In this document: one piece after another, positions 1 to 64,000 of the stretch
How positions within the stretch are numbered: position 1 is the first letter of the stretch
How the letters are laid out: each line of letters opens with the position of its first letter
DNA from: an uncultured Gammaproteobacteria bacterium
Lineage (GTDB): Bacteria; Patescibacteriota; Patescibacteriia; CAZSQN01
Length of the DNA stretch: 64,000 nucleotides
Assembly (NCBI GenBank): GCA_964609095.1
Contig: CAZSQN010000002.1
Coordinates: 88,066 to 152,065, forward strand
Direction of reading: 5' to 3'
The notes under the pieces: model-generated
Seen by the model: the letters and a program-made list of their open reading frames with translations, nothing else
Told to the model about the DNA's origin: nothing
Databases searched by the model: none
Position numbers and translations under genes: made by a program

Positions 1-240
1 TATCTTCGCGTTTATAAAACAGTCGTTCAGACAAAAATCATAGCCGCCTTAAATCATGATTCCGTCATCCAGCAAATCAATACGGAGACATTTGAACGGA
101 TAAAAAAACTTCGCGATAAAATGGGCGGCCTAAAATCGCCGGAACTCCTTCAAAGAATCAATCCTTTTGTGGAAAATTCTGCCGTGGCGCAGGAAGAGGA
201 AAATCCGGCTCAAAATACGGTTAATCAGGCCTCCCATTAG
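1..240 (+). CDS. 3' end of an unidentified CDS (partial; start lies upstream of window)
   Basis: Frame 1 is open from position 1 to TAG at 238-240 (…VNQASH*); no family recognised. Confidence 0.35.
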   Translation, partial: YLRVYKTVVQTKIIAALNHDSVIQQINTETFERIKKLRDKMGGLKSPELLQRINPFVENSAVAQEEENPAQNTVNQASH

Positions 241-248
241 GATGAACA

Positions 249-277
249 TTGACAAAACATATCTTAATATGATATGC
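249..277 (+). promoter_or_regulatory. Candidate sigma70-like promoter upstream of rpmA
   Basis: TTGACA at 249-254, then a 17-nt spacer and a weak -10 (ATATGC) at 272-277; rpmA ATG at 319. Confidence 0.3.
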
Positions 278-318
278 TTTTTTCAAATCTAAATTCTTAA
301 TTCCAGCTTCACAGTTAT

Positions 319-600
319 ATGGCGCATAAGAAAGCAGGGGGTTCTACAGCTTTGGGCCGCGATTCCCACGGACAGCGGTTGGGAATAAAACTTGCCGATG
401 GCGCGATGGCGCATCCCGGCATGATTTTAGTTCGCCAGCGCGGCAGCAAAGTCCGCCCGGGCAAAAACGTTAAAAGGGGCTCTGACGATACCCTTTTTGC
501 CACCTCGGTTGGCGTGGTTAAATACGTTAATAAAAAAATAGAAAAATTCTACGGCAAACTGGAGTGGTCAAAATTTGTCCACGTCCTGCCGAAAAAGTAA
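319..600 (+). CDS. rpmA: 50S ribosomal protein L27
   Basis: [24 protein letters not shown]…[16 protein letters not shown]…DTLFA is the canonical L27 signature; the C-terminus is slightly extended. Confidence 0.9.
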
Positions 601-674
601 ATCCCGCTATTCACTTATTAGTACGCGTTGTTAGCGGGATGCCCACATCGAGTGGGCAAAAAAGACCCACGGCT

Positions 675-691
675 AAAAACCGGGGGTTTTT
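675..691 (+). terminator. Stem-loop plus T-run downstream of rpmA (one of several hairpins in 601-717)
   Basis: aaaaaccgggggttttt followed by ctt; two further hairpins at 601-641 and 696-717. Confidence 0.4.
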
Positions 692-771
692 CTTATGCGG
701 AATATTTCTCCCGCATCCTCCGTATAAAAATAATTACGTTCATAATAAAAAAAATAATTACTTTCATAGTC

Positions 772-801
772 CCCTATTACTTGCTATAGCAAGTAATAGG
801 G
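772..801 (-). terminator. Perfect 13-bp-stem hairpin just downstream of the pyrG stop
   Basis: ccctattacttgc-tata-gcaagtaataggg is a perfect inverted repeat; a T8 run follows on the minus strand but about 17 nt away, so it is not a classic intrinsic terminator. Confidence 0.35.
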
Positions 802-822
802 ATTTTAATGCGCTGAAAATGA

Positions 823-2442
823 TTATTTGTTAATTGATGCTTTGATAAATTCGCGGAAAAGAGGGTGCGGACTTAGCGGACGGCTTTTGAATTCCGGATG
901 GAATTGCGTGCCGACAAAAAATGGATGGTTGGAAATTTCTATAATCTCAACCAATTTATTGTCAGGCGAAGTGCCGGCAAGCAAAAGTCCGGCGCTCTCC
1001 AATCTTTCCCTATAATCATTGTTAAACTCGTATCTGTGCCTATGCCGTTCTGAAATTATCTTTTTGCCGTAAGCGACTCTTGATTTTGATTTTGGATGGA
1101 GGACGCAAGGATAAGCGCCGAGCCGCATTGTTCCGCCGTATTTTTTAGCTCTGATAATACCCTCCTGCTCCGGCATAATATGAATTACCGGATGTGATGT
1201 CTTGGCATCAACCTCCGTGGTATTGGCTCCTTTAAGTTTAGCCGCATGGCGTGCGAATTCAATGGTGGCAAGCTGCATCCCATAACAAAGCCCCAAAAAA
1301 GGTATTTTATGCTCACGGACATATTTTATGGCCATTATCTTCCCTTCCACCCCGCGCTTCCCGAACCCGCCCGGCACAATCACGCCGTCAAATTCTTTTA
1401 ATCTGGAAACCGCTTTTGGATTTTTTTCAAACTCCTCGGAATTAACCCACTGGATTTCCGGCTTTCTGCCGGCCGCCCAAGCCGCGTGCTTTACTGCTTC
1501 AATCACGGAGATATAAGCGTCGGGCAAAACAAACTCTCCGGTTTCAAAATATTTGCCTACCAGCGCCACCCGAACCGACTTTTTAACTGTTTTTATCGTT
1601 CGCACTAATTTTGACCATTGTCTTAAGTCCCGCATCCTTCCTCCCAAATCAAGTTTTTCTATAATGCGCTTGGACAGCCCTTCGCGCTCAAAGTTCAGAG
1701 GAATTTCATAAATAGAATCAACATCCGGCGCGGAAATAACATCGCGCTCGCTGACAGAGCAAAATAGCGAAAGCTTTCTTTTTCTTGGAGCGTCAAGGGG
1801 CCGCTCGGCGCGGGCCAAAATCAAATCCGGCTGGATGCCGGCGCTGTTTAGCTGATGCACCGCGTTCTGCGTCGGTTTTGTTTTCATCTCACCCACTTTG
1901 GCCGGAATGGGCAAATAGGAGACCAGCGCCGTTAAAACATCTTTTGGCGCGCGTAGTTTCATCATTCTGGCTGCTTCCAGAAACAAGATATTTTGATACT
2001 CGCCGACAGTGCCGCCTATTTCAATTATGCAAATCTCCGCGTGTGCCTTATGCGCCGCCAGTTTAATGCGACGGATAACTTCCTCCGGAATATGCGGCAC
2101 CACTTCCACGCACCTGCCGCCGTATTCCAGATTGCGCTCGCGTTCTATCACCGTCTTATAAACGCGCCCGGTCGTCATATAGTTTGCGGAGGCGATGTCA
2201 GTATCCAAAAATCTCTCGTAATTGCCAATATCCTGGTCTGTTTCATCGCCGTCATCGGTCACAAACACTTCCCCGTGCTCCACCGGGTTCATGGTGCCGG
2301 CGTCGACATTGATATAAGGGTCAATTTTAATGGCCGTAACTTTATAACCGCGCGACTGCAAAATACAGCCGATGGAAGCCACGGCCGTGCCCTTTCCCAC
2401 CCCGCTCATTACTCCTCCGGCGACAAAGATGAATTTGGACAT
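823..2442 (-). CDS. pyrG: CTP synthase
   Basis: MSKFIFVAGGVMSGVGKGT… at the N-terminus; GATase motif GLCYGMQ at the C-terminus; ORF-track start 2475 is probably an N-terminal over-extension and MSKF begins at 2442. Confidence 0.93.
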   Translation of the reverse strand: MSKFIFVAGGVMSGVGKGTAVASIGCILQSRGYKVTAIKIDPYINVDAGTMNPVEHGEVFVTDDGDETDQDIGNYERFLDTDIASANYMTTGRVYKTVIERERNLEYGGRCVEVVPHIPEEVIRRIKLAAHKAHAEICIIEIGGTVGEYQNILFLEAARMMKLRAPKDVLTALVSYLPIPAKVGEMKTKPTQNAVHQLNSAGIQPDLILARAERPLDAPRKRKLSLFCSVSERDVISAPDVDSIYEIPLNFEREGLSKRIIEKLDLGGRMRDLRQWSKLVRTIKTVKKSVRVALVGKYFETGEFVLPDAYISVIEAVKHAAWAAGRKPEIQWVNSEEFEKNPKAVSRLKEFDGVIVPGGFGKRGVEGKIMAIKYVREHKIPFLGLCYGMQLATIEFARHAAKLKGANTTEVDAKTSHPVIHIMPEQEGIIRAKKYGGTMRLGAYPCVLHPKSKSRVAYGKKIISERHRHRYEFNNDYRERLESAGLLLAGTSPDNKLVEIIEISNHPFFVGTQFHPEFKSRPLSPHPLFREFIKASINK

Positions 2443-2457
2443 ATTCTTAATCAATGA

Positions 2458-2560
2458 CCAAATCCCAAATCCCAAATTCTAAACAAATTCAAAATATGTT
2501 TAGAGTTTAGCGCTTAGGATTTTGAGTTTATTTAGAACAATTAGAATAATTAGGTTAATT
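2458..2560. repeat. Paired tandem-heptamer blocks: (CCAAATC)x3 … (GTTTAGN)xn
   Basis: ccaaatc ccaaatc ccaaatt ctaaaca…, then gtttaga gtttagc gcttagg attttga gtttatt; tctaaaca/tgtttaga are complementary. Confidence 0.7.
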
Positions 2561-3049
2561 TAATCTCTTGCGTCTTATATGCTGTTTCGCTTTAACGCGA
2601 TTTTTAAGCGCGGGAATGCTTCCCCCCAATAAAATTATAGCTTTTACTAGTAGCGGTTCTATATCCTTATAATCACTCTTGGCATAGGCCTTATTTAATG
2701 GAATCCAAATCACTTCTTGTATTTTTTCTTTTTTTTGCGGCTTGGCAACCACTCCCATCGGCGCCTCCATTAAATAATAATGAAGGAACTTGTGGACAAG
2801 CTCCCCCTTTCTTACAAATCTGTCGCGAAACCAAAAATCCGCCTTTCCAAGATATTCACGAACTTTAATCCCCTTTATGCCCATCTCCTCTTCCGCTTCG
2901 CGGGCAGCGGCTTCCTCCGTCACTTCTCCTTCTTCAACATGCCCTTTGGGAAAAGCCCATTTGCCATACGGATCTAAAATAAAGCCGATTTCAATTTGTC
3001 CATTGACTCTGCGATAAACGACTCCTCCGGCTGATACTTCAACACGCAT
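2555..3049 (-). CDS. NUDIX hydrolase
   Basis: Nudix box GHVEEGEVTEEAAAREAEEEMGI. Confidence 0.85.
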   Translation of the reverse strand: MRVEVSAGGVVYRRVNGQIEIGFILDPYGKWAFPKGHVEEGEVTEEAAAREAEEEMGIKGIKVREYLGKADFWFRDRFVRKGELVHKFLHYYLMEAPMGVVAKPQKKEKIQEVIWIPLNKAYAKSDYKDIEPLLVKAIILLGGSIPALKNRVKAKQHIRRKRLN

Positions 3050-3140
3050 AACAGTAATACTGATTATATACAGATTACATACAAATGACGCGGATTATCT
3101 GTGTCATTTGCATCCATCAGCATGTTATCCGTATTTGTGT

Positions 3141-4427
3141 TTATTTCAATTGTTCTTTTAAGATATCCAACGCTTTATCCAATTGCGGATCGCGGTTGGC
3201 GTTATAATCCTCTTCGGTTAATTCAACTTCCACATCGGGCGCTATCCCCTTCTTGTCTATGAAATTCTTTTTGGGAGTCAGCCATTCGGCAACGGTTATT
3301 TTAAGCGCGGAACCGTCGCGGAACTGCTGATAATCCTGAACCGAGCCCTTGCCGAATGTCTTTTTGCCGACCAATTTGGCTTTGCCGTAATCCTGCAGGG
3401 CGCCGGCGAGAATTTCTGAACCGGAGGCCGAACCTTCGTTTATAAGCACAACCGTCGGCAAATGCCCCAAGCGGCTGCGGCCGTCGGATTTATATTCACG
3501 CTCGGCGCCGTCAGCCATTCTTTCAATAAGCACCGCATCGTTTTCTATCCATTCTCCGGTTACGGCAACCGCGGAATCAAGAAACCCTCCCGGATTGGAA
3601 CGAAGGTCAAGGATAATAGCTTTAGCGTCTTTGCTTAAAACCTCTCTCACGGCGCGATCAAAATTCCTGGCGGTATCCTCTCCAAAATGAGTGATTTTGA
3701 TTATGGCAACGCCGTCTTTATATTGCGTCCGCACGCTTTTTACCTCTATCTGATCCCTGGTTATTTCCACCTCAAACGGCTGTTTGACTCCGGCGCGGCC
3801 GATAAGCAATTTTACTTTTGTTCCTTTCGGGCCTCTTATTTTTGAGACGGCAAGATCTATGGTCATACCCGCGGTATCCTCGCCGTCAATGGCCAAAACC
3901 GCGTCGCCAGAGCGCAATCCGGCGCGCTCCGCCGGCGTGTCGGGCAAAGGGGAAATAATCGTCACGCGATCGTTTTTAACGCCGACTTCGGCGCCAATGC
4001 CGCTAAATGACCCCGCCAGCTCTTCATTAAATTTCCGCGCCGTTACCGGTTCAAGAAACAAAGAATAAGGGTCCTCAAGAGCGGCCACCATTCCCTTTAA
4101 GGCGCCGTAAAAAAGCTTGACTTCGGGAACCGGCTGGTGCACGAATTGGGTGCGCGCCAGATTCCACACTTCCCAAAACTGGTTAAAATCAACGTCTTTT
4201 GACAAATCGGCGGGAACAACGGCTTTGTCTATAACTACGCCCTCTCGAACCGGTTCAGTTTGTTTGGAAGAAACCAAAAAACCGCCCAAAAAGGACATTA
4301 TTACAAGCGAAGCGGTTATATAACCCCAAAGCAATTTCCTTAGAATCCGCCTGGCAACGGAGCGGGTCATTGAATGAGAAGTTAACATATCACTTTTAAT
4401 TTTAAAGGAATTGCCTTCTTCCGTCAA
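3141..4427 (-). CDS. Carboxyl-terminal processing protease (S41 family, PDZ domain), membrane-anchored
   Basis: An N-terminal TM segment; PDZ-like GIGAEVG…SPLPDTPAERAGLRSGDAVLAIDGE; S41 core ILDLRSNPGG…; the start could be an internal Met. Confidence 0.85.
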   Translation of the reverse strand: MTEEGNSFKIKSDMLTSHSMTRSVARRILRKLLWGYITASLVIMSFLGGFLVSSKQTEPVREGVVIDKAVVPADLSKDVDFNQFWEVWNLARTQFVHQPVPEVKLFYGALKGMVAALEDPYSLFLEPVTARKFNEELAGSFSGIGAEVGVKNDRVTIISPLPDTPAERAGLRSGDAVLAIDGEDTAGMTIDLAVSKIRGPKGTKVKLLIGRAGVKQPFEVEITRDQIEVKSVRTQYKDGVAIIKITHFGEDTARNFDRAVREVLSKDAKAIILDLRSNPGGFLDSAVAVTGEWIENDAVLIERMADGAEREYKSDGRSRLGHLPTVVLINEGSASGSEILAGALQDYGKAKLVGKKTFGKGSVQDYQQFRDGSALKITVAEWLTPKKNFIDKKGIAPDVEVELTEEDYNANRDPQLDKALDILKEQLK

Positions 4428-4482
4428 AAAACAAAAGAGCGGGGTTGATTTCCATTCAATTTTCTGCGAGAATTAAAATGTT

Positions 4483-5847
4483 ATGTCAATCAGAGCAAGG
4501 CAATTTTTTTTCGCCATACTGGCCGCGCTTTTCATCATCTCGGCTCCTTTGGTTATCCTTTACGCGACCGGCTATCGCTATAATTTTAAAAAAAAATTAA
4601 TTGAAAAAACCGGCTCGCTCGTTCTTGATTCCGCTCCTAAAAAAGCCCGCGTTCTCATTAACGGCGAGGACGCCCGCAAAATCACTCCGGCCAGATTTGC
4701 GCGGCTTCTTCCCGACGATTACCGCATCCGCATGGAAAAAACCGGCTATCATCCGTGGGAAAAGACCCTGCCGGTTACCTCAAAACACACTACTTTCGCC
4801 ACCGATGTCACGCTGTTTAAAATCGCCTCGCCCGAAACTGTTTGGGAGGGCCGAATAAGCAAAGCCGCGCCGTCGCCGGACGGCGGGAAAATAGCCATTA
4901 TCTCCCCCGGCGCGGAAGACGAAACAAAATCAGATGATCGCCTGATTGCTTTTAGCTTATCCAAACCCGAACCTAAAATAATTTTCTCTCTTGCCAAAAC
5001 CAGGATATTGGACGCGCTTTGGTCGCCGGATGGCGAAAATATTCTTATTAAAACAGAAGGCGCTGGCGGACAGAGATTTTTTATAGTCAATCCCGCTTCC
5101 GGCGAACAAAACCAAATAAATATGACGGCAAAACAGGCATTTTCAGAGCTTGTCTGGGGAACGCGGAGCGATATTTTATTCGGAACAGTTAAAAAAAATA
5201 ACGGTTACGCCATCTACAAATTAAATCCGCGGTCCGCCGGTCCGGCCGAATTGCTCGGCCTGGGCGGCGCGGCGATTTATTCGTCAAAGCAATCAATTTA
5301 CACGATCGCCGGCGATAAAAATGGAAGCCGCCTTCTTGAATTGGCCGCAGATAAAGCCGCTTCGCCGCGCGAAATACTGCGCTTGCGGCCGGGAAAATAT
5401 AAATTCCTGCCGTCTCCCGAAAACATTCTCACGGTTGTAAACGAAGAAGAACCGCGGATGTATGTGATTAGCCCCTCGGCGGAAGATCCTGTTATTCTTG
5501 AAGAAAGAGCGCACATCGGCTCATGGTCGCCGAGCGATAAAAAATTGATTATCACGGACAATTTTGAACTGCAGGTGTTTGAACCGGAATTAAACCACAT
5601 CAAATTTATCACCCGCTACGGCAAGCAGATTAAAAAAGCGCTCTGGATTGATTCCGAAGCGCAAGTCGTCCTGCAGTTTGACGATTCCATTCTGGGATTA
5701 GAGCTGGATTCGCGCGGCGAAAGATATTCGCCGACTCTGGCGGAAGCGGAAATGATTTTTGATTTATTTTTTTCCAAAGACGGTGAGACCGCTTATTTTG
5801 TCTCCGGAGAGCGCGAGATGAAGCTTTTTAAACTCCTGATACAATAG
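4483..5847 (+). CDS. Membrane-anchored PEGA-domain protein with TolB-like beta-propeller repeats
   Basis: N-terminal TM; PEGA-like KARVLINGEDARKITPARFARLLPDDYRIRMEKTGYHPWEKTL; repeated WSPDG / SWSPSDKK propeller-blade motifs. Confidence 0.7.
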   Translation: MSIRARQFFFAILAALFIISAPLVILYATGYRYNFKKKLIEKTGSLVLDSAPKKARVLINGEDARKITPARFARLLPDDYRIRMEKTGYHPWEKTLPVTSKHTTFATDVTLFKIASPETVWEGRISKAAPSPDGGKIAIISPGAEDETKSDDRLIAFSLSKPEPKIIFSLAKTRILDALWSPDGENILIKTEGAGGQRFFIVNPASGEQNQINMTAKQAFSELVWGTRSDILFGTVKKNNGYAIYKLNPRSAGPAELLGLGGAAIYSSKQSIYTIAGDKNGSRLLELAADKAASPREILRLRPGKYKFLPSPENILTVVNEEEPRMYVISPSAEDPVILEERAHIGSWSPSDKKLIITDNFELQVFEPELNHIKFITRYGKQIKKALWIDSEAQVVLQFDDSILGLELDSRGERYSPTLAEAEMIFDLFFSKDGETAYFVSGEREMKLFKLLIQ

Positions 5848-5876
5848 ATCTGTTATTAAACAACGTATCTAATAAA

Positions 5877-6953
5877 TCAAATTTCAATATAGCAGTTATC
5901 TCCCGCGATCATTTTATGCCCCAAAGGCAGGGAAGACGAGGACGAAACAACGGTGGCTCCGGCTCCGATCAAGCTGTCAACGATTCTTGCGTTGCAGTTA
6001 ATGGAAACGCCGTCAAAAAGTATTGAATGTTCTATCTCGCCTCCGGCAATGGCGCAATTCCCGCCGATAGAAGTATAGGGACCGATATAACTTTTTTCTA
6101 TTTTGCAATTTTCGCCGATAATAACCGGGCCTCTGATCAAAACATCCGGCCCGATTACTGTTCCTTTGCCGACGGAAACCTTTCCCTGGATAACCGCGTC
6201 CGGATGCGTTTCTCCCAAATTAAGCATCGCGCCTCTCCCCAGCTCTTCCAAAATAAGCTGATTGCCGTGAAGCAAATCCTCCGGCTTGCCCGTGTCCTTC
6301 CACCAACCGGTGATTTCTTCAAAACCGACTTTGGCGCCGGCTCTGATAAGTTCGCTGTGAATATCCGAGATTTCGTATTCGCCGCGGGAAGAAGGCGCGA
6401 TTTTATCAAAAGCGTCAAAAAAAATTTTATCGTACAGATAAATCCCCGAAACCGCAAAATTGCTTTTTGGATTTTGCGGTTTTTCTTCAACCCGTATTAT
6501 CCGTCCGTCTTTTATCTCCGGCACGCCGAATCTCTGCGGGTCTTTAACGCGGGAGAGCGCGAGAAGGCAGTTCAGCCCCTCTCTTTCAAAACGTTCCACG
6601 AATTTTTTAACGCTTCCCAAAATGATATTGTCCCCGAGATAAAAAATAAACGGCTCATTGCCTAAAAACGGCTGCGCGATTTTAACCGCGTGGGCAATGC
6701 CTAACGGGCCGCCCGTTTGCTCAATATAAGTAATCCGCATCCCCCAGCGGCCGCCGTTGCCGACAATGTTCTGCAATATGGATTCGCCGGGATTAACAAT
6801 AATTCCGACATCCCTGATGCCCGTTTCGGCGATTTTTTCCAAAGCGTAAAAAAGCATCGGCTTTCCGGCTAAAGGAATCAAATGCTTGTTCCAAGTATAA
6901 GTGATGGGGCGGAGCCGCGTGGCGCGGCCGCCGGCTGTAATCAATGCTTTCAT
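5877..6953 (-). CDS. Sugar-1-phosphate nucleotidyltransferase, long form with C-terminal left-handed beta-helix (glucose-1-phosphate thymidylyltransferase-like)
   Basis: MKALITAGGRATRLRPITYTWNKHLIPLAGKPM… nucleotidyltransferase N-domain; hexapeptide repeats at the C-terminus. Confidence 0.8.
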   Translation of the reverse strand: MKALITAGGRATRLRPITYTWNKHLIPLAGKPMLFYALEKIAETGIRDVGIIVNPGESILQNIVGNGGRWGMRITYIEQTGGPLGIAHAVKIAQPFLGNEPFIFYLGDNIILGSVKKFVERFEREGLNCLLALSRVKDPQRFGVPEIKDGRIIRVEEKPQNPKSNFAVSGIYLYDKIFFDAFDKIAPSSRGEYEISDIHSELIRAGAKVGFEEITGWWKDTGKPEDLLHGNQLILEELGRGAMLNLGETHPDAVIQGKVSVGKGTVIGPDVLIRGPVIIGENCKIEKSYIGPYTSIGGNCAIAGGEIEHSILFDGVSINCNARIVDSLIGAGATVVSSSSSLPLGHKMIAGDNCYIEI

Positions 6954-6971
6954 CTTTATATATTTTTAGAT

Positions 6972-7808
6972 TTAAATATTTAAATATTCTGTTAACGCTT
7001 CCTCCCAGCTTCGGAGCGGCGGCATTTTGGTTGAAATTAATTCCGAATATGCCGGGCGTTTTGCCGGGCGCGGAAAAGCAGAGGAAGAAACCGGGCGGCA
7101 AACAGCGCCTTCTTTGGCAATCTCCAAAACCTTTTTCCCAAATCCGTACCAGGTGCAGGCGCCGGAGTTAGCCGCGTGATAAATGCCATAGGGCATTTGC
7201 TTGTCCATAATTTCTTTTGTCCGCGAAGCAAGGTCTTTAGCGTAAGTCGGAGATGAATATTCTTCATCAACCAAATCCAAATATTTTTTCGTTTTTGCCA
7301 AATCCAAAATGGCGTCGGGAAAACTCTTTTTAGCCGCGCCGGAGGCGGCCGGAGGGCCAAAAAGGCGCGAGGTTCTTATAAGATAATGCTTATCCGCATT
7401 ACGGACAAGCTCCTTCTCGCCCAATAATTTTGACCTGCCGTAAACCGACAGCGGAGCCGGACGCGCGTCCTCGGCATAGCCATTTTTATTTGTTCCGTCA
7501 AAAACATAATCGGTTGAATAGTGAATTATAGCCGCTCCGCCTATCGTTGCCGCTTGCGCCAAGTAGCTAACGGCCGTTCCGTTTAAAAGATTGGCCGTTG
7601 CTTCATCTTCTTCCGCTTTGTCCACCGCGTTATAAGCCGCCGCGTTGATAATCAAATCAGGTTTCGTCTCCAGAATCTTTTTCAAAACATCATTTTTATC
7701 CGTTATATCTATTTCCTCCTTATCCCAGGCCAAAACCTGTCCGTAGCTAAAAACCTTAACCAATTCCTGCCCCAGCATGCCTTTTGCCCCGATAATAAGA
7801 GTTTTCAT
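6972..7808 (-). CDS. rmlD: dTDP-4-dehydrorhamnose reductase
   Basis: MKTLIIGAKGMLGQEL…STDYVFDG… RmlD-type SDR. Confidence 0.85.
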   Translation of the reverse strand: MKTLIIGAKGMLGQELVKVFSYGQVLAWDKEEIDITDKNDVLKKILETKPDLIINAAAYNAVDKAEEDEATANLLNGTAVSYLAQAATIGGAAIIHYSTDYVFDGTNKNGYAEDARPAPLSVYGRSKLLGEKELVRNADKHYLIRTSRLFGPPAASGAAKKSFPDAILDLAKTKKYLDLVDEEYSSPTYAKDLASRTKEIMDKQMPYGIYHAANSGACTWYGFGKKVLEIAKEGAVCRPVSSSAFPRPAKRPAYSELISTKMPPLRSWEEALTEYLNI

Positions 7809-7819
7809 AAATCACACTA

Positions 7820-7848
7820 ATTTAAATCAATTTTACCATTTTTGTCAA
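7820..7848 (-). promoter_or_regulatory. Sigma70-like promoter of rmlD (TTGACA-17-TTAAAT); near-leaderless
   Basis: Minus-strand reading: TTGACAaaaatggtaaaattgatTTAAATtagtgtgatttATG; the -10 box lies only about 11 nt from the ATG. Confidence 0.5.
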
Positions 7849-7969
7849 CCCAGCACATAACTTCTAGTGTGAGATTTTCGCAAATAGCCGATTGTGGAAT
7901 GTATTTTATCAAAATATATTGCGACAATTTATAATTGCGCATTTTTTAATTTAAAAATTATGTGCGGGG
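7849..7969. promoter_or_regulatory. Motif-bracketed intergenic segment: degenerate CCCAGCACATAA (7849-7860) … TTATGTGCGGGG (7958-7969)
   Basis: Inverted copies of the recurrent 12-mer. Confidence 0.5.
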
Positions 7970-7973
7970 TCAA

Positions 7974-8002
7974 TAAAAAAACCGTCCATTAAGAATGGGC
8001 GG
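7974..8002 (-). terminator. Intrinsic terminator of the histidine-phosphatase gene
   Basis: Minus-strand hairpin ccgcccatt-ctta-atggacgg followed by T7. Confidence 0.6.
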
Positions 8003-8572
8003 TTACCGCTCCGGGGTTCCCGGCAATTCTACCATTTTGTACTCCCCTCGTTTCAAGTTTGGCTCTTGGCCAAGATGAAAAAGAAGGGTATTGAGACCAT
8101 TGCCATGGCCGATAAACAAAAGTACATTGCGCGGCCCGTTGCGGTGATAAAGGAAAAATCTGCGCGCTTCATCAGAAATCACCGCGCGGTGCCTGGAAAG
8201 CACGCTATCGCGGGATTCGCCGCCAAACTTCGTGAAATCATATTCGCGGGGCGTGAAAGCGCTGGCACCGGCGCCGTATTTGGCTTCAATTTCTTGAACC
8301 GTCATTCCTTCCAGTTTGCCAAAAGAGCATTCCCGAAGGCGATTATCCAAAAGAACCGGTATGCCCAGACGCCTGCCAAAAATTTCCGCTGTTTCCCGAG
8401 CGCGGGACATGTCAGAGGAAACAATCCGTCCTATGCCAAGAGGAGCCAATTGCCAGACAAACATTTCCGCCCGAGCGCGTCCAATATCATTTAAGGAAAT
8501 ATCCGTCTGGCCTTGCAAGCGGCCTTGATGATTCCAATCGGTGTCAAAATGGCGGACTAAAACAATTTTCAT
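8003..8572 (-). CDS. Histidine phosphatase family protein (phosphoglycerate-mutase-like)
   Basis: MKIVLVRHFDTDWNHQGRLQGQTDISLNDIGRARAE… matches the RHG motif family; ORF-track start 8626 looks over-extended. Confidence 0.8.
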   Translation of the reverse strand: MKIVLVRHFDTDWNHQGRLQGQTDISLNDIGRARAEMFVWQLAPLGIGRIVSSDMSRARETAEIFGRRLGIPVLLDNRLRECSFGKLEGMTVQEIEAKYGAGASAFTPREYDFTKFGGESRDSVLSRHRAVISDEARRFFLYHRNGPRNVLLFIGHGNGLNTLLFHLGQEPNLKRGEYKMVELPGTPER

Positions 8573-8856
8573 GGCGCGCTCTCCTCTTGCCGCCTGCTCC
8601 CGCTGCCAAAATCCAGCACCTGCCATTCGTAGTAGAGCGCGAGACGGCGCCTGTACCTCTTAATTTCTTCTTTGAGAATATAAATCGTCTCGCCGCAGAT
8701 GTGCTCCAAAACATCATCGGGATTCAAACTCATAAGCGGCGCCTTTAGCCACTCGCCAACTTCATGACTGTTTTGGTCAAGCAATCTGTGAATAATGACA
8801 TGGTCGGGATATTCGACCTTGACCCTTTCCACAAACTCGGCTGGATACTGCCTCAT
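8569..8856 (-). CDS. Hypothetical small protein (95 aa)
   Basis: An ORF with RBS aaaggagg upstream and a TTGACA-17-TTAAAT promoter; its stop overlaps the next start by 4 nt (ATGA). Confidence 0.55.
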   Translation of the reverse strand: MRQYPAEFVERVKVEYPDHVIIHRLLDQNSHEVGEWLKAPLMSLNPDDVLEHICGETIYILKEEIKRYRRRLALYYEWQVLDFGSGSRRQEESAP

Positions 8857-8915
8857 TTTACGCCTCCTTTTGCTGATTTGAACGGGATTGGTTTATTGTG
8901 AAAAGAACATTTGAG

Positions 8916-8944
8916 ATTTAACCAAATTCAAAGCCCGTTGTCAA
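8916..8944 (-). promoter_or_regulatory. Sigma70-like promoter (TTGACA-17-TTAAAT) for the 8856 gene
   Basis: Minus-strand reading: TTGACAacgggctttgaatttggTTAAAT; the motif palindrome 8946-8974 lies immediately upstream. Confidence 0.5.
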
Positions 8945-8945
8945 G

Positions 8946-8974
8946 CCCCGCACATAACAGAATTATGCGTTGGG
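8946..8974. promoter_or_regulatory. Compact palindromic copy of the 12-mer: CCCCGCACATAA-cagaa-TTATGCGTTGGG
   Basis: Seen in sequence. Confidence 0.5.
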
Positions 8975-9391
8975 TCAAGCCCGATAATACGGACTCGCCC
9001 GCCTAAACTCTTCGTAGTCCTCTATATAATCTTCGCGGTTAGACGAATAGTTGGTGGAAGATAGCGCCAAAATCACGCAGTCGGATGAAGCGTCTTTGAA
9101 TCCGTGCCAGATAAAATTGGGAACATAAATCGCATCGCTGGGAGCTGACAATTTAATCTCCTCCAAACCCTTGCCGCGGTCAATCACAGCCGTCGCGCTT
9201 CCTTGCGCCAATATAAAAACTTCTTCTTCTATTTTATGGCAATGCTCGCCCGTTTTCCCGCCCGCCTCAAAATCGGTTATATAATAAACGCGTTTTACTT
9301 CAAACGGAATCAAATCTTTCAGTTCAATCGGCGTCAGCTTATAGCCACGACTGGGAAATGTCTTTAATTCAAATTTTCTAAATTCCTTCAT
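8975..9391 (-). CDS. fdtA: dTDP-4-keto-6-deoxyhexose 3,4-ketoisomerase (FdtA/QdtA/WxcM-like cupin)
   Basis: …GEHCHKIEEEVFILAQG…VPNFIWHGF…; a C-terminal DYIEDYEE-type tail. Confidence 0.75.
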   Translation of the reverse strand: MKEFRKFELKTFPSRGYKLTPIELKDLIPFEVKRVYYITDFEAGGKTGEHCHKIEEEVFILAQGSATAVIDRGKGLEEIKLSAPSDAIYVPNFIWHGFKDASSDCVILALSSTNYSSNREDYIEDYEEFRRASPYYRA

Positions 9392-9398
9392 TAAATTA

Positions 9399-9497
9399 TA
9401 ACGCGAATGATGCGAATCTTATGCCAATATCACGCGAATATGCGAATATGGTATTTGCGTATTTGCGGCATTCGCATTCATTCGCGAAATTTGCGTT
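9399..9497. repeat. Paired octamer-repeat blocks: (T/C)GCGAATA x4 direct, then ATTCGCR / TTTGCG inverted
   Basis: cgcgaatga tgcgaatct … cgcgaatatgcgaatatgg tatttgcg tatttgcg gcattcgc attcattcgcg aaatttgcg. Confidence 0.65.
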
Positions 9498-9500
9498 ATG

Positions 9501-10514
9501 TTAAATAATAATGTGCGGATTTAACTCGTTTTTGCGAGCGGCAAGCAGAGAAACCCAAGCATCATTTTTCAAATACCAGTCAACTGTCTCGCGCAATCCT
9601 TGTTCAAATTTCTCCCGAGGATAAAGCGGGCTCCAGCCCAATTTCATAATCTTGCTTGCGTCTATGGCATAGCGCCTGTCGTGCCCGGGCCTGTCGGCAA
9701 CATTCATTGCTTTGATTTCTTTGCTCAATATATTTTTTAAAAGAGAAAAAACCTCCAAATTGCTTCGTTCATTGTCAGCGCCGATATTGTAAACCTCTCC
9801 CGGAGCGCCCTTGGCAAGCAATAATTCTATGGCGCTGCAGTGGTCAGCGACATGAATCCAATCACGCACATGCAAGCCGTCGCCGTATATCGGCACGACA
9901 TCGTCTTTAACGGCTTTAAAAATCGTCTGCGGTATGAATTTTTCCGGAAACTGATACGGACCGTAGTTATTGGAACAATGCGTAACAATTACCGGAGTCC
10001 TGAATGTCTGATAATAAGAGCGGCAGACCATATCGCCGCCGGCCTTGCAGGCCGCGTAAGGCATATTTGGAGCGAAAGCGGTTTCTTCCGTGAATTTTTT
10101 TTCATCGTCAAGGCCGAGCGTGCCGTAAACTTCATCAGTTGAAATTTGTATAAATAAAGGAACGTTGCGCTTCTTGGTTGCTTCACAAAGCACTTGCGGC
10201 CCCATGACATTCCCAAAAACAAAATCGCGGAGAGAACCGTGGATGGAACGGTCCACGTGCGTTTCGGCGGCAAAATTAACAATTGCGTCAGGCCGCAGCT
10301 GCTCCACCGCGGAAAAAACAGCTGCCTCGTCGGCAATATCTCCTTTTATAAAGGAATAACGCGGGTCGTCTTCAAAATCGCGCAAATTTTCAAGATTGCC
10401 GGCATAGGTAAGCTTGTCAAAATTCACGACAAACCAATCAACATGCTTGCCTAAAATATGTCTGATAAAATTTGAGCCGATAAACCCGGCCCCGCCGCAA
10501 ACAAGCAACTTCAT
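9501..10514 (-). CDS. rmlB: dTDP-glucose 4,6-dehydratase
   Basis: MKLLVCGGAGFIGSNF…DKLTYAGNLENL… RmlB-type SDR; the ORF-track start (GTG at 10523, 'MRGM') lies inside the 12-mer; the real start is ATG at 10514. Confidence 0.9.
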   Translation of the reverse strand: MKLLVCGGAGFIGSNFIRHILGKHVDWFVVNFDKLTYAGNLENLRDFEDDPRYSFIKGDIADEAAVFSAVEQLRPDAIVNFAAETHVDRSIHGSLRDFVFGNVMGPQVLCEATKKRNVPLFIQISTDEVYGTLGLDDEKKFTEETAFAPNMPYAACKAGGDMVCRSYYQTFRTPVIVTHCSNNYGPYQFPEKFIPQTIFKAVKDDVVPIYGDGLHVRDWIHVADHCSAIELLLAKGAPGEVYNIGADNERSNLEVFSLLKNILSKEIKAMNVADRPGHDRRYAIDASKIMKLGWSPLYPREKFEQGLRETVDWYLKNDAWVSLLAARKNELNPHIII

Positions 10515-10515
10515 A

Positions 10516-10610
10516 CCCCGCACATAATTTATTTAATAATTAGATAAACCGTGTTTTAATCTTTCTATTTTCCCGCACACTACTCATAATAAACAAATTT
10601 ATGTGCGGGG
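10516..10610. promoter_or_regulatory. Intergenic segment bracketed by CCCCGCACATAA (10516-10527) and TTATGTGCGGGG (10599-10610), with a third degenerate copy CCCGCACAC at 10572
   Basis: The left copy abuts the rmlB ATG; the right copy overlaps the HIT stop codon. Confidence 0.55.
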
Positions 10611-11012
10611 TTCTTTACGAATTTTTTTAGCAATCTCCGCCAGCTCATCCTTTTCCGCGGACTGGCCGTGCCAGAGCGCGTGCCCGTCGCCGGGAAATCT
10701 CGGCATGATGTGAAAATGCAAATGAGGAACAATCTGCCCCGCGTCGCGGCCGTTATTTAAACCGAGATTAAAGGCCTCCGCGCCAACCGCTTTCAATATC
10801 TTTGGCGCCAATTTGTGAATTACCGCCATAATCGCGCAGACGTCTTCTGTTTTAGATTCCTCCAAATTCCCGGCATGATTTTTTGCGATCACCAGCGCGT
10901 GCCCGGGATTTACCGGATGAATATCCAAAAAAGCAAATACTTTGTCGTCTTCATATACTTTGTGGGCTGGAATCTCGCCGGCGATGATTTTGCAAAAAAG
11001 ACAGTCGGACAT
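10599..11012 (-). CDS. HIT-family (histidine triad) nucleotide hydrolase
   Basis: HxHxHxx motif in VPHLHFHIMPRF; N-terminal CLFCKI. Confidence 0.85.
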   Translation of the reverse strand: MSDCLFCKIIAGEIPAHKVYEDDKVFAFLDIHPVNPGHALVIAKNHAGNLEESKTEDVCAIMAVIHKLAPKILKAVGAEAFNLGLNNGRDAGQIVPHLHFHIMPRFPGDGHALWHGQSAEKDELAEIAKKIRKEPRT

Positions 11013-11047
11013 AATTTCAAATTTATGATTTCAAATTTCAAATTTAG
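11013..11047. repeat. Tandem heptamer (AATTTCA)x5
   Basis: aatttca aatttat gatttca aatttca aatttag, immediately upstream of the HIT start. Confidence 0.65.
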
Positions 11048-11394
11048 TTTTTGTTGAGTTCGTAAATTATTTTGCAAACGGCGGAGCTGGCCAAAGCGGC
11101 GCCGGCAGTAATGATAATTCCGGCCTTTCCAAGATTAGCCGTCGCCTCCCAAACAAAAAATATGGTACCTGCCAAAACCGCGAGCGTCAATAGAACAGAA
11201 GCAATCGGATGCATTGTCCCGCCGTCTTTGTCGGGGGTCACAACAGAGCCGATGATAAACGCAAAAAGAAGCAAAAATAAACCGGAGAGAGAAATAAAAT
11301 TGGCGGCCGCGCCGGAACTGAACATTTCAGCGGCTCCAAATATCAGAAAAGCCGACAGAAGGCCTTTAGAAATGGCATTTAACGCGAAGCGCAT
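11044..11394 (-). CDS. Small hydrophobic membrane protein (3-4 TM), hypothetical
   Basis: Hydrophobic translation; translationally coupled to the upstream gene. Confidence 0.5.
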   Translation of the reverse strand: MRFALNAISKGLLSAFLIFGAAEMFSSGAAANFISLSGLFLLLFAFIIGSVVTPDKDGGTMHPIASVLLTLAVLAGTIFFVWEATANLGKAGIIITAGAALASSAVCKIIYELNKN

Positions 11395-11395
11395 A

Positions 11396-12781
11396 TTATT
11401 TTCTAAAAACCGCGCTTATGTATCTTATCCTCGCGCTTCCCTGACTGGAACCACGCCCGGGAAGCGACAGAAAAAAGCGGTAGCTCCCGTCCGGCTCTCT
11501 GGCAAGTTTATTCAGATCAAATTTTGCTTCGGATGCCAGATAATCTTTTTCCTCTTTGGGGACGGCGTATTTGGCTATGATGATTCCCTCTTTTGGCGGC
11601 TCTGCCCAAGCCGCAATCTCCGGCCAGGCGGGAACAAAAAAATCTTCGGGTGAAAAAGCAAAAAAACCTGAAGTTACAAGCTCAACATCGCCTTTCTCCG
11701 GCTTAATGGAAACAATGCCGCCGGGCGCTCGCGAAAGCGCGAGCTCCGCGTATTTATCGGTGCGCTTAATTTCAAAAGAGCGTCCGGCAAAAAATATTTT
11801 TTGCCACCCTTCGCGATGCGGCGTTTTGGCTCTTAAATATCGGCCGTCGCTCCAGAGAACCGGAACGATTGTTTTCCCGCCGAAACCGACATCGTCGCCC
11901 AAAAAAATCCTGTCCTCCACGACCAGACGCGCCGCTTCCGCTTTGATATTTCTGATAAAAATATCATCACTCGCGCTAAAAACAATCTTTAACGGCCCGC
12001 TGACTCCGGAAAGGGAAACCCGTATTTCTTTTGGCGCTTCCAAAAAATTGGCATTATCGCCGCCGCTGTCTTCCGCAACAATTTTTTTAATAATCTTATC
12101 TTTTGAATAGGCCTCAATGGCAATCGGGTCTTCTCCGGCGTGCCTGTTGGCATCCTGCACCGTAAAAATTATCTCCGCTTTGCCACGAGCTTCGGGCAAG
12201 GCCCAAAAAATATGGCCGCCGCGGAGATTTGCCGGAATATCCCTCGTTCGCGCCGCGCCATTGCCCATAATTTTCCCCAACCGGAATCCCAAAGTATAAA
12301 CAGGCGCGCCGCCTTCCAGAATTTTTTCCAATTCTTGGGAGGAATTTTTATTTTTAAAAATTATAAAACCGTCTTTCTCCGTCTTTTCCCAATCAGGATT
12401 TTGGAGCATTTCGGAGTAAAGAACGCGGCTGTCAATATCAACCGCGCCGGGACCCTTTTTTGCCTCTAATCGGAAGAGCGGCGCCTCGGGCTTATCATAA
12501 GCCACCCTCATTTCTATTTCCTTAAATTCCGCCGGCGGGGCAACGACAAAGGTCACCCGCTCTCCGATGATTATAAAATCGGAAAGGTTATTGGTTTTGG
12601 CCAAAGCGTCAGGCGGTCCAAAGCCGTAGATAAACGGCGACTCTTTGCCCGGAATCCATACCGCCTTAAAAACGCCGCCGGGAACGGTATTCCAAACCCA
12701 TAACAAAAACATGGCCGCGCCGCCGAATAAAACTATGATAAAAAATCGCAATGTTCTTAACGGCATATTATTTTGGCGCAA
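11396..12781 (-). CDS. Hypothetical membrane-anchored/secreted protein (461 aa)
   Basis: N-terminal TM; no recognisable domain. Confidence 0.55.
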   Translation of the reverse strand: MRQNNMPLRTLRFFIIVLFGGAAMFLLWVWNTVPGGVFKAVWIPGKESPFIYGFGPPDALAKTNNLSDFIIIGERVTFVVAPPAEFKEIEMRVAYDKPEAPLFRLEAKKGPGAVDIDSRVLYSEMLQNPDWEKTEKDGFIIFKNKNSSQELEKILEGGAPVYTLGFRLGKIMGNGAARTRDIPANLRGGHIFWALPEARGKAEIIFTVQDANRHAGEDPIAIEAYSKDKIIKKIVAEDSGGDNANFLEAPKEIRVSLSGVSGPLKIVFSASDDIFIRNIKAEAARLVVEDRIFLGDDVGFGGKTIVPVLWSDGRYLRAKTPHREGWQKIFFAGRSFEIKRTDKYAELALSRAPGGIVSIKPEKGDVELVTSGFFAFSPEDFFVPAWPEIAAWAEPPKEGIIIAKYAVPKEEKDYLASEAKFDLNKLAREPDGSYRFFLSLPGRGSSQGSARIRYISAVFRK

Positions 12782-14396
12782 GCTCGTACAATCTCTCCGC
12801 CCCGAAGCTCATTGTTTCGCGAAGCGAAAATCCGGCCTGATTGTAATTTTTGATTCTTGGGTCGTCCTCATCAAGGCGCAGGGCGTACAAATAAAGCGGC
12901 CCGATTCTGCTTAAATCCTTTAACGAGCGGATGACCGCTTCCGAACCGGTGTCCGCGACCACGCGGCGATGCGGAAAAAAAATTTTATCCGACTTGTCGG
13001 TGATAATAACGGCGTTCTCCGGAGTCGCTCCTAACACGATTTTTCTGATTGCGCCGTAGCGTCGCAATTCGCGGGAAACATACGCCAGCCCTTCGCCGGC
13101 GCCGTAAAATACGGTTCTAAACGATAAAACCGCGCCGGCCAGAAGGGCAAAAATAAGAAAAAAATTGCGCCAGCCGCGGCGGTTTATTTTTTGCGCGACT
13201 AAATCAAGAAACCACGCGCCCAAAGGAATGCCGCCGATGTAAAGAGGCAGCCAATATCTTACGGTTGAAGTGCCGATAGTTATCATCCGCGGGTCAGGCG
13301 TGTCTAAAAAATAACCGCTGCCGTAAATCAAAACCAGCGGCGCGGAAATAACGAGAAGTATGGCCGAGAGGAGCCAAAGCCCTTCCGGAGCTTGTTTTGC
13401 AAGACGCCGGCGGAGCAAAACAACCGCGCCGGCCCCGGCCGCAAAGGCATACCACCAAAAAAATAATAGGCCGTATTGCCAAATATTTCTCGCGATATGG
13501 CGAAGCGAAAATCCAAACGGAAAAAGATTAAAGCTTCCGTAACCTGCCGGGAGCAAGCTGCCGTAGAAAAAACGCGAGACAAAAACCAAAATTATTACGG
13601 ATACAAGCGCGAAACAGCCATAAACAATCCAAGACGGCTTTGAAACATGTTTTCGGTATTTCCAAAGCAAAAATGCCGCGAGCGGCAAAAGCCAGATCGC
13701 CTCAAAAGTCCGCGTAAAAATCGCGGCGGCAAAAAAACCGGCTGCCAGCGCCGCGTCCATAATTTTTCCGATTGCCGGTCCGTCCTCGGCCCGCCGCGCC
13801 GCAAACGGGCGGACAACGGCGAAAAAAAGCGCGAGAATTAAAAAATCAAGAAAAACAACGTTATGAAACAATCCTCTATTGGCGTAATACCAAAGAGCGG
13901 GATGCGTGAGGGCCAAAAGGACGGACAGCATAGCCACTCTCCGGCTGACGATTTTTTGAAGCAATCTGCCAAAAGCAATAAGAGCAGCGGCCGTAAAAAA
14001 AGGCGTGAGAAACGGCGCCGCGCGCGCTCCGATAAGCGCGGCCGGGAGCGCGTAAATAAAAATCATGCCGATAAAACTGCCGGGCACAAGCAAACCGCCG
14101 GAGACGGAAACGGAACGCGGGTGTATTAATCCGCCGGACCAGACGACGGCCGGGTCAAAAAATGCCAGCCCTTGGCCTTGGGCAAGGCGGCTGATAAAAA
14201 AAGCATTGGCCGTCTCATCCGGCGAGTTCCATATATCCGACGGAGCAAAAACAGCCAAAAAAGAATAAAGCGCGAACGCGCTCAAAAAAATTAAAAATTG
14301 AAAATTGCGCACCCGAGGCGCATCCGCCTTGGGCGGAAAAATTGAAAATTTTATTTTATGTTCCATGTGAAGCAAGCGAGAGAAGGGCGAAAACAA
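12768..14396 (-). CDS. GT-C-fold membrane glycosyltransferase (ArnT/PMT, GT39/GT83-like)
   Basis: Polytopic membrane protein; a DE motif in the first loop (SPDETANAFFISRLAQG); start possibly at MEHKIKF (14366). Confidence 0.65.
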   Translation of the reverse strand: MFSPFSRLLHMEHKIKFSIFPPKADAPRVRNFQFLIFLSAFALYSFLAVFAPSDIWNSPDETANAFFISRLAQGQGLAFFDPAVVWSGGLIHPRSVSVSGGLLVPGSFIGMIFIYALPAALIGARAAPFLTPFFTAAALIAFGRLLQKIVSRRVAMLSVLLALTHPALWYYANRGLFHNVVFLDFLILALFFAVVRPFAARRAEDGPAIGKIMDAALAAGFFAAAIFTRTFEAIWLLPLAAFLLWKYRKHVSKPSWIVYGCFALVSVIILVFVSRFFYGSLLPAGYGSFNLFPFGFSLRHIARNIWQYGLLFFWWYAFAAGAGAVVLLRRRLAKQAPEGLWLLSAILLVISAPLVLIYGSGYFLDTPDPRMITIGTSTVRYWLPLYIGGIPLGAWFLDLVAQKINRRGWRNFFLIFALLAGAVLSFRTVFYGAGEGLAYVSRELRRYGAIRKIVLGATPENAVIITDKSDKIFFPHRRVVADTGSEAVIRSLKDLSRIGPLYLYALRLDEDDPRIKNYNQAGFSLRETMSFGAERLYELAPK

Positions 14397-14928
14397 TGGC
14401 TAAAGCAAAAGTGGCAAAAGAAACATTCATAAAAAACTGAACATCGCCCCACAAGGCAAGGAGCAGCATGCTCACTCCCATCACTTCAAAAAGCATTTTG
14501 ATTTTCCCCCAGACATTGGCCGGCTGGATTATGCCTTTCTTCATGCGGAAATAACCGGCGATAATGAAAACGGACTCCAGAGCGATAATGGATAATCCAA
14601 GCCAAAAATTAATATGTTCAAAGACCACCAAAAATACCAATCCGCCGATTAAAATTTTGTCAGCCAGCGGATCGTAAACCGTGCCCCACCTCGTCACCTG
14701 CCCCCTTACGCGCGCGAGCGAGCCGTCCAGAGCGTCGGTGGCGGCGGTAAAAAGAAATACGGGCACGCCCCACCCGTAATTGCCGCTTCCGATTAAAGCA
14801 AAGACAAAAGGAGTAAGCAAAAAACGCAAAACGGTAATATGATTGGGATGAACCGTCCACGGAATCAACCGCAAAATTGTGGCGGCTAAAACCTTATCAT
14901 GAAAATACGGTTTATTGGGATCACGCAT
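14356..14928 (-). CDS. CDP-alcohol phosphatidyltransferase family protein
   Basis: TDALDGSLARVRGQVTRWGTVYDPLADK matches D-x2-DG-x2-AR…G-x3-D-x3-D. Confidence 0.8.
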   Translation of the reverse strand: MRDPNKPYFHDKVLAATILRLIPWTVHPNHITVLRFLLTPFVFALIGSGNYGWGVPVFLFTAATDALDGSLARVRGQVTRWGTVYDPLADKILIGGLVFLVVFEHINFWLGLSIIALESVFIIAGYFRMKKGIIQPANVWGKIKMLFEVMGVSMLLLALWGDVQFFMNVSFATFALAIVFALLSLASHGT

Positions 14929-14933
14929 AAATT

Positions 14934-15011
14934 TGAGCTGTTAGCTCTTAGCTTTTAGCTGTTAGAAGATTTTTATTTGCCTCTAAAAGCTATAAGCTAT
15001 AAGCTAAAAGC
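14934..15011. repeat. Paired heptamer blocks in a divergent promoter region: (GCTNTTA)x4 – spacer – (TAWAAGC)x4
   Basis: gctgtta gctctta gctttta gctgtta … taaaagc tataagc tataagc taaaagc; the blocks are mutual reverse complements. Confidence 0.75.
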
Positions 15012-15018
15012 AACTACT

Positions 15019-17181
15019 ATGCGTCTTCTTGCCAAATTAGGACTGCCTCTCCTCGCCGTCATGACGGTGATTATAGCCAATCTGCTCTTTTGGCATCAGG
15101 CGGCTATTGGCATTCCTTTTCTTGCCGGCTATGCCCTTATAATCGGTTTTTCCCTGGGCCGCAAACTTTTTCCGCGCGACGGCGCCGGAACGCAGACATT
15201 TTTAGGCGTTCTTCTGCTTATAGCCGTTTGGTCTGTTTTGGGCGCGCTTATTTTTTATTTCGGCAAATTCGGCGTTGGGGAGATAATTTTGACGCTTGCC
15301 CTACCGGCTCTGCTTTTGCCCGGCGCCAAGAGCGAACCGCGGATAAATCCGTTTCCGCCTTCCAAAATGTCTCTTCTGACTTTGTCCGCCGGCGCGGGCT
15401 TTCTCCTTTTGGAATTCGCTTCTTTTTTTATTTTAGCCAGATCGGCGACAAGCGCGGCTTTGCGCTCGCCTTGGGAGCGCGTCCCGCCGGAATTCTTTCT
15501 TATTTTTTTCCTCGCTTCGCTGGCTCTCCTGATTTTGTGTTCAGAACACCGTTTGGGGCTTGGCCGCGTCGTCCTTATCAGCGCGCACACCGCGCTTATC
15601 GCCTCCGTCGCCTTGATTGTTTTTGAAATCGGGTTTGGCTTTGACCCTTTTATTCATCGCGCCACTGAAAACTATATTCTCGGCCACGGAACAATCACCC
15701 CCAAACATTTATATTATGCCGGCGAATACGGCTTAATCGTCTTTCTTTCCCGCGGTCTTGCCGTTCCCACGGACATATTAAACAAGCTGCTGGTTCCCAT
15801 GCTCGCGGCGGTCTCTCTTCCTTATCTTACTCTGTGGGCATTTTTTACGCGCCTGCGCGAACAAGCTTCCGTCAGAGTTCTGGCGCCGCTCGCGCCATTT
15901 TTCCTTTTGATTTTTCCCTTTTCCCCGTTTATCTCCACCACGCCGCAAAGTTTGGCCAACCTTTTTTTGTTCTTTGCCGTCCTTCTCGGGTTTAGCGGCA
16001 GCAGTAACAGCCGCGGTTTTGCCGTTCCGGCTATTGCCGTCTTTACCGTTGCTTCTCTGCTCGCCCACCCAATCGGCGGCATTCCCGCGGCTATCTTTCT
16101 CGCGCTTTTTTTGATTTCAAAAATCAAACGAGGACGGATTCGCTGGCCTCTTTTAATCGCGGCCGCGGTCAGCTCATCAGCGATTATCCCGCTTACTTTT
16201 ATGGCCCTAAACGCACTGGGCGGCTCCGGCGGAGAATTCGCGCCGGGTAAATCAAGTTTGGAGCATTTGTTTGAACTGATCCGCAAAAGCGTTGGCATTA
16301 TTCCGTTCCGTTATAATTTTTTTCTTGACATGACCTACCTTTACGGATGGAACAAAGGTTTGTGGCTTATTTTAGCCGCTTTTGCCGGTTATCTGATGCT
16401 CAAAAGAAAATCCAAAGAAGCGTCAAACGCCCCTTTTATTCTCGCCTCTTTTGCCGTTTTCGTCAATTCAATCCTGACAGCTTCCATTATCTCTTTTCCG
16501 GCGCTTCCGGATTATGAACAAGCCGTCTACAGCAGCCGATTAGCCGAGATTTCTGTCCTTCTGCTGCTTCCTTTGGCCATTTCAGGAGCGCTCTGGTTTT
16601 ACAATCGCGCCAGAGAACAAAGGCACACGTTTGTGTTTGCGTTTTTATTGTTCCCGGCGCTGATTACGGCCGCTCTTTATCTTGCTTATCCGCGCACGGA
16701 TAAATATGAATCCACGCACGGATACAATACCTCTATTGCAGATATTCACGCTGTGGAGGAAATAGAAAAAGACGCCTGCGAAGCAGCCCCGTCATCAACT
16801 CCGAGGTCGCTCAGACTCGAGGAGAGCAAAGTCGAGGGGTGTCCAAAATATATTGTCTTATCCAACCAAGCCGTTGGCGCGGCCGCGCTCCAAGAATTTG
16901 GATTTATAAATTTTTATGAGACCCCTAAAGGAAAAATATACTTTTATTCCGTGCCAACCGGCGGGCCGCTTTATCCGTATTATTTAAAAATGGTCTATGA
17001 AGCGCCTTCGCGCGAGATTATGAAAGAAGCAATGAACTTAGCCGGCGTAAAACTTGGCTACATCGCCATCAACCACTATTGGACCAACGCCCGCGCCTTA
17101 ACAGAAAAATTATCAGAAATCGCGGATAAAGAAATCGTGGTGGACGGAGGAAGGGTTTATGTTTATAGGTTTAGGAAATAA
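15019..17181 (+). CDS. Large polytopic membrane protein with a C-terminal soluble domain (GT-C-like architecture; function unknown)
   Basis: About 14 predicted TM helices then a ~200-aa soluble tail; the ORF-track start 14977 reads through the repeat block, so the MRLLAKLG start at 15019 is preferred. Confidence 0.6.
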   Translation: MRLLAKLGLPLLAVMTVIIANLLFWHQAAIGIPFLAGYALIIGFSLGRKLFPRDGAGTQTFLGVLLLIAVWSVLGALIFYFGKFGVGEIILTLALPALLLPGAKSEPRINPFPPSKMSLLTLSAGAGFLLLEFASFFILARSATSAALRSPWERVPPEFFLIFFLASLALLILCSEHRLGLGRVVLISAHTALIASVALIVFEIGFGFDPFIHRATENYILGHGTITPKHLYYAGEYGLIVFLSRGLAVPTDILNKLLVPMLAAVSLPYLTLWAFFTRLREQASVRVLAPLAPFFLLIFPFSPFISTTPQSLANLFLFFAVLLGFSGSSNSRGFAVPAIAVFTVASLLAHPIGGIPAAIFLALFLISKIKRGRIRWPLLIAAAVSSSAIIPLTFMALNALGGSGGEFAPGKSSLEHLFELIRKSVGIIPFRYNFFLDMTYLYGWNKGLWLILAAFAGYLMLKRKSKEASNAPFILASFAVFVNSILTASIISFPALPDYEQAVYSSRLAEISVLLLLPLAISGALWFYNRAREQRHTFVFAFLLFPALITAALYLAYPRTDKYESTHGYNTSIADIHAVEEIEKDACEAAPSSTPRSLRLEESKVEGCPKYIVLSNQAVGAAALQEFGFINFYETPKGKIYFYSVPTGGPLYPYYLKMVYEAPSREIMKEAMNLAGVKLGYIAINHYWTNARALTEKLSEIADKEIVVDGGRVYVYRFRK

Positions 17182-17385
17182 ACATTAATAATTCCATAGA
17201 TTTCAAAACACTATGATAATACATATTATCATAGTGTGATCCGATCGGGCCATTTTGTTATCTCAATTTTTTACTTTGATTATTCAAAGAATCAAAGTAA
17301 AATATAAAGCGTCCAACAGTAAAATTCTCTTTCTTCAATTCTGCGCTATAGCACGCAATTGAAGATAACTTATTTTTTAAAAAAT

Positions 17386-17410
17386 AAAAACGGCCGTGAG
17401 AGACCGTTTA
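17386..17410. terminator. Weak bidirectional hairpin between convergent genes
   Basis: aaacgg-ccgtgagaga-ccgttt with A/T-rich flanks. Confidence 0.35.
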
Positions 17411-17421
17411 TTTAGCAATCT

Positions 17422-17895
17422 TTACTTGCGATACCTTGTTAAATCCACTTTGACATCTGCCGGGCCAAAGGCGCGGGGCAGAAGTTTGGAAATCGGAATG
17501 AGCCGATAACTATTTGCTCCAACCAAATCAACAAGCATCACTTCATCATTATTTAGCGAAGCAAACTCAAAGAGCTTTTGCCTGCATTTGCCGCAAGGCG
17601 GAGTTGCGGACAAATTCTCGGCGCTTCTTAATCCTCCAACCACGATGATATAGCCGGGGCTATATACGCCATCCGCGACCATGGCGGCTAAAGCTGCTTC
17701 TTCAGCATGCGTGCCATCATAGTCAGCGCATTCAACATTACAACCGACAAAAATTCCATTTACTGCAAAAATAGCGCAGCCAACCAGATAGTCGGAATAT
17801 GGGGCATAAGCATTGAGACGCACTTCATTTGCTGCCAGCAGCATTCTCCACACAATCTTTCCTTCAACAGTATCAAAAGAACGATTTCTGCTCAT
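17422..17895 (-). CDS. cdd: Cytidine deaminase
   Basis: …GCNVECADYDGTHAEEAA…PCGKCRQ… zinc-binding CDA motifs. Confidence 0.85.
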   Translation of the reverse strand: MSRNRSFDTVEGKIVWRMLLAANEVRLNAYAPYSDYLVGCAIFAVNGIFVGCNVECADYDGTHAEEAALAAMVADGVYSPGYIIVVGGLRSAENLSATPPCGKCRQKLFEFASLNNDEVMLVDLVGANSYRLIPISKLLPRAFGPADVKVDLTRYRK

Positions 17896-18704
17896 TACTT
17901 CTCCTTTACGGATAGCGGATATTTGCGGCTAAGCAGGAGCAGAGCAAGGAGCGCGATTCTTGCCGCGTCCTCGTCGCCAACTGCGGCAAACTCGTTGGTC
18001 TGCCTTTGGGCGTAGATGGCATCCACTGCTCCGGCCCAATATCCGCCATGGGTTGCGCACCAGACAAAAAGTGTGGCCTCTTCCATGGAGTAGAAAAGCA
18101 CTCCGCGAGCAACGAACTCTTCGTGCAGGGCCTGCAGGCGCGGAGGAACATATCCTCTATCGTCCGGCCTGACCTGACCTGGCCTGGCCTGGCCTTCGTT
18201 AAAGCAAGTGGTAGTGGCGCCGATGCCCACATAGTGCGGCAGGTTCAGTTCCTCTGCCGTGGCAACAAGCGCGGCTACCACGCGGTAGTCGGCAACTGCC
18301 GGATATTGAATTGGAGCCCAATTCTCGCTTGCGCCATCAAGCCGCACTGCTCCGGTGCAAATCACCGACTCGCCCAATTTCGGCTCTTTCCAAAGCGTGC
18401 CGCAGCTCCCAACGCGGATAAAACGTCTGGCGCCAGAGCGCACGGCCTCGGGCAAAACAATGGCCGTAGAAGCGCTGCCCATGCCGGTCGTCACCACGGA
18501 AACCGGCATTTCCGCAAAAATTCCGGTAAATGACTTCAGTCCGCGATGGTCGCCGACCTTGCGGGACAGCCGAAACATGGTTCTGGCAATCATCTCGGCC
18601 CGCTCGGGAGAGCCGACCAAAAGGCAATGGGCAGCCAAGTCGCCGGGAGAAGTTTGCAAATGATATTGCCTGCCGTCTTCGTTTACCGGCTTGTCCGCTT
18701 CCAT
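17895..18704 (-). CDS. Nucleoside phosphorylase (PNP/UDP phosphorylase family 1)
   Basis: …LLVGSPERAEMIA…GMGSASTAIVLPEAV…RVGSCGTL…; start probably MEADKP at 18704 (RBS aaggag); the ORF-track N-extension is unlikely to be real. Confidence 0.75.
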   Translation of the reverse strand: MEADKPVNEDGRQYHLQTSPGDLAAHCLLVGSPERAEMIARTMFRLSRKVGDHRGLKSFTGIFAEMPVSVVTTGMGSASTAIVLPEAVRSGARRFIRVGSCGTLWKEPKLGESVICTGAVRLDGASENWAPIQYPAVADYRVVAALVATAEELNLPHYVGIGATTTCFNEGQARPGQVRPDDRGYVPPRLQALHEEFVARGVLFYSMEEATLFVWCATHGGYWAGAVDAIYAQRQTNEFAAVGDEDAARIALLALLLLSRKYPLSVKEK

Positions 18705-18742
18705 TTGTCTTTCTCCTTGTCCCGAGCCCGTCGAGGGGCTTT

Positions 18743-19102
18743 TCACCTTTTTATCCTCGAACATGGATGCTGTATAAAAAACTTCTCCCTGGCCTCGGCC
18801 CAATCCTCCACATTCATTCCTTGCTTCATCTCCAAAATAGCTCCATCGCAGCCGGGAGAATGGCAAACTATCCTTGGCCTATGCGCTTCATCTTCAGTGC
18901 GGACAACATTATGTTCGGACAGTTTCTTGCCGCTAACCTCATCCACCTTGTCGGCAATCTGCCGCAATTCGTCGGGGCTTAAGGCCACAAATCCATTAAT
19001 GCATACGGGGCTGGAGATGAACCCGTCCTTATTGATATAGCCGAACGTCTTATCGCCAACAAACACTATCCAACCATTTACTGAACGCGCAATCCGCAAC
19101 AT
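18743..19102 (-). CDS. Hypothetical protein (119 aa)
   Basis: An ORF with RBS aaaaaggagg and an upstream TTGACG-17-TTTAAT promoter. Confidence 0.5.
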   Translation of the reverse strand: MLRIARSVNGWIVFVGDKTFGYINKDGFISSPVCINGFVALSPDELRQIADKVDEVSGKKLSEHNVVRTEDEAHRPRIVCHSPGCDGAILEMKQGMNVEDWAEAREKFFIQHPCSRIKR

Positions 19103-19137
19103 TTCTTCCTCCTTTTTGGCAAAGAGCAGCTGAACGG

Positions 19138-19166
19138 ATTAAAACACAAAATCAGCGCGGCGTCAA
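19138..19166 (-). promoter_or_regulatory. Sigma70-like promoter (TTGACG-17-TTTAAT) for the 119-aa gene
   Basis: Minus-strand reading: TTGACGccgcgctgattttgtgtTTTAAT; lies immediately downstream of 72-bp repeat copy 1. Confidence 0.5.
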
Positions 19167-19180
19167 CCGTCTTTTCGTAA

Positions 19181-19252
19181 ATTAAAAAACGCCCGCTATC
19201 GCACGCAAAATATTGCTAATAACAATTTTAAGCTATAGCTGATTTTTGTTAT
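19181..19252. repeat. 72-bp perfect direct repeat, copy 1
   Basis: attaaaaaacgcccgctatcgcacgcaaaatattgctaataacaattttaagctatagctgatttttgttat; identical to 19908-19979. Confidence 0.9.
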
Positions 19253-19280
19253 TATATTTTTATAATCTCAAACTTAAATA

Positions 19281-19310
19281 AAAAAATCCCCGCTTTTGCG
19301 GGGATTCATG
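19281..19310 (-). terminator. Intrinsic terminator of the 167-aa gene
   Basis: Minus-strand hairpin atccccgc-aaaa-gcggggat followed by T7; a second small hairpin at 19311-19330. Confidence 0.65.
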
Positions 19311-19330
19311 ACGCTCGAAAGCGTCTTACT

Positions 19331-19834
19331 TTATTGCGGACGAACCAAAAGAAACTGACAAGATTCATGAAACGGATAAAAGAGCGAGCGCAACCACAAA
19401 GTTCGTTTTAAATCCTCGCTTCTCACATCTCCACGCTGCATCTGCAAATACGGCACGGCAAATTCACCGCCGGGTCCAAGCCAAACCGAGCCCACGGCGA
19501 CAACCATTTCTTCGGGCTTAAAATCAGGTCGCGTTAAAGCAAGCTCGAAAAGATGATAATATCTTGCGGCGCTGTAGCCCCGCAAAAAATCGCTCGCAAG
19601 GTAGTAAAAGATGGAGCGCGCGGACAATCCCGCAGTAAAATGAAACAAGTCCAAAGCAAAAGTTTCCGAACCCATGCTTCTTTCCGTATCGCCCCAAGCG
19701 GGGGGATCTTGGCTTAACCAGCCATTACATCTGCAGTTTCCAACTTGCTCCAATTCCCGAAGCGTCTGCTCTCTCTTTTTTGAGAAGTCCACAGTAACGG
19801 AAAAAGAGTTAACAATGTAATCCGCAATGCTCAT
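19331..19834 (-). CDS. Hypothetical protein (167 aa), flanked by the 72-bp direct repeats
   Basis: An ORF with its own promoter, RBS (aaagggga) and terminator; no recognisable domain. Confidence 0.55.
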   Translation of the reverse strand: MSIADYIVNSFSVTVDFSKKREQTLRELEQVGNCRCNGWLSQDPPAWGDTERSMGSETFALDLFHFTAGLSARSIFYYLASDFLRGYSAARYYHLFELALTRPDFKPEEMVVAVGSVWLGPGGEFAVPYLQMQRGDVRSEDLKRTLWLRSLFYPFHESCQFLLVRPQ

Positions 19835-19870
19835 TTTTTATTCCCCTTTCGTTGTGCAAAGAACATTCAA

Positions 19871-19899
19871 ATTAAACAAGAAAATCAGACTATTGTCAA
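19871..19899 (-). promoter_or_regulatory. Sigma70-like promoter (TTGACA-17-TTTAAT) for the 167-aa gene
   Basis: Minus-strand reading: TTGACAatagtctgattttcttgTTTAAT; lies immediately downstream of repeat copy 2. Confidence 0.55.
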
Positions 19900-19907
19900 T
19901 CGTTCAT

Positions 19908-19979
19908 ATTAAAAAACGCCCGCTATCGCACGCAAAATATTGCTAATAACAATTTTAAGCTATAGCTGATTTTTGTTAT
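19908..19979. repeat. 72-bp perfect direct repeat, copy 2
   Basis: Identical to 19181-19252. Confidence 0.9.
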
Positions 19980-19985
19980 CTTAAA

Positions 19986-20010
19986 TAAAAAACCTCCGCG
20001 TTAGCGAAGG
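19986..20010 (-). terminator. Terminator of the lytic-transglycosylase gene (hairpin with a G·U pair, then U6)
   Basis: Minus-strand reading: ccttcgc-taac-gcggagg-tttttt. Confidence 0.45.
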
Positions 20011-21080
20011 TTCCAGACAGCTTCAAACTTTCCAAGGTACGCGCGCTCCGCGCGTTCGGGAGCATAGCGCCGGGCAAAAGCATAGCGGTTAAACATGCGC
20101 TGGGCATTGGAGGTGCCCGCGTTATAAGCGGCCGCGACATAAAGTCCGAGATTTAATTCGTTGCCGGAAGCGAGCAATCCCCGCCTGGCCCACGGCGGCA
20201 GGCGGGCGATGATTGAATCAATCACGCAATACATAGCCGCAACAGAATCCTCATGATCCGCCATGGCCGCGAGAAAACTCATCGGCAGCCGCGCGCGCGG
20301 GTAAGCGCGGCGCGTTGCCAAATAGGTTGCCGGCATCATTTGGCTAATGCCGCGCGCGCCGGCAAAACTCCGGGAATAGCGATAGGCATCGCCTTTGTTG
20401 GCGCCGAAGATAACGAGCGTCCGCTGGAGAAACGGAATTAAGCTTTCGCCCCTCTCCCACCGGCTTCCGTCAATATGTTCAACAAAAATCAGTCCTAAAA
20501 CAATATCTCTGGGCACGACTTCAACAACTGATTTGCCGCGGCTTGCCAGCGACGGAACCGCTCTCGTCCGCGCCTCCGCCATAGTCAAAAGCGACCGCAG
20601 ATAATCAAGTCCTTCCGTTCGTAGGACAAGAGTATCCATACCATGGCTCCATGGAACATAAACAACTCCAGTTCCCCTGACATTCCGCCTCAAGGCCAAA
20701 ACAATTCCATTTTCAGGAAAGAGAACTTCAAAATGGGAATTTACGCCGTTGCCCCGCACTTTCCGAATCGCGACACCGGGCAGGCGACTGGCTCCGGAGG
20801 CGTCAACCGGCACGGCCAATATTTCGTCGCCCGTAAGGAGCGCGAGGACGCATCCGTTTCTTGGCGCGCGCTCCCGCCGTAAAAGTTCGCGGGCGCGGCG
20901 CAGATCTTCTTGCGTCGGCCGATCGCGCGATGGCGCGTAGCCCAAATTAGGCAGATGATCAAAAGAGCTGCCGTGCGCCTCACGAGTCAAAAACAGAATC
21001 ACGGCGGCGCCGATAAAAATCAAAAGAACAATTCTTAAAAAGACCATCCAGAACCAGCTGTTTTTCATCCGTTCCTCCAC
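20001..21080 (-). CDS. Membrane-anchored lytic transglycosylase (SLT-domain) protein
   Basis: N-terminal TM; C-terminal …GARGISQMMPATYLA…AAYNAGTSNAQR… SLT-domain motifs. Confidence 0.7.
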   Translation of the reverse strand: MEERMKNSWFWMVFLRIVLLIFIGAAVILFLTREAHGSSFDHLPNLGYAPSRDRPTQEDLRRARELLRRERAPRNGCVLALLTGDEILAVPVDASGASRLPGVAIRKVRGNGVNSHFEVLFPENGIVLALRRNVRGTGVVYVPWSHGMDTLVLRTEGLDYLRSLLTMAEARTRAVPSLASRGKSVVEVVPRDIVLGLIFVEHIDGSRWERGESLIPFLQRTLVIFGANKGDAYRYSRSFAGARGISQMMPATYLATRRAYPRARLPMSFLAAMADHEDSVAAMYCVIDSIIARLPPWARRGLLASGNELNLGLYVAAAYNAGTSNAQRMFNRYAFARRYAPERAERAYLGKFEAVWNLR

Positions 21081-21107
21081 TTGCTATATACAACTTTTTC
21101 GTATTAT

Positions 21108-21146
21108 TGGCAATAAAATGAAAAACCTCATCCCGAAAGGATGAGG
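21108..21146 (-). terminator. Intrinsic terminator of the HAD hydrolase gene
   Basis: Minus-strand hairpin cctcatcc-tttcg-ggatgagg followed by TTTTTCATTTT; overlaps the last codons. Confidence 0.55.
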
Positions 21147-21868
21147 CGGATTTTCTTATCAATCCAATCTCCAACTTGCGAAAAATCTTCTGTCGTTATT
21201 ACTTCTCCCATGTAAGGAGCGACCGTATTTGCTTCTTCTTTGTCTTTAGCGATTCCCAAGCGCAGCTCTTGGCGCAATCCAAGCATATAGTCGCCAATGG
21301 AATCGCCAACCGCCAAAAGGCGCTCCGGGGCAATGCCGTAATGCTTTGCAAACACCATTGACCAAATGCCTTTATCAAAAGGATGAACAAGAGTTCGGCT
21401 ATTCCAGCCGACGACTGTTTTATTTCTTTTGTCATGGATAAGCCGCGCGGCGTAAACGCGGTGCACAGCTCCTCCAAGGCCGTTTAACTCCAGCACCCTT
21501 TCAATAAAATCAGCCACGCTAAACGAAATAACGCCAACCCGGATTCCTCTGCCGGTCAATTCTCTGATTTTATCCGCAACGCCTTCCCGGAGTTTGACTT
21601 CGTTTAACGACCTCTGCCATTGCTCGCGGCGCAAACCGCATTCGGCATAACTTTGAAGCGCCGTCCGAATCAACCTTCTTTCAATTGAAGGCGCGACCGG
21701 TCCAAGAGCCGCTTTGCGAAAATACAATTTTTTGATTCTTTCCGCCTTTTCCGCTTCGCCCTCCGGCAGGCAACATTTCTCCACGACTGTTATGAGCGAA
21801 CCGTAGTGTTTGGGCGTCAGTGTGCCGTCAAAATCAAAAACAACGCCGATGGGGTCTTTTTGCGCCAC
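21128..21868 (-). CDS. HAD-superfamily hydrolase
   Basis: Motif I VVFDFDGTLT; GTG start with RBS aaaggagcgg. Confidence 0.8.
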   Translation of the reverse strand: MAQKDPIGVVFDFDGTLTPKHYGSLITVVEKCCLPEGEAEKAERIKKLYFRKAALGPVAPSIERRLIRTALQSYAECGLRREQWQRSLNEVKLREGVADKIRELTGRGIRVGVISFSVADFIERVLELNGLGGAVHRVYAARLIHDKRNKTVVGWNSRTLVHPFDKGIWSMVFAKHYGIAPERLLAVGDSIGDYMLGLRQELRLGIAKDKEEANTVAPYMGEVITTEDFSQVGDWIDKKIRLILSG

Positions 21869-21937
21869 TTATCCGCTCCTTTTTATTTCAACGAACTGGC
21901 TAAAGTTTATTGGAAAACAGCCGCAACTGTCAACCGC

Positions 21938-23101
21938 TTATATTGCCAATAAAATTTGTTCCGCGTAATTTTGAGGTTGCGGTGGATTTGGCACAAAAGG
22001 AACCGCGACAAATTTTTCCATGGCCGCGAGAAGTGAATCAATGTTTCCGGGTGCAAAAAGCAATCCTGAAATTCCCTCATCCACCATCTCCGGTATTCCC
22101 CCGATTCTACTGGCCAAAACAGGCACGCCGTAAGAGAGCGATTCGGAAATCACTGCCGGAGCATTTTCGTAAACCAAAGAGGGAACAATCGTCGCGCGGT
22201 GCGCGCCATAAAGGCTTCCTGTTGCCCCATGCGGAACAGCGCCGAGAACTTTAACGCTTGGCATCTCTTTCGCTATTTTTATAACTTCAGGCAGTAACGC
22301 GCCGCCGCCGGCAATTGTGAGGCCGACATCAGGATGCGAGGCGGAAAATCCCTTCCACGCATCAAGCAAAAACAGTATGCCTTTGTGCTCTTCTATCTGG
22401 CCGAGGTAAAGGAAGCTATTTTTGATTGAGCCGGAAACATTTATTAAGGAACCTCTCTTAACGAGGTTTTTCACCACTTTTTTATCTGATTTTGGAAAAA
22501 ATCCGCGTTCCGAATAAAAATCCAAAAGCCATTTTGACGGAGAAACAACAACATCCGGCGAGCAGAACAAGGCGCGGGTTAAAAAAGAAAAAATTTTATT
22601 GTGTAATTTGTTTTCTTCTCCCGGCCGCAAAAGGCCTGAGGGAGAAACAAGCTGGACATCATGCGCCGTATGAATCCACTTGTACGGAATTTCTTTATCT
22701 CTTCTCACGCTATAGAGCGTGGAAGGAACGATAAGGCCAAATCCTTTAAGATTGTGAGTGGCCACGATGTCGGGCCGAACCTTTTCAAGAATATGAGCAA
22801 GACAAAAACTCGCGTGGATATTCCAAATATCAAACAGGTGCCAGAACGCCCGGAGCAAAAAATTATGTTTTCCGATATTTCCGTAAAAAAATATGTTTAA
22901 CGGAAAAAATCTATATATGATTATGCCGTTTTCAACTGTTTTCTTCGGCCACAAGCTCTCCATGCCGCTAAACGGTTTAGCCGTTATCACAATCACCTCA
23001 TGGCCGGCGCGATTGAACTCGGTTGCGGCAGATGCCGCGACCGCTTCCGCTCCGCCCCTGCCGTAAGGAGGATACAAACCGGTGATAATGCAAATTTCCA
23101 T
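21938..23101 (-). CDS. Glycosyltransferase family 4
   Basis: GT4 N-terminus (…GGAEAVAASAATEFNRAGHEV…) and C-terminus (…LASRIGGIPEMVDEGISGLLF…). Confidence 0.85.
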   Translation of the reverse strand: MEICIITGLYPPYGRGGAEAVAASAATEFNRAGHEVIVITAKPFSGMESLWPKKTVENGIIIYRFFPLNIFFYGNIGKHNFLLRAFWHLFDIWNIHASFCLAHILEKVRPDIVATHNLKGFGLIVPSTLYSVRRDKEIPYKWIHTAHDVQLVSPSGLLRPGEENKLHNKIFSFLTRALFCSPDVVVSPSKWLLDFYSERGFFPKSDKKVVKNLVKRGSLINVSGSIKNSFLYLGQIEEHKGILFLLDAWKGFSASHPDVGLTIAGGGALLPEVIKIAKEMPSVKVLGAVPHGATGSLYGAHRATIVPSLVYENAPAVISESLSYGVPVLASRIGGIPEMVDEGISGLLFAPGNIDSLLAAMEKFVAVPFVPNPPQPQNYAEQILLAI

Positions 23102-23105
23102 ACCC

Positions 23106-24239
23106 CTATAAAATAATTTTATTCCATATCTGTGCTATTCGCGGCAGGGCATAATGCTCCCGCGCTCTTTCTAACGCAGCCCTTCCCATTTCCGCGTCCG
23201 CTTCTTTGGAAAAAAATTCTTCAAACTTGCGCGCCAAAGCTGATATGTTTCCGGCGGGAACCAAAAAACCCGTTTCGTTATTTTTTATAACGGTTCTCAC
23301 GCCCGGCAAATCCGTCGCGATCGCCGCCAGCCCCGAAGCGGCCGCTTCCAAAAGTACGATGCCAAAGGCCTCCGAGCTGTCTATTGACGGAAGAACAAAC
23401 AAGTCCGCCAGATTATAGTACTTTGGCAAATCCGCTTCGCTTGCGGAACCGACGAAAATAGTTCTGGAGTCAATACCTAATTCTTTGGCGAGTTTTTCAT
23501 AAAACGGACGCAGATTGCCGTCGCCGACTATTAACAGGGTATAGGGTAGAGGGTGGAGGGTGGAGGAAAATTTTTTAAATGCATCAATCAAAACAGGAAC
23601 ACCTTTAAAATAGTGGGCACTGTCTAAGCCCCCGACAAAAAGAATGACTTTTTCTTCAGATGAGATTTTTAATCTTGCCGCAAACTCCGCATCACGCGGG
23701 CGCGGAGCAAACCTCTCCGTGTCCACACCAAGAGGAATTTCTATAAATTTATCCGATTGCGCCGCAACCAAGCCCCGAAGCGCGCCGGAATAGGCATAAT
23801 CAAGCGAAGTGACAATAACTTTGCCGGCACGGCCGAGGATTAAAGGCATTAGATATTTTTGGTGCCAGCGAAAAATTCTTCCCAGCAGTCCCTTGCCGCG
23901 CACATCCATATGATAAAAAATAATCAGCCTGGCTTTTGGCCTCATGAACAAAAAAAATTCCGCGGCGCCGAAAAAAGGATAATGCAAAATAACGGCGTCA
24001 AAGCCGCGAATTTTCCATAAAATCTGCGGAACTATGGCCGCGTTTCCATATTTTAAGACCGGCCTTAACCGTGTCAGCCGGTATTTTCCGGAACTTAAAC
24101 CATCCGCTCGGCTGTATAACGGCGAAAAGACCTCTACTTCGTGTCCGGCTTTGGCAAATGCTTCTGCCTGCTCTTTTGCCACCATTCCTATTCCTCCCTT
24201 ATACGGCGGAAAAACCGGCGTCACTATGGCAATTTTCAT
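23106..24239 (-). CDS. Glycosyltransferase family 4
   Basis: MKIAIVTPVFPPYKGGIGMV…; C-terminal EAAASGLAAIATDLPGVRTVIKNNETGFLV; ORF-track GTG 24248 ('MRGM') lies in the 12-mer and the real ATG is at 24239; contains a heptamer tract at 23530-23560. Confidence 0.85.
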   Translation of the reverse strand: MKIAIVTPVFPPYKGGIGMVAKEQAEAFAKAGHEVEVFSPLYSRADGLSSGKYRLTRLRPVLKYGNAAIVPQILWKIRGFDAVILHYPFFGAAEFFLFMRPKARLIIFYHMDVRGKGLLGRIFRWHQKYLMPLILGRAGKVIVTSLDYAYSGALRGLVAAQSDKFIEIPLGVDTERFAPRPRDAEFAARLKISSEEKVILFVGGLDSAHYFKGVPVLIDAFKKFSSTLHPLPYTLLIVGDGNLRPFYEKLAKELGIDSRTIFVGSASEADLPKYYNLADLFVLPSIDSSEAFGIVLLEAAASGLAAIATDLPGVRTVIKNNETGFLVPAGNISALARKFEEFFSKEADAEMGRAALERAREHYALPRIAQIWNKIIL

Positions 24240-24240
24240 A

Positions 24241-24376
24241 CCCCGCACATAATTTCGATATTAAAGTAATTTAGAAAATTTTTTGTTTTAATTTTAAACT
24301 CTATTTATCTATTTCACTGGTCTTAACTTGTTTCCCATCCCGTGAACGCGGGATGGAATCGAAGTTATGTGCGGGG
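24241..24376. promoter_or_regulatory. Intergenic segment bracketed by CCCCGCACATAA (24241-24252) and TTATGTGCGGGG (24365-24376); internal hairpin ccatcccg-tgaacg-cgggatgg (24333-24354)
   Basis: Seen in sequence. Confidence 0.55.
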
Positions 24377-24379
24377 CTT

Positions 24380-25480
24380 TTACCAAAAAATAAACGCTCT
24401 CGCTATAACCCAATACAAAATCAAGAGCGGATTCACGAAATAGAGAACGAAAGGATTTTTAAAATCCTGAAAAAGAATGGCGGGAGTAAAAAGGTCAACA
24501 ATTTCGCAATCGCTCTTTTTTCTGGCTTTTTGCGCCATCTGCCGCGCCTTTAGCAGATTTTTCCAGTTATTCAGAGATAAAAAATATTTATATCCTTTTA
24601 TCTTTTCTTCAAACCATCCGGAGCGCAGAGAAAAAAGCAAAAGTCCGGCTTCGGCCGCCAAAAGCGCCGGCGCAAGCAAAAGCAAGGTCGGCAATTTATA
24701 TAATTTAAACATAACCATAAACCGATTCCGCTCCATCCAGTAATACTTCTTGATGCTGCGCGAAAATTCGTATTTATGATAAATCCAGCTCCTTGGCGCG
24801 AGAATATTTTCATATCCGGCCAATCGCAGCCGCCAGCCCAAGTCCAAGTCCTCGTGATATAAAAATAATTCTTTGTCAAAGAGTCCCATTTCGGAGAGAG
24901 CCGACGCCCGATAGAGAACTCCGGCGCCGGAGCCGTAAGCTATTTTAAAATTTTTTTCAAAAGATATTTTTTCGGCTATCAGCTTTTCAACATCAGATAA
25001 ATTCATTCCGTATCCGCGCGCGTAACCAAATCCCAAAAAATGAATGGCGTTGCCAAAAGAGTTCACGGTGGTTTTGTTATCGTGTAGAAGTATAAGGGAT
25101 TGAATTGACCCTGCTGATTTTGCCTCTTCGGCTAATTTTACGGTTTCGAAAATAAAATTAGGGTCAACTTCCGTATCCTGATTAAGCAGATAAATATAAT
25201 CAAACCCAGCCTCCAGCGCGAGCCGCATGCCGATATTATTGCCTTCGGCAAAGCCCAGATTTTCCTTGTTTTCTATCAAGTTAATTTTAGAAAGCTTTGT
25301 TCCCGACTTCGGCAAAATTTCATTTTTAAAAAAAATTAAACCGTCATCGCTTGAACCGTTATCAATAACAAAAATCTCCGCGTCCTTAGCCGGATAATTC
25401 ATTGCTTCAAGCGAAGCAAAACAGTCGGCTAAATATTGCCGACCGTTATAAAGAAGATAAATGACGGCAACCCGAGGCAT
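24380..25480 (-). CDS. Glycosyltransferase family 2 (rhamnosyltransferase-like) with a C-terminal membrane segment
   Basis: …IFVIDNGSSDDG… and …LLNQDTEVD… (DXD) motifs. Confidence 0.8.
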   Translation of the reverse strand: MPRVAVIYLLYNGRQYLADCFASLEAMNYPAKDAEIFVIDNGSSDDGLIFFKNEILPKSGTKLSKINLIENKENLGFAEGNNIGMRLALEAGFDYIYLLNQDTEVDPNFIFETVKLAEEAKSAGSIQSLILLHDNKTTVNSFGNAIHFLGFGYARGYGMNLSDVEKLIAEKISFEKNFKIAYGSGAGVLYRASALSEMGLFDKELFLYHEDLDLGWRLRLAGYENILAPRSWIYHKYEFSRSIKKYYWMERNRFMVMFKLYKLPTLLLLAPALLAAEAGLLLFSLRSGWFEEKIKGYKYFLSLNNWKNLLKARQMAQKARKKSDCEIVDLFTPAILFQDFKNPFVLYFVNPLLILYWVIARAFIFW

Positions 25481-25492
25481 GTTTTAGAAGCA

Positions 25493-25554
25493 AAAATTAA
25501 GAATCAAGAATTAAGAAAAAAGTTTACTTCTTAATTCCCACTTCTTGATTCTCG
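25493..25554. repeat. Paired heptamer blocks: ttaagaa tcaagaa ttaagaa … ttcttaa…ttcttga (exact reverse complements)
   Basis: Two alternative 10-bp stems, gaattaagaa/ttcttaattc and gaatcaagaa/ttcttgattc. Confidence 0.7.
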
Positions 25555-25865
25555 CGTATTGCCAGTTCTTCCGTTATTTTGGATATGTCCCGTTCCATTT
25601 TTTCTACTCTTACCATTAATCTGAACGCCAAATAATAAATTCCCAAAACCGCCAGATACACGGCTAGGTCAGAGCCGCGCCCAATACCCACCAAATTTGC
25701 CAATCGCGTTGTCGTTTCGGGGATAGCCACAACTATCCCGGCCGCAAGCCAAAAAATCAGCCAAAGAATAAGCCATCTTACGCTAATGGCATTCCCCCGC
25801 CGCCGCAGCAACAATCTGAAAACGGCGAAAACTATAAACGACAATAAAATTATTTTAATAATCAT
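25524..25865 (-). CDS. Small membrane protein, DUF2304-like partner of the DPM1-like GT2
   Basis: Three TM segments; …VGIGRGSDLAVYLAVLGIYYLAFRL…; gene order (GT2 then small membrane protein) is typical. Confidence 0.6.
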   Translation of the reverse strand: MIIKIILLSFIVFAVFRLLLRRRGNAISVRWLILWLIFWLAAGIVVAIPETTTRLANLVGIGRGSDLAVYLAVLGIYYLAFRLMVRVEKMERDISKITEELAIRENQEVGIKK

Positions 25866-26533
25866 CTGAATAAGTCCCCCCTGATTAAATCAAGCATTAT
25901 TTTTATTGCGCCGCCGCTTCTCTGCCCTTTGCCCAGCGAGTAGGGGCTGTAATTTACAGTTACCGGAACTTCGCGATAAGCCAAATTCAGACGGCTGATT
26001 TCGCTTAAAATTTCTGAGGCGTGGGCAAACCTGTCTTGCGTTATTTTGATGCGGCTTGCGGCGCGCCGAGAAAAGGATCGGAAGCCGTTATGCGTGTCGG
26101 TTATTTTAAGCCCGGTTGTTAATCTGGTAAAAAACACGGCTAAATGCAAAAGAATTTTTCTTCCAGCCGGCATAGATACCGCCGAGCCGATAAACCTTGA
26201 CCCCAAAGCAACTTCGGCAATGCCGCCGGCTATTGGCGCAATAAGCGACGGGATATCGGATGCGTCTTGCTGAAGATCAGCGTCAAAAGTGACAATGATA
26301 TCCGCTCCGCGCATAAGCGCGGCGCGGATGCCGGTGCGCAAAGCCGCTCCCTGCCCCCTGTTTATGGCATGCCTTAAAACATTAGCGCCCGCGCCAGAGG
26401 CGCGCAGCCCCGTAGCATCCTGCGAGCCGTCATCTATAACTATCACCTCGTCCGCGTATTTCCGCGCCTCGCTTACGGCCAGGGAAACGGTCTGCTCTTC
26501 ATTGTGCGCGGGAATGACTACAATAGTACGCAT
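25862..26533 (-). CDS. GT2 polyprenyl-phosphate glycosyltransferase (dolichol-phosphate-mannose synthase-like)
   Basis: MRTIVVIPAHNEEQTV…VIVIDDGSQDAT…TFDADLQ…. Confidence 0.85.
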   Translation of the reverse strand: MRTIVVIPAHNEEQTVSLAVSEARKYADEVIVIDDGSQDATGLRASGAGANVLRHAINRGQGAALRTGIRAALMRGADIIVTFDADLQQDASDIPSLIAPIAGGIAEVALGSRFIGSAVSMPAGRKILLHLAVFFTRLTTGLKITDTHNGFRSFSRRAASRIKITQDRFAHASEILSEISRLNLAYREVPVTVNYSPYSLGKGQRSGGAIKIMLDLIRGDLFR

Positions 26534-26598
26534 AAATTTCAGATTTCAAATTTAAAATTTAAAAAATAAATCTAAAATCTGAAATCACAAATCTGAAA
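26534..26598. repeat. Paired heptamer blocks: (ATTTCAR/ATTTAAA)x4 … (TCTRAAA)x4
   Basis: atttcag atttcaa atttaaa atttaaa aaataaa tctaaaa tctgaaa tcacaaa tctgaaa. Confidence 0.75.
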
Positions 26599-27612
26599 TT
26601 AGGCGATGCCCAACAATTCTTTATGCGCGAGGGTGTAATCAATGGATTGCTTTAACCCCTCATCAAGTTTAACAAGAGGAAACCATCCCAACGTCTCTTT
26701 GGCTTTGCTTAAATCCGGCAGCCCCAAAGGAGTCATAAAAAGAAGCGGGGGTTCAAAACGGATTTTTGAGGACGAACCGGTCATCTGGATTATTTTTGCC
26801 GCCACATCAGCCAATTTCCACTCCTCGTCATTGCCCAAATTAACCGGCCCGATCCCGGAAGGCGCGCTCATAAGTTTGATAAGCCCGTCCACAATATCAG
26901 AAACATAAACAAGAGACGTCTTAAAATTGTCATCACCATAGATTACAAGGTCCCTGCCTTCCAGCGCGTCAACGATAAAATCCGGCACCATTTCGCCGTC
27001 AAAAAGGCGCTGGCGCGGCCCATAAGTGCGGAAAATACGGGCGATCTTTACATCCAGTTTATGCACCTGCTCGTAAGTGGCGCAGATTGTTTCCGCAAAT
27101 CTTTTTCCCTCGTCATAGCAAGCTCGGGGCGAAAGCTGGTCTATAGCGCCCAAATCCGTTTCCTTAAATTTTTCTTTATCCGGCCGCCGCGGCCCGTAAA
27201 CCACGGAGGTGGAAGCGTGCACGACTTTGGCTTTGTATTTAACTCCCAATTCAGCCGCATTTTTGGCAGCGGCGGAATTGGACTCCAGTGTCTGCAGTTT
27301 AAACTGGTCAAAATTTTTCGCGCTGGTGGGACAGGCGAGATGATAAATTTCCTGAATACCCTGAAATTTAACCTTGAATCTGTCCAGCTCTTTAAAACTT
27401 TCCAGCTCCAGCGGCTTGGTCATGTCGTGCCTTAAAAATTCAAAATCAGGCAATTGCAAAAGGCGGTCAATATTCCGTTCATTAGAATTGATAAAACTGT
27501 CAACGCAGATAACATGGCTGTCTTTGAGCAGCCGCTCGCACAAATGCGAGCCGATAAAGCCGGCCCCTCCGGTTACCAGCACGTTTTTTTTCTCAAAAGT
27601 TAGTTCGGCCAT
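26599..27612 (-). CDS. NAD-dependent epimerase/dehydratase (UDP-glucuronate decarboxylase-like SDR)
   Basis: VLVTGGAGFIGSHLCERLL…YHLACPTS…ASTSVVYG…. Confidence 0.75.
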   Translation of the reverse strand: MAELTFEKKNVLVTGGAGFIGSHLCERLLKDSHVICVDSFINSNERNIDRLLQLPDFEFLRHDMTKPLELESFKELDRFKVKFQGIQEIYHLACPTSAKNFDQFKLQTLESNSAAAKNAAELGVKYKAKVVHASTSVVYGPRRPDKEKFKETDLGAIDQLSPRACYDEGKRFAETICATYEQVHKLDVKIARIFRTYGPRQRLFDGEMVPDFIVDALEGRDLVIYGDDNFKTSLVYVSDIVDGLIKLMSAPSGIGPVNLGNDEEWKLADVAAKIIQMTGSSSKIRFEPPLLFMTPLGLPDLSKAKETLGWFPLVKLDEGLKQSIDYTLAHKELLGIA

Positions 27613-27618
27613 ATTTTT

Positions 27619-27723
27619 AAGAGATAAGAGATAAGAGATAAGAGTTAAGAGTTAAAAATTTAGAAAGCTCTCTCAACTTTCAACTTTTAACTTTCAGCTT
27701 ACAGCTTACAGCTTTATCTTTAT
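27619..27723. repeat. Paired heptamer blocks: (AGAGATA)x3(AGAGTTA)x2 … (AACTTTC)x3(AGCTTAC)x3
   Basis: Seen directly; the second block ends at the subtilase stop codon. Confidence 0.8.
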
Positions 27724-30014
27724 TATCGCAACACTGCCGCGTTAACGCCGCCGCGCATATCTTTGCCATAAGCGTCCACTTGCGAAAAAAGCAGCCCGTC
27801 GGGAGTAAAGGTGCGCAATATCGGATCCGCGCCTGCTCCGGCGCCGGTAATTATCTCGCTTTTGCCGTCGTTGTCAAAATCAAAGGAGGCAAGCGTGACT
27901 CCGGACGATTTGCCGTTTACATACGCCTGAAATTCGTGGCGGAGAATCCCTTTGGCGTTAAAAATCTTCACATTGCGGCGCCGACCTCCGGCCGGAGCAA
28001 TGGCTATTTCGCTTATCTTATCGCCGTCAATGTCAATTGCCTGCGCTTCCACGCCTCCCAAAAAAGATTGCTCATAGGCGAAAAACTCCGAGATTGGAAT
28101 TCCGTCTCCCTGAAAAATCTGCACATGGGGTCCGCCGCCCGGACCGGCGGAAACAATTATTTCGTCATTGCCGTTTCCTTCCACATCTCCGGCGGTTATG
28201 CCAAACGCACCCCTGAATTTGCGCGAAAAAGGAAAAAATCTGTAATGAAGCGTGCCGTCAAAACCAAAAATCCTTACCTCGGCGTCGCGGCCGCCTCCGC
28301 TCGCGGCCACAATCTCGTCTATGCCGTCTCCATTCACATCCGAAGCGGCCACGCGCACGCCTCCGCGGTAAGATGTTTCAAAAGCGAAAAAATTTTTTAT
28401 CGGCGTGCCGTCCGGCTTAAAGACGCGGATATGAGGCCCGCCTCCGGCGCCGGCTCCCGTGATTATCTCCTGGCTTCCGTCTCCGTCCAAATCGCCCGTG
28501 GCAACGGAAACGCCTCCCTTAAAAGACGGCGCGTAAGCCATAAAAGATCTTTCAATTGTTCCGTCGCGGGCGATTATTCTTACTTCCGGCGCGTATTGTC
28601 TTGCCGGCGCGACAACATAACGCGGCTCTGCCGTCGGCACCGCGATGCGGTTCCCGGCTGCCGTGCGCGTGGTATTGCCGGCGCGCAAAGCCGCCGCCAA
28701 GTCCGGTTTTCCCCGGCCGAGCTTTCCGCGAAAATTAGGGTTGACGGAATCAACGGGCACGGCATTGCTAAGGAGCAGGTCCCTCATTTCAATGTTGGTA
28801 AAAGAAAGATCAAAGGCCTTAAGCAAGGCCGCGCCGCCCGCGACTTGCGGAGCGGCCATTGATGTGCCTCGCCAGGGGCCGCCAAAAGCAAGGCCGTAAT
28901 CGGGCAAGGAGGGGTCATAATATTGCGCGCTAAAAATGCCAATGCCGGGAGCAGCCAGGTCCACGCAGCGGCCGTAATTGGAAAACTTTAATTTTTGATC
29001 AAGAGTATCCAAAGCGGCAACGGCTATGACCCAGTTTTCCCCGGACGGGCCGTCGGAGCAAGCCGGATAAACCAACACCGCGTCCATATCAATTCCGTTT
29101 TGCCCGTTCAAGGTTGAGTTGCCGGCCGCCACCACGACAAGCGCTCCGGCGTTATACGCGCGCTCAATCGCCCGCTCCAGCGTGATGCTGCGCTCCGTGC
29201 CAACAAAAGAAAGATTTAAGATCTTAGCCCCGTTTTTAATGGCGTAATCAATGGCCGCGGCAACAGTGGCGGCGTTGCCGGCGCCTTTGGAATCAAGAAC
29301 GCGCAGGGGCATAATTTTAACTTTCCAGGCAACGCCCGCGCCCTCTGAGCCGTTATTGCCGACGGCGCCGATTATTCCGGCCACCACCGTTCCGTGATTT
29401 ATGCCCGTTGCCGTGGCGCCGATGCCAAATTGCGGAGAAACATCGTTTGTTCCCTCAATAAAGTTCCAGCCATGGATATCGTCAATGTAGCCGTTTCCGT
29501 CATCATCTCGGCCGTTGCCGGCGACCTCAAGCGTATTTGTCCAGATATTGCCGGCCAAATCCGGATGGTCCAAATCCAAACCCGTATCCAAAACCGCGAC
29601 AACCGCGTCTTCAGAGCCGGTAGAAACGTCCCATGCCTCCGGCGCGTTGATTTGCGGCAGATGCCACTGCTTTGGGTATTCGGGATCGTTTGGCAAAAGC
29701 GCCATGCCGTAAGAAGCGTTTTTCTCAGCATACTCAACCCAGGGGTTGGCATTATAAATCCGCAGCAGCTCCCCGGCTCCCATGTCCGCAAAAGGCGCGA
29801 CTAAATATGGCTTTTCCCTGCTCCGAAGTTTAACCAAAATCTCTCCGCTATCTTCCAAAGACGAATCCTTATTTCCCAAAGCCAGCCCTTGGCCGGCCGA
29901 AAAGATCAAAAAAGCCGCCAAAAAGACGGCAAAGGGGTAAAAAACAAATAAAAAACGGGTAAAGCGCCGTTCGGAGGGCGCGCAGGAAAAAAATTTTTTA
30001 CAGCCAAAACGCAT
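27723..30014 (-). CDS. Subtilisin-like serine protease (S8) with C-terminal FG-GAP/VCBS repeat domain
   Basis: Catalytic triad D (VAVLDTGLDLDHPD), H (HGTVVAG), S (GTSMAAPQVAG); five or more repeats of …GDLDGDGSQEIITGAGAGGGPHIRVF…; N-terminal signal/TM. Confidence 0.88.
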   Translation of the reverse strand: MRFGCKKFFSCAPSERRFTRFLFVFYPFAVFLAAFLIFSAGQGLALGNKDSSLEDSGEILVKLRSREKPYLVAPFADMGAGELLRIYNANPWVEYAEKNASYGMALLPNDPEYPKQWHLPQINAPEAWDVSTGSEDAVVAVLDTGLDLDHPDLAGNIWTNTLEVAGNGRDDDGNGYIDDIHGWNFIEGTNDVSPQFGIGATATGINHGTVVAGIIGAVGNNGSEGAGVAWKVKIMPLRVLDSKGAGNAATVAAAIDYAIKNGAKILNLSFVGTERSITLERAIERAYNAGALVVVAAGNSTLNGQNGIDMDAVLVYPACSDGPSGENWVIAVAALDTLDQKLKFSNYGRCVDLAAPGIGIFSAQYYDPSLPDYGLAFGGPWRGTSMAAPQVAGGAALLKAFDLSFTNIEMRDLLLSNAVPVDSVNPNFRGKLGRGKPDLAAALRAGNTTRTAAGNRIAVPTAEPRYVVAPARQYAPEVRIIARDGTIERSFMAYAPSFKGGVSVATGDLDGDGSQEIITGAGAGGGPHIRVFKPDGTPIKNFFAFETSYRGGVRVAASDVNGDGIDEIVAASGGGRDAEVRIFGFDGTLHYRFFPFSRKFRGAFGITAGDVEGNGNDEIIVSAGPGGGPHVQIFQGDGIPISEFFAYEQSFLGGVEAQAIDIDGDKISEIAIAPAGGRRRNVKIFNAKGILRHEFQAYVNGKSSGVTLASFDFDNDGKSEIITGAGAGADPILRTFTPDGLLFSQVDAYGKDMRGGVNAAVLR

Positions 30015-30026
30015 GTCAAAATATAA

Positions 30027-30785
30027 TTATTCTTTAAGTTGTGAAGCGGTTTGATTTGCCAATTTCTCTTCAAGCTCCTTAATCGCGGCCTGATACGGCT
30101 CATGGCCGGGCATAATCAAAGCAAGCTTTTTATACATCTGAAGCGCCTCGGCAAACTGTTCTGTTTCCACAAGATAAGAAACATAATCAGCGGCCAATCT
30201 TAAAACCTCCTGACCGACTAAAACGGCCAAACCCTTTTGGTAAAACGCCCTTATCTCTTCCGGCGTCTTTTTAAGGTCGTAGCGCATCAGCTCTGCTCTC
30301 GCGATGTATATTCCGGCTTCTCCGGGATTGCTTTTGATGGCTTCAAGATAATATCGGTCGGCTCGCTCAAATTCTTTTAAATAACGAAGAACATTGGCGG
30401 CATTCAAAAATGGCAAGTAATTTCTATCGCCAAATTTTTTTATAGCTTTGTCATAAACGTCCAGCGCGTTGCGGTAAAACACGGCTTCAGTGGTTGCGTC
30501 GGCAACGCTTTTCCATCTAAAACCGGCTGATAAATACATTTCTAAATTATCTTCATCCTTTTTAAGGAGCTTATCGCCTTCTTTGGCCGCGCTATAAAGC
30601 TCGGACCACGCGGGATTATTTTTTATTTTTGCCGCGACGCGCCGCTCTTCTTTGAAGGCGGAGGCAATGTTTAGCGCGGGCGGGAGGAGCAGGATAAGCG
30701 CGAGAAGCAACGCGAAAACAACTAAAATCCGGCGGCGTTTCCCGGCAAAAAAATTATTAATTTGAGCAACAAATTGATTGTTCAT
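30027..30785 (-). CDS. TPR-repeat protein with N-terminal TM anchor
   Basis: TPR-like helical repeats; ORF-track GTG 30794 ('MRGM') is in the 12-mer and the real ATG is at 30785. Confidence 0.65.
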   Translation of the reverse strand: MNNQFVAQINNFFAGKRRRILVVFALLLALILLLPPALNIASAFKEERRVAAKIKNNPAWSELYSAAKEGDKLLKKDEDNLEMYLSAGFRWKSVADATTEAVFYRNALDVYDKAIKKFGDRNYLPFLNAANVLRYLKEFERADRYYLEAIKSNPGEAGIYIARAELMRYDLKKTPEEIRAFYQKGLAVLVGQEVLRLAADYVSYLVETEQFAEALQMYKKLALIMPGHEPYQAAIKELEEKLANQTASQLKE

Positions 30786-30786
30786 A

Positions 30787-30906
30787 CCCCGCACATAATT
30801 TATTTAATACTAAATAGTCAAACAACCTATATTTTAATTGTTATTTTTAACATGTCTTAATTCTTTAATCAAATAAACATGAAATATAAACAAATTATGT
30901 GCGGGG
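30787..30906. promoter_or_regulatory. Divergent intergenic segment bracketed by CCCCGCACATAA (30787-30798) and TTATGTGCGGGG (30895-30906)
   Basis: The 27 bp CATACCCCGCACATAATTTATTTAATA is identical to the sequence upstream of rmlB (10511-10537). Confidence 0.55.
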
Positions 30907-32356
30907 CATAGTATTGAATATCGGCGGTTTTTCTGGTATGATGCTTCTCGGTTATTCTAACATTAAATTAAGCCGATTTCAAGCACAAAACATGCTTCTG
31001 CGCCTAAAACAATTAATGCTTTTTACAGGGGATATTGTCATCCTCTATTTATCGCTGTTTCTTACTTTTTTGACCCGTTACGGAACGCCAACGGATAAAG
31101 AGCCGTGGCAGGACCACTTTTGGCCATTCACGGTCATTTTTTCCGTCTGGATAACAATCTTTTACATCAACGGCCTTTATGATTTGGCTTTATCTAAAAA
31201 TGACGTCCGTTTTTACCGCCGTTTTTTTGAAAGTTTGGCCATAGGCGGACTTGTCGCTATCGGCTTTTTCTACCTTACCCCGTCAATAGGCATCGCGCCC
31301 AAAACAAACTTTTTCCTGCAAATGTTGTTTTTCACCGTTCTTTTTATTCTCTGGCGGGCGCTTTGGAACAGGACGGTAATCACAGCCGTTTGGAAAACAA
31401 AAATTCTTTTTATCGGGAGTTCCTCCCAGGCGCGGGAATTATATGATGCCATCAAGGCCGTGCCTCAATACGGATTCATCCTTTGGGCGGTTTTGCCGGA
31501 CGCGCCAAACCCGTCTTTGCCAACGGATGTTAAAATTGTGCCTGACGCAAACGGACTGCCCGGCTTTATCCGCCAAGAAGGAATAATGACGGTGGTGCTG
31601 GGCGCCAAGCCGGAAGCGTCATCCTCCATCTCCAGAGCGCTTTATCAGGCTCTTTTCCTTCAGATTAATTTCGCCGACGCGGCGGAATTTATGGAATCAA
31701 TTACCGGAAGAATCCCCACCGCCCGCCTTTCCGAGGCATGGTTTCTTGAAAATCTAAAAGAAACAAAAAAATCCGCTTTCACCATTATCAAAACCGCAAC
31801 CGATTATCTTTTGGCCGTTATCCTGGGCGGCATTCTTTTAATTTTTATTCCGCTTATCGCCTTGGGCAACCTGATTGCCAATCCGGGCGCGCTGTTTTAC
31901 AAACAAAAGCGCGTCGGAGCAAAAGGAAAACAATTTTTCATTTATAAATTCAGGACAATGTTCCCCGACGCGGAGGCAAACGGAGCCGTCTTCGCGTTAA
32001 AAAACGATTCGCGCGTTACCGCTCTGGGGAAATTTTTGCGCAAGACCCGCCTTGATGAACTGCCGCAGGTTTGGAATATCCTCCGCGGAGAAATGAGCTT
32101 TATCGGCCCGCGCCCGGAGCGGCCGGAGTTTGTAGGCGAGCTCCAAGCGGCTATGCCCTTTTACAATCTCCGCCACCTTATCAAACCCGGACTTACCGGC
32201 TGGGCGCAGATAAACTTCCCTTACGCCGGCTCAATAGAAGAAAATCTCAAAAAACTCCAGTACGATTTGTATTACGTAAAAAACCGCTCCCTGATTTTGG
32301 ACTTGGCCATTCTTCTTAAAACAATAAATATAGTCGCGCGCTGGATGGGCCGCTAA
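30899..32356 (+). CDS. Polyprenyl-phosphate sugar phosphotransferase (WbaP/CpsE-like initiating transferase)
   Basis: C-terminal …KQKRVGAKGKQFFIYKFRTMFPDAE…LDELPQVWNILRGEMSFIGPRPERPEF…; the ORF-track GTG start is inside the 12-mer and the true start may be an internal TTG/ATG (30914-30938). Confidence 0.85.
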   Translation: MRGIVLNIGGFSGMMLLGYSNIKLSRFQAQNMLLRLKQLMLFTGDIVILYLSLFLTFLTRYGTPTDKEPWQDHFWPFTVIFSVWITIFYINGLYDLALSKNDVRFYRRFFESLAIGGLVAIGFFYLTPSIGIAPKTNFFLQMLFFTVLFILWRALWNRTVITAVWKTKILFIGSSSQARELYDAIKAVPQYGFILWAVLPDAPNPSLPTDVKIVPDANGLPGFIRQEGIMTVVLGAKPEASSSISRALYQALFLQINFADAAEFMESITGRIPTARLSEAWFLENLKETKKSAFTIIKTATDYLLAVILGGILLIFIPLIALGNLIANPGALFYKQKRVGAKGKQFFIYKFRTMFPDAEANGAVFALKNDSRVTALGKFLRKTRLDELPQVWNILRGEMSFIGPRPERPEFVGELQAAMPFYNLRHLIKPGLTGWAQINFPYAGSIEENLKKLQYDLYYVKNRSLILDLAILLKTINIVARWMGR

Positions 32357-32384
32357 GCGCGTGCCGCGCTCGGATGAAAATATA

Positions 32385-32420
32385 AAACCCCCCGATTAAA
32401 CATCGGGGGTTTATTATTTT
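32385..32420. terminator. Bidirectional intrinsic terminator between convergent genes
   Basis: cccccgat-taaac-atcggggg with T-runs on both strands. Confidence 0.7.
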
Positions 32421-32423
32421 TTA

Positions 32424-33329
32424 TCACTCTACTCCATTCATTTTTTTAAGCTCCGCCACGCTTGCCGCAAAATCCGCCTGCGGCCGCCAGCCAAGCAATT
32501 TGCCGGCCAAACTTATATCCGCCCTATTGCGCAAAATCTCTCCCGGGCGAGCCGGAAGATTAACCATGCTTCCGCCTATCATCCGCGCCACTTCATTCAC
32601 GCTTTTGTCGCTTCCCGCGCCAACATTAATTATCTCACCATGTCCGGCATTGCCGGAATTCATCGCCATTAGATTGGCGCGGACAACATCTTTCACATGG
32701 GTAAAATCCCGCGTCTGTTCGCCGTCGCCGGTAATAGTTAGGGACTCGCCTGCTTTCTTTTGCCGCAAAAACACGCCTATAACCGTGGCATAAGCCCCAT
32801 CAGAGGCCATCCGCGGCCCATAGACGTTAAAATAACGCAAAGAAACCGTTTCCAGTCCGTACAAATCGTAAAAAAGCTTGGCGTAATATTCGCCCGTAAG
32901 CTTCTGCAGGGCGTAAGGATTAAGCGGGGAAGGCGGCAAATCTTCCGTCACGGGCAACTTGGGCTGATTGCCATAAGCCGAAGACGACGCCGAATAAACA
33001 ACCCGTTTAACGGCTGCGTCGCGGGCCGCCACAAGCACATTTAAAGTCCCGACGACATTGGCCTGATGCGTTTCTTGCGGCGCTTCAATGGAGCGGGGAA
33101 TCCTCGGCAAAGCCGCAACATGAAATACGCCGTCAATACCATCAAAAAACGGCTTAATGGCGTTAAAATCGGAAATATCAACTTCGTGGAAATCCGCGCG
33201 AGGATTTAAGTTTTCACGCTTGCCGGTTGAAAGATTATCCAAGACCACAACCTCGTGCCCTTCGCCAAGAAGAGCGTCAACAAGATTTGATCCGATAAAT
33301 CCGGCTCCGCCGGTAACGAGATATTTCAT
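32424..33329 (-). CDS. NAD-dependent nucleotide-sugar 4-epimerase (GalE/WbpP-like)
   Basis: MKYLVTGGAGFIGSNLVDALL…YSASSSAYG…YALQK(YxxxK). Confidence 0.8.
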   Translation of the reverse strand: MKYLVTGGAGFIGSNLVDALLGEGHEVVVLDNLSTGKRENLNPRADFHEVDISDFNAIKPFFDGIDGVFHVAALPRIPRSIEAPQETHQANVVGTLNVLVAARDAAVKRVVYSASSSAYGNQPKLPVTEDLPPSPLNPYALQKLTGEYYAKLFYDLYGLETVSLRYFNVYGPRMASDGAYATVIGVFLRQKKAGESLTITGDGEQTRDFTHVKDVVRANLMAMNSGNAGHGEIINVGAGSDKSVNEVARMIGGSMVNLPARPGEILRNRADISLAGKLLGWRPQADFAASVAELKKMNGVE

Positions 33330-33334
33330 ATAAA

Positions 33335-33398
33335 TTAGCGTTTAGCGATTAGCGTATAGCGTTTAGTTTCCTAAACCCTAAACGCTAAACCCTACACC
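33335..33398. repeat. Paired heptamer blocks: (TAGCGNT)x4 … (CTAAACN)x4
   Basis: tagcgtt tagcgat tagcgta tagcgtt … ctaaacc ctaaacg ctaaacc ctacacc; the second block overlaps the last codons of the dehydrogenase ORF. Confidence 0.75.
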
Positions 33399-34262
33399 CT
33401 CGCCGTGAAACGGCGCCAGAGGCGGCGCGTATGACTTATTGTCCGTTGTCTGAGGCCGTGCTGGCGCGCCGGGCGCTATGGCTTCTTTGGCGCGCAGTTT
33501 GTTGTTAATCTCTTCCGCTTTTTTAAGCAAATCCATTTGCACGCCGATACTCTCTCCGTATTGGATCAAAGCGCGCGTGTCTTTGGGCAAGCACGCTCCG
33601 CCGTAGCCGCGATAGCCGCCGTGAAATATTTCCAAATGCGACGGCCCGATGCGCTTATCCGCCGCCACGCATTCCTTAACAATATTATAGTCAACTCCGG
33701 CGCCAACGCAGAGATCGTACATCTGATTGGCAAACACCACTTTGGCGGAAAACCAGGTGTTGCCAAAATACTTAATCATTTCCGCTTCTTTTGCGGGCAC
33801 AACGCGTTCAAACGGAGCAAGCGGCAAAATCGCGATTAGCGTCCCGGCCGCGTTATAACTTTTGGCGGTATAGCCGACTATCTGCCTGTCGGGAAAAGAC
33901 ATATCGTTATCAGCGGATGACTGAGTCAAAAATTCCGGATTGAACAAAAATTTATGCTGCGGAAATTCTTCCTGTAAGACATCGGTTGTCCCGGGAAGAA
34001 CCGTTGATTTTATAACGACTATTTTTTCTCCGGTTAACGCGCCAATTGCCGCCTTTACGTACGAAAGGTCAAAACCGCCGTTAGCCTCGTCATAAGGGGT
34101 GGGCACGCATATAAAAACAATATCGGCTCTGTTTACTTCTTCTAACGAGCCCTCATTTTTATATTTATCAAAACAAAAGGGCTGGACTCCCCGTTTTTCA
34201 AAATATCGTTTAATCGCTCCGCCGACCATGCCGGCGGAACCCACGATGCCTATCAATGCCAT
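33378..34262 (-). CDS. UDP-glucose/GDP-mannose dehydrogenase family protein, short form lacking the C-terminal UDP-binding domain
   Basis: N-terminal Rossmann GIVGSAGMVGG; catalytic GGACLPKD; only 294 aa; the C-terminal ~30 aa are low-complexity and run into the repeat block. Confidence 0.65.
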   Translation of the reverse strand: MALIGIVGSAGMVGGAIKRYFEKRGVQPFCFDKYKNEGSLEEVNRADIVFICVPTPYDEANGGFDLSYVKAAIGALTGEKIVVIKSTVLPGTTDVLQEEFPQHKFLFNPEFLTQSSADNDMSFPDRQIVGYTAKSYNAAGTLIAILPLAPFERVVPAKEAEMIKYFGNTWFSAKVVFANQMYDLCVGAGVDYNIVKECVAADKRIGPSHLEIFHGGYRGYGGACLPKDTRALIQYGESIGVQMDLLKKAEEINNKLRAKEAIAPGAPARPQTTDNKSYAPPLAPFHGEGVGFSV

Positions 34263-34283
34263 ATTTCAAGTATTAAAGATAAC

Positions 34284-36197
34284 TTAAGGCAAATACGGCT
34301 TTAATCTCTGAAGCGCCGCTCTAAAGCCCTCATAATTATTCAAATGCCCCTCCCAAATCTCCGGCGTCCATGAGAACGTCTGATTCTTCAAGATATCAAA
34401 TACCTTGCCGAATTCTATTTCTCCTTCGCCGATATTCACTGCTTCCACCGTAATCCCCGAAGCGTCGGCAATATGAATATGGTCGGTTATCGGCGCGACG
34501 GTTCTCACGTAATCCAGATAATCTTTTCCCGCAAAATTACAATACAATTTGGAGTGCGCCGTGTCAAAGCACATTTTGAGCCCGAGGCCGCGGCAAAATT
34601 GAACCATTTCTTCCGCGTCCATAAAAACCTTGTGAAACCATTGGCCGGCAAAATACCAGGCGAACGGAGGCAGGTTTTCAGGCAGGAGCGTGATACCGTC
34701 ATAAGAAAGGCGGCTTATGGCCTCATGCGCCCGCTCCAAAAGCAATTTGCCGTCCATCGGCTTCTGGTCCATAACCATACCGCCGGTATGAATGACGTAT
34801 TTGGGCGCGCCGGAAAAATAAGGCGCGAGCTGGCGCGTCAAATCCAAAGATTTTTGAATGAATTTAATTGACCTGTTCCATTCTTCGTCATCCAACGAAC
34901 AAAGGTCATTCATCCGCCTTTGCCAGTAATCGGGAGCGTGGATTACCAGCATTTGGTCGTATTTTCTCTTCGGCTCCCATCCCTCTTCCACATCGCGGTC
35001 GGTCAAATGAAACTCAAAAAACTTGGGATTAAAAAGCGCGGCAAAATCCGCCTCGTGAAAACGGGTCTTTAAACCCCACAAGGATTTATAATCATAATGT
35101 TCGGGCTTAAAATTTTCCCCGCGAAGGTCCGCCTCGGTAAAAAGATCGTCTTTGGGTATGTCGCGCAAGGCCTTGACTCCGACCAGTTCATAAATCTTCT
35201 GCGGAGAAAGGCCTTTTGCCGGACCTTTGACCGTAATCATTTCTTTGGTTATTTCCGTTCCCTTTTTAATATCCGCTGCCGCGACCAAGCTTTTGCCAAG
35301 CACTTTCCTATTCATTATCTCGCCGTGGCTGCGCACTTTGGACGGAGCGCCAAGCGCCTTTTCAATTTCCCTTATACTTTTTACCATCTGACTAAATTCT
35401 TCCGGTTCCAAACTTGCCAGATGATCCGGGCCTTCGTCATGGCGGTTTAAAGTAATATGCCGCTCAACAATGCACGCGCCGCGCGCCACGGCCGCAAGCG
35501 ACGGGTTCATCCCCCGCTCATGACCGGAATATCCGACAGGCACGCCAAAAAGCTCGCGAAGCTTGTCAATAAACAAAAGGTTTAAATCCTCAATGGGAGC
35601 GGGATAAACCCCGACGCAATGAAGAAGCGCGAAGTTCACTCCGAGTTTTTGAAGAAACTCCACGGAATTTTTTGTTTCCAAAATGGTTGAAAGCCCGGTT
35701 GAGGCGATAACCGGCTTAGAGGTCGCGGCAATCCGTTCCAGCAAAGGGAAGTTGGTAAGGTCGCAAGAAGCGATTTTATAAAAATCAACATTAAGTTTTT
35801 CAAGAAAATCAACGCTCGGAATGTCAAAAGGCGTGCATAAAAACTGCGCGCCCTTGGCCTCCGTGTATTCTTTCAGCTCCTTCATCTGCTCAAAGCTCAA
35901 ATCGCATTCGCGGTAAATCGGCAGAATATAGCTAAAGCTCTGTTCGCCCAAGTTTGGGTTTTCCAGCAATTTTTTCTGGTACAATGTCTCAAGATCGCGT
36001 TTTTGAAACTTTACGACATCGGCGCCGGCAGCTACGGCGGCGGAAACGAGTTCTTTGGCGCGCGAAAAACTGCCGTTATAATTTATGCCGATTTCGGCAA
36101 TGATCATAACCGGCTTTCCTTGCCCGACTTCAAATTTCCCCAATCTAATATTTTTGGGCATATTAAACAAGTTTATCATAAAAACCGCGCCTGTCAA
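34284..36197 (-). CDS. Fusion protein: NeuB-family nonulosonic-acid synthase (with SAF domain) fused to a xylose-isomerase-like TIM-barrel domain
   Basis: N-terminal …PVMIIAEIGINYNGSFSRAKELV…GADVVKFQ…; central SAF-like …LVAAADIKKGTEITKEMI…; the C-terminal 280 aa carry TIM-barrel metal-site motifs (…VIHAP…CFDTAH…HIHIADA…EIWEGH…). Confidence 0.7.
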   Translation of the reverse strand: MTGAVFMINLFNMPKNIRLGKFEVGQGKPVMIIAEIGINYNGSFSRAKELVSAAVAAGADVVKFQKRDLETLYQKKLLENPNLGEQSFSYILPIYRECDLSFEQMKELKEYTEAKGAQFLCTPFDIPSVDFLEKLNVDFYKIASCDLTNFPLLERIAATSKPVIASTGLSTILETKNSVEFLQKLGVNFALLHCVGVYPAPIEDLNLLFIDKLRELFGVPVGYSGHERGMNPSLAAVARGACIVERHITLNRHDEGPDHLASLEPEEFSQMVKSIREIEKALGAPSKVRSHGEIMNRKVLGKSLVAAADIKKGTEITKEMITVKGPAKGLSPQKIYELVGVKALRDIPKDDLFTEADLRGENFKPEHYDYKSLWGLKTRFHEADFAALFNPKFFEFHLTDRDVEEGWEPKRKYDQMLVIHAPDYWQRRMNDLCSLDDEEWNRSIKFIQKSLDLTRQLAPYFSGAPKYVIHTGGMVMDQKPMDGKLLLERAHEAISRLSYDGITLLPENLPPFAWYFAGQWFHKVFMDAEEMVQFCRGLGLKMCFDTAHSKLYCNFAGKDYLDYVRTVAPITDHIHIADASGITVEAVNIGEGEIEFGKVFDILKNQTFSWTPEIWEGHLNNYEGFRAALQRLKPYLP

Positions 36198-36210
36198 TTC
36201 TTTCTCTCTC

Positions 36211-37254
36211 TTAATCCGCCTTCAACGAAACGCGTTTGCCATCCCTCCACGATTCCATCGCGGCAAAGCTCGCTTCCAATGTCTTAAGCGCGTCAGCGCC
36301 GTCAATAACGGGCTTGCCGCCGCGGCAAAGAAGCTCCAAAAAATGCCATATTTCCTCCACAAACATATCATTTCTGTTCATTTCCGAAGGATATGTCTCC
36401 GTCCGTTTCGGTTCGGCATAATAAACATCAATCCTATTGGCAGACATATACGAATCCCAAAAAATTGACCCCTTCTCGCCGGTCACCCACATTTCCTTGC
36501 GCGGACGCCTGCCAAGCGCGTCAAGATGAATTGATGAAACAATCCCATTTTGGTGCAGGCAAATCAGTTTGGAGAGATCATCGGTATCCACCGTCACTTC
36601 GCCGACCCGCCCGACAAAAGCCATCACCTCTTTAACCTCGCCAAAAAGCCAGCGGGCAAAATCAATGGTGTGATTTTCATCCAAAAGCTCGCCGCCGCCA
36701 AGATTCTTATTGCCCATATACCATGCGCCGGGCTTCTCCCACGGGTGCCATCCGGGCAGCCATTCTGAAAAAGTAATCTCCGCCGCGAATATCTTGCCGA
36801 TGGCTCCGGCTTTAAGCAATTCTTCAATCTTTTTGAGCGAATCGGAAAAACGGTAAGTATAGCCGACAAAAACAAAACGTTTAGCCGCATCCGCGGCGCG
36901 CAAAAAATCAGCCACGCCTTCCAAGCGGTCGGAAATGGCTTTTTCCATCAAAATGTGAGCGCCGTGAGCCACGGCTTTATTGCCGCTGTCTATGTGGAAA
37001 GCGGTCGGATTGGCAATAATCACGCCGTCAAACTTGCCGTTGGCATAGGCCTCGTCTTCGGACGCGTATAAAACAACTTCGCCAAAACGTTCACGGAGCT
37101 CCGCCCGGCGGTCTTCGCGCGGCTCCACGACCGCGACATTACTAGCTCCAAGGCCAAGCAGATTTCCAAGATGCCTTTTGCCGATTGAGCCGCCGCCGAC
37201 AATTAAAATCTTTACCCGCTCAAGGAACTCGCGGGGAACGCGGGGATTTTCCAT
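36211..37254 (-). CDS. Gfo/Idh/MocA-family NAD(P)-dependent oxidoreductase
   Basis: …VKILIVGGGSIGKRHLGNL…; ORF-track start 37380 would overlap the next gene, so MENPRV at 37254 is preferred. Confidence 0.75.
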   Translation of the reverse strand: MENPRVPREFLERVKILIVGGGSIGKRHLGNLLGLGASNVAVVEPREDRRAELRERFGEVVLYASEDEAYANGKFDGVIIANPTAFHIDSGNKAVAHGAHILMEKAISDRLEGVADFLRAADAAKRFVFVGYTYRFSDSLKKIEELLKAGAIGKIFAAEITFSEWLPGWHPWEKPGAWYMGNKNLGGGELLDENHTIDFARWLFGEVKEVMAFVGRVGEVTVDTDDLSKLICLHQNGIVSSIHLDALGRRPRKEMWVTGEKGSIFWDSYMSANRIDVYYAEPKRTETYPSEMNRNDMFVEEIWHFLELLCRGGKPVIDGADALKTLEASFAAMESWRDGKRVSLKAD

Positions 37255-37312
37255 CCTGTTTTTCCATTTGTAGTAATCGCTATGTTCTACCCAGCCAATC
37301 ATAAAATAAAAA

Positions 37313-38059
37313 TTATTTTTCGCGCTCCAGCCGCTCGGCCATAAACTTTTCCGCCACGGCAAAGTCCTCCAAAGAATCAATGTTTACCGACTCTTCGGCC
37401 GGCATAACAAAACCAAAAATATTTTGTCCGCTCATAGAGTTCATTTCTAAAATCACTTCCGGCCTGATTACGTCAACCGAACCGTTCTGCGCAAAAACCG
37501 GCATTTTGTCCTGCAAAATTTGGCGGGCGCTATTGTAGGCCTCGGGCACTTCCGGATGCGTGAGGAGCGGAGTTAATCGCTCGCCTTCCAAACGCCACAT
37601 TTTAAGCGGATGCTTTGGCGTTGGCGTGACTGAACGGACGGAATGAGCCTCGGGGTGTTCCAAAAACATTTTAACGCCGAAATCAATGTGTTCGGCGCGG
37701 CGAAGCGGAGCAGTCGGCCGCAGCTGCACCACCGCGTCGGGCTTATAATTTTCTTTTTCTTCCAAATACCGCAGGGCGTGCTGCATCACCGGCAAATCCA
37801 AGGTCCGGTCAGCGGCCAATTCTTTGGGGCGCATAAACGGCGCTTCCGCGCCGTATTCTGCCGCGACTTTGGCAATTTCCTCATCATCGGTGGAAATAAT
37901 TATCCGATTTATGTATTTTGATTTTTTCGCCTCCAAAACCGTCCAGGCCAAAAGCGGTTTGCCGGAGAGCATTCTGATATTCTTGCGCGGCACGCCTTTG
38001 CTGCCGCCGCGCGCCATCAGCACGCACAAAATCTTCAGATTTTGATTATTTTGTTCCAT
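37313..38059 (-). CDS. CMP-nonulosonic acid synthetase (acylneuraminate cytidylyltransferase family)
   Basis: …ILCVLMARGGSKGVPRKNIRMLSGKPLLAWTV…. Confidence 0.8.
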   Translation of the reverse strand: MEQNNQNLKILCVLMARGGSKGVPRKNIRMLSGKPLLAWTVLEAKKSKYINRIIISTDDEEIAKVAAEYGAEAPFMRPKELAADRTLDLPVMQHALRYLEEKENYKPDAVVQLRPTAPLRRAEHIDFGVKMFLEHPEAHSVRSVTPTPKHPLKMWRLEGERLTPLLTHPEVPEAYNSARQILQDKMPVFAQNGSVDVIRPEVILEMNSMSGQNIFGFVMPAEESVNIDSLEDFAVAEKFMAERLEREK

Positions 38060-38064
38060 AAAAA

Positions 38065-39060
38065 TTATTTTTTAGGATGCGCGGCATACCATTCATAAGT
38101 TCTGCGCAATCCTTCTTCCAGCATTACTTCCGGCCTCCAGCCGACCAGCGCTTGCAGCTTTGATATGTCCGCCCGGCGGCGCGCCACGCTTCCGGGAAGC
38201 GAATCTTTAATGTCAATCGTCTTTGGCTTCCAGCCGGAGAGGTCAAAAAACTTTTCGGCAAGCTCACGCATGGCGATTTCTTCCGCATCGCCTATATGCA
38301 CGGTTAAAACCGGTTGAAGGTCGGTTTTGGAAGAATCCATCAGCATTTGCATCGCGCGTACCGCATCGTCAATATAGCAAAAAGTGCGCGTTTCTTCCGC
38401 GCCCAATATGGTAAACGGATCTTCCCTCTTGGCTATTTTAATAGAAAACTCCGGAATCACATGGTCATAACCGGCGCGCGGCCCGTAAAAATTATGAGGC
38501 CGGACAATCAGCGCGCGGAAATTATGCATTTTGGCATAATGAATGACAAAAAGTTCGCCGATTAGCTTGGTGGCGGCGTAAGACCACCGCGGATTATAAG
38601 GATCGTTGATAACAAGCGGCACCTCTTCCGGAGTGGGAATCGGCAATTGATTAAAGGCGCTAAGAGCGCCGGCATAGGCCTCGTTGGAGGAAGTAAAACA
38701 AAACTTTCCTTTTGGATTTTCTCTCCCAAACCATTCCAGCATATAGATAAGCGACAACGTATTGACGCGCAAAACCTCATGCGGCATGGAATAAAACAGC
38801 TTCGTGCCGTTTACCGCCGCCAAATGATAAACATGGTCATAGCCGCTGCCGAGTTTCGCATATGAGGCAGAATCGGTTAAATCCAGATTTAAAAAATTTA
38901 TCCTTTTGTCGCGAAGCAGATTTTCAAAATCATCATCCATTTTCCCGCGCTGAAGATTGTCAATCAACGTCAAACGCGCCCCCTCGCCGTACGCGGCGAG
39001 AAGATGCGACGCTAAATGATAACCGATAAATCCCGCTCCGCCAGTAATTAAAATTTTCAT
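38065..39060 (-). CDS. NAD-dependent epimerase/dehydratase (extended SDR)
   Basis: MKILITGGAGFIGYHLASHLL…; the ORF-track N-extension overlaps the next gene, so the start at 39060 is preferred. Confidence 0.75.
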   Translation of the reverse strand: MKILITGGAGFIGYHLASHLLAAYGEGARLTLIDNLQRGKMDDDFENLLRDKRINFLNLDLTDSASYAKLGSGYDHVYHLAAVNGTKLFYSMPHEVLRVNTLSLIYMLEWFGRENPKGKFCFTSSNEAYAGALSAFNQLPIPTPEEVPLVINDPYNPRWSYAATKLIGELFVIHYAKMHNFRALIVRPHNFYGPRAGYDHVIPEFSIKIAKREDPFTILGAEETRTFCYIDDAVRAMQMLMDSSKTDLQPVLTVHIGDAEEIAMRELAEKFFDLSGWKPKTIDIKDSLPGSVARRRADISKLQALVGWRPEVMLEEGLRRTYEWYAAHPKK

Positions 39061-39061
39061 A

Positions 39062-40429
39062 TCAAAGATGGCTGGGCAAACCGGGAATGTTGTCGTAGCC
39101 CAGATTGCTGTAATGAATATCGGCAAATTTGGCAATTCTATCGGCGCCGTACAATTTCCATCCGTCAAAAATCAACGCTGGTTTTTTCATCAGCGGCAGA
39201 TAACGGTGAATGTCCAGATTTTTAAAATCGTGGTGGTTGGTGGCAAGAATGGCCGCGTCCGCGCCGCGAAATCCTTCTTCAAGATTAACGAATTTGAGGC
39301 CGTAGGGAGACAGCGCCTCCGACGGCACAACCGGGTCATAGCCGCAAACGTTAAAATTTTTCTCTTGCAATTTTTTGGCAATTTCCAATCCGGACGAAAA
39401 TCTGATGTCGGAAGTCGGCGGATGCCCCTTAAAAGCCAGTCCGGCAATAAATATCTTTGAGTCCCGCGCGCTTTTGCGGCTGGCTTCCATAAATCTGCTT
39501 ACCTGCCGGCAGACATAATCAGGCATCGCCTCATTTACGGCGCGGGCTTGCGTAATCAGTTTCGGCTCAAACCCTTTAGCCAGCGACGCCTCCAGCAAGA
39601 TATACGGGTCTTTGGTTAAGCAATAACCGCCCACTCCCGGGCTTGGCTGCGGCACAGCGCTGCGCTCATAACCGAAGTTGGCCGCGCTTATGACTTCGTG
39701 CGAATCAAGATTAAATTTATCGCAAATAAGCGCCACCTCATTGGCAAAAGCAAAAGTCACATCGCGATAAAGATTATTAACCAATTTAACCATCTCTGCC
39801 GCCTCAAGCGTGGGCAAAAGCACAATTTTGTTGGTTAAAGTCCGGAAAATATCCGCGCATAGCGCCGCGCTTGCCCTGTCATAGCCGCCGATGACCTGCG
39901 GCAGGCGCCTCAACTCGTTTAGGGCGTCGCCCTCTATGGTGCGTTCCGGCGCAAAAGCAATTGAAAAATCCTTGCCCGCCGCCAAACCGGAATATTTAAC
40001 AAGCAAGGGAATAACAAAATCGCGCGTTGTGCCCGGCGGAACGGTTGACCTTAAAATCACTATATCGCCTTGGCGCAGAACCTTGGCAATGGAGATAATG
40101 GATGATTCCAAGTCATTAAAATCCGGCTTCTTGCTCTCTCCCAGTAGCGGCGTGCCCACAGCCACAATATAAATACCGGCAATGGATTCCGAAAACGCGG
40201 TCAAAAATTTAAAACCCTTGCCCAGCTCTTGGCTTAAAAGCTCATTAACGCCGCCCTCGTGAAAATGGCTCTTGCCTTCTTCAAGCTGGCTCACCACCCG
40301 TTCGCGCTTTTCAATGCCGGTTACGGAAAAACCAAGTTCAGAAAGCGTCAAAGCCAAAGTCAAGCCCACATAGCCCATGCCGATAACGCAAACTTTTTTT
40401 TCAAAAATTAAATCATTGCCGGTAGCCAT
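39062..40429 (-). CDS. Nucleotide-sugar dehydrogenase (UDP-glucose/UDP-ManNAc 6-dehydrogenase family)
   Basis: …KKVCVIGMGYVGLTLALTLSELGFSV…; full length with C-terminal domain. Confidence 0.8.
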   Translation of the reverse strand: MATGNDLIFEKKVCVIGMGYVGLTLALTLSELGFSVTGIEKRERVVSQLEEGKSHFHEGGVNELLSQELGKGFKFLTAFSESIAGIYIVAVGTPLLGESKKPDFNDLESSIISIAKVLRQGDIVILRSTVPPGTTRDFVIPLLVKYSGLAAGKDFSIAFAPERTIEGDALNELRRLPQVIGGYDRASAALCADIFRTLTNKIVLLPTLEAAEMVKLVNNLYRDVTFAFANEVALICDKFNLDSHEVISAANFGYERSAVPQPSPGVGGYCLTKDPYILLEASLAKGFEPKLITQARAVNEAMPDYVCRQVSRFMEASRKSARDSKIFIAGLAFKGHPPTSDIRFSSGLEIAKKLQEKNFNVCGYDPVVPSEALSPYGLKFVNLEEGFRGADAAILATNHHDFKNLDIHRYLPLMKKPALIFDGWKLYGADRIAKFADIHYSNLGYDNIPGLPSHL

Positions 40430-40436
40430 AATCATT

Positions 40437-41498
40437 TTATTCAAAATGCTCAAGCTTAATCTGCTCATCAACGGCTATGGCAGAAATAATTCTTTTCCCG
40501 CATAATTTTTCCGCCATCTCCGGCGGAAGTCCGCCTTTGCTTGGGCGCTTAAAGGCAATCATCTCCCGCGTCAAAATCGTTCCGGCAATCAAATCGCCGG
40601 CCGCGACCAAGCTCTGCCCGGCCCAATCTCTTTGCCGCGACAAAAAATCCAGACGCTCGTCCTCCGGTATGTTGCGAAGGGCGGATTCCATATCGCGAAT
40701 CTGCTTAACCATCAGCGCAAACTCATCAGGAAGAAGCGCGCCCGCGTTATCAAGCGATCTCGGATCGTTTTTGTCAAAAGTAAGATGTTTTTCCACAACA
40801 ACGGCTCCCAAAACAACTGCCCCAAGCGGCGCGTGCCAGCCGACAGTATGGTCGGAAATGCCTGCTGGAACTTCAAGCAAATCGCCCAAGCGCTTCATCC
40901 GTCCCAAATTCGCCATCTCGTAAGGCGTGGGATAAGCCGTCACGCAATGAAGCGCGATAATCTCTTTGGCGCCGGCTGATTTTAACGTCTCCATTGCCGC
41001 CCGCGCCTCATCTTCGCTTTGCAAACCAAAAGAGATAATCACGGGCTTGCCTCGTCTTCCGACATTCCGCAAAAATTCCAGATTATGCGCTTCGCCCGAG
41101 CCGATTTTAAAAAGCGGCTGATTCATTTCTTCATCCAGAAAATCCAAACTTTCATCATCGTGCGCGGTGGCAAACACGGCGATGCCGCGTTCTCGCGCGT
41201 AAGCAAACAATTCCTTAATTTCATCAAAAGACATTTCTTTTTCTTTGACCCGATTAAACCAATCATAGCCGAGTTCCGTCTCCAGCCGGGCGCTTACTTT
41301 TTTACTGACAAGCTGTTCGGTCCTCCAGGCCTGAAATTTAACGGCATCGGCTTTGGCCGCTACCGCCGCATCCACTTGTTTCTTTGCCAAATCCAACTGT
41401 CCGTAATTTGTCACCCCACCCTCGCAAATGACAAAAACCGGCTGCCCTCGGCCGATGTTTTTATTGCCCAATTTAACTGTTTTTATCTCTAAATCCAT
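40437..41498 (-). CDS. NeuB-family nonulosonic acid synthase (stand-alone; sialic/pseudaminic/legionaminic acid synthase-like)
   Basis: …PVFVICEGGVTNYGQLDLAKKQVDAAVAAKADAVKFQ…; C-terminal SAF domain. Confidence 0.78.
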   Translation of the reverse strand: MDLEIKTVKLGNKNIGRGQPVFVICEGGVTNYGQLDLAKKQVDAAVAAKADAVKFQAWRTEQLVSKKVSARLETELGYDWFNRVKEKEMSFDEIKELFAYARERGIAVFATAHDDESLDFLDEEMNQPLFKIGSGEAHNLEFLRNVGRRGKPVIISFGLQSEDEARAAMETLKSAGAKEIIALHCVTAYPTPYEMANLGRMKRLGDLLEVPAGISDHTVGWHAPLGAVVLGAVVVEKHLTFDKNDPRSLDNAGALLPDEFALMVKQIRDMESALRNIPEDERLDFLSRQRDWAGQSLVAAGDLIAGTILTREMIAFKRPSKGGLPPEMAEKLCGKRIISAIAVDEQIKLEHFE

Positions 41499-41696
41499 AA
41501 ATGTTTCAATTAGTGGAGTATAACCCGAAGGTTCAATTTTGGCAATATACCTAAAAATGGCTAAAATTAGCCATCTTGCCTACCTACCCCCTTGCGCTAA
41601 ATGACAAGGCGTGCTAATCTGCCCTTTCAAGCGCATTGCTTGATGCTCCGCGGCGGAGAACGCCGAAAACCGCACCTTAAAAATGGAGGTTAGCCA

Positions 41697-41996
41697 ATGC
41701 CTCTGTGGCACATCTGCTTGATTTCTTTTCATCAAGACGCGCCTGAATCAGTGAGACGGGAAATCTACGACCGCTATCAAACCCTGGACGCGGACTGCGG
41801 CGGGGCTGGCGCGGGCATCCTCTTTTGGAAAGTTGCGTGGAATCTTGATTTGCGGAAAAACATCCACCTGGTGGAAATCTCCGTGTTTACGAATAACGAC
41901 GCCCTGCAGAGATTCCGGCGGCATCCCAAGCATATGGAACTCACCGACATTTTGAGAGAAATTGCCGACTGGCAAGTCGGCGATATTCACCAATAA
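41697..41996 (+). CDS. Small Dabb-type (stress-responsive alpha/beta-barrel) protein
   Basis: About 100 aa; …HICLISF…HLVEISVF…HPKH…; RBS tggagg; the only plus-strand gene in a 30-kb minus-strand array. Confidence 0.45.
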   Translation: MPLWHICLISFHQDAPESVRREIYDRYQTLDADCGGAGAGILFWKVAWNLDLRKNIHLVEISVFTNNDALQRFRRHPKHMELTDILREIADWQVGDIHQ

Positions 41997-42015
41997 ATTC
42001 TTTAGAATAGCCAAA

Positions 42016-42046
42016 GAGCGGAAGAAATTCCGCTCTTTTTCATTTG
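42016..42046 (+). terminator. Intrinsic terminator after the Dabb-like gene
   Basis: agagcgga-agaaatt-ccgctct followed by ttttcattt. Confidence 0.65.
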
Positions 42047-42056
42047 GCAGTTTTAG

Positions 42057-42770
42057 TTATTTTTTATTCTTATGCGATAGATACGCTTCAATCAATTCCA
42101 AATCCTCTTTGTAATCTATATCCATTGAATAAATCGGCGGGACTACTATGGGATAATTCCTCTTGCCTTCCAGGCGGCCGCTGCCCAAAAGCGTTTCGCG
42201 GCTGGTAAGCCAGAGATTGGCCGCGTGATAAAATTTTGGTTTGGATTTGCCGATATCCTGATAATGAAGCTCCTCCTGCCAAAAACCGATCGTTCCATCC
42301 TCGTTCATTTTGCGCACATTGTAAGGGTGATTGATAGTATCAACCAAAGAAACTGTTACAACCGAATCGGCTTTCTTCTCCAGCGCCAAAGCAATGGCGG
42401 CTTCTATCTGTTCTGAAGCAATCAAGGGCGTAGCCGCCTGCAAAAGTATGGAATAATCAACGCGATAATTCTCTTTTTCTTCCAATTGTTCCACCGTATA
42501 TTTAATCGCCTCTATAACCGGGCTTATGTCCCCCGCCAAATCCGCCGGACGCATAAAAGGCACTTCGGCGCCGCAATCTTTAGCCGCCGCGGCTATTTTG
42601 TCATCATCGGTTGAAACAATTACCCTATCAACCGATTTCGCGCCAAGGGCGGCGGAGATTGGATAAGAAATCAGCGGTTTGCCCAAAAGAGGATAGACAT
42701 TTTTTCCGGGAAATCTTTTACTGCCGCCCCGCGCCGGAATCAAAACCACGAAATTATCTGAATAAGTCAT
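42057..42770 (-). CDS. Second CMP-nonulosonic/KDO-type cytidylyltransferase
   Basis: …VVLIPARGGSKRFPGKNVYPLLGKPLISYPI…. Confidence 0.8.
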   Translation of the reverse strand: MTYSDNFVVLIPARGGSKRFPGKNVYPLLGKPLISYPISAALGAKSVDRVIVSTDDDKIAAAAKDCGAEVPFMRPADLAGDISPVIEAIKYTVEQLEEKENYRVDYSILLQAATPLIASEQIEAAIALALEKKADSVVTVSLVDTINHPYNVRKMNEDGTIGFWQEELHYQDIGKSKPKFYHAANLWLTSRETLLGSGRLEGKRNYPIVVPPIYSMDIDYKEDLELIEAYLSHKNKK

Positions 42771-43500
42771 AAAATGTTTTGACGCTTAAAACGGAAATCA
42801 GCACGGAAACGATAATCATCGTATGCCGGGGAGGCATTCTCTTGCAAACGTAAGCCGCGAACGGAGCAGCCAGCACGCCTCCAATGAGCAGCCCCGCCAC
42901 CACCTGCCAATGAGTTATGCCGACTATCGGCGTAAGAATGACAACGATGGTCAGGGAAACAAAAAATTCAACGGCGTTTGTTGAACCAACGGCAAAACGC
43001 GGATTATTTCCGCGCGCCGTAAGCGTGCTTCCAACTATCGGCCCCCAGCCGCCGCCTCCGACCGCGTCCAAAAACCCGCCCAAAAAACCAATAGGGGCGA
43101 TTTTAGTATGCACCGGCTTGGTTTTAATAATTTTAAAGGCCTTATAAAGAATAAAAAGGCCCATGCAAAAAAGATAAACAGTGACGGCAAATTTCAAAAA
43201 TCTGCCGGAAACCAAGGTTAGGACCACCGCTCCGAAAGCTCCTCCGGCCATTCCGGGAACCAGCAATTTTTTAAATAACTGTTTGTCTATGTTTTTAAAT
43301 TTAAAATGCGAAATAGCCGAAACAAAGGTGGTGAATATCTCGGCAAAATGCACGCTGGCGCTGGTAATGGCCGGCGGCGTACCCATAGCCAAAAGCAAAG
43401 AGCTCGCGCTAATGCCGTAAGCCATGCCTAGGGCGCCATCAATCATCTGCGCGGCAAAACCCACGATAATAAAAAAGATTAAATCATTTTCTAAAATCAT
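42754..43500 (-). CDS. TauE/SafE-family (DUF81) sulfite/sulfonate permease
   Basis: Two repeated halves with Gly-rich …GGGGWGPIVGSTL… motifs; 7-8 TM. Confidence 0.75.
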   Translation of the reverse strand: MILENDLIFFIIVGFAAQMIDGALGMAYGISASSLLLAMGTPPAITSASVHFAEIFTTFVSAISHFKFKNIDKQLFKKLLVPGMAGGAFGAVVLTLVSGRFLKFAVTVYLFCMGLFILYKAFKIIKTKPVHTKIAPIGFLGGFLDAVGGGGWGPIVGSTLTARGNNPRFAVGSTNAVEFFVSLTIVVILTPIVGITHWQVVAGLLIGGVLAAPFAAYVCKRMPPRHTMIIVSVLISVLSVKTFYDLFR

Positions 43501-43515
43501 GAACGCGGATTGAAT

Positions 43516-44514
43516 TTATTTTTCAGCAAAGAACCGCAATTTTAGGCCGATGCCGAGTTCGTTCATTTTCTGTTCAAGCATCGCCACATTGTCTTTATTA
43601 GCCAAAAACTCGCGGAATTTGTCCGGAAAATATTTATTTTCTTCGTCTCCAAACGGGTCTAAAAACTGCAAATGATTAAAAATTGAATCTTTCCCGGAAT
43701 AAACCGTGTCAATCTCGCACCTATTGAATCCGGCGGTTTTAAATAACCGCTCCAGAGTGCGGCCGGAAAAATAATTCAAATGGTTCCTGCCGGTAAAAGT
43801 TCTGGCCGTTCCGTGCAAAATCATATAAGCCAAGCTTTCCACATTGGGACATCGTCCCAAAAAGATTCCTCCCGGTTTTAAAATCCTGACGATTTCTTTC
43901 ATCACGGCAAGCGGCTGGGGCAAGTGCTCTATCACGCCAAACATTGACACCGCGTCAAAACTGTTGTCGGGAAACTTGCAATCCTCAAGGAGCTTCCGCT
44001 CCACCTTAACGCCGTACATTTCCTCGGCGTAAGACGCTGTTTTTTCGTTTAATTCCAAGCCAACCGTGTCATAACCCAAGTCCTTGCCGGCTTTCAGAAA
44101 AAGGCCGATGGAACATCCGATATCCAGAACTTTGCCTCCCGCGGGTATTTTTGTTTTAAGCTTATCGTAATACGTCTTATAAAGCTCAATATCGGTCCTC
44201 TGCTGTTCCGATGAGAGAACGACCTTCATAAAGGTCTCATGCGAAGGAACATCCTCATTGTAATATTTTAATATGGCTTTTTCTTTTAACTGCGGGTTGA
44301 CGTAAACAAAAGTGCAATTTCCGCATCTAACGAAATCAAAGCCGTTTTTGACAAAAAGATGGTCAAAAAGCGGCGAAGCGCAAATCCGGCAATTTATTTT
44401 CTCCGTCAATTCAGAACGGACTTTGCCGGTTTGCGGATCTATAAGCTCTTCCAATTCCTTATCTCTATAGAAAAAAAATTCGTTCCTATGCGTCGCCTTG
44501 TCAAAATTGCTCAT
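43516..44514 (-). CDS. Class I SAM-dependent methyltransferase with N-terminal Zn-ribbon
   Basis: CRIC…CGNC; motif I VLDIGCSIGLF. Confidence 0.8.
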   Translation of the reverse strand: MSNFDKATHRNEFFFYRDKELEELIDPQTGKVRSELTEKINCRICASPLFDHLFVKNGFDFVRCGNCTFVYVNPQLKEKAILKYYNEDVPSHETFMKVVLSSEQQRTDIELYKTYYDKLKTKIPAGGKVLDIGCSIGLFLKAGKDLGYDTVGLELNEKTASYAEEMYGVKVERKLLEDCKFPDNSFDAVSMFGVIEHLPQPLAVMKEIVRILKPGGIFLGRCPNVESLAYMILHGTARTFTGRNHLNYFSGRTLERLFKTAGFNRCEIDTVYSGKDSIFNHLQFLDPFGDEENKYFPDKFREFLANKDNVAMLEQKMNELGIGLKLRFFAEK

Positions 44515-44534
44515 ATAAATTATTCTATTTACCC

Positions 44535-44607
44535 CGTTAGAAAGACCCTCCTAAATAAATCCAACGAACCCGCTTGTCATAAATTTATAGAATGGACTTT
44601 CTAACGG
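44535..44607. repeat. 14-bp perfect inverted repeat pair separated by 45 bp
   Basis: accccgttagaaag … ctttctaacggggt. Confidence 0.7.
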
Positions 44608-44628
44608 GGTTTAATTAAAATCTTAAAT

Positions 44629-45801
44629 TTAATTTTGCCGCCATTTAATCTTTGGCAAAATAACGGATTTGTCAATTAAACGTTCGGCGTTTTTAATCTT
44701 CACAAGCATGGAATTGACCAGTTCTTCAGAAAGTTTCGTGGGGACAAGGCCTAATCCCAAAAGCTTATCATTCTTCGGATTGTAATAATGCTCTTCTTTT
44801 TCTATGCGGGGATTTTCCAAATGCTCTATCTTAACGTCTATGCCCAGTTTTGCCGCGGCGCGGGCAACCGTTTCGGCCAATTCCATAATGGAAAACACTT
44901 CCGTAAATTGGTTAAAAACCCTGAATTCGCCCGGGGCACCTGGATTTAAGACGGCGAGTTCCACGCATTGCAAGGTGTCGCGGATATTTAAAAATCCGCG
45001 CTTTTGGCCGCCCTTGCCATAAACCGTTAAAGGCATTCCGGCGACCGCCTGCACGCAAAATCTGTTCAAAGCGGTTCCAAAGACATCGTCATAATGAAAA
45101 CTCGTCCTTAAATCATCATGCAAGTTTATTTCTTCCGTTTCCAGCCCATAAACAACTCCCTGGTTCAAATCAGTCGCCTTAAGTCCCCAGACGCGGCAGG
45201 CAAATTCTATATTGTGGCTGTCATGAACTTTGCTCAAATGATAAAAAGAGCCCGGCTGCTTGGGAAAAGGCAGCCGGTCGCTTCTGCCTTTATGGTTTAT
45301 TTCTATATGGCCTTCTTCAATATCTATATTTGGCGTTCCGTATTCGCCCATTGTTCCCAGCTTTACCAAATGAGCGTCAGGCAAAGAATGCCGCATGGCA
45401 AAAAGCACGTTTAAAGTGCCGATGACATTATTTTTTTGGGTCAAAACGGCATTGTGCCTGGAGCGCATTGAGTATGGCGCCGACGGCTGTTCCGCGTAAT
45501 GCACAATGGCGTCGGGACGAAACTCTTCCATTACCCTGTAGATAAAACGGACATCTTCGGCAATATCTCCGACATAGAGCTTGATATCGCCTCTGGCAAC
45601 GGTTTTCCAGGTCGCCATGCGCGCCGGCAAAAGCGGTATTGGGTAAAGAGGCGCGACCCCAACTTGCGCTTCCCAGGCGCGCTTAATCATATTGTCCACC
45701 ACGGCGACCTCGTGCCCGAGACGCGAAAAATGCATGGCCGTAGGCCAGCCCAGGTAACCATCGCCTCCCAATATAAGGATACGCAATTTTTTGTCGCTCA
45801 T
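44629..45801 (-). CDS. sqdB: UDP-sulfoquinovose synthase (SQD1/SqdB/Agl3-like)
   Basis: Long collinear match to the SQD1 signature: ILGGDGYLGWPTAMH…VHYAEQPSAPYSM…LTQKNNVIGTLNVLFA…LVKLGTMGEYGTPNIDIEEGHIEI…LPFPKQPGSFYHLSKVHDSHNIEFACRVWGLKATDLNQGVVYG…ALNRFCVQA; the ORF-track N-extension is probably not real. Confidence 0.85.
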   Translation of the reverse strand: MSDKKLRILILGGDGYLGWPTAMHFSRLGHEVAVVDNMIKRAWEAQVGVAPLYPIPLLPARMATWKTVARGDIKLYVGDIAEDVRFIYRVMEEFRPDAIVHYAEQPSAPYSMRSRHNAVLTQKNNVIGTLNVLFAMRHSLPDAHLVKLGTMGEYGTPNIDIEEGHIEINHKGRSDRLPFPKQPGSFYHLSKVHDSHNIEFACRVWGLKATDLNQGVVYGLETEEINLHDDLRTSFHYDDVFGTALNRFCVQAVAGMPLTVYGKGGQKRGFLNIRDTLQCVELAVLNPGAPGEFRVFNQFTEVFSIMELAETVARAAAKLGIDVKIEHLENPRIEKEEHYYNPKNDKLLGLGLVPTKLSEELVNSMLVKIKNAERLIDKSVILPKIKWRQN

Positions 45802-45817
45802 TTTAGTGGAATGAAAA

Positions 45818-46504
45818 TTATAAACGGGTATGCAGACCGCATTCGCCTCCCAGATTCTGCGTGCCCGTAAATCGTCCGGCGCGCTCAAACTGCCCTTGGC
45901 GGCCTCCGCCTTCGCGCACCTTGCCGCCGGTAGTGCAGGGCTTGCAGCCCAGCGACAAATAACCATGGTCATAGAGCGGATGGTACCGGAGATTATTTTC
46001 TTTTATGTACTGCCAAACATCGTCTTTGGTCCAGAAAGCAATGGGGTTTATTTTGGCGATTTTGCCGGCCTCAACAATGGGCGTATTTTTGCGATACTCG
46101 GTTTCGTCGCGGCGCAAACCGGTAATCCAGGCGTCAAAGCGCGGCAAGGCGCTCTCAATGGCCGGAATCTTCATCTCGCAGCATTTATATTGGTCGTTCT
46201 TGATGAACGAGTCCCCATATTGTTCGTCTATCCGCTTAATGTCTTCCGAACCGGGATGCAGCCATTCAAAATTTAATTTCAATTCTTCAACCAAAGAATT
46301 GCCGTAAGACAATGTTTCTTCAAATTCATAACCGGTATCAATGCCCAAAAAACATAAATCGGGTTTGGCCTTGGTGGCCAAATCCACGATGACCCGCGAA
46401 TCCTTGCCAAAAGAGCAGGCGGCAAAAATGCGCGGATAGGCCTTGACCGCCAGTTTAATTATAGTTTGGGAGAGATCGGCTTTTTCTTTTAGAGTCAAAT
46501 TCAT
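45818..46504 (-). CDS. cysH: Phosphoadenylyl-/adenylyl-sulfate reductase (CysH family, Fe-S type)
   Basis: P-loop-like ACSFGKDSRVIVDLA; Cys pairs KCCEMK and CKPC; C-terminal ECGLH. Confidence 0.85.
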   Translation of the reverse strand: MNLTLKEKADLSQTIIKLAVKAYPRIFAACSFGKDSRVIVDLATKAKPDLCFLGIDTGYEFEETLSYGNSLVEELKLNFEWLHPGSEDIKRIDEQYGDSFIKNDQYKCCEMKIPAIESALPRFDAWITGLRRDETEYRKNTPIVEAGKIAKINPIAFWTKDDVWQYIKENNLRYHPLYDHGYLSLGCKPCTTGGKVREGGGRQGQFERAGRFTGTQNLGGECGLHTRL

Positions 46505-46508
46505 ACTT

Positions 46509-47684
46509 TTAAATCAATTTTTTTCTTAAAAGCTTCTCGTCTAAAGAGATTTTTTTTAGAACGGCGACAATCTTTTCCGCGGCCCGACCGTCTCCCAGGC
46601 GATAACCGCATTTTCTAAGTTTACCCGCAAAACTCTTATCTTCTAAAACATATTTGAGCGCGCCAATGATGGATTTTGTTTTGCCGTCGGAATCAACGAT
46701 ATTCTCTTCCCTGTCTCTGCCTTCTTGCCGCCTGCCGACGTTAACCGCCCCAAGATGCAAATAAGGCGCTTCAACAAAAGCGCAGGAAGAATTGCCGACA
46801 AGCGCGCCCGCGCCGGCAAGCAGCCCTAAAAAATCAAGATTATCTATGTTTTTCCGCACCAAAAATTGCGGGTCGTCGGAAATTTCCGAAATCGCGGAGA
46901 GCACGCCGTCGTATCCCGGATCGGAACAAGGATAAATAACAAGGGAACGGCCGCCAAAACTTTTAACCGCGGCAAATATATTGCGCGCCGCCCGGTAATT
47001 GCCCGCGCTTGTTAAATACGTATCCGGATGGTAAATGACGATAAAAAAATCTTCGCTTGGCCGCAGCCCGTATTTTGGCTTAACCAAACTTGTATCAGCA
47101 TACATTTGCTTGACGATCCTGTCAATGTAAAGCGAGCCAACCGGCTTTATGCGCCAGGCCTCTTCGCCCAAACGGCGAAGGCGGCCCGCGGCAACGGTTG
47201 TCTCCGGAAAATGAAAATGCGCCAATTTGGCAATAACATGCCTTTGCACATCGTCAATATTGCCGGATATCTCCCCGCCCTGCGTATGGAAAACCGGGAT
47301 TCCCAAATTCAAGGCCGCAAACCCGACCATCAAATGTTCTCCCCTGTCGGCATGGACCATAACAATATCCGGTTTCATTTTTTTAAGAGCCGAAGCCGCC
47401 TTTTGCTCGCAAACGCCAAGATTGCGCGCGCGGGAGAGCGATGAGTCGTCGCCTCCGGTGCCCATATCAATAAGCGTTATTTTGGAACGGGGAAAAAACT
47501 TTTTCACCTCATTTGCCGTAGCTCCGAACTCCTTTGAAGCGTGCATATCGCCGAGAAGCCACTGGAGTTCCAGCGACGGGTCGCTGTCAATCAGTTTCGC
47601 CAAAGGAAAATACGCTCCGAAACCGCCCCGCTTGCCGGAGAAAAGACAGATTTTTCTTTTTTGGACAGTTGTAGCACGGGACAT
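46509..47684 (-). CDS. UDP-N-acetylglucosamine 2-epimerase (NeuC/LegG-type, probably hydrolysing)
   Basis: …VHADRGEHLMVGFAALNLGIPVFHTQGGEISGNIDDVQRHVIAKLAHFHF…. Confidence 0.8.
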   Translation of the reverse strand: MSRATTVQKRKICLFSGKRGGFGAYFPLAKLIDSDPSLELQWLLGDMHASKEFGATANEVKKFFPRSKITLIDMGTGGDDSSLSRARNLGVCEQKAASALKKMKPDIVMVHADRGEHLMVGFAALNLGIPVFHTQGGEISGNIDDVQRHVIAKLAHFHFPETTVAAGRLRRLGEEAWRIKPVGSLYIDRIVKQMYADTSLVKPKYGLRPSEDFFIVIYHPDTYLTSAGNYRAARNIFAAVKSFGGRSLVIYPCSDPGYDGVLSAISEISDDPQFLVRKNIDNLDFLGLLAGAGALVGNSSCAFVEAPYLHLGAVNVGRRQEGRDREENIVDSDGKTKSIIGALKYVLEDKSFAGKLRKCGYRLGDGRAAEKIVAVLKKISLDEKLLRKKLI

Positions 47685-47686
47685 AC

Positions 47687-49051
47687 TTAATCAAGCAATC
47701 CTACTATAAATTCTCCTATTCGTAAAGCCGCCTGGCCGTCAGGATTATTGCAGATAACTTTGCGCATAATCTCGCGGGCTTCCGCGTCTTCCTCCGGATG
47801 CCGCAAATACAAATTGATAAAATCCTTAAATTCCTCCATGCTCTTTGCCACTCTCACCCCGCCGGTGGCAACCACCCGCGTATAATAAGAGGTTTTGAAT
47901 AAATTATTTTCTATTGAATCCCTTTTCTTTAGTTTTTTATAGCCGTCAAAAGCGACGCAAATCACCGGTTTGCCCAAAGTGATCGCGTCCAAAGAGAGGG
48001 TTGAGGCGGGATTGACCGTCACATCAGAAACATTTAACAAATTCGCCAGATGAATCATATCCTCGCGCGTCGGGTCTCCAAGTTCGGTAAAAATATCCGA
48101 CCTTCTGTGCTTGTCATCAACATAAACATTGGGTTCTTTGGCGAAACGGGAAAATCTGTTGGCGCGGCCGTCGGCAAAATGCGAACGGATAATAAGCGAG
48201 CAGGGAAAAGCGGTTTCTCCGGAATTTACCATTTTTGCCAAAATATCCGCGATGTCCTCATCATTGGGGCCGAAAAATCCTCCGGAACCGAAAAAAATAA
48301 CTTTTCTTGACGGATCAAGGCCAAGCGATTTTAAGAAACTGCCGCGTTCGGCAAAAATCCGCTCGGAATAAATATCAAACTGCGGAAAGCCCAAAACCCT
48401 GATGCGCTCCTTTGGGAAAAGCTGGGATTTGGAAGCCAGCGTCTTTAAGCTTTCATTGTAAACAATGAGCCAGTCGGGAGCGACGCGAAATAAGTATTTA
48501 TCAAACGTGTCCCAGCTTTTGGGCATAGCCACGGTTTTAACACCGCGCCTTTTCGCCTCTTTGAGCATCATCATATCAACATTGCCCAAAATAGAAGTTG
48601 AAAAAACTAAGTCCGGATTATATTTGTCAAAAAAATGTTTGTAATACCTGTCGCGGTAAAAAGTATATTCCATCCAACGAAACGCTTTTTTGACCGATCC
48701 AAACCTGGAAAAAATACGTCCGCACAAAATCCAAATTAAAAAATTCTTTAAGGAGCGTTTTCTCCGTCCATTGCCGTAACGGGCGTGGATGTAAGCGGTT
48801 TCGGTATCCACCATGTTAATCATCAATTGGGTAAAGACATTGCGCCTAAACCAGCCGGGAATAATCTTTTTAATCGGCTCAAAAACAACATTGCCATAAT
48901 TAAATTCCCGGCGGTATTCGTCCGGAATGCGGTCTGGTAAAAAAATAACTATGCGCAAATTGGGATGCTCCCGGATAACTTTAAAAACCGCGGTTCGGAG
49001 CACATTTCTCGCCGGAATACCCTGGGTAATGACGATAAATAAGGTCTTCAT
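47687..49051 (-). CDS. TagF/TagB-like CDP-polyol phosphotransferase family protein (paralog 1)
   Basis: C-terminal …DVTVNPASTLSLDAITLGKPVICVAFDGY…; paralogous to 50957-52312 and 54783-56165. Confidence 0.65.
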   Translation of the reverse strand: MKTLFIVITQGIPARNVLRTAVFKVIREHPNLRIVIFLPDRIPDEYRREFNYGNVVFEPIKKIIPGWFRRNVFTQLMINMVDTETAYIHARYGNGRRKRSLKNFLIWILCGRIFSRFGSVKKAFRWMEYTFYRDRYYKHFFDKYNPDLVFSTSILGNVDMMMLKEAKRRGVKTVAMPKSWDTFDKYLFRVAPDWLIVYNESLKTLASKSQLFPKERIRVLGFPQFDIYSERIFAERGSFLKSLGLDPSRKVIFFGSGGFFGPNDEDIADILAKMVNSGETAFPCSLIIRSHFADGRANRFSRFAKEPNVYVDDKHRRSDIFTELGDPTREDMIHLANLLNVSDVTVNPASTLSLDAITLGKPVICVAFDGYKKLKKRDSIENNLFKTSYYTRVVATGGVRVAKSMEEFKDFINLYLRHPEEDAEAREIMRKVICNNPDGQAALRIGEFIVGLLD

Positions 49052-49926
49052 AAAAATTTATTGACAAATTTTGCCGGCAAATTTTTGACTTTATGGGCCG
49101 GCGGGAGCAGGGTCTCAAAAAATCTGATAATTTGGATTTTTTTTCTAAATTTTTTTAAGTCGGGCTTTATTCCAAACTCCGCCGAGGCAACTGCCGGACG
49201 CGCGTCATCCATTCTCGCGGCAATAACTCTAATCGCTCTCGCGCCATCGGTCAAAGCAAATTTGATGATTTTTAGACCGGCTTTGGAAAGAACTAAATTT
49301 AAAGTGTGGGGGCTGTAATGGAAAAGGTGCCCCGGCTTAAAATAGCTGATGATATTTTTATTAATGCTTTCCACATTGGGAACTTCAATATAAATCATCC
49401 CTCCGTTTCCAAGCAAATCGCGGAGCGCTTCAAATTTTACGAGAGGGTCAGGCAGGTGTTCAAGCACATGGCGAAGCACGAAGAGATTAAATTTTTTATC
49501 TTTATTCGTCTCCACAAATTTCGACAGCGACGAAACAACTATTTTGGCGCGGGAAACCCGGCCGGCAAACTGCGCGGCGGCGCCATCCGGTTCAAGTCCG
49601 ATAAGTTCGGCGGATGTTCTCTCTTCAAGCGCTTTGAGCAAACGGCCATAGCCGCAGCCGATGTCAGCTATTCTGTCCGCGGCGTTCATTTCCTTTATGT
49701 ATTCATCCGCGAAATCAAGCGCGTCGGCATATTTATACAATGACTTCATCAGATTATCGCTTTCATTCGGAGCCCTGTTCCATTCCAAAACAGAATAATC
49801 TCCGGAAGTAAAAAGCAGGCCGCAATTCCGGCAGCCGGCAAGAACCGCCTCCGGTTTCCGGCGCAAAACGCAAATCAACATTTTCAAATCCGGACCGGCA
49901 TTACATAAAACGCAGTTCAACCGCAT
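49048..49926 (-). CDS. Class I SAM methyltransferase with Zn-ribbon
   Basis: CVLCN…CRNCG; motif I IADIGCGYGRLL. Confidence 0.8.
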   Translation of the reverse strand: MRLNCVLCNAGPDLKMLICVLRRKPEAVLAGCRNCGLLFTSGDYSVLEWNRAPNESDNLMKSLYKYADALDFADEYIKEMNAADRIADIGCGYGRLLKALEERTSAELIGLEPDGAAAQFAGRVSRAKIVVSSLSKFVETNKDKKFNLFVLRHVLEHLPDPLVKFEALRDLLGNGGMIYIEVPNVESINKNIISYFKPGHLFHYSPHTLNLVLSKAGLKIIKFALTDGARAIRVIAARMDDARPAVASAEFGIKPDLKKFRKKIQIIRFFETLLPPAHKVKNLPAKFVNKFL

Positions 49927-49931
49927 ATAAA

Positions 49932-50951
49932 TTAAATCAATCTAAAAACTATATATTTAAAAAATCTTTTAATCATAGCCAAAACAAAGGGCCGATTCGC
50001 AAAAACGCGCTTCAAAAAGACAAAAATTGCGCGCGCTTTTTCATTTATCTTTATCTTGCGCGCAAGCCTGAGCACATCCGAACCGCGCAAAAAAAATTCA
50101 AAAGGCATCGGCGGCCGATGGTCATTTGCCGGCGCGGCGACAAAGTTTATGCCTCTTTTTAACGGCCCTCTTAAAGACGAATCGGCCGTAAAATCCAAAA
50201 TCTTGAATCCGGCCTTAAAAAGCAGGAGAAACATAGTCCAAGGACTATAAGCGTAGACATGACGGAGAGAAACATGCTTATGCCCCAAGCTGGCGTCCGG
50301 AACGGCGATGTAAACGGCGCCTCCGGGCCTAAGCAGTTTTCGCAGCTTGCCAAGCGCGGCCACGGGGTCAAGCATATGTTCAAAAACATGGTGTAAGATA
50401 ATAAAATCAAATTCCCCATTATGAGCGCCAATGGAACAAAAATCATCAAGGCCTCCATTATAAATGTTAACGCCAAAAATCTTTCTGCCTATGTCGGCCA
50501 CGCTTTTATGCGGCTCTATGCCCAGCGCTTCGCAATGATATTTATCGCGAATGCGCCGCAAGGTGGTGGCAAAACCGCAGCCGACCTCCAGCGCCTTGGA
50601 GCCGGGCTTAATCCAGTTCGCGAGAGAAGCGACAAAAGCGTCTCTTTTCGGAGAGTCGGCGTCTTCTTCTTTAATCTTCCGTTCCAAATCGTCTTCCCTC
50701 GCGCGGCGCGCTTCCTGCCAATATTGCTCGCCGTAAAACCGGCGATAAAAATCAGCGTTGGGACGCGGACTTAAATAAACCAGGCCGCAAACCTTGCAGA
50801 TAACCGCCTGGCCGCCTTTGGGCGCCTCAAGACACGGAAGATTAATAACTTCTTGCGAATCGCAAATAGCGCAAGAAACTGTTTCAAAGCCGTAATCAAA
50901 ATTTTCTCTTTGCGGAGGATCATTATAAAATGTTGTCTTGATGTTTGGCAT
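49932..50951 (-). CDS. Class I SAM methyltransferase with Zn-ribbon
   Basis: CAIC…CKVCG; motif I LEVGCGFATTL. Confidence 0.8.
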   Translation of the reverse strand: MPNIKTTFYNDPPQRENFDYGFETVSCAICDSQEVINLPCLEAPKGGQAVICKVCGLVYLSPRPNADFYRRFYGEQYWQEARRAREDDLERKIKEEDADSPKRDAFVASLANWIKPGSKALEVGCGFATTLRRIRDKYHCEALGIEPHKSVADIGRKIFGVNIYNGGLDDFCSIGAHNGEFDFIILHHVFEHMLDPVAALGKLRKLLRPGGAVYIAVPDASLGHKHVSLRHVYAYSPWTMFLLLFKAGFKILDFTADSSLRGPLKRGINFVAAPANDHRPPMPFEFFLRGSDVLRLARKIKINEKARAIFVFLKRVFANRPFVLAMIKRFFKYIVFRLI

Positions 50952-50956
50952 AAAAT

Positions 50957-52312
50957 TTACTTCAACAATGATTGCAAAAAAGCCGCGATGCGGACAGAGG
51001 ATCGTCCATCCAATTTATAGCACATTCTGGAGCGTAAAAACTCCCGCCCAGCTTTATCCAGCTCTGGGTTTTCCAAATAAGCATTGACATGTTTCTTTAA
51101 AGCATCGGGCCCATCGGCTGCGCGAACGCCTCCGCTTTTCACCACCTTCTGATAATAAGACGTATTTAAAAGCGCCGAACCGTGTTCATCCTCTTTTAAA
51201 GCCACGCAAATCACCGGCTTATCAAATACCGCGGCATCAAGCGAGAGGCTTGAAGACGGATTAATAGTCACATCGGCAGAACGCAAAAAGTTTCCGAGCA
51301 ATTCCATGTCGCTTTTTTGCGGATCGGCCACGTTGCCGTAATCAGGCAATCGTTTAACGCTGTCATCAACGTAGACATTTGGCAATCCGGCAAAACAGTT
51401 AAACCTGACGGCGTTCTTATCTAAAAAATGCGGCCTGATTATAAGCGAACATTGTTTAACAAGCTGATTATCTTTGATAAAATCGTACAAAAAATTACCG
51501 ATATCCATATCGGAAGGCCCGTACAGTCCGCCGGAACCAAAAAAGATAACCTTACGGCCCGGATTAAGGCCCAATCCCAAAAGAAACGCGTCCCTGTCAA
51601 ACGGCTTTTTCATCTGCTCAACATAAGTATCAAAGTTAGGAAACCCGGTGACCGTTATTCCAGATTCCGGCACATCCTGAGATTTTACCGCTACTTGTTT
51701 CAAATCTTCGTTTTGCGCCATAAGATAATCGGGCTTAACGGGAAAAAGATATTTTTCAAAAGTATCCCATCCTTTGGGCATGGAAACCGTAGTAATGCCC
51801 CGCCTTTTCGCCTGCTTCAAAAGCATGACATCATACTTATTCATAATAGAAGTGGAAAAAACAACATCCGGCTTATACTTTTCAAAAATAGACTCATAAA
51901 CCATATCTTCCCTAAACAAAAACATCTCCAAACGCCTAAAAAATCTTTTGACCGTATTCAAACGGCCAAAAAGAGCGGACCAAACTATAAGAAAACCCAG
52001 ATAAAATAAGCTTCTGCCCTTCCCCGCTTGCCCGTAATGCGCCTTAAACATGGCAATGTCGCTATGAATAAGCGGCAGAATCAGATTATTAAAAAAAAGT
52101 TTCAACCGCGTGGTTGATTGTTCCTCCAAGCCAATAAAGGCGACATTGGACGCCAGAAATTCCCGCTCAAACTCGGGCGGCACATGACCGGTAGTTAATA
52201 TGTATATAAAAACATCCGGCGTCTCCTTAATAAGAGGTAAAACATCCGTGCGCAAAATATTTCTGGCAACCAAACCCGGCTCAGCGCGTATAAAAATATT
52301 TTTTCTTTGCAT
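50957..52312 (-). CDS. TagF/TagB-like CDP-polyol phosphotransferase family protein (paralog 2)
   Basis: Collinear with 47687-49051 (…PDVVFSTSIMNKYDVMLLKQAKRRGITTVSMPKGWDTFEKYLF…). Confidence 0.65.
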   Translation of the reverse strand: MQRKNIFIRAEPGLVARNILRTDVLPLIKETPDVFIYILTTGHVPPEFEREFLASNVAFIGLEEQSTTRLKLFFNNLILPLIHSDIAMFKAHYGQAGKGRSLFYLGFLIVWSALFGRLNTVKRFFRRLEMFLFREDMVYESIFEKYKPDVVFSTSIMNKYDVMLLKQAKRRGITTVSMPKGWDTFEKYLFPVKPDYLMAQNEDLKQVAVKSQDVPESGITVTGFPNFDTYVEQMKKPFDRDAFLLGLGLNPGRKVIFFGSGGLYGPSDMDIGNFLYDFIKDNQLVKQCSLIIRPHFLDKNAVRFNCFAGLPNVYVDDSVKRLPDYGNVADPQKSDMELLGNFLRSADVTINPSSSLSLDAAVFDKPVICVALKEDEHGSALLNTSYYQKVVKSGGVRAADGPDALKKHVNAYLENPELDKAGREFLRSRMCYKLDGRSSVRIAAFLQSLLK

Positions 52313-52345
52313 AAAACCGGAAGCTGGAATTATTCGGACAGGGAT

Positions 52346-53356
52346 TTATTTGTTCGTAAACATGCTTTTGGCGTATTCATCCACAAAATCGCAGCTGTTG
52401 CACAGAGGATTCTTTTTTTTGAAATAAGCCCGTAAAAACGCCAGTCGCTTTGGGGCTTTCCAAACATCCTCAAGAGTTTTTTCCAAAACATTGCCCCAGC
52501 TGTATTTGCCGTCAAAATCAAAACAGCACGGCGCCACTTCCCCGCCGGCCAAAATGGAGCACTGGCTGAACTGCGGACAAAATCCCATATTCTTATAATA
52601 ACGCGAATCATCTTTATTCTGTAATCTCTGAAAATAGGCGTCGTCCGGCAGGAAGTCGGAAATCAGCTTATCCGTTTTGTCCAGTTCCCGCCCCATGTTC
52701 GGCGCCTTAATGGCGTATTCGTCAACTCCAATTTCTTTAAGAAAATCAACAATCTTTCCTATTTCGTGCTGGTTGTGCTTAAACACAAGGGTCTGGACTC
52801 TTAATCGCGGATATTTAAGTCCGCGCCTTTTTTTCTCCGCGGTAATTTTCTTGATATTTTCTATGACGACATTAAATTTTCCTCCGACGCGGTATTTTTC
52901 ATGCGTTTCCGGGCTGAAGCCGTCAAGCACCATCTGCAAACTGGTCAGGCCCGAATTCAAAATATCATCAACGTAATGCCCGACCAGCATGGTATTGGAA
53001 GAAATGTGCGTTTTAATGCCGCGCTCGGCGCAGGCCTTAATCATCTTAAAAATATCCTTGTTCAAAAACGGCTCGCCCATCAGATAAAAAGATATGGCTT
53101 TGGCATGCTTTTCTATTTTGGAAAGTATTTGAGAAAATCTTTCAAAATCCATATGTTCCAGCTTGCGCTTCATAATAGTGTGCCACGGACACATCGGGCA
53201 TTTATGATTGCAGATATTGGTGGCTTCAACAATAAAAGAAGTGGGCAACTTTCGCGCCATAATCCATACTTTTAAACCGAGCGGGAGCTTCTTAAATAAC
53301 CTGATTTTCCAATGCTCTTTCTTTGTTTTTTTATCTTTTTGAGGGCTTTCCACCAT
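52346..53356 (-). CDS. Radical SAM / SPASM-domain protein
   Basis: CNHKCPMCPW (CxxxCxxC) and a C-terminal Cys cluster (CCFDFDG…CNSCDF). Confidence 0.8.
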   Translation of the reverse strand: MVESPQKDKKTKKEHWKIRLFKKLPLGLKVWIMARKLPTSFIVEATNICNHKCPMCPWHTIMKRKLEHMDFERFSQILSKIEKHAKAISFYLMGEPFLNKDIFKMIKACAERGIKTHISSNTMLVGHYVDDILNSGLTSLQMVLDGFSPETHEKYRVGGKFNVVIENIKKITAEKKRRGLKYPRLRVQTLVFKHNQHEIGKIVDFLKEIGVDEYAIKAPNMGRELDKTDKLISDFLPDDAYFQRLQNKDDSRYYKNMGFCPQFSQCSILAGGEVAPCCFDFDGKYSWGNVLEKTLEDVWKAPKRLAFLRAYFKKKNPLCNSCDFVDEYAKSMFTNK

Positions 53357-53397
53357 AAATTTTACGCTTAATTATAAAATATATAATAACCAAAATT

Positions 53398-54771
53398 TTA
53401 GACCGCGTCAATCTTATTAGAATCCGTTGACGGACGGAATTTGCTTATAAGAAAACTGATTAACTTGCGGTCATAATTGTCAAAAACAAAGAAGCTCCTG
53501 GCGCTGATCGTGGGAAGATTGTGCTTTTTTCTAAGATGCCTCTCGCAAATAACCGTAAAGGCGGCCATGCGCAAAAATTCCGCGTAAATAATGCCGACGG
53601 GCCCGGAAAAAAACAGTAGCAAAGGCATGGAAATAAGGTATAAAACCTTGGAGATATTGGCGACGGTAAAAATGAATTTCTGGTCCTTGACCGCGTAAAG
53701 CAAATCTTCCTGGCCAAAAGCCAGAAGATGAAACACGAACATCAGCAGATAAATTTTGAAAAAAGGCAGAGCGCCGATAAATTTAGGCAAAAGCCATTCT
53801 ATGACCGGAGGCGCAAAGAAGTAAGCGCCGAGTCCAAAAACCAGGTAAATCAGCGCCAGATATTTTTTTGCTTTCTGAACTATAAAAACAGCCGTTCCCG
53901 GTTCGGATATTTTCCTTGACACCACGGGGAAAATAACAGCCGCAACCGGAACCAAGCCCAAAAGCACTTCGTACAAATCTTTGCCCGTGGCGTAAAACGC
54001 CAGCGCGGCTTTGCTGAAAAATATGCCGATAATCAAAGGCCCTAAAGGCCTGACGGCTTGGTTCAGCAATGTTTCAAAAATCCTCCACTTTCCGTGTCCG
54101 GCCACCACCCTCCACAAGACGCCGGCGGAAGCAATTTGGACGCCTCTAAGGTAGCCCAACGCCTTAACGGCAAAAGGCAAACTGACGGCTACCACGACCA
54201 TTTTTGAAAGGACATAAGAAGCAAGAAGCGTGGTCGTGTTTAATCCGCCGGTCAAAATAAAAAAACTGGCGCCGGCTAATTTGCTTGCCGATTCAATAAC
54301 CGGCAGAAAAGCAAAGTCCTTAAATCGTTCATGGCTTCTAAAAATCTGCTGAAAGAAAACCTGCGCGACCTGCAAAACAAGAAGCGCGATAAATAAAACA
54401 AAAAACAAAGTTTGCTCCACTCCGAGAACCGCTCCGATCACCGGCTTAAAAGGAATAACCAGCAGGGCAAACAGCGCGGTAAGCGCAAAAGATGCCTTAA
54501 AATATTCAAGCATCAGCCGCTTTATGACATCAAATCTCCTTTCGCCTATGAGCCGCGCCACCTCGGAAATAATAAGCTCGTTAATCCCAAAAAGCGGGAT
54601 GGAAGCAAGGGGCGAGATCAAAGAGAGCGAGAGCAGAACCGTGCCGTAATCGCTGACGGAGATATTTCTTAAAACTATAAAAGCCGACGCCAAAGAAACC
54701 AGGCGCAGGACAATGTTTGCTCCGCCAAGCCACATCAGACCTCCGACTATTTTGCGTTTTAGGGAAACCAT
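53398..54771 (-). CDS. Wzx-like oligosaccharide flippase (MOP/PST family)
   Basis: 12-14 TM; polysaccharide-biosynthesis-protein N-terminal signature. Confidence 0.75.
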   Translation of the reverse strand: MVSLKRKIVGGLMWLGGANIVLRLVSLASAFIVLRNISVSDYGTVLLSLSLISPLASIPLFGINELIISEVARLIGERRFDVIKRLMLEYFKASFALTALFALLVIPFKPVIGAVLGVEQTLFFVLFIALLVLQVAQVFFQQIFRSHERFKDFAFLPVIESASKLAGASFFILTGGLNTTTLLASYVLSKMVVVAVSLPFAVKALGYLRGVQIASAGVLWRVVAGHGKWRIFETLLNQAVRPLGPLIIGIFFSKAALAFYATGKDLYEVLLGLVPVAAVIFPVVSRKISEPGTAVFIVQKAKKYLALIYLVFGLGAYFFAPPVIEWLLPKFIGALPFFKIYLLMFVFHLLAFGQEDLLYAVKDQKFIFTVANISKVLYLISMPLLLFFSGPVGIIYAEFLRMAAFTVICERHLRKKHNLPTISARSFFVFDNYDRKLISFLISKFRPSTDSNKIDAV

Positions 54772-54782
54772 GAAACGGATGA

Positions 54783-56165
54783 TTAAGTATCGGCGCGCCG
54801 GATTTGCGCGATCGCCTCCGCAATCCGGTCGCCTACATGGCCGTCATATTTATAAACAATTTTTCGCCGCAATTGCTCGCGCTCCGCCGCTTCCGCTTCC
54901 GGATGAAGCAAATACCGGTTAATTTCGCTAATAAGCGAATCAGGACCGTCTGCCAATCTTATGGCGCCGGTTTTAAGCCAATAGTCATGATGGTCGTATT
55001 CTTTGTAAAACTGATTTTTAGAAGTGAAATACGGCGTCGGCAAAAGATCAAAATTTAAAGAAATCACCGGCTTGTCCAAGCAAGAGACGTCAAAAGCAAA
55101 AGTGGAACCGGTCATCACCGTTAGCGAGCTGTGATAAATAAGATTGGCAAGCCAAATGATATTCTCGCGAGACGGATACCATTTATCCACAAACGCGGAC
55201 TGGTCCGTGCGGGAATCATCTATATAGACCTCCGCGTTGCCGATAAATTTCTTAAACGGATTGTTCGTATCGCGGGGATGAATGCGGGCAACGATGCTTA
55301 CCGGTTTTACAAATCTATTTTCATGTTTGGCGTTTAAAAGCAAATCAACCATTTCAGCGTCATCCCGGCTTTGCGCCGCCTCTGAAGCGTAAAGGACTAT
55401 ATTTGAAGCCGGATCAACGTTGATTTTTTTGCAAAACTCGGCGCGGGACGTAAAAATTGAAGCATCGTGATAAATATCATATTGGGAAATGCCCACCGGC
55501 AAAACGCGCTCCGGCTTAAAATTATTATGCGTTAACGCCTCTTGCTTCATAAGTTCATTCCAAACCAAAAGCAAATCCGGTTTGGCTCTGATTACTCCTT
55601 TTGAAGTAAGGTTGTCTATGGAAAGCACGCAGCCGATGCTTGGCACGCCTTGCGCTTTCGCGCGTTTGATAAACCGATGCTCCATCTGAACATGAGTTGA
55701 GACGGCCGCGTCCGGCTTATGTTCATCAAAAATTTTTTTAAAAATCTTGTCGGGAAAAAATTTGTCGTCCAGCCGCCGCAATAATTCCAACGCTCTCATG
55801 TTTCCGCGCAAAAAAAAGTGCGGCATGGAAAGAGCCGCGTAGAGCAGGTATTTTTTCCTAAGAAGCATTTTCTTTTTAAACCAGCGGACTGTCCTGGTGT
55901 TTAACGTGCTGTTTATAAGCGCGACCAAAAATCTTTCGGCAAAACCGCGGCCGTGATTTATTAAATAAAGTTTGCCGTAATCCGGATAAGGAATAAGAGT
56001 TATTTTTTCTCCCTTGTAAACCTCGCGCAAAAGGCGAAAACCGCTCTCCGGAGCGGCAATAATAATGTCGCATCCGCGGGCAAGCAATTTTTCAATGACC
56101 CCCGCGGAAATCATGTTGCGCGCGGCAATGCCAAAGGGAAAAGTGATAAGAATTTTTTTGGACAT
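54783..56165 (-). CDS. TagF/TagB-like CDP-polyol phosphotransferase family protein (paralog 3)
   Basis: C-terminal …SSLTVMTGSTFAFDVSCLDKPVISLNFDLL…Y…; same architecture as the other two. Confidence 0.65.
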   Translation of the reverse strand: MSKKILITFPFGIAARNMISAGVIEKLLARGCDIIIAAPESGFRLLREVYKGEKITLIPYPDYGKLYLINHGRGFAERFLVALINSTLNTRTVRWFKKKMLLRKKYLLYAALSMPHFFLRGNMRALELLRRLDDKFFPDKIFKKIFDEHKPDAAVSTHVQMEHRFIKRAKAQGVPSIGCVLSIDNLTSKGVIRAKPDLLLVWNELMKQEALTHNNFKPERVLPVGISQYDIYHDASIFTSRAEFCKKINVDPASNIVLYASEAAQSRDDAEMVDLLLNAKHENRFVKPVSIVARIHPRDTNNPFKKFIGNAEVYIDDSRTDQSAFVDKWYPSRENIIWLANLIYHSSLTVMTGSTFAFDVSCLDKPVISLNFDLLPTPYFTSKNQFYKEYDHHDYWLKTGAIRLADGPDSLISEINRYLLHPEAEAAEREQLRRKIVYKYDGHVGDRIAEAIAQIRRADT

Positions 56166-56168
56166 AAA

Positions 56169-56831
56169 TTACGGCGCCACGCGCGCCTTTTCCTTTTCAC
56201 AAACAAAATAATATCCGCTGGACATAAGCCGATCTATTTTTATATTTTTTTTAATATTGCCGAATTCATCGCGGATCAAAAAACTTAATTTAGGCAGGAG
56301 AAATCCCAACATTGCCCAAACTAACTTAAATAATCTGTTTGGACTGCTTGTCTGAAACGCGATCCTCTGAAAAATGACCGACAGCGCGCCCAAGGTATCC
56401 GTTTCAGGGAAACATTCAACGATGCGCCATTCCCGCAGCAGATAGCGCAGGCCGTATTCGGTAAAACGCCAAAAATCCCCCGGCGCGTCATGAATGGGGT
56501 ATAAAAACCGCGTTGTTAAAATCAATTTGCCGCCCGGACGGAGAACTCTTTTCATTTCGGCGATTGCCCGCTCCGGACTCTTCAGATGCTCAAGAACCTC
56601 TATGCACAAAACAAGGTCAAAACTGTTATCGGGAAACGGCAGCGCGTGAGCGTCGCCGACAATATCTACTCCAATGCCCGGTGCCGCATCCAGACAAACG
56701 CGGCTGGGAAAATGCGGCGCGTAAGAAGCCGCCGAACCGCACCCGACATCAAGAACGCGGCCGGCGCTTCCGTGGCGCGAGATAAATTCGTCCAGATTTC
56801 TGCGGGTTAATTTTTCCTTAAAAAATTTCAT
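56169..56831 (-). CDS. Class I SAM methyltransferase
   Basis: Motif I VLDVGCGSAAS; …LVLCIEVLEHL. Confidence 0.8.
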   Translation of the reverse strand: MKFFKEKLTRRNLDEFISRHGSAGRVLDVGCGSAASYAPHFPSRVCLDAAPGIGVDIVGDAHALPFPDNSFDLVLCIEVLEHLKSPERAIAEMKRVLRPGGKLILTTRFLYPIHDAPGDFWRFTEYGLRYLLREWRIVECFPETDTLGALSVIFQRIAFQTSSPNRLFKLVWAMLGFLLPKLSFLIRDEFGNIKKNIKIDRLMSSGYYFVCEKEKARVAP

Positions 56832-56834
56832 TTG

Positions 56835-57641
56835 TTAAAACAAATAATTCTTGCCCAAAATAAAATGATAGCGCATAAACCGCCAAACGTATTTTGGCGG
56901 AAGAGAAGCGCGAAAACCGAACTTTAAATATATCACGCCGCTTTTTAGCGCTATATATACGGCTTTTAAAAAATTATTAATTGCTTTTTTTATCCGCTTC
57001 GGCAAAGGAATGGATTTAACTCCGCCGGAGGCAAGTTCAAGATAATAATTATCTTTGCGCAGGCAGCTTTCCCAATCCTCCCACGGCGACATAATCGCTT
57101 CTTGCAGATAAATTTTATTTATGCCGTCGGGGAAAAACGGCTTTTCATGAACTTTTTTTGCGCCGCCGCCGCTCTTGTAATAAATCCCGCCCTTTCTGTT
57201 CCATACCCGCAAAGGCATATCGGGATAAAAAAAGGCATATTCAATAACCTTATCTCCGATCACCGTCTTTCTGTTAACCAAGGCGGCGTCAAGAATATTA
57301 TTGCGCGACACGATGCCTCTGATGGCAGTAACAAGCTCCGGCGTCACATACTCGTCAGAATCCACGGCAAACACCCAATCGTTTTTGGGCAGAGAAAAAA
57401 GCCGGTTGCGTACCTCAATAAAATTAGTTATTTTTACGTTTTTTTCTTTCGTTTCTGTCTGCGGGTAAATAGCCGCGCCATATTTCCCGGCTATTTCTAA
57501 AGTATTATCAGTGCTATTGCCGTCCATCACGACGATTTCATCAAACTCAACCAATCCCGACAAACACCGCTCCAATGTCTTGCCGGAATTCAAAGTCAAG
57601 ATGCAGGCGGTACAAGGAATTTTTGATTTGTCTTCCGTCAT
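56835..57641 (-). CDS. Glycosyltransferase family 2
   Basis: …CILTLNSGKTLERCL…VVMDGNSTDNT…. Confidence 0.75.
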   Translation of the reverse strand: MTEDKSKIPCTACILTLNSGKTLERCLSGLVEFDEIVVMDGNSTDNTLEIAGKYGAAIYPQTETKEKNVKITNFIEVRNRLFSLPKNDWVFAVDSDEYVTPELVTAIRGIVSRNNILDAALVNRKTVIGDKVIEYAFFYPDMPLRVWNRKGGIYYKSGGGAKKVHEKPFFPDGINKIYLQEAIMSPWEDWESCLRKDNYYLELASGGVKSIPLPKRIKKAINNFLKAVYIALKSGVIYLKFGFRASLPPKYVWRFMRYHFILGKNYLF

Positions 57642-58750
57642 AATCTGAAAAACGCTCTTATTTTTTCAATAATATGGGCCTGCTCCGGCTCTCCCAATTC
57701 CGGATAAATCGGCAAAGAAACAATTTCTTTGGAGAGCTTTTCGGCAAAGGGATATGAACCCGGCAAAAGTCCCAAATGCGCATAAGCTCTCTGCAAATGA
57801 ATCGGAATCGGATAATGAATGCCTGTGGCCACGCCGCGCTCCGCGAGATATGCCTGCAGCTGCTCGCGCTCTTTTGTCTTAATTATATAGAGATGATAAA
57901 CAGGAACACATCCTTCGGTATTTTTTACCGTTTCTATCGGCAAACCAACAAAAGCGGCATCAAATTTTTTCGCCAGTTCGCGGCGCTTTTCATTCCACTC
58001 GTCCAAATGCGGCAGTTTGATATTTAAGATCGCCCCTTGCAGCGCCTCCAAACGCATATTGAAACCGATAATTTCGTGTATATATTTTTGCTTTGAGCCG
58101 TGATCTCTAAGCAAGCGGACCGCCTCCGCCAGCTCGCCGTTACTAGTGACTACCGCTCCGCCTTCGCCATAAGCGCCCAAATTTTTGCCGGGATAAAAAC
58201 TAAACGCGGCCGCGTCCCCCCAAGAGCCGGCCTTCTTTCCCTTAAAACTCGCGCCGTGCGCTTGAGCCGCGTCTTCCAGCGTAAGAAGCCCATGGCGGCG
58301 CGCGACATCTAAAATCTTATCCATCTCGCCCATAGCGCCAAAAAGATGAACTGGGATGACAACCTTCGTAACCGGAGTAATCGCTTCTTCCAGCTTGCTC
58401 GCGTCAAGCTGGTGCGTTTCCGGATTAACATCAACAAATACCGGCTTGGCGCCCGTAAGAGAGACGGCTTCGGCCGTGGCAAAAAAACTATTTGGCTGGG
58501 TAATTACTTCTGCTCCCGGACCGCAACCCATGGCGAGAAGCGCGAGGTGGAGCGCGGAGGTGCCCGAATTCACTCCAACCGCGTATTTTGTTCCGCAGTA
58601 AGCGGCAAAATCATTTTCAAATTTTTGCACTTCCGGGCCAAGGACAAAATTGCCGCTAAGAAATACGCGCTGCGCGGCGCCATCAAGCTCGCCGCGAAGA
58701 GAAGCGTATTGGGCGCGCAAATTTACAAGCGGGATATTCATGCTGGACAT
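57638..58750 (-). CDS. DegT/DnrJ/EryC1/StrS-family PLP-dependent sugar aminotransferase
   Basis: …AVGVNSGTSALHLAL…; K in …AAFSFYPGKNLGAYGEGG…. Confidence 0.88.
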   Translation of the reverse strand: MSSMNIPLVNLRAQYASLRGELDGAAQRVFLSGNFVLGPEVQKFENDFAAYCGTKYAVGVNSGTSALHLALLAMGCGPGAEVITQPNSFFATAEAVSLTGAKPVFVDVNPETHQLDASKLEEAITPVTKVVIPVHLFGAMGEMDKILDVARRHGLLTLEDAAQAHGASFKGKKAGSWGDAAAFSFYPGKNLGAYGEGGAVVTSNGELAEAVRLLRDHGSKQKYIHEIIGFNMRLEALQGAILNIKLPHLDEWNEKRRELAKKFDAAFVGLPIETVKNTEGCVPVYHLYIIKTKEREQLQAYLAERGVATGIHYPIPIHLQRAYAHLGLLPGSYPFAEKLSKEIVSLPIYPELGEPEQAHIIEKIRAFFRL

Positions 58751-58761
58751 AAAATAAAAAA

Positions 58762-59493
58762 TTAAATTAGGCGCTTTTCCCCGACATCCCAGGCAACTTT
58801 CGCCGGATTGCCAAAGACGACTTTTCCCGCCGGAACATTGCCGACCACTACCGAACCCATCGCCACAAGCGCGCCCTCTCCGATAATCGCGCCCGGAGAA
58901 ATAGACGCGTTCGCTCCAATCATGGCCCTATCTTTTACGATTGTCTTTTTGCTGGCGTCAGGAACTCTCGCGAACGAGGCGTCGGAGCAGGTAGAAACAT
59001 CAGGACCGATAAATACATAACTGCCAATCTCCATATTTTCCGTGATTTGCGAACAATTCATAATTCTTGTATGCTCTCCGATTTTAACCCTGTCCTGGAG
59101 CGAAACGGCTTTCCCCAGCACCGACTCATCGCCTATCCGACAATTTTCCCGCACGTTAGCCATATCAGCTATAAACACATTTTTGCCGATTGAAGTCCCG
59201 CGATAAATAATAACCCCGGAGCCGATAACTGTCCCGTCGCCGACGCGAAGCGGCTCCGGGGTGGAAAGCTTGTAAGTGGAATTAGGGCCTGATTTGGGCG
59301 GCCTGCCGACAATGGCGTTATCCAAAATAATAACATTGTTGCCGATAACAGTGTCCGGATAAATAACCGCGTTATTGCCCACCGATACCCCGTCCCCTAT
59401 CTTTACCCCTTCGTAAATGACCACATTAAACTCATACAAAAAATCTTTGCCCGTGATTACAGTTTCATGTTTATGCAAATTTTTATTAAGCAT
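58762..59493 (-). CDS. Hexapeptide-repeat (left-handed beta-helix) sugar N-acetyltransferase
   Basis: Repeated [LIV]G-x4 hexapeptides. Confidence 0.8.
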   Translation of the reverse strand: MLNKNLHKHETVITGKDFLYEFNVVIYEGVKIGDGVSVGNNAVIYPDTVIGNNVIILDNAIVGRPPKSGPNSTYKLSTPEPLRVGDGTVIGSGVIIYRGTSIGKNVFIADMANVRENCRIGDESVLGKAVSLQDRVKIGEHTRIMNCSQITENMEIGSYVFIGPDVSTCSDASFARVPDASKKTIVKDRAMIGANASISPGAIIGEGALVAMGSVVVGNVPAGKVVFGNPAKVAWDVGEKRLI

Positions 59494-59497
59494 ATGT

Positions 59498-60778
59498 TTA
59501 ATTTGATTTGTGAGTCGTTACCCAGCGCACAAGGCGGTCAAAAAGAAACATTCCATCCCAGGGCGATTCATAAAAAGTAAGATAACCAAGCTCCGGGCAC
59601 CTGTCTATTCCCTTCACGGTCAGCGCGTCCACATATTTAAGTTTATTTTCGGCCGTAAATCCCAGCCCCAAGGTCTGTTTTTGCCGGTCGTTAAAATCTT
59701 TTAATTCGTTAAAATCTTTTATGGGTTTTACAAAAACAACGCGGGACCCGACGCGCTCTCCCAATCCGGGCTCATTGGTATAAATAACGGTCCATTCCGT
59801 TCCCTTTGATTTAAAAACTTTTCCCTTGAGGGCGTATTTATTTCTCGCGCCGACAATTGCCGCCGCCGTTTCCGAGCCGACCGGCCCCTTGGGCATAAAC
59901 AGCCGGGAGGCGCGCTCAAGTTCCAGTGAAAGCATCTCGGCGAAAGCTGCTGCGTCCCCTTCTTTTGCTTCTTGCGCAAAGACAATGTGAGGCGAAGAGC
60001 AGGCGGATTGGTCAAAAACAGAGATATCAACGGACAAACGCCCCGCTAGCGCATGGCCGTGTTTTAGGAGCGACTCTTTGTCTATGGCCGCGTAAGAATA
60101 TTTCGGCCCGAAAATAATATCTTCGCAAAACATCTTTTTCTTTAATCCGACAATGGCGTCTATGGCTTCATATCCGCCCCAGGCAATTCTCACATCGGCT
60201 ATTTCCGAGAGAGCTTCATGGCTGCTTCTATCCTCGGCATCGGCTAAAAACACGGCTACCGAATGGCCAAAATCGCGGCCGGAGATTGCGGGCGTTTCCA
60301 CCTCGTTCATCGCGTCCAGAAAATAAATCAAATCCTCATAAGCGCCTCTTGGGGCTTTGACCAGACAAACGTTTTTGGTCAGCAGGGCGGAAAAAATGGA
60401 AAATAGCCCCAAAACGGGAGTATTGCCCGCAATCCAATGGGCCGTTATCCCTCTCGGCTGGGCGTGAAAGAGCAATTTATCGTCGCCCAAATCAATCAAT
60501 TTGTCAAGAGAAAGACGGCTGCCGTGAAGCGCTATATCCAAGCTTCGCGCCAGCTTTTTTTTATCCAAAAAATCAGAGATATTTTTTAAATAAGGATATT
60601 TTTTAAGCATCCCGGACGAACCCCATTGCCGGGAGAGTTCGCCGAAAAAATCAATAATATCATCGGCTTCTAGGCCGTGCATGTATTCCAAACGGCCGGC
60701 CATTTGCGCGGCCAGGCGGTTCAAATCAAAATTTATTTCATTTTTGCGAACGCCGTGAAAAATCAAAGTTCTTTCCAT
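59498..60778 (-). CDS. LuxC-like acyl-CoA/acyl-protein reductase
   Basis: …HWIAGNTPVLGLFS…; active-site Cys region DQSACSSPHIVF; ~430 aa, ALDH-like. Confidence 0.7.
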   Translation of the reverse strand: MERTLIFHGVRKNEINFDLNRLAAQMAGRLEYMHGLEADDIIDFFGELSRQWGSSGMLKKYPYLKNISDFLDKKKLARSLDIALHGSRLSLDKLIDLGDDKLLFHAQPRGITAHWIAGNTPVLGLFSIFSALLTKNVCLVKAPRGAYEDLIYFLDAMNEVETPAISGRDFGHSVAVFLADAEDRSSHEALSEIADVRIAWGGYEAIDAIVGLKKKMFCEDIIFGPKYSYAAIDKESLLKHGHALAGRLSVDISVFDQSACSSPHIVFAQEAKEGDAAAFAEMLSLELERASRLFMPKGPVGSETAAAIVGARNKYALKGKVFKSKGTEWTVIYTNEPGLGERVGSRVVFVKPIKDFNELKDFNDRQKQTLGLGFTAENKLKYVDALTVKGIDRCPELGYLTFYESPWDGMFLFDRLVRWVTTHKSN

Positions 60779-60795
60779 AATTTGCCGAATGAAAT

Positions 60796-61896
60796 TTATA
60801 ATCTTAAAACATCGCCGCAGCCGCGGAGTTCCGCCGCCTCTGACCTTTTCTCAAAAACAAAATATTTTCCCTTACGGCCGCAAGGACAATCATCAATGCC
60901 GGCAATACTGCCAATATCATCAGAAAGTACCGATATCCCCGGATAACTTCTCGGAATAGGGCTTAAAAATTGCATCAACCCCGATTTGCCGGGCGGAGAC
61001 GGAAGAAGAGTGTCTTTATCGCGGACAATTATATCCGAATATAAAGGCGCGTGCTTAAATCCGGCCTGGCAATCGGGATAAACGGTTCCCAGCTGTTCAG
61101 TCATGCCGTAAATATCGCGGACGGCCGCGCCGGGAATCCCCAGCGCCGCGCCCGCCCGTTCGTTAAATTGTTCGCGGCTTACGGCCATATCTTTAAGCTT
61201 TTTCCATCCGCCGATATGGAGCGCCAGCGCCTGCTTGCCCGAAGAGAGCGCGGAAAGCGATTTGAAATTTTCCTTGTTGGCCGCGTCGGAAAAAAAATTA
61301 TAAAGAAGCCAGGTAAAACCAAAATAAAACACCTTATCGGCGCGCTCTACCTCCTCGCGGGCGGCTTTAATTTTTTCGCCGTCTATCCGCAAATCATCAT
61401 CGCACAAAAATACTGATTTTTTCGCCATACCCAGCATGCCCATGACCGCGGCGCCGCGCGAAGACAGCTCCCCCGACGGGCTTTTAATGATTTTTTCGGT
61501 ATCAAAAATCAGAAAAACTCCGCGCTCGCTTCCGAAAAAATCAGCCAAAATCCTGTTAAGCGCGATTATCTGGCGGTTAGAAGTGATTCTGTCCAGCATT
61601 ATTTTGCTCGGCTCTCCCGAAGTGGAGCTTGAAAACAATGTCTTAGTAATCTCTTCCGGCGGCACGGAAGAGAGCGGCATCGCCTTAAACATGGACGGCG
61701 ACAAAAAAGGTATGTCTTCCAGAGCGTAAGCCGAAGACGGTTCAAAGCCGTCTGCCTCGCAAATCTTGCGAAAAACCTCGCTATTTTCATAATGCCAGAA
61801 AACCGCGCTCTTTATATCGCGGAAAAAAATGTCTTTTTTTTCCGCGGCGGAAAGTTCAAACGGCTTATAATTTAACGTTTCAAGCTCTTGATTCAT
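60796..61896 (-). CDS. LuxE-like acyl-protein synthetase
   Basis: P-loop-like FSSSTSGEPSKIM; adenylate-forming fold of the LuxE type; start probably MNQELE. Confidence 0.7.
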   Translation of the reverse strand: MNQELETLNYKPFELSAAEKKDIFFRDIKSAVFWHYENSEVFRKICEADGFEPSSAYALEDIPFLSPSMFKAMPLSSVPPEEITKTLFSSSTSGEPSKIMLDRITSNRQIIALNRILADFFGSERGVFLIFDTEKIIKSPSGELSSRGAAVMGMLGMAKKSVFLCDDDLRIDGEKIKAAREEVERADKVFYFGFTWLLYNFFSDAANKENFKSLSALSSGKQALALHIGGWKKLKDMAVSREQFNERAGAALGIPGAAVRDIYGMTEQLGTVYPDCQAGFKHAPLYSDIIVRDKDTLLPSPPGKSGLMQFLSPIPRSYPGISVLSDDIGSIAGIDDCPCGRKGKYFVFEKRSEAAELRGCGDVLRL

Positions 61897-61900
61897 AAAA

Positions 61901-62965
61901 TCAGATATGGCGCCGGATAATCTCCGCAACCTCATCCGCTCCCGGCCGTATTGGATTGGCAAGCGCGCAAATATCCTTGCGCACCGCTTCCGCGCAAAAA
62001 ATAACTTCCTCTTCTTTTAACGGCAAGGGGTCAAAAACCAATCCAAGCTCCTTGTACAAACCGGAGAAAACAGGCAATATATTTTGAGAATTTGCCATTT
62101 TTAATTTATCAAACTTTTTATAAACATCTCCGGAGCGCGAATTAAATTCCAGAACATCAAGAAAAAACATGGCCACGGCGCGGGCGTGCGGAATATCATA
62201 TTTAGCGCCGAAATAATGCGCCAAAGCGTGATTTAAGCCGGTGGCGGCGCTGCTCTGCGCCAAACCCGCCAGCGTGGCGGCCAATTTAAGCTGTTCCAAA
62301 ATCTTAAGGCCATCCGCCGGTTGGCGGATAGCCGCAAACTCGCGCAAATTATCATAAATGCCGCGAATGGCGCCGAGCGCCAGCGCGTCAGAAAAAGAAT
62401 TGGACATTTTTGAAAGCAGCGCCTCAACCGCGTGAGAAAGCGCGTCAATGGAATGCAGGGCGATTTGCTCTTTTGAATGGGACAAAAAGAATCTGGCGTC
62501 AATAAGCGCCGCTTCCGGCAGAAGGCGCGGCGAAGAAACAACAATTTTTTTATTTTCGCGGACATCCGAGAGAAGGGCAAACCTGCTCACCTCCGCGCCG
62601 GAACCAATGGTAGTGGGAACGGCTATCATTTGGATTTTAAGGTCGTCTTTAACGATTTTAACCAAATCAATCACCGAACCGCCGCCGATGGCCGCGAGAT
62701 ATTTGCTCCCGTTCTTCCGGCATCTCTCTCTAAGTTCCTCGCGGTCTTCCGTTTTCGGCTCTCCGCTATGCGTTACAAACTCCGCCTTGCCCAAAATTGA
62801 ACGGATTAATTCGTCTTGCCGCTTAAAAGCGTTCGCGGAGATGACAAACAAAACTTTTTCGCCGGAAAGCTTTTTCAAAAAATCCAAACTGCCCGAACCG
62901 AAATAAACGCTTCTTGGAAAATGCGCTTGGGGAATAAACGAATTTAGAAAAATTTCATCAATCAT
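61901..62965 (-). CDS. Iron-containing alcohol dehydrogenase family protein
   Basis: …AAIGGGSVIDLVK…; Fe-ADH Gly-rich motif; conserved His-rich C-terminal half. Confidence 0.75.
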   Translation of the reverse strand: MIDEIFLNSFIPQAHFPRSVYFGSGSLDFLKKLSGEKVLFVISANAFKRQDELIRSILGKAEFVTHSGEPKTEDREELRERCRKNGSKYLAAIGGGSVIDLVKIVKDDLKIQMIAVPTTIGSGAEVSRFALLSDVRENKKIVVSSPRLLPEAALIDARFFLSHSKEQIALHSIDALSHAVEALLSKMSNSFSDALALGAIRGIYDNLREFAAIRQPADGLKILEQLKLAATLAGLAQSSAATGLNHALAHYFGAKYDIPHARAVAMFFLDVLEFNSRSGDVYKKFDKLKMANSQNILPVFSGLYKELGLVFDPLPLKEEEVIFCAEAVRKDICALANPIRPGADEVAEIIRRHI

Positions 62966-64000
62966 AAAATCCTGTCTGTCTTGCCTTAAGCGCGTGGCGG
63001 ATAATTTTGCCGTTTTCAGTGCGGGGAATGCTGTCAATTCTAAAAATCTCCCCGGGCAGTTTGCTTCCTTCCAGTTTGCCTCTTAAGGCATTCCTAATAA
63101 CCTCGTCGGAAACCGGCCGCGCCTCGGTGATAAAAAGCCGCACTGCCTCGCCCAATAGCGGATCGCTCGCGCCTACCGCCGCGGCATCGGCCACTCCGTC
63201 TACGGTTTTGGCCGCCTGTTCTATTTCATAAGGAAATACTTTTTCTCCGGAAACATTGATAATATCATCCTGCCGGCCGTCAAAATAAACAAAGCCGTCA
63301 GCGTTTTTATGCCCCATATCGCCGGTATGCAGCCATCCGCCGGAGACGCTTTTTGACGCCTCGTCATTGTCCCAATAAGAATCAATGACATGGGGCCCCT
63401 TGATGCAAATTTCCCCCGTTACTCCGGGCAGTACCTCCCCGCCGGAAGCGTCCATTATCTTAATTTCCGCGCCCGGAACCGCCGCTCCCACCAATCCTTG
63501 TTTGTAGCCGGCTGTTCTGAAATTGACAAAGGCAGAGCGCGACGCTTCCGTCAGGCCGTAGTAATAATAAAAATCAGCCAGCGGAAGCGCGGAAAGAATT
63601 CCGCTTACCAATTCTTCTTCCAAAATAGAGATATTGGTCTGAACAAATCTTAATCCCCGGCAGCGCTCTAATTCCGGCCGAAAATCGCGCAGCATCAGCC
63701 GCAGAATAGCCGGCGCCGCGCCAAAAGTCGTTGCTTTTTTCTCGAAAATGGCGGCTAAAATATTTTTAAGGCCGATGGCGTCTCTGAATAAAACCGTTGT
63801 TCCTCCAGCCGCGAAAACACAGTGCAGATGCCCTAATCCGAACGAATGCGAGAGAGGCGAAACATTGACATCAATATCATTTTCATTCCATTTCAAAATA
63901 TTAATAATGTTTTTTGTCGCGGAGACCGCGTTTCTATGCCGCAATTTAACTCCTTTGGGCTCTCCCGTGGTTCCGGAAGTAAAAATAACGGTTGAAACAT
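62958..64000 (-). CDS. AMP-dependent synthetase/ligase (ANL family), partial; N-terminus beyond the window end
   Basis: The P-loop TSGTTGEPKGV is encoded at 63950-63985 on the minus strand; …WLHTGDMGHKNADGFVYFDGRQDDIINVSGEKV…GKI…. Confidence 0.8.
   Translation of the reverse strand, partial: VSTVIFTSGTTGEPKGVKLRHRNAVSATKNIINILKWNENDIDVNVSPLSHSFGLGHLHCVFAAGGTTVLFRDAIGLKNILAAIFEKKATTFGAAPAILRLMLRDFRPELERCRGLRFVQTNISILEEELVSGILSALPLADFYYYYGLTEASRSAFVNFRTAGYKQGLVGAAVPGAEIKIMDASGGEVLPGVTGEICIKGPHVIDSYWDNDEASKSVSGGWLHTGDMGHKNADGFVYFDGRQDDIINVSGEKVFPYEIEQAAKTVDGVADAAAVGASDPLLGEAVRLFITEARPVSDEVIRNALRGKLEGSKLPGEIFRIDSIPRTENGKIIRHALKARQTGFYD

Follow-up and report, generated by a model that had tools for sequence, protein, structure and literature searches.

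What does a xylose-isomerase-like TIM barrel do when it is fused to a nonulosonic-acid synthase, and does it prepare the sugar that the synthase consumes or act on what the synthase releases? The question is raised by a gene in a 64,000-nucleotide stretch of contig CAZSQN010000002.1, referred to here as the window. The open reading frame (ORF) at 34284–36197 lies on the minus strand and runs for 637 codons from a TTG with zero internal stops. The TTG at 36197 is the far end of the mechanical ORF, and the public annotation starts at an internal ATG (Table 1); the corresponding public protein, 100% identical over 625 aa, is named 'N-acetylneuraminate synthase family protein' and assigned to a Candidatus Uhrbacteria bacterium. 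Pfam profile searches confirm the three domains of the original prediction, namely NeuB (PF03102; ORF residues 50–285, E 9e-82, 274.6 bits against a cut-off of 22.1), SAF (PF08666; residues 303–359, E 1.2e-11, 45.4 bits against 21) and AP_endonuc_2, the 'xylose isomerase-like TIM barrel' (PF01261; residues 390–633, E 5.5e-18, 66 bits against 31.1). The SAF domain matches the AFP-like domain of human sialic acid synthase (1wvo), the C-terminal domain has the (β/α)8 fold, and the motifs from which it had been recognised (VIHAP, DTAH, HIHIAD and EIWEGH) are all found in the translation, with the metal-site motifs conserved. In a full-length AF2 model the domains are confident and the pTM is 0.66; the model therefore places the two active sites in no fixed relation to each other and is silent on channelling.

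Table 1. The fusion gene, its domains and its neighbours in the window
Feature	Position	Strand	Basis or remark
Fusion gene NeuB–SAF–TIM barrel	34284..36161	(-)	625 aa from ATG at 36161, stop codon counted in
NeuB (PEP-condensing) domain	35343..36050	(-)	Pfam PF03102; alignment to 1xuu/4ipi; family invariants
SAF (antifreeze-like) domain	35121..35291	(-)	Pfam PF08666; 1wvo match
C-terminal xylose-isomerase-like TIM barrel	34287..35096	(-)	Pfam match 34299–35030
Gfo/Idh/MocA oxidoreductase	36211..37380	(-)	Directly upstream of fusion; profile matches
CMP-nonulosonate synthetase (CTP_transf_3, NeuA-like)	37313..38059	(-)	Without HAD phosphatase domain
SDR-type NDP-sugar dehydratase/epimerase/decarboxylase-like gene	38065..39168	(-)	Same operon; profile matches
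Nucleotide-sugar 6-dehydrogenase (WecC/UDP-ManNAc-DH-like)	39062..40471	(-)	Same operon; profile matches
Second, stand-alone NeuB+SAF synthase	40437..41498	(-)	Clade different from that of the fusion

The same three domains are found in all 120 best database relatives (46–73% identity), the TIM domain shares one ORF with NeuB and SAF at 83 of 84 related loci, and no TIM domain without NeuB occurs among the 83 loci analysed. The recurrence in related genomes that the original prediction proposed to check is thus borne out, and the frameshift or misassembly that it named as an alternative, joining two separate genes, is excluded, since the reading frame is continuous, the linker and first barrel residues (W362 and R367) are conserved, and the fused architecture recurs in these relatives and loci across many phyla and independent assemblies. 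In a neighbour-joining (NJ) tree without support values the fusion proteins fall together in one clade, within which a 625-aa class and a ~750-aa class, the latter bearing a nucleotide-binding CBS pair, are sister groups. A 748-aa protein of Xanthomonas campestris, which belongs to the CBS class, is 40% identical to the window protein and collinear with it over both domains (625 aligned positions). Cluster look-ups of ~750-aa members led to Actinomyces graevenitzii, and the plasmid collection yielded a single match, an unannotated Ensifer chromid; the relatives of the Ensifer protein among the matches listed come from Xanthomonas, Comamonas, Synechococcus and others, and include neither the Leptospira nor the Serratia protein.

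The fusion is not new, being on record in Leptospira (PMC3438082, 2012; PMC4758666, 2016) and Serratia marcescens (PMC9000132, 2022); a large published phylogeny of NulO synthases does not mention it. Its description as non-canonical holds in so far as it differs from the characterised NeuB of E. coli and Neisseria, but the arrangement is neither unrecorded nor rare and is in fact very widespread. In S. marcescens KL1 and KL2, neuA and a 2241-bp neuB (pfam03102 and COG1082) are the sole sialic-acid genes of the capsule locus, the strains make about 20 times as much Kdn as Neu5Ac, and neither sugar is made once neuB is deleted (PMC9000132); within the whole fusion family, this dependence on the gene is established for S. 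marcescens UMH9 only. The 746-aa Serratia NeuB (Anderson et al. 2022, PMC9000132), which we place in the ~750-aa class by its published length and domains only, is like the window protein in joining a NeuB synthase to a COG1082 'sugar phosphate isomerase/epimerase' domain and in pairing with a NeuA cytidylyltransferase, and is needed for Kdn, minor Neu5Ac and capsule. The window protein differs from it in lacking the N-terminal CBS pair (625 against ~750 aa in the long class), in retaining H458 and E495, which are N and Q in the long class, and in having genes for an SDR, a UDP-sugar dehydrogenase and a Gfo/Idh/MocA enzyme beside it. The second precedent, LA_1613/NP_711794 of Leptospira interrogans (sas/neuB2; Ricaldi et al. 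2012; Fouts et al. 2016), can be likened to the window protein by its published domain description, as a nonulosonate synthase whose C-terminal domain has its homologues among endonucleases that cleave phosphodiesters. Already in 2012 it was presented as a synthase carrying a fused 'phosphatase' (PMC3438082), and the C-terminal domain has been read as the phosphatase of an animal-like 9-phosphate route (PMC3438082; PMC4758666). Unlike the window protein, it carries a further, N-terminal 'transferase' domain, it is encoded within a full legionaminic-acid cluster, and its proposed product is Neu5Ac rather than Kdn.

The neighbours in the window were correctly identified and located by the original prediction, except that the Gfo/Idh/MocA and CMP-transferase genes do not follow the fusion; because the genes lie on the minus strand, both are upstream of it in transcription. 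The closest solved relatives of the Gfo/Idh/MocA enzyme are 3q2k/3q2i (75 bits), which we take to be WlbA, and its true start is probably some 50 codons inside the ORF. The adjacent CMP-transferase matches the CMP-Neu5Ac synthetase 6ifd (E 4e-33) and presumably activates the product of the fusion, while the stand-alone NeuB is probably served by a NeuC (46509–47684) and another CMP-transferase (42057–42770).

The NeuB domain itself gives the first indication of what the fusion consumes. It matches N. meningitidis NeuB structures at E 4e-54, and the residues that bind Mn2+ and PEP in NmNeuB (E25, K53, Q55, K129, S132, S154, H215, E234, H236 and D247) have equivalents in E23, K51, Q53, K129, S132, S154, H214, E233, H235 and D246 (numbering of the 625-aa public protein), which are invariant or nearly so in an alignment of the family. 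Fold, Mn/PEP ligands and the domain-swapped NeuB+SAF design (1xuz) are common to the fusion and the N. meningitidis and E. coli enzymes, which lack a third domain and take free ManNAc from NeuC. The fusion, however, belongs to another clade and scores 347 bits against TIGR03569, the NCBIfam N-acetylneuraminate synthase equivalog, under the cut-off of 399.65; it also falls short of the pseudaminic acid synthase family PseI (TIGR03586; 258 bits, cut-off 340.25). Both scores are below cut-off, and Kdn is the main product of the homologous Serratia system. The fusion thus probably makes something other than plain Neu5Ac, and to that extent the non-standard acidic sugar of the original prediction stands. 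The domain is closer to human NANS (255 bits, 41% identity, with a provisional NANS query sequence) than to N. meningitidis NeuB (188 bits) or the second NeuB of the window (167 bits), and in an NJ tree without support values it clusters with NANS and with synthases associated with HAD phosphatases. R55, D113, S116, Y211, G213, E215, D239 and K/R290 are common to the fusion, NANS and the HAD-associated synthases and are absent from the free-sugar-type enzymes. Judged by its sequence, the NeuB domain resembles those synthases that use sugar phosphates.

Such synthases are represented by animal NANS with NANP and by Bacteroides thetaiotaomicron BT1714, a Kdn-9-P synthase, with the HAD phosphatase BT1713. 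In the NANS-type route a hexose-6-P condenses with PEP to a nonulosonate-9-P, which is dephosphorylated and then activated with CMP, the same chemistry that we propose for the fusion; the motifs KFQK, GYSGHE, ERHITL and DHxASLEP are common to its NeuB domain and the NANS-type system. The phosphatase of the NANS and BT1714 systems is a separate HAD enzyme, whereas the fusion has a TIM barrel and the CMP-transferases adjoining it carry no HAD. With a provisional E. coli KdsC query sequence, a KdsC-like HAD domain was found on none of 45 CMP-transferases adjoining the fusion, compared with 12 CTP+HAD fusions among the 18 CMP-transferases that adjoin stand-alone NeuBs at the same loci.

Gene content around the fusion is sparse. 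A CTP_transf_3 gene lies within 8 kb at no fewer than 67 of the 83 loci, while over the same distance NeuC is found at 2 and an aminotransferase at 4; in the Xanthomonas, Comamonas, Synechococcus and Ensifer loci the CMP-transferase and the fusion are the only nonulosonate genes. Only a minority of loci have ManC or UDP-sugar genes next to the fusion. One such gene, a ManC-type mannose-6-P isomerase/GDP-mannose pyrophosphorylase, is directly upstream of the fusion in Ensifer, and the window, like a few other loci, has a UDP-sugar dehydrogenase and an SDR in one operon with the fusion. A UDP-GlcNAcA-decarboxylase route, leading to a pentose and to an acid of eight carbons, was suggested by these last two genes and set aside, as they occur near the fusion at few loci; nothing specific supports the 8-carbon sugar that the original prediction allowed for. 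The Gfo/Idh/MocA gene, present at 40 of the 83 loci, always adjoins a CMP-transferase gene and is often part of a stand-alone-NeuB module, so that its distribution follows the CMP-transferase rather than the fusion; none was seen in the four loci of the ~750-aa class that were examined.

Within the TIM domain, W362, R367, E383, H385, D390, H408, H458, E495, D533, H536, H563, D566, E573, E601, W603 and H606 are the family-invariant polar residues, and about 16 such residues line the barrel unchanged in both classes. In the 625-aa class the canonical Glu-Asp-His-Glu metal tetrad (E495, D533, H563 and E601) varies little or not at all; the sister class has N458 and Q495 instead of H458 and E495, the first Glu being invariably Gln. 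The sequence motifs of the domain most resemble those of MJ1311 (E 6e-16) and of endonuclease IV (E 1.6e-7), and its nearest solved relatives are MJ1311 (3wqo) and endonuclease IV, not epimerases, but the barrels of MJ1311, Nfo and the D-tagatose 3-epimerase family are only about 20% identical to it; literature searches on MJ1311 and Art22 turned up nothing useful. Of the nine trinuclear zinc ligands of Nfo (H69, H109, E145, D179, H182, H216, D229, H231 and E261), seven have invariant equivalents in the 625-aa class (H408, H458, E495, D533, H536, H563 and E601). Equivalents of D229 and H231 are absent in alignments to Mtb endonuclease IV and MJ1311, being Gly in the family consensus and V and A in the window protein, which thus lacks the full nine-ligand set of endonuclease IV. 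With Q495 and N458 in the longer class, a common endonuclease-IV-like metal mechanism is not conserved family-wide. A role in DNA repair is unlikely because the domain is fused to a sugar synthase.

We give about an even chance to the proposal that the fusion is a bifunctional nonulosonate-9-phosphate synthase and phosphatase, probably making Kdn from mannose-6-P and PEP. It is supported by the grouping of the NeuB domain with NANS and HAD-associated synthases, by the contrast in HAD domains between CMP-transferases near the fusion and those near stand-alone NeuBs, by the many loci that hold a CMP-transferase and the fusion only, by the resemblance of the TIM motifs to endonuclease IV and MJ1311, and by the Kdn and Neu5Ac that neuA and fused neuB yield in Serratia (PMC9000132), the window protein being of the same family. 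Like the authors of the Leptospira studies, we infer the phosphatase role, and removal of phosphate is the more likely task of the extra domain than isomerisation of a sugar.

We propose that the fusion forms part of a two-gene CMP-nonulosonate module. Its NeuB and SAF domains would draw a hexose 6-phosphate, in all likelihood mannose-6-P with ManNAc-6-P as a possible minor substrate, from central metabolism and condense it with PEP to give a nonulosonate 9-phosphate (Kdn-9-P). The metal-dependent TIM barrel would then strip the 9-phosphate, standing in for the HAD-family phosphatase of animals, Bacteroides and the neighbouring stand-alone synthases, and the NeuA-like cytidylyltransferase encoded next to the fusion would turn the free acid into a CMP-sugar, on which the locus's BFO_1060-like transferases would draw. 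The Gfo/Idh/MocA enzyme may tailor the CMP-sugar or a precursor. It is a tentative further suggestion, possible but on balance improbable, that the barrel is a new kind of sugar-phosphate phosphatase, an endonuclease-IV/MJ1311-like metal barrel recruited in place of the HAD nonulosonate-9-phosphate phosphatase.

Several observations were counted against a synthase and phosphatase in one chain. These are the missing counterparts of Nfo D229 and H231, the N458/Q495 pair of the ~750-aa class, a stand-alone HAD gene near the fusion at two loci (L005 and L040), the full-length structure model, with its pTM of 0.66 and unfixed placement of the active sites, and the Gfo gene, which the proposal leaves unexplained.

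The original prediction saw the barrel as coupling isomerisation or epimerisation to condensation, that is, as a sugar or sugar-phosphate isomerase/epimerase preparing the aldose acceptor for the NeuB domain, for example by converting fructose-6-P to mannose-6-P or by epimerising with the Gfo/Idh/MocA enzyme as in YcjS/YcjR. We consider this rather unlikely, and nothing was found that favours it over dephosphorylation. Both epimerase-type Glu residues are present in the window protein, which is 14–19% identical to ketose 3-epimerases, but Q495, beside N458, deprives the sister class of one of the two catalytic bases, and a two-Glu ketose 3-epimerase mechanism is incompatible with this if both classes share one job. 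Serratia, Xanthomonas and others are expected to own a mannose-6-P isomerase already, and the pathway would be left without a phosphatase, yet its NeuB domain resembles sugar-phosphate-using synthases; the affinity of the barrel to MJ1311 and endonuclease IV also speaks against an epimerase. A redox-epimerase pair of Gfo and TIM enzymes was down-weighted given the attachment of the Gfo gene to the CMP-transferase and its absence from the long-class loci, and for the Serratia capsule locus neuA and neuB are the only sialic-acid genes named (PMC9000132).

It is unlikely that the barrel modifies the finished nonulosonate into a new sugar, for example by 4-epimerisation or dehydration beside the 2-keto group and possibly with the Gfo enzyme, or that it is a non-catalytic module for oligomerisation or regulation. 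The Serratia enzyme of the same architecture yields ordinary Kdn and Neu5Ac (PMC9000132), which argues against the former, and the invariant polar lining of the barrel in both classes favours catalysis over a scaffold.

A nucleotide-sugar phosphodiesterase, which would split GDP-mannose or a UDP-sugar to free mannose or some other hexose in the manner of NeuC, LegG and PseG, is very unlikely, even though the barrel has endonuclease-IV-like motifs and its superfamily includes endonuclease IV. CbiR is a phosphodiesterase of the same superfamily. Also in its favour, hydrolases of the NeuC/PseG type are missing from nearly all loci, ManC, which makes GDP-mannose, adjoins the fusion in Ensifer, the longer class carries its nucleotide-binding CBS pair, and the operon of the window, like that of a few other loci, includes the UDP-sugar dehydrogenase and SDR. 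Against this, the NeuB domain does not group with free-sugar synthases, the supporting ManC and UDP-sugar genes are confined to a minority of loci, and the third metal site of endonuclease IV, which stabilises the leaving group, is not conserved.

For the window itself, the result is mostly a correct annotation rather than a discovery. If the new-phosphatase proposal is true, the 625-aa class, with its intact H458/E495 two-metal set and usual Gfo partner, and the ~750-aa CBS class, with N458/Q495, would bind different metals and might also differ in what they use or make, and the Uhrbacteria locus could make an undescribed Kdn derivative. No simpler genetic route to a CMP-activated sialic-acid-like sugar is known than that of the fusion family, which takes one cytidylyltransferase and one fused synthase; the family occurs in clinically relevant capsules (Serratia), pathogenic Leptospira, marine Synechococcus, the flagellin glycosylation islands of Xanthomonas and Comamonas, and hundreds of uncultured lineages, small-genome CPR bacteria included. 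Should the TIM barrel prove to be a Kdn-9-P phosphatase, the annotations 'N-acetylneuraminate synthase' and 'sugar phosphate isomerase/epimerase' would need correcting, the fusion would provide a genome marker for Kdn-type glycans, and the family would add to the cases in which a non-homologous enzyme has replaced a HAD phosphatase.

The gene of the NeuB-SAF-TIM fusion occupies one uninterrupted frame without a stop, 36197 to 34284 on the minus strand, and an identical public protein of 625 aa (P0001, 'N-acetylneuraminate synthase family protein [Candidatus Uhrbacteria bacterium]', whose residue numbering is used here) starts at the ATG at 36161. NeuB, SAF and AP_endonuc_2 were all matched in a Pfam search; the feature is real and the domain assignments of the original prediction are right. 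Of the NCBIfam families, NeuB (347 bits) and PseI (258 bits) come nearest to the N-terminal part, and neither score reaches the equivalog cut-off of its family. In the full-length AF2 model the domains are individually confident (pLDDT 92.2) with a pTM of 0.66, and we therefore make no claim of a fixed inter-domain geometry.

The same three domains are found in 120/120 of the best relatives (46-73% identity), whose hosts include Patescibacteria, Elusimicrobia, Nitrospinota, Anaerolineae and other groups, and the TIM domain shares one ORF with NeuB and SAF in 83 of 84 related loci; the architecture thus recurs widely and is not an artefact joining two separate genes. When one genome per species was scanned for two C-domain motifs, 414 genomes matched, and an exhaustive search that used only the C-domain, without a profile, returned 583 cluster representatives in three length classes: ~625 aa (NeuB-SAF-TIM, the short class), ~750 aa (CBS-NeuB-SAF-TIM, the long class) and ~275 aa (stand-alone or fragments). 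The long class is very large and has cultured members, of which the Xanthomonas campestris protein is 40% identical to the fusion and collinear across both domains. When NeuB domains are placed in a neighbour-joining tree, built without support values, the short and long classes come out as sister clades, which indicates that the fusion arose once. In an archaeal member from a Woesearchaeota MAG (P0015, 959 aa) the TIM barrel is followed by a SAM-dependent methyltransferase, fused on as domain number four, and methyltransferase genes often neighbour the fusion in other loci too; this suggests methylated Kdn-type sugars.

The fusion adds a further member to a widespread, already noticed family that is genetically tied to production of the nonulosonate Kdn in Serratia. 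For Leptospira, Ricaldi et al. (PMC3438082) inferred a pathway resembling that of animals: the sugar would be formed as its 9-phosphate, and the fused domain would then take the phosphate off. Fouts et al. 2016 (PMC4758666) gave the same interpretation. Anderson et al. 2022 (PMC9000132) described S. marcescens KL1/KL2 capsule loci whose only sialic-acid genes are neuA and a 2241-bp neuB, the latter encoding pfam03102 and a domain of COG1082 ('sugar phosphate isomerase/epimerase'). Strains with these loci make Kdn and Neu5Ac at ~20:1, and neuB deletion abolishes both sialic acid and capsule. We place the Leptospira and Serratia proteins in the family by published domain content and length only, and we found no published measurement of extra-domain activity in the literature on the family, these three papers included.

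Among genes within 8 kb of the fusion in 83 related loci, CTP_transf_3 is present in at least 67, Gfo/Idh/MocA in 40, a TagF/BFO_1060-like transferase in 27 and a second NeuB in 24, with NeuC in only two and an aminotransferase in only four. Chloroflexota loci encode a KpsS/KpsC-like protein directly downstream of the fusion (40 loci), along with PAPS-synthesis genes, sulfotransferases and methyltransferases. In four long-class loci (Xanthomonas, Comamonas, Synechococcus and Ensifer) the cytidylyltransferase and the fusion are the only nonulosonate genes, and so short a pathway must start from a central metabolite. The first two adjoin Maf-type flagellin glycosyltransferases and flagellar genes, the Ensifer locus a ManC-type mannose-6-P isomerase/GDP-mannose pyrophosphorylase, and the Synechococcus locus KpsS/C-like genes and sulfotransferases; this last one, in a marine picocyanobacterium, has the look of a gene set for a sulfated surface polymer of Kdn/Kdo type. 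The Gfo/Idh/MocA gene always lies beside a cytidylyltransferase gene (the two are fused in locus L019), often belongs to a stand-alone-NeuB module and is absent from the four long-class loci, and is therefore no dedicated partner of the TIM barrel. The closest solved relatives of the window's copy are 3q2k/3q2i (75 bits), which we take to be WlbA.

The fusion's NeuB domain scores 255 bits (41% identity) against human sialic acid synthase NANS (approximate query sequence), compared with 188 bits against N. meningitidis NeuB and 167 bits against the window's own second NeuB, and it groups with NANS in a neighbour-joining tree without support values. R55, D113, S116, Y211, G213, E215, D239 and K/R290 are common to the fusion, NANS and bacterial relatives and are missing from free-sugar-type enzymes, so that the domain looks like the sugar-phosphate-using kind. 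These NANS-like relatives are the stand-alone NeuBs beside the fusion in Chloroflexota loci; their cytidylyltransferases carry a fused KdsC-like HAD phosphatase in 12/18 cases, against 0/45 for cytidylyltransferase genes adjacent to the fusion (approximate KdsC query sequence). Among closely related synthases, a TIM barrel and a HAD phosphatase thus largely exclude each other as partners. Against this, two loci (L005 and L040) have a stand-alone HAD gene near the fusion. In the 12 loci, the cytidylyltransferase-HAD gene (~400-465 aa) immediately precedes a stand-alone NeuB that is short (~290-330 aa) and seems to lack SAF; this NeuB adjoins the cytidylyltransferase and NeuB-SAF-TIM pair.

The TIM barrel is nearest by sequence to MJ1311 (E 6e-16) and endonuclease IV (Nfo; E 1.6e-7). 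Seven of nine Nfo zinc-ligand equivalents are invariant in the short class (H408, H458, E495, D533, H536, H563 and E601), while those of Nfo D229 and H231 are absent from the short-class barrel. H458 and E495-N496 of the short class are replaced by N458 and Q495-T496 in the long class (60/60 each), with 16 other polar barrel residues common to both, a switch implying that metal stoichiometry would differ between the classes. If both do the same job, it depends on neither a two-Glu ketose-epimerase mechanism nor the full endonuclease-IV metal cluster.

The most likely mechanism, to which we give about an even chance, is a synthase that uses mannose-6-P (hexose-6-phosphate) and PEP and has its own phosphatase in the TIM barrel: the NeuB and SAF part would condense the hexose-6-phosphate with PEP to a 9-phosphate, the barrel would dephosphorylate it, and the product would then be activated with CMP. 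Dephosphorylation is favoured because the synthase domain looks sugar-phosphate-using, because the HAD and TIM partners largely exclude one another, and because the barrel is closest to MJ1311 and endonuclease IV with seven ligand equivalents invariant; the phosphatase model must also accommodate the class switch. By fold the barrel is as close to epimerases and isomerases as to endonuclease IV. The original prediction, that the barrel couples isomerisation or epimerisation to PEP condensation, is hit hardest by the switch, since Q495 in place of E495 in the long class speaks against a two-Glu mechanism if both classes do the same job, and we consider it unlikely. Other chemistry or a non-catalytic role for the barrel seems somewhat less probable still, and nucleotide-sugar hydrolysis is the most doubtful.

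In the window, the operon runs, as transcribed, from the stand-alone NeuB through a UDP-sugar 6-dehydrogenase, an SDR, a NeuA-like cytidylyltransferase and Gfo/Idh/MocA to the fusion; after it come a UGDH-like ORF, which is truncated, and a GalE/TviC-like epimerase. In the UGDH-like ORF some 70 positions at the start of the NAD-binding domain profile are missing, as is the entire C-terminal UDP-binding domain; it shares just 25% identity with the full-length dehydrogenase (39062-40471) and may be a pseudogene or truncated variant. Upstream of the stand-alone NeuB there are another cytidylyltransferase, a genuine NeuC (289.6 bits vs 235.9), an aminotransferase and a NeuD-type acetyltransferase, as well as three putative nonulosonate transferases of BFO_1060/TagF-like type, one of which also matches the BFO_1060-family glycosyltransferase; the Tannerella BFO_1060 protein is a putative nonulosonate transferase. 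The locus therefore holds two nonulosonate modules, a classical NeuC-NeuB-NeuA route and a cytidylyltransferase with the fusion. The adjacent TauE/SafE, methyltransferase, SDR and PAPS/APS reductase genes (42754-46504, minus) together look like a sulfite-supplying UDP-sulfoquinovose module within the glycan locus of a CPR bacterium. The Lux-type block adjoins a DegT aminotransferase and a NeuD-type acetyltransferase, which suggests that the second (diamino?) nonulosonate bears an N-acyl group of an unusual kind.

Features of the fusion, its window and related loci
Feature	Position	Strand	Details
NeuB domain			fusion; Pfam, E 9e-82
SAF domain			fusion; Pfam, E 1e-11
AP_endonuc_2 (xylose-isomerase-like TIM barrel)			fusion; Pfam, E 5.5e-18, 66 bits vs cut-off 31.1
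Switch residues 458, 495-496	~34674-34790		P0001 numbering; P0299-P0418
Subtilisin-type (mycosin-like) protease	27723-30014	minus	763 aa; just past glycan locus end
UDP-glucose/GDP-mannose-dehydrogenase-like ORF	33378-34262	minus	294 aa; directly after fusion
TauE/SafE sulfite-exporter-family protein	42754-43500	minus	
UDP-sulfoquinovose-synthase-like SDR	44629-45972	minus	NF041015, 478 bits, below 575 cut-off
PAPS/APS reductase	45818-46504	minus	
Three paralogues, weak Glyphos_transf (TagF-like) matches	47687-49051, 50957-52312, 54783-56165	minus	~455 aa
Radical SAM/SPASM protein	52346-53356	minus	within glycan locus
LuxC-type acyl-CoA reductase, LuxE-type acyl-protein synthetase, Fe-alcohol dehydrogenase, AMP-binding enzyme	59498-63944	minus	
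P0015 gene	L006 5801-8704		Woesearchaeota MAG
L087, Synechococcus sp. KORDI-100	CP006269.1, 2408443-2426731		fusion; two KpsS/KpsC-like, three DUF6716, three sulfotransferase genes
L085, Ensifer canadensis T173 chromid pT173e	NZ_CP083371.1, 891492-916325		cultured rhizobium
Cultured long-class members			Xanthomonas campestris, Comamonas aquatica, Synechococcus sp. KORDI-100, Parvularcula marina, Methylobacillus, Actinomyces graevenitzii, Ensifer canadensis
Chloroflexota loci with cytidylyltransferase-HAD fusion			L023, L026, L030, L037, L041, L043, L048, L059, L063, L064, L074, L080

What is new here is modest: how large and broad the family is, the complementarity of HAD and TIM partners, the class-specific H/E to N/Q switch, and an Uhrbacteria genome that holds two nonulosonate modules. 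A polysaccharide of Sinorhizobium fredii contains 5-O-methyl-Kdn. In Ensifer canadensis T173 the gene order is ManC, cytidylyltransferase, a 784-aa CBS-NeuB-TIM protein and glycosyltransferases, and this would be a handy organism in which to put the Kdn hypothesis to the test.

Follow-up and report, generated by a model that had tools for sequence, protein, structure and literature searches.

The DNA analysed here, a stretch of 64,000 nucleotides (the window), carries two conserved gene modules for sialic-acid-like sugars. Our preferred reading, to which we give a probability of roughly 0.58, is that the modules are independent, that each would supply its own CMP-activated nonulosonic sugar for a surface glycan of Candidatus Uhrbacteria, and that the product of module A would be sulfonated as proposed below. 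Module A (42057-49051, plus the synthase NeuB2 at 40437-41498) contains genes for a TagB-like transferase, a NeuC-type epimerase, CysH, an SQD1-type synthase, a methyltransferase, a TauE-family permease, the cytidylyltransferase CT2 and NeuB2. Module B (34284-38059, perhaps to 40444) contains the cytidylyltransferase CT1, a GFO-type oxidoreductase, and NeuB1, a NeuB fused to a ketose-3-epimerase-like TIM barrel. All genes named in the original prediction were real minus-strand ORFs at the coordinates it gave, and every feature described below lies on that strand unless noted. Several public gene calls start later than the longest ORF (NeuB1 at 36161, GFO at 37302, SDR at 39060, dehydrogenase at 40444 and the SQD1-like gene at 45786). 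Our literature searches turned up no description of either module.

The two NeuB-family synthases (predicted at 34284-36197 and 40437-41498) were confirmed by Pfam NeuB with E = 9e-82 and 8e-68, and the two cytidylyltransferases (37313-38059 and 42057-42770) by CTP_transf_3 with E = 5e-21 and 6.5e-27. The synthases are 38% identical to each other and the cytidylyltransferases 32%. Other phyla have separate orthologues of each copy (49–73% identical), set in a conserved gene neighbourhood particular to that copy. This supports the earlier proposal of two different sialic-acid-like pathways. NeuB1 and NeuB2 are just 30–36% identical to N. meningitidis NeuB, C. jejuni PseI and B. subtilis SpsE. 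Both keep the catalytic residues of the N. meningitidis enzyme, with the exception of Arg314 in the NeuB1 fusion family. Judged by sequence, both cytidylyltransferases are NeuA-like and not KdsB-like, as they matched CMP-Neu5Ac synthetases in the PDB at E = 1e-30 to 4e-33, compared to 1e-4 to 5e-10 for KdsB (CT1, 4e-33 with 6IFD vs ~1e-4; CT2, best match 6IFD at 1e-29 vs 5e-10).

It had been suggested that the locus encodes a canonical legionaminic- or pseudaminic-type pathway, completed by an aminotransferase and an acetyltransferase further downstream, together with a second nonulosonic or Kdo-like sugar. The two downstream genes exist (a DegT aminotransferase at 57638-58750, with PseC as its best match at 270 bits, and a hexapeptide transferase at 58762-59493, matching the NeuD/PglB family at 116 bits), and some NeuB2 orthologues are labelled N,N'-diacetyllegionaminate synthase in the automatic annotation of JGI. 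However, both of these scores are under their cut-offs, and the pair lies 9–16 kb from the synthases within a separate acyl-ACP cassette (57.6-59.5 kb, with ACP, an acyl ligase, LuxE and LuxC) and accompanies neither module in other genomes. Neither synthase reached the PseI or NeuB/NnaB equivalog cut-off, and their 31–33% identity to C. jejuni PseI compares to 45–47% for true PseI-clade loci in the same scans. Neither the window nor the ~6.8 kb past its end (L004) yielded an equivalog of PseB, PglF or a LegB-type 4,6-dehydratase, or a PseG. Nor are the cytidylyltransferases KdsB-like, and we consider this combination very improbable. The duplicated genes could also be redundant paralogs of a single pathway, given that both NeuBs scored higher with the NeuB/NnaB model than with the PseI model and that the PseF model was the best match of both cytidylyltransferases. 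This is scarcely credible in view of the low identity within each pair, the closer orthologues of each copy in other phyla with distinct conserved neighbours, and the differences between the synthases in domain architecture and at the Arg314 site; the orthogroup analysis contradicts it.

In module B, NeuB1 (34284-36161) combines NeuB and SAF domains with a xylose-isomerase-like TIM barrel (Pfam AP_endonuc_2), an architecture found in at least 120 full-length homologue clusters from many phyla. The AF2 model of the C-terminal domain (pLDDT 95) had ketose 3-epimerases as its best folds, with a metal-ligand pattern of four invariant residues (E131, D169, H172, E237) and a nearly invariant H199. 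Throughout the fusion family, the position of Arg314, an essential residue of N. meningitidis NeuB, holds Gly or Ser. The oxidoreductase (36211-37302; Pfam GFO_IDH_MocA) best matched 3Q2K and 3Q2I (E = 4e-20), which we take to be WlbA-type nucleotide-sugar 3-dehydrogenases, and also 6O15 (YjhC) and 6Z3B/6Z3C (~1e-11), presumably sialic-acid oxidoreductases. It adjoins the fusion synthase in L073, L074, L075 and L078, and the cytidylyltransferases beside the fusion synthases of these loci are 45–52% identical to CT1, just 29–39% to CT2. CT1, the oxidoreductase and the fusion synthase are 38–53% identical to their counterparts in the Elusimicrobia locus L074 and in L075, where the oxidoreductase gene is split by a frameshift; the CPR loci L073 and L078 have an analogous set of cytidylyltransferase, NeuB::Cupin_2 and GFO.

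Two neighbouring genes have looser ties to module B. Of the two extended SDRs originally predicted, one, SDR_B (38065-39060; Pfam Epimerase), was upheld, with a dTDP-glucose dehydratase-like protein, UDP-glucuronate decarboxylase and 4-epimerases as its nearest structures (~100 bits); the other (44629-45786) proved to be the SQD1-type homologue of module A. An SDR_B orthologue (50% identical) adjoins the fusion gene in L074, associating SDR_B with module B in some genomes. The predicted nucleotide-sugar dehydrogenase (39062-40471; called at 39062-40444) was recovered as a nucleotide-sugar 6-dehydrogenase by TIGR03026 (379 bits) and is closest to UDP-ManNAc dehydrogenases (270 bits with the archaeal UDP-ManNAc dehydrogenase model). 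It is tied to module B only loosely: L074 has an orthologue (45% identity) at a distance of 6 kb from the fusion gene, and there is no conservation in L075. Together, CT1, the oxidoreductase and the fused NeuB would give a second, different CMP-ulosonic acid. The fused TIM domain, either ketose-3-epimerase-like or isomerase-like, probably prepares the aldose for the synthase, and the product may be a Kdn-like sugar without an N-acetyl group.

At the core of module A is a homologue of SQD1/SqdB-type UDP-sulfoquinovose synthases (44629-45786), 58% identical to Arabidopsis SQD1 (crystal structure 1QRR; 514 bits), which scored 478 bits with NF041015, under the equivalog cut-off of 575. Five positions excepted, it has the SQD1 signature (TMG plus YxxxK) and not the dehydratase acid/base pair. 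The motifs TMGEYG and YHLSK are retained, and EQRSAP is changed to EQPSAP, placing Pro where SQD1 has Arg101. The R101A mutant of Agl3 is inactive, making that Arg essential in Agl3 (PMC4388408). Thus, given also the score below cut-off, the substrate of the SQD1-like protein, and even its use of sulfite, could differ. The same Pro occurs in 77 of 103 representatives of the wider family and so is by itself no marker of the clade linked to nonulosonic acid genes. Next to this gene is cysH (45818-46504; NF002537, 183.6 bits, cut-off 154), encoding an assimilatory APS/PAPS reductase of the Fe-S APS-reductase type, with an ECGLH motif plus CC...CKPC cysteines. The SQD1-like gene of the Vogelbacteria locus L073 has a CysH orthologue (68% identity) at a distance of 31 bp, and that of L078 adjoins a CysD-CysN-CysH cassette; sulfate activation genes (Sat/CysDN) were not found within the window. 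A TauE/SafE-family anion permease (42754-43500; Pfam TauE, E = 5e-36), whose substrate is possibly sulfite or a sulfonate, is not conserved among related loci, where EamA transporters replace it in L078 and L079. The CysH and TauE genes, both in the set flanking the SQD1-like gene, were missing from the original prediction.

The remaining genes of module A encode nonulosonic acid enzymes and possible accessory proteins. The predicted NeuC-type hydrolysing UDP-HexNAc 2-epimerase (46509-47684) scored 289.6 bits with TIGR03568 (NeuC_NnaA; cut-off 235.9), and CT2 is a NeuA-type CMP-nonulosonate synthetase. NeuB2, with NeuB and SAF domains, conserves E25, K53, Q55, K129, H215, E234, H236, D247 and R314 (N. 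meningitidis numbering). Its orthogroup, with at least 120 orthologue clusters at ≥53% identity, carries three group-specific Arg residues and the substitutions N29T, T155F, G245S and S251A at sites invariant in all other NeuBs examined. The SAM-dependent methyltransferase MT1 (43516-44514; Pfam Methyltransf_23/11) has orthologues (53–57% identity) adjoining the SQD1-like gene and CT2 in L073 and L079. GPT1 (47687-49051), a TagB/BFO_1060-like protein with a weak match to Pfam Glyphos_transf and 69 bits against the NF046086 BFO_1060 family (cut-off 200), is a candidate transferase for the module A sugar; GPT1-like ORFs occur within module A of L071, L073 and L007, and genetic evidence has established the BFO_1060 homologues Tanf_01245 and TFUB4_00887 as transferases of Pse/Leg derivatives (PMC5420450). 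Between CT2 and NeuB2 the gene row is split by a plus-strand Dabb-domain ORF (41697-41996; a called gene with Pfam Dabb in L001). Close by are a hairpin resembling a terminator (42013-42038) and a minus-strand promoter-like site (41545-41517).

The association of the SQD1-like gene with nonulosonic acid genes recurred across genomes. In 17 related loci (Patescibacteria including Vogelbacteria, Gaiellales, a Rhodospirillales MAG and unclassified contigs), members of an SQD1-like clade (63–85% identical to one another) lie beside NeuC and a cytidylyltransferase, and in most cases also beside a NeuB2 orthologue. All of these loci but the incomplete contig L023 (16 of 17) have a NeuC orthologue (44–64% identity) no farther than 10 kb from the SQD1-like gene. 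Among NeuB2-bearing loci (orthologue at ≥50% identity, enough flanking sequence) the SQD1-like gene was present in 10 of 11, compared to 0 of 20 loci with other NeuBs (Fisher p = 2.5e-7, which overstates independence owing to kinship among the Gaiellales loci); L079 was an eleventh positive locus. On the Saccharibacteria contig L005, with a NeuB2 orthologue at 60% identity, neither an SQD1-like gene nor a cytidylyltransferase was found in the 2.9 kb upstream. Conversely, NeuC and a NeuA-type cytidylyltransferase were within 8–10 kb of all six close SQD1-like homologues sampled, as was a NeuB in four; no NeuB was found within that distance in L071 and L077. In 13 loci, with the identical L017/L018 pair counted as two, no more than 75 bp separate the SQD1-like gene from the start of the cytidylyltransferase, which in most related loci is closer to CT2 than to CT1, with about equal scores in L078. 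Gene orders are interleaved: NeuC-SQD1-CT in L071 and L078, SQD1-CT-dehydrogenase-NeuB in Gaiellales and SQD1-NeuB in L072. No nonulosonic acid genes were found near homologues of the Arg101 type in the two contexts examined, the sqdB-glycosyltransferase operon of S. meliloti and a Pseudonocardia plasmid gene.

Since module A is built around a sulfoquinovose-synthase-type enzyme, its product is probably a sialic-acid-like sugar with a carbon-bound sulfonate, and we infer that it is best read as a CMP-activated 9-deoxy-9-sulfo nonulosonic acid. CysH would reduce APS to sulfite, which the SQD1-type enzyme would add to C6 of a UDP-hexose (UDP-GlcNAc or UDP-Glc) to give a UDP-6-deoxy-6-sulfo sugar. 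The NeuC-type enzyme would then remove UDP and invert C2, and NeuB2 would condense the free 6-sulfo-manno sugar with PEP to the 9-deoxy-9-sulfo nonulosonic acid, to be activated by CT2, methylated at some stage by MT1 and transferred onto the glycan by the TagB-like protein. Legionaminic acid synthesis follows the same logic (C6 change on a nucleotide sugar, hydrolytic 2-epimerisation, PEP condensation, CMP activation), except that a 4,6-dehydratase stands where module A has the sulfonating enzyme.

Alternatively, the SQD1-like enzyme may make UDP-sulfoquinovose for a glycosyltransferase, and NeuC, NeuB2 and CT2 an unsulfonated Neu5Ac-like sugar of the same glycan; two sugars of one glycan would likewise give the adjacency in module A. 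To our knowledge, NeuC-family enzymes act on 2-acetamido substrates only and SQD1-type enzymes use UDP-glucose, so that the sulfonated pathway requires one of them to accept a substrate without precedent, and the identity to SQD1 with intact catalytic motifs makes UDP-glucose the default substrate. The locus also has many glycosyltransferases, and protein-linked glycans of Sulfolobus contain sulfoquinovose made via Agl3 (PMC8987622). We nevertheless regard two separate sugars as possible but rather unlikely, because the interleaving of the SQD1-like gene with nonulosonic acid genes holds for all loci examined, which span several phyla and otherwise differ, and no SqdX, SQD2 or SqdD-type transferase is among the conserved neighbours. 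Moreover, a near-constant SQD1-like partner and substitutions at otherwise invariant sites are not expected of a plain Neu5Ac synthase such as NeuB2 would then be. A 4,6- or 5,6-dehydratase role without sulfite, leading to a 9-deoxy nonulosonic acid, would fit the Pro at the essential Arg, the NCBIfam score below cut-off, and the formation of UDP-glucose-5,6-ene by Agl3 when sulfite is absent (PMC8987622). We give it little credence given the SQD1 signature, the CysH gene directly beside the SQD1-like gene in the window and in L073, the full sulfite cassette in L078 and the TauE-family permease. If the product of module A is indeed the sulfonated nonulosonic acid proposed here, such C-sulfonated sialic-acid-like sugars would be a class not yet described.

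Two sets of nonulosonic-acid genes, both on the minus strand, were distinguished within the glycan-biosynthesis locus. Module A comprised genes for a TagB-like protein (47687-49051), a NeuC-type epimerase (46509-47684), CysH (45818-46504), an SQD1-like enzyme (44629-45786), a methyltransferase (MT1; 43516-44514), a TauE-family permease (42754-43500), a NeuA-type cytidylyltransferase (CT2; 42057-42770) and the synthase NeuB2 (40437-41498). Module B comprised a second NeuA-type cytidylyltransferase (CT1; 37313-38059), a GFO/IDH/MocA oxidoreductase (GFO; 36211-37302) and the synthase fusion NeuB1 (34284-36161), perhaps together with an extended SDR (SDR_B; 38065-39060) and a dehydrogenase (39062-40444). 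We put at about even odds (a probability of roughly 0.5) the reading that module A is a widespread, undescribed route to a C9-sulfonated nonulosonic acid, present in CPR bacteria, soil Gaiellales and other lineages, and that module B, with a synthase-isomerase fusion at its centre, is another ulosonic-acid route not described before. The sulfonation branch is the most interesting feature of the locus and was overlooked in the original prediction, from which the CysH and TauE-family permease genes flanking the SQD1-like gene were absent.

The original prediction had described two NeuB-family synthases, two CMP-sugar cytidylyltransferases and a NeuC-type epimerase serving two different sialic-acid-like sugars. 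All of the genes that it named were present where it had placed them (NeuB Pfam, E = 9e-82 and 8e-68; CTP_transf_3, 5e-21 and 6.5e-27), with PF02348 (CTP_transf_3) scores of 75.9 bits for CT1 and 95.2 bits for CT2 against a cut-off of 22.6, and the NeuC-type epimerase matched TIGR03568 over its full length with 289.6 bits (curated cut-off 235.9). The idea of two different sugars was supported, as the duplicates were not paralogs of one pathway: NeuB1 and NeuB2 were 38% identical, CT1 and CT2 32%, and each copy had its own orthologues elsewhere, which places them in two orthogroups. This assignment was based on pairwise identities, curated HMM cut-offs and orthologue neighbourhoods. Neither synthase reached the TIGR03569 NeuB/NnaB equivalog (NeuB1 347 bits, NeuB2 265.7; cut-off 399.65) or TIGR03586 PseI (258 and 216 bits; cut-off 340.25). 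Identity to N. meningitidis NeuB, C. jejuni PseI and B. subtilis SpsE was only 30-36% (35% for NeuB1 and 30% for NeuB2 in the case of N. meningitidis NeuB), and the 31-33% identity of NeuB1 and NeuB2 to C. jejuni PseI compared with 45-47% for genuine PseI-clade loci in the same scans. The possibility that the cytidylyltransferases belong with KdsB was also checked, and both matched CMP-Neu5Ac synthetases far better (PDB NeuA matches of 4e-33 for CT1 and 1e-29 for CT2, cf. 1e-4 and 5e-10 for KdsB); both fell below the PseF equivalog cut-off of 205.7, with 146 and 147 bits. At other loci, cytidylyltransferases adjoining an SQD1-like gene mostly scored higher to CT2 (the one in L078, an unclassified MAG locus, scored about equally to both), and those adjoining a NeuB fusion were 45-52% identical to CT1 and 29-39% identical to CT2.

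Residues E25, K53, Q55, K129, H215, E234, H236 and D247 (N. meningitidis numbering), which include the catalytic and metal residues, were kept in NeuB1 and NeuB2, so both synthases look active as far as their sequences allow. Compared to N. meningitidis NeuB, the 242-251 loop of NeuB2 was remodelled, and NeuB1 lacked Arg314 and carried an extra C-terminal domain. Arg314 lies in the SAF domain, and we take it to be essential in the N. meningitidis enzyme and to contact ManNAc (PDB 4IPI and 4IPJ presumably being its mutants). It was kept in nearly all other stand-alone NeuB/PseI homologues aligned; the site read KRP in NeuB2 and all of its orthologues, KGP in NeuB1, Gly or Ser in the fusion members related to NeuB1 that were examined, and other residues or no aligned residue in a second kind of fusion, with a cupin domain, described below.

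As an example of the two sugars, a legionaminic- or pseudaminic-type product had been offered. No PseB, PglF or LegB equivalog and no PseG was found in the window or in the ~6.8 kb beyond its end, and the best matches to the LegB model reached 93-155 bits, below its cut-off of 475. The DegT aminotransferase and hexapeptide transferase at 57.6-59.5 kb scored below the PseC, LegC and NeuD-family cut-offs (DegT against the LegC model, 209 bits; cut-off 420) and accompanied neither module elsewhere, and no LegB/PglF-type dehydratase, LegC or LegH was conserved with either module in related loci. With these enzymes missing and the cassette unlinked to the modules, the legionaminic or pseudaminic example is unsupported. 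The two genes form part of an acyl cassette on the minus strand (57638-64000, and positions 1-10000 of L004, a segment that reaches ~6.8 kb beyond the window's end), which encodes a phosphopantetheinyl transferase, an 80-residue ACP-like protein, an AMP-binding ligase, Fe-ADH, LuxE, LuxC, a hexapeptide acyltransferase, the DegT aminotransferase and a 352-residue GFO oxidoreductase, and which looks like a set that would make a third sugar, an N-acylated amino sugar. Upstream of it are genes for an asparagine-synthase-like protein and a PMT_2 protein.

Two extended SDRs had been counted in the locus; SDR_B fits that description, and the other, at 44629-45786, is a homologue of SQD1-type UDP-sulfoquinovose synthases. 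It was 58% identical to Arabidopsis SQD1 over its full length (514 bits by phmmer) and scored 478 bits against the UDP-sulfoquinovose synthase model NF041015, below the cut-off of 575. The [ST]MG...Yx3K signature of UDP-sulfoquinovose synthases (PMC8987622, Table 1) was present as GTMGEYG and FYHLSK. The motif that reads EQRSAP in SQD1, S. meliloti SqdB and Sulfolobus Agl3, with Arg at residue 101, read EQPSAP in the window protein and in 119 of its 120 closest homologue clusters, the remaining one having Thr; the module A enzyme thus differs from Agl3 in having Pro where Arg is essential, the R101A mutant of Agl3 being inactive (PMC4388408). The idea that Pro101 marks the clade with nonulosonic-acid linkage was considered and rejected, since most of the family (77 of 103 representatives at 50% clustering) has Pro at this site. 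Its frequency makes it a trait of the subfamily; it does not prove that the substrate has changed. Residue 101 aligns with what we take to be a sugar-pocket wall residue of GalE and WbpP-type epimerases, presumably related to the accommodation of an N-acetyl group; a review of nucleotide-sugar dehydratases did not assign it to either wall of the active site. The linked clade was fully separated from Arg-type sequences by only five positions (L19M, R36K, D40E, R101P and D231H), and these do not decide between UDP-Glc and UDP-GlcNAc.

A source of sulfite was encoded next to the SQD1-like gene. The CysH gene lies 31 bp upstream of it in the window, and its product exceeded the NF002537 cut-off (183.6 bits; cut-off 154) and carried the ECGLH and CC...CKPC motifs of the Fe-S APS-reductase type. 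In L073, a locus from Vogelbacteria, a 68% identical CysH was likewise encoded 31 bp from the SQD1-like gene. In L078 (MAG GCA_964648865.1, 9158-12802), genes for an NTP_transf_3 nucleotidyltransferase, CysD, CysN and CysH directly followed the SQD1-like gene and together give this nonulosonic-acid locus a full set for activating and reducing sulfate. Sulfur supply was encoded alongside the SQD1-like gene in these three loci. No sulfate-activation genes were found in the window itself, which counts against the proposal for module A.

The linkage between these genes was examined from both ends. A scan with NeuB2 of one representative genome per species and a metagenome collection gave 64 loci, with which all window proteins were compared by tblastn. 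At loci with a NeuB2 orthologue (≥50% identity) and enough upstream sequence, the order was SQD1-like gene, CT2-like gene, usually a PGDH-like 2-hydroxyacid dehydrogenase gene, and NeuB2; the SQD1-like gene was 66-73% identical, the CT2-like gene started 27-75 bp downstream of it, and a NeuC orthologue (51-57% identical) was near. An SQD1-like gene was present at 10 of 11 NeuB2-orthologue loci relative to 0 of 20 loci with other NeuBs (Fisher p = 2.5e-7, in which independence is overstated as the Gaiellales loci are interrelated), and the single negative, L043, had an upstream sequence of only 991 bp. Starting from the SQD1-like protein, the 120 closest homologue clusters were all ≥66% identical, and six with long contigs were inspected: in Patescibacteria (L071, and L073 from Vogelbacteria), a Rhodospirillales MAG (L072) and unclassified contigs or MAGs (L076, L077 and L078). 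NeuC and a NeuA-type cytidylyltransferase were encoded within 8-10 kb in all six, and NeuB as well in four. A further Patescibacteria locus, L079, which was anchored on NeuB2, encoded NeuC, MT1 (57%), CT2 (66%), the SQD1-like enzyme (64%) and NeuB2 (64%). The SQD1-like proteins of linked loci were mutually 63-85% identical. As controls, two Arg101-type homologues were examined, in the S. meliloti sqdB-glycosyltransferase sulfolipid operon (L070) and on a Pseudonocardia plasmid, and no nonulosonic-acid genes were near either. Against the proposal, no NeuB was within reach in L071 or L077, and the Saccharibacteria contig L005 has a 60% identical NeuB2 orthologue, yet its 2.9 kb of upstream sequence holds neither an SQD1-like gene nor a cytidylyltransferase.

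The NeuB2 orthogroup spanned at least 120 clusters and carried N29T, T155F, G245S and S251A, at positions invariant in every other NeuB aligned, together with three group-specific arginines. In lineages other than that of the window, module A has a conserved PGDH-like D-2-hydroxyacid dehydrogenase (L007 8868-9980, L010 8910-9980, L076 9892-10842, L072 3367-4323 and L077 9251-10213), which the window lacks; in one protein, P0482, a NeuB2 orthologue was fused to a 2-hydroxyacid dehydrogenase domain. SHMT and FolD genes come after module A in L071 and L077. In the Rhodospirillales MAG (L072, 12278-20815), the SQD1-like/NeuB pair occurs with HisF/HisH-like genes, MBOAT, B12-radical-SAM enzymes and an MptE-like (Maf-type) protein, a neighbourhood that suggests flagellin-type glycosylation using the same sugar.

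Based on the interleaved genes, their mutual exclusivity and the remodelled synthase, we propose that four enzymes act in one pathway. CysH would reduce APS to sulfite, and the SQD1-like enzyme would combine sulfite with a UDP-hexose to give a UDP-6-deoxy-6-sulfo-hexose, from which NeuC would release a free 6-sulfo-manno sugar. NeuB2 would then condense this sugar with PEP to a 9-deoxy-9-sulfo nonulosonic acid and CT2 would convert it to the CMP-sugar, with MT1 adding a methyl group and the TagB-like protein transferring the sugar. The predicted product is CMP-activated 9-deoxy-9-sulfo-Neu5Ac or 9-deoxy-9-sulfo-Kdn. Known SQD1-type enzymes use UDP-glucose and NeuC-family enzymes are, to our knowledge, known only on 2-acetamido sugars, so one of the two would have a new substrate in module A. 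The NeuB family accepts 6-deoxy sugars (LegI and PseI) and 6-phospho sugars (animal Neu5Ac-9-P synthase and Kdn-9-P synthase), which by analogy makes a 6-sulfo substrate for NeuB2 plausible.

The scheme would copy the logic of legionaminic acid synthesis, in which an extended-SDR 4,6-dehydratase alters C6 before NeuC-family, NeuB-family and NeuA-type enzymes take over. The order of operations proposed for module A is that of the legionaminic pathway (LegB/PglF, LegC, LegH, LegG, LegI and LegF): the opening step is at C6 of a nucleotide hexosamine, where an extended-SDR enzyme works through oxidation at C4 and elimination across C5-C6, and the later steps fall to a hydrolysing 2-epimerase of the NeuC/LegG type, a synthase of the NeuB family and a NeuA-type CMP-transferase. 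It differs in that the C6 step is assigned to an SQD1-type, sulfite-adding enzyme rather than a 4,6-dehydratase, in that conserved module A has no C4 aminotransferase or N-acetyltransferase, and in that its synthase and cytidylyltransferase form separate orthogroups under the equivalog cut-offs. The Neu5Ac pathway of E. coli K1 and N. meningitidis (NeuC-NeuB-NeuA) uses the same three enzyme families, and the window NeuC passes the equivalog threshold. With plant SQD1, bacterial SqdB and Sulfolobus Agl3, the module A enzyme shares the TMG and YxxxK motifs, and its sulfite source is encoded nearby; the known members supply either sulfolipid synthesis (in S. meliloti, sqdB is paired with a glycosyltransferase gene) or an archaeal N-glycan, whereas the module A clade sits among NeuC, NeuB and NeuA-type genes.

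In module B, Pfam placed a NeuB-SAF synthase and a fused AP_endonuc_2 TIM barrel in NeuB1, an architecture found in at least 120 clusters at a full-length identity of ≥46%; fusions of this type named by NCBI came from Patescibacteria, Dehalococcoidia, Elusimicrobia, Nitrospinota, Acidobacteriota and Yanofskybacteria. An Elusimicrobia locus (L074) encoded the fusion (52% identical), SDR_B (50%), CT1 (50%) and GFO (46%), with the dehydrogenase (45%) 6 kb off, and L075 encoded CT1 (52%), the fusion (53%) and a frameshift-split GFO (43% and 38%). In the CPR loci L073 and L078, a cytidylyltransferase gene and a GFO gene accompanied a NeuB::Cupin_2 fusion (L073 13992-15563; L078 14647-16179), in which Cupin_2 takes the place of the TIM barrel; this is a non-homologous replacement of the fused domain. 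The L078 cupin domain had a faint D-lyxose-isomerase match, and the two kinds of fusion join two unrelated sugar-isomerase-type folds to the same kind of synthase. By sequence, the TIM domain of NeuB1 had no close characterised relative, only marginal matches. An AlphaFold (AF2) model of this domain, built on 50 homologues, had a pLDDT of 95, and its best Foldseek matches were D-psicose and D-tagatose 3-epimerases, L-ribulose 3-epimerase and UlaE (TM 0.62-0.70, 12-20% identity), with endonuclease IV close behind. E131, D169, H172 and E237 were invariant in the domain and H199 nearly so, a spacing that resembles what we take to be the Glu-Asp-His-Glu metal site of ketose 3-epimerases.

The nearest PDB entries to GFO were 3Q2K and 3Q2I, presumably WlbA-type nucleotide-sugar 3-dehydrogenases, and then 6O15 (YjhC) and 6Z3B/6Z3C, which we take to be sialic-acid oxidoreductases. 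Assigning a chemistry to SDR_B and GFO from their PDB matches was rejected, as the matches were too generic. The fused domain would deliver or epimerise an aldose for the NeuB1 synthase, and the product would be a second CMP-ulosonic acid, modified by the GFO enzyme. The conserved core of module B had neither NeuC nor an aminotransferase, and Kdn biosynthesis (Kdn or Kdn-9-phosphate synthase with CMP-Kdn synthetase), where a NeuB-family synthase likewise works without these enzymes ahead of a NeuA-type enzyme, is a possible analogue. No characterised Kdn synthase known to us carries a fused isomerase or epimerase domain or has a GFO oxidoreductase as its partner. A Kdn-like product, lacking the N-acetyl group, is a low-confidence assignment, at clearly less than even odds, which we infer only from the fused domains and the missing Arg314. 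The dehydrogenase, whose nearest relatives are UDP-ManNAc dehydrogenases, and SDR_B may instead make a uronic-acid sugar that belongs to this glycan; ManNAcA serves as nonulosonic-acid acceptor in T. forsythia (PMC5420450).

The glycan locus as a whole runs from ~20 kb to past the window's end. Its genes, nearly all of them on the minus strand, encode GT4 and GT2 glycosyltransferases, a Wzx-type flippase, four methyltransferases, a Bac_transf initiating transferase (30899-32356, plus strand), one radical-SAM/SPASM protein, three TagB-like proteins and the acyl-ACP cassette. Gene starts were taken from the public gene calls, several of which are later than the longest-ORF starts. The TagB/BFO_1060-like ORFs (TRANSFERASES; 47687-49051, 50957-52312 and 54783-56165, minus strand) each encode ~450 residues with a TagF-type domain. 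They matched part of the BFO_1060 model NF046086 with 69, 55 and 41 bits, below the cut-off of 200, which we read as resemblance only. Members of this family in Tannerella forsythia (Tanf_01245, TFUB4_00887 and BFO_1060) are required for the transfer of Pse or a Leg derivative (PMC5420450), and the window's ORFs likewise adjoin nonulosonic-acid genes. TagB-like ORFs were also found inside module A or B in L071, L073, L074, L075 and the Gaiellales loci. Between 47687 and 56165 (minus strand), they are interspersed with three methyltransferases, the radical-SAM/SPASM protein (52346-53356) and the Wzx flippase, with the fourth methyltransferase just beyond (56169-56831), which suggests that the glycan is heavily methylated and has several ulosonic-acid linkages. 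Between CT2 and NeuB2, a plus-strand ORF for a 99-residue Dabb (stress-responsive alpha/beta barrel) protein (41697-41996), a strong hairpin (42013-42038) and a promoter-like site (41545-41517) together suggest, from consensus matches only, two putative transcription units, one ending with CT2 and the next starting with NeuB2.

Several other features were observed around the modules. A UDP-glucose-dehydrogenase-like ORF (33378-34262, minus strand) lacks approximately the first 70 Rossmann residues and the entire C-terminal UDP-binding domain, and is probably what remains of a gene; it lies between NeuB1 and a TviC/GalE-like epimerase (32424-33329). Next to the glycan locus is a subtilase with FG-GAP repeats (27723-30014). 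Upstream of the locus, on the minus strand (823-2475 and 5877-10523), are genes for the CTP synthase PyrG and a dTDP-rhamnose set consisting of an RmlA-like gene, RmlD and RmlB, the last of which exceeds its equivalog cut-off, with a histidine phosphatase at 8003-8626. Four large ORFs in 11396-17181 and 20001-21080 (461, 542, 734 and 359 residues) had no Pfam match at E ≤ 1e-5. No tRNA genes or Rfam families were found in the window.

Full-text searches, in which journal coverage was incomplete and an earlier description is possible, returned no paper in which an SQD1-type enzyme is tied to the synthesis of nonulosonic acids; sqdB and neuB both appear in the H. walsbyi genome paper, but in unrelated contexts. 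A full-text search with the same incomplete coverage found no description of NeuB-isomerase fusions, and a literature search gave nothing relevant on MocA oxidoreductases in nonulosonic pathways or on nonulosonic acids in CPR bacteria. Both modules are made of known enzyme families within known nonulosonic-acid logic; the predicted product of module A, if confirmed, would be a new sugar class. Nonulosonic acids are major determinants of microbial surfaces, with roles in host mimicry, phage and immune recognition, and flagellin and S-layer glycosylation, and their known diversity lies in stereochemistry and in N- and O-substituents. A C-sulfonated nonulosonic acid, if true, would give SQD1-type C-S bond formation a second biological use in addition to sulfolipids and the Sulfolobus N-glycan, and would bring into the organosulfonate cycle of soils and groundwater a sink and source not recognised so far. 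Module A is broad, with at least 120 clusters each of NeuB2 and of close SQD1-like proteins, and the automatic labels "NAD-dependent epimerase/dehydratase", "N-acetylneuraminate synthase family" and "legionaminate synthase" conceal its pathway. That an uncultured CPR bacterium spends >45 kb on this glycan, with its own APS reductase embedded, bears on the surfaces by which episymbionts attach to their hosts.

Follow-up and report, generated by a model that had tools for sequence, protein, structure and literature searches.

The window, a 64,000-nucleotide stretch of DNA analysed as a whole, comes from a member of the Patescibacteria, a groundwater bacterium with a tiny genome assigned to Candidatus Uhrbacteria. 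The preliminary description had singled out three genes on its minus strand between 42754 and 46504, encoding CysH, an SQD1 homolog and a TauE/SafE permease; all three are found there, and their profile matches are so strong that they cannot be due to chance. The functional unit is wider, spanning approximately 40437-49051 (Table 1), and reads NeuC - CysH - SQD1 - methyltransferase - TauE - cytidylyltransferase - (terminator) - NeuB. Followed in the direction of transcription, the permease comes two genes after SQD1 (downstream, where the preliminary description had placed it upstream), and the Zn-ribbon methyltransferase separates the two. The cytidylyltransferase and Dabb genes converge on a hairpin that is likely a bidirectional terminator, and a promoter-like site precedes the NeuB1 gene at 41545-41517. 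The Dabb gene, on the opposite strand, is outside the conserved cassette and absent from the other loci fetched. The surroundings, which include Bac_transf, Wzx, GT2 and GT4 genes, are indeed those of a glycan locus; the classical glycosyltransferases (GTs) of the window number five (three GT2, two GT4). The interleaving with NeuC, a CMP-sugar synthetase and a NeuB-type synthase had escaped the preliminary description.

Table 1. Features of the SQD1 locus and its surroundings, by position in the window.
Feature	Coordinates	Strand	Support
NeuB-type nonulosonic acid synthase, SQD1-linked subtype (NeuB1)	40437..41498	-	PF03102 + SAF domain
Dabb (stress-responsive alpha/beta barrel) gene	41697..41996	+	PF07876, 36.8 bits
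Hairpin between convergent cytidylyltransferase and Dabb genes	42013..42038	.	11-bp stem
CTP_transf_3 cytidylyltransferase (CMP-nonulosonate synthetase type)	42057..42770	-	PF02348
TauE/SafE (TSUP) anion permease; sulfate/sulfite uptake or sulfite export	42754..43500	-	PF01925
Class I SAM methyltransferase with N-terminal Zn ribbon	43516..44514	-	PF13489, PF08241
SQD1/SqdB-type UDP-6-sulfo-6-deoxyhexose (UDP-sulfoquinovose) synthase	44629..45801	-	1qrr match, catalytic residues
CysH, Fe-S (APS-type) sulfonucleotide reductase, sulfite-making	45818..46504	-	228 aa; PF01507, NF002537
NeuC-type hydrolysing UDP-sugar 2-epimerase	46509..47684	-	PF02350, TIGR03568
TagF/TagB-like GT-B transferase, paralog 1; candidate CMP-nonulosonate transferase	47687..49051	-	
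TagF-like GT-B transferase, paralog 2	50957..52312	-	
TagF-like GT-B transferase, paralog 3	54783..56165	-	

Analysis of the SQD1 homolog indicated a genuine, full-length SQD1-type enzyme with every catalytic residue present, in agreement with its first assignment. The open reading frame originally listed for it (44629-45972) is spuriously extended at its 5' end into cysH, and the true start is at 45801 (MSDKKLRIL...) or at 45786 (the NCBI call, 385 aa). Along its whole length the protein resembles Arabidopsis SQD1 (1qrr; residues 7-389, E = 1.9e-153, 514 bits), with 57.9% identity, and the NAD-binding motif of extended SDRs, GGDGYLG, occupies residues 12-18. The window protein and 82 homologs all retain Thr145, Tyr182 and Lys186 (SQD1 numbering), as well as T145-M146-G147, His96, E148, Y149, S180 and H183. 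Arg101 is replaced by Pro, which also occupies this position in the majority of bacterial homologs from either context group. The T-M-G motif is an SQD1-specific signature (PMC8987622), and mutational data exist for catalytic residues of the family (PMC4388408). By far the best family is NF041015, an equivalog named only 'UDP-sulfoquinovose synthase', in which the protein scores 478.7 bits over its full length, below the cut-off of 575; the next best family scores 44.6 bits. The first shell of the active site is unchanged, which suggests UDP-glucose as the substrate, and nothing specific to its clade in the vicinity of the catalytic residues points to UDP-GlcNAc.

The CysH-type reductase likewise proved to be what it had been taken for, a genuine Fe-S sulfonucleotide reductase complete in domain, cluster cysteines and ECGLH motif. 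It scores 144 bits against PF01507 and passes NF002537 (183.6 bits, cut-off 154), while staying below the cut-off of the APS_reductase model TIGR02055 (151.3 vs 235.3); its best solved relative is the sulfonucleotide reductase of M. tuberculosis (7lhr, E = 1.7e-30). Cys108-Cys109 and Cys187-x-x-Cys190, the cysteines of the [4Fe-4S] cluster that mark APS-using enzymes, are kept in the orthologs of loci L011, L023, L042 and L006, and the ECGLH motif with its catalytic Cys is found at residues 221-225. Orthologs with 58-68% identity reside in the SQD1 cassettes of L011 and L042, as CysH-SQD1 pairs, and of the Falkowbacteria locus L023, as CysH-CysD-CysN-SQD1. The gammaproteobacterial locus L006 reads SQD1-CysD-CysN-CysH and the alphaproteobacterial L049 SQD1-CysD-CysNC, so that CysH and/or CysDN stand directly beside SQD1 within the cassette in at least these five further loci, from three phyla. 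Such recurrence is difficult to account for if sulfite is not the co-substrate, and the adjacency lends indirect support to sulfite-dependent formation of UDP-6-deoxy-6-sulfoglucose by the SQD1 homolog. The identity of the TauE/SafE permease was confirmed (PF01925, 125.1 bits, gathering cut-off 32.6); it is polytopic, with multiple hydrophobic segments along the protein, and is not part of the conserved unit, being absent from all other loci fetched. Its family spans a sulfate importer (CysZ of C. glutamicum) and sulfite exporters, and prediction of substrate or direction from sequence is considered unfeasible (PMC5840216). Orthologs of the methyltransferase occur inside the cassettes of L014 (59%), L023 (39%), L006 (38%) and L030 (33%).

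The genes flanking this sulfur module belong to nonulosonic-acid enzyme families. NeuC (PF02350, 191 bits) passes the NeuC_NnaA model TIGR03568 (289.6 bits, cut-off 235.9), its orthologs (39-64% identity) adjoin SQD1 in other loci, and SQD1-adjacent NeuCs form clades of their own. NeuB1 (PF03102, 228.9 bits, with SAF domain PF08666) aligns to NmNeuB over residues 8-348, including the Arg of the KRP motif, and stays under the equivalog cut-offs of NeuB (265.7 vs 399.65) and PseI (215.9 vs 340.25). The cytidylyltransferase (PF02348, 95 bits) does not reach the cut-off of its closest NCBIfam model, PseF (147.1 vs 205.7), and has orthologs of 57-64% identity in the cassettes of L011, L014, L015 and L023. 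Judged by these scores, NeuB1 and the cytidylyltransferase are of a distinct subtype, outside the characterised equivalogs (Neu5Ac synthase, PseI, PseF). The signature residues of NeuB1 are T30, Y32, R83, H113, F157, R200, H222, R247 and W292; a non-Asn residue at 30, an aromatic residue at 32, Arg83, His113 and Trp292 are common to the SQD1-linked NeuBs of two divergent lineages, which do not have the canonical G-P-[H/A]-x-x-S loop of unlinked NeuBs. By alignment, the predicted active-site signature of SQD1-linked NeuBs is remodelled and includes a new Arg and a new His.

The association of these genes with SQD1 was followed through the 80 species-representative loci closest to the window SQD1. 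NeuC, NeuB and/or a CTP_transf_3 enzyme lie within a few kb of SQD1 in 25 of them, often co-directional and less than 150 bp away, and in 14 loci no more than 160 bp separate SQD1 from a cytidylyltransferase; the 25 linked loci represent at least four phyla (Patescibacteria, Actinomycetota, Alpha- and Gamma-proteobacteria, Desulfobacterota). In a neighbour-joining tree the nonulosonic-acid-linked SQD1 proteins, that of the window included, form one clade, split from plant SQD1 and the Alicyclobacillus homolog with a bootstrap of 78/100. A nonulosonic-acid gene is present within 6 kb for 27 of the 29 members of this clade, which was partly defined after the tree was seen, compared with 1 of 53 proteins outside it, where the plant/Alicyclobacillus homologs (GT4 neighbour) and those of Solirubrobacterales (GT2/GT-C neighbours) are placed. 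The association also holds in reverse: SQD1 and the cytidylyltransferase are on all seven informative contigs with a NeuB at least 50% identical to that of the window (L086, L087, L092, L096, L138-L140) and on none of about ten long contigs with other NeuB types. This reciprocal interleaving of SQD1, NeuC, NeuB and cytidylyltransferase across phyla suggests a nonulosonic-acid pathway in which the UDP-sulfosugar is an intermediate.

TagF-like GT-B proteins are the only transferase type repeatedly attached to the cassette in the loci compared, no classical GT family being so attached across phyla. They are related to validated Pse/Leg transferases. Those of Tannerella forsythia (Tanf_01245, TFUB4_00887, BFO_1060) are likewise TagB/TagF-like GT-B enzymes beside nonulosonic-acid genes, and the window paralogs match the BFO_1060 family model, but with 69 and 55 bits they are far under its cut-off of 200. 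Structure searches of the TagF-like proteins cannot separate a CMP-sugar transferase from a CDP-alditol phosphotransferase.

We propose that the region is a dedicated sulfite-to-sugar module inside a nonulosonic-acid (sialic-acid-like) operon, turning a UDP-6-sulfo-sugar into a CMP-9-deoxy-9-sulfo-nonulosonic acid, a reading that we consider evenly poised between right and wrong. Sulfate or sulfite would enter the cell, possibly via the TauE-family permease, and the Fe-S CysH would reduce APS to sulfite. The SQD1-type SDR would oxidise C4 of a UDP-hexose and eliminate water across C5-C6, then add sulfite onto C6 and re-reduce C4 to yield a UDP-6-deoxy-6-sulfohexose. Rather than passing to a glycosyltransferase, this product would be hydrolysed by the adjacent NeuC-type 2-epimerase, and the specialised NeuB would condense the freed 6-sulfo-hexose with phosphoenolpyruvate to a 9-deoxy-9-sulfo-nonulosonic acid. 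The CTP_transf_3 enzyme would provide the CMP-activated sugar, which the methyltransferase may decorate, and TagF/TagB-like GT-B enzymes would transfer it to an undecaprenyl-linked surface glycan. We infer the NeuC, NeuB, CMP-activation and transfer steps from the conserved order of the genes, from co-phylogeny and by analogy to legionaminic acid.

In the legionaminic-acid route, an SDR alters C6 of a nucleotide sugar ahead of NeuC-like and NeuB-like steps: a LegB/PglF-type 4,6-dehydratase is followed by LegG (NeuC-like), LegI (NeuB-like) and LegF. The window shares with this route and with the NeuCBA sialic acid pathway both logic and enzyme families, the order of a C6-modifying SDR, a hydrolysing 2-epimerase, a PEP-condensing NeuB-type synthase and a CTP_transf_3 CMP-synthetase being that of legionaminic acid. 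Its C6-modifying SDR is, however, a sulfite-adding SQD1 and not a dehydratase, and the predicted C9 would hence bear C-SO3 instead of H or OH; its NeuB is the remodelled subtype, and its core cassette holds no aminotransferase or acetyltransferase. A 5,6-dehydratase step by an SDR has precedent in the Pen/Pal route to CMP-pseudaminic acid in Bacillus thuringiensis, in which an SDR-made UDP-sugar 5,6-ene feeds a nonulosonic-acid pathway (PMC8987622); the Pen/Pal ene becomes a 4-keto-6-deoxy sugar, whereas that of the window is expected to take up sulfite. With the SQDG pathway (SQD1/SqdB and SQD2/SqdX) the module shares the first enzyme, an extended SDR with T145/Y182/K186, TMG and H183, and sulfite as sulfur donor; it differs in having no SqdX/SQD2 partner, in the family clade of its SQD1, in its NeuC, NeuB and CMP-sugar synthetase neighbours and in the sulfite-making CysH within the operon.

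Several observations count against a sulfo-nonulosonic acid. All characterised NeuC-type enzymes, to our knowledge, act on 2-acetamido sugars; with SQD1 unchanged, either NeuC must accept a 2-hydroxy sugar or SQD1 must use UDP-GlcNAc. No ATP sulfurylase was found within the 64-kb window, L003 and L005 have NeuC-SQD1-cytidylyltransferase-TagF with no NeuB within 10 kb, and in L049 and L020 a canonical-type NeuB adjoins SQD1. Several conserved neighbours of unknown family, among which c18, c65 and c28 recur in related loci, could be sulfoquinovosyltransferases. We know of no report of a sulfonated nonulosonic acid, and full-text literature searches returned no paper joining the sulfosugar and nonulosonic-acid pathways; the proposed product is thus without chemical precedent.

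The main rival is the model of the preliminary description, in which a glycosyltransferase of the locus uses UDP-sulfoquinovose directly, in analogy to the Agl3-dependent use in Sulfolobus. The nonulosonic acid would then be made separately, and both sugars would enter one glycan, either a surface polysaccharide or one on protein, perhaps forming a conserved sulfoquinovose-nonulosonate unit. Agl3 offers a direct precedent for UDP-sulfoquinovose as glycan donor (PMC4388408), NeuC, NeuB and the CMP-synthetase alone make up a full pathway from UDP-GlcNAc, and the five classical GTs, the recurring neighbours of unknown family, the canonical NeuBs beside SQD1 and its unchanged first shell are all compatible with two separate residues. 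Across phyla, however, the cassette has no recurrent classical GT family, SQD1 sits between NeuC and the cytidylyltransferase/NeuB and not beside a GT, and none of the linked NeuB, NeuC and cytidylyltransferase enzymes is of the canonical Neu5Ac, Pse or Leg kind; SQD1-specific subtypes of NeuB and NeuC would remain unexplained by mere co-use in one glycan. We regard this model as a serious possibility, albeit on balance a doubtful one. As in the N-glycan of Sulfolobus acidocaldarius, the UDP-sulfoquinovose synthase would serve a non-lipid cell-surface glycan, but Sulfolobus transfers sulfoquinovose itself, while the synteny of the window suggests further conversion. The scan of window proteins, in which five ORFs were left without a family, detected no STT3/PglB/AglB-type oligosaccharyltransferase. 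The Agl3-like use is not specifically supported, and the analogy, given the interleaving with NeuC, CMP-sugar synthetase and NeuB, is probably too simple.

It is highly improbable that the SQD1 homolog is a sulfite-independent UDP-hexose 5,6-dehydratase feeding a deoxy-nonulosonic acid route in the manner of Pen, with CysH and TauE serving general sulfur assimilation and adjacent to it by chance. Agl3 without sulfite yields UDP-glucose-5,6-ene (PMC4388408), and Pen/Pal set the precedent (PMC8987622). Against it stand the CysH and/or CysDN genes beside SQD1 in at least five further loci and the retained T-M-G signature.

The view taken at the outset, that the product is more plausibly not a sulfolipid, is supported: the window has no SqdX/SQD2-like lipid glycosyltransferase and no GT4 within 20 kb of SQD1, and the protein is outside the group with sulfolipid contexts. 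That it serves to make the head-group donor of SQDG, the membrane sulfolipid known from cyanobacteria, plants, Rhodobacter and Alicyclobacillus, is very improbable: its closeness to plant SQD1 and the GT4 genes of the window would fit, but all its neighbours are glycan or nonulosonic-acid genes, Patescibacteria are generally without de novo lipid synthesis, and the two GT4s, 27% and 25% identical to the GT4 following sqdB in Alicyclobacillus, correspond along their whole length to BshA/EPS-type models and not to lipid-GT ones, with no NCBIfam lipid-GT assignment. Conserved in at least four phyla, the gene set points instead to an undescribed sulfonated nine-carbon surface sugar.

The minus strand holds nearly all genes of the window, which together form one very large glycan locus, and the SQD1 homolog encoded there has an identical counterpart in Candidatus Uhrbacteria bacterium (GCA_016181485.1, contig JACOZF010000008.1), a lineage placed in the Patescibacteria/Parcubacteria group. 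The genes from the TagF-like transferase to the CTP_transf_3 cytidylyltransferase (CytT) are separated by 2, 4, 16, 114 and 15 nt and then overlap by 17 nt, and on account of this short spacing the stretch looks like one operon. The hairpin beyond it is probably a bidirectional terminator that separates the module from the NeuB gene, which has a promoter-like site of its own. The 447-aa SQD1 ORF extends too far in the 5' direction. The TauE/SafE gene, which the preliminary description placed two genes upstream of SQD1, in fact lies downstream of it, with a methyltransferase gene between them.

Features of the SQD1 module and its surroundings in the window
Feature	Position	Strand	Placement
TagF-like GT-B	47687-49051	minus	first in transcription order
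NeuC	46509-47684	minus	after TagF-like GT-B
CysH	45818-46504	minus	after NeuC
SQD1 homolog	44629-45801	minus	after CysH
Zn-ribbon SAM methyltransferase	43516-44514	minus	between SQD1 and TauE/SafE
TauE/SafE	42754-43500	minus	after methyltransferase
CTP_transf_3 cytidylyltransferase	42057-42770	minus	after TauE/SafE
Hairpin, perfect 11-bp stem, A-run and T-run flanks	42013-42038		between convergent CytT and Dabb genes
Dabb gene, small, convergent	41697-41996	plus	
Promoter-like site	41545-41517		upstream of NeuB
NeuB-type synthase	40437-41498	minus	

That description had read CysH, SQD1 and TauE/SafE as a sulfosugar module, and all three assignments held up; neither of the two grounds for rejection that it had named applies. 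CysH is a genuine reductase (PF01507, 144 bits; NF002537, 183.6 bits, above the cut-off of 154) with the M. tuberculosis enzyme 7lhr as its closest solved structure; Cys108-Cys109 and Cys187-x-x-Cys190 are the Fe-S cluster cysteines of APS-using reductases, and the ECGLH motif with the catalytic Cys is kept at 221-225. The SQD1 homolog and Arabidopsis SQD1 (1qrr; E = 1.9e-153, 57.9% identity) align along their entire lengths; on the NCBIfam model for UDP-sulfoquinovose synthase the homolog reaches 478.7 bits, below the cut-off of 575, as against 44.6 bits for the next family. The catalytic residues Thr145, Tyr182 and Lys186 are kept, as are GGDGYLG, Met146-Gly147, Glu148, Tyr149, Ser180 and His183, and the retained residues comprise the SQD1/Agl3 signature together with residues that are mutationally important in Agl3 (PMC4388408; PMC8987622). 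TauE/SafE is a clear member of PF01925.

When the 80 closest SQD1 loci of species-representative genomes were searched with the window proteins, SQD1 was found directly beside a hydrolysing UDP-sugar 2-epimerase (NeuC), a NeuB-type synthase and a CTP_transf_3 cytidylyltransferase in 25 of them. The genes of this cassette are mostly co-directional, with gaps often below 150 bp; a TagF-like transferase is usual and frequently attached, and CysH or CysDN are optional. Carriers include Parcu-, Kaiser- and Falkowbacteria within the Patescibacteria, as well as Gaiellaceae and other Actinomycetota, Alpha- and Gammaproteobacteria, Sulfuritalea, Desulfarculales, Syntrophaceae and Desulfobacca. Typical gene orders in loci from other genomes and metagenome contigs (L-numbers) are ABC-NeuB-NeuC-CytT-SQD1-TagF (L012, L056), NeuB-NeuC-2-hydroxyacid DH-CytT-SQD1 (L034, L037), TagF-CytT-NeuC-SDR-CysH-SQD1-NeuB (L011) and TagF-NeuC-MTase-CytT-CysH-CysD-CysN-SQD1-NeuB (L023).

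The linkage is mirrored in phylogeny. An NJ tree of 82 SQD1 homologs places 29 nonulosonic-linked members, including that of the window, on one side of a split (bootstrap 78/100) and plant SQD1 on the other; a nonulosonic-acid gene lies within 6 kb of SQD1 in 27 of these 29 as against 1 of the 53 outside, the Fisher P of 3e-18 being only indicative because the set was partly delimited after the tree had been seen. The NeuCs adjoining SQD1 likewise group into clades of their own. The SQD1s themselves were compared for residues that might point to UDP-GlcNAc as substrate; no position proved strictly specific to the nonulosonic-linked clade, and both groups have the same invariant first shell.

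The association was also recovered in reverse, starting from the NeuB of the window and inspecting contigs with enough flank for SQD1. All four metagenome contigs with a NeuB at least 50% identical (L086, L087, L092, L096) carry SQD1 (64-73% identity) and CytT, as do three more long contigs from the homolog list (L138, L139, L140; 7/7 in total), and SQD1 is absent from about ten long contigs whose NeuB homologs are at most 38% identical. The window NeuB does not reach the equivalog cut-off of either Neu5Ac synthase or PseI, nor does the window CytT reach that of PseF. Compared with unlinked NeuBs, the SQD1-linked enzymes show N30 to T, F113 to H, T155 (NmNeuB numbering; window position 157) to F, a replaced G-P-H-x-x-S loop and new, near-invariant Arg83, Arg200 and Arg247, all in catalytic motifs or a few residues away from them. 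The divergent NeuBs of proteobacterial cassettes (34-41% identity) keep non-Asn30, aromatic32, Arg83, His113 and Trp292. New cationic side chains at the barrel rim would fit a sulfonate-bearing substrate, though only as a suggestion.

The analysis shows which enzyme families and catalytic residues are present, how the operon is built, that the synteny is conserved and reciprocal, and that the genes share a phylogeny; from this we infer a pathway. CysH would reduce APS to sulfite, which SQD1 would combine with a UDP-hexose to give a UDP-6-deoxy-6-sulfohexose; NeuC would then strip UDP with 2-epimerisation, the SQD1-linked NeuB (NeuB1) would condense the product with PEP to a 9-deoxy-9-sulfo-nonulosonic acid, and the cytidylyltransferase would activate this with CMP. 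Methyltransferases may modify the sugar, and the TagF-like GT-B enzymes, as candidate transferases, would transfer it. Legionaminic acid synthesis follows the same logic, an SDR there altering C6 of the nucleotide sugar first. A partial precedent exists in the synthesis of pseudaminic acid by way of the Pen/Pal 5,6-ene (PMC8987622). We propose, at about even probability, that a mobile cassette joining SQD1 and NeuC to a specialised NeuB and a CMP-synthetase, found in at least four phyla (Patescibacteria, Actinomycetota, Pseudomonadota and Desulfobacterota), makes a C9-sulfonated nonulosonic acid of the 9-deoxy-9-sulfo-Kdn or -Neu5Ac type for the cell surface. C5 may carry either OH or NHAc: the unchanged SQD1 pocket favours UDP-glucose as substrate, the NeuC substrates known to us are all 2-acetamido sugars, and WbuX N-acetyl-sugar amidotransferases (312 bits) occur near several cassettes.

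The main alternative extends the view of the preliminary description and holds that sulfoquinovose and the nonulosonic acid are separate residues of one glycan, a reading that we regard as possible if somewhat improbable. The proposal of a single sulfonated sugar is weakened by two loci without NeuB within 10 kb (L003, L005), by canonical NeuBs in two others (L049, L020) and by conserved neighbours of unknown family that could be sulfoquinovosyltransferases; moreover, the full-text literature search returned no chemical precedent for the predicted sugar. For the joint pathway speak the reciprocal linkage and the distinct NeuB subtype.

A second alternative, that SQD1 acts as a sulfite-free dehydratase, must contend with the sulfur genes of the cassettes. 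CysH orthologs (58-68% identity, same Cys motifs) directly adjoin SQD1 in L011, L023 and L042, and sulfate activation is complete within the cassette in three further lineages, namely L023, with CysD (442 bits) and CysN (494 bits) between CysH and SQD1, L006 (SQD1-CysD-CysN-CysH; 249.5 bits on the TIGR02055 APS reductase model, cut-off 235.3) and L049 (SQD1-CysD-CysNC). This argues strongly for sulfite as the SQD1 co-substrate and against the dehydratase. No ATP sulfurylase (sat, cysDN) was found within the 64-kb window, and among the loci fetched only the window has TauE. The TauE/SafE family includes one sulfate importer as well as sulfite exporters (PMC5840216), and the window protein may take up sulfate or sulfite or else release surplus sulfite.

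A sulfolipid function was rejected, in agreement with the preliminary description: the only GT4 genes of the window lie 20 kb from SQD1 (21938-24248) and show only generic similarity (27% and 25% identity) to the GT4 found in Alicyclobacillus and in one Chloroflexales genome directly behind an SQD1 homolog, in the sqdB-sqdX arrangement, and no lipid-glycosyltransferase assignment was obtained for them. Chance or misannotation for CysH and SQD1, and general cysteine assimilation as the sole role of CysH, were likewise rejected.

Outside the cassettes, SQD1 is partnered by a GT4 in Alicyclobacillus and by a GT2 and a GT-C-like membrane protein in Solirubrobacterales and Gaiellales. In the latter (L038, L041, L044, L045, L048, L053-L058, L063, L073-L082) the GT2, 34-44% identical to the PF00535 GT2 of the window, was judged by eye to resemble a polyprenol-phosphate-sugar synthase and the large polytopic protein to look GT-C-like, with Men genes nearby, also by eye. 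This suggests a further non-lipid use, polyprenyl-phospho-sulfoquinovose serving as donor for extracytoplasmic glycosylation.

Several cassettes carry additional genes. A PGDH-like D-2-hydroxyacid dehydrogenase is frequent (L009, L016, L021, L022, L030, L034, L037, L051, L139), is fused to a NeuB-type synthase in protein P0212 and is missing from the window. In Syntrophaceae locus L021, two SQD1 homologs (3396-4544; 8853-), 64% and 50% identical to that of the window, flank CytT-NeuB-NeuC. A GalE-like SDR (196 bits on the GalE model, below cut-off) lies immediately beside SQD1 in several patescibacterial cassettes (L010, L011, L015, L030, L140) and may 4-epimerise the substrate or the sulfo-sugar; a similar operon in Haloquadratum has SqdB plus two GalE (PMC1544339). 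KedN5-like B12-binding radical SAM methyltransferases (L016, L026, L043, L051) and WbuX proteins (L012, L026, L056, L069) recur beside cassettes, and further C-methylation or amidination of the predicted sugar is probable in some lineages.

The TagF-like proteins match the BFO_1060 family model at 69 and 55 bits (cut-off 200); that family was founded on Pse/Leg transferases of Tannerella forsythia that have been validated genetically and carry a TagB-like domain (PMC5420450). An AF2 model (pLDDT 95) has a GT-B fold closest to 2-epimerases, TarL and TagF. Three such paralogs lie at 47687-56165 (minus) among two Zn-ribbon methyltransferases, a radical SAM/SPASM enzyme and a Wzx flippase, and homologs elsewhere are fused to a methyltransferase (P0252, 755 aa) or a GFO/IDH/MocA oxidoreductase (P0245, 794 aa). 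Directly downstream of the cassette, 34284-40471 (minus) holds a second nonulosonic-type set. Its 637-aa NeuB is fused to AP_endonuc_2, a TIM barrel domain resembling xylose isomerase, and the other members are a UDP-ManNAc-DH-like NDP-sugar dehydrogenase, an SDR, a GFO/IDH/MocA oxidoreductase and a second cytidylyltransferase; in gammaproteobacterial L006 the SQD1 cassette is likewise followed by homologs of this CytT, NeuB and GFO enzyme. At 57638-63944 (minus), a DegT aminotransferase and a hexapeptide acyltransferase adjoin the acyl-CoA reductase LuxC and the acyl-protein synthetase LuxE together with an AMP-binding enzyme and an Fe-alcohol dehydrogenase. This looks like an acyl-activation/reduction set, which might serve to give an amino sugar an unusual N-acyl group. 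Mid-locus lies a subtilase that carries FG-GAP repeats (27723-30014). Five sizeable ORFs (461, 542, 734, 359 and 167 aa) at 11396-17181 and 19331-21080 have no Pfam family even at E = 0.01 and may encode membrane components that the glycan pathway otherwise lacks, e.g. a polymerase or ligase.

To our knowledge, sulfoquinovose is seen almost exclusively in its role as head group of the photosynthetic sulfolipid, the N-glycans of Sulfolobus being the exception. A July 2026 review of sulfoquinovose cycling covers the SqdB-SqdX route only. Our full-text literature search retrieved no paper that mentions sulfoquinovose together with either nonulosonic acids or a sialic acid synthase, and only unrelated co-mentions of sulfoquinovose with legionaminic, neuB or Patescibacteria. 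All parts belong to known families, and it is their combination and the predicted product that are new.

The locus shows that a sulfite-to-sugar module, complete and self-supplied, is kept by bacteria that are not photosynthetic and have tiny genomes. In many soil and groundwater lineages this module is genetically tied to enzymes of the sialic acid type; this widespread occurrence and its direct testability make the finding of high interest. If the proposal is true, it would define a new fate of UDP-sulfoquinovose and a new member of the sialic acid/Pse/Leg family, phosphate-free and permanently anionic, with a specific NeuB signature usable for genome mining. It would also add a new sink and source to the organosulfonate cycle and provide a candidate surface determinant for the interactions of Patescibacteria with their hosts.
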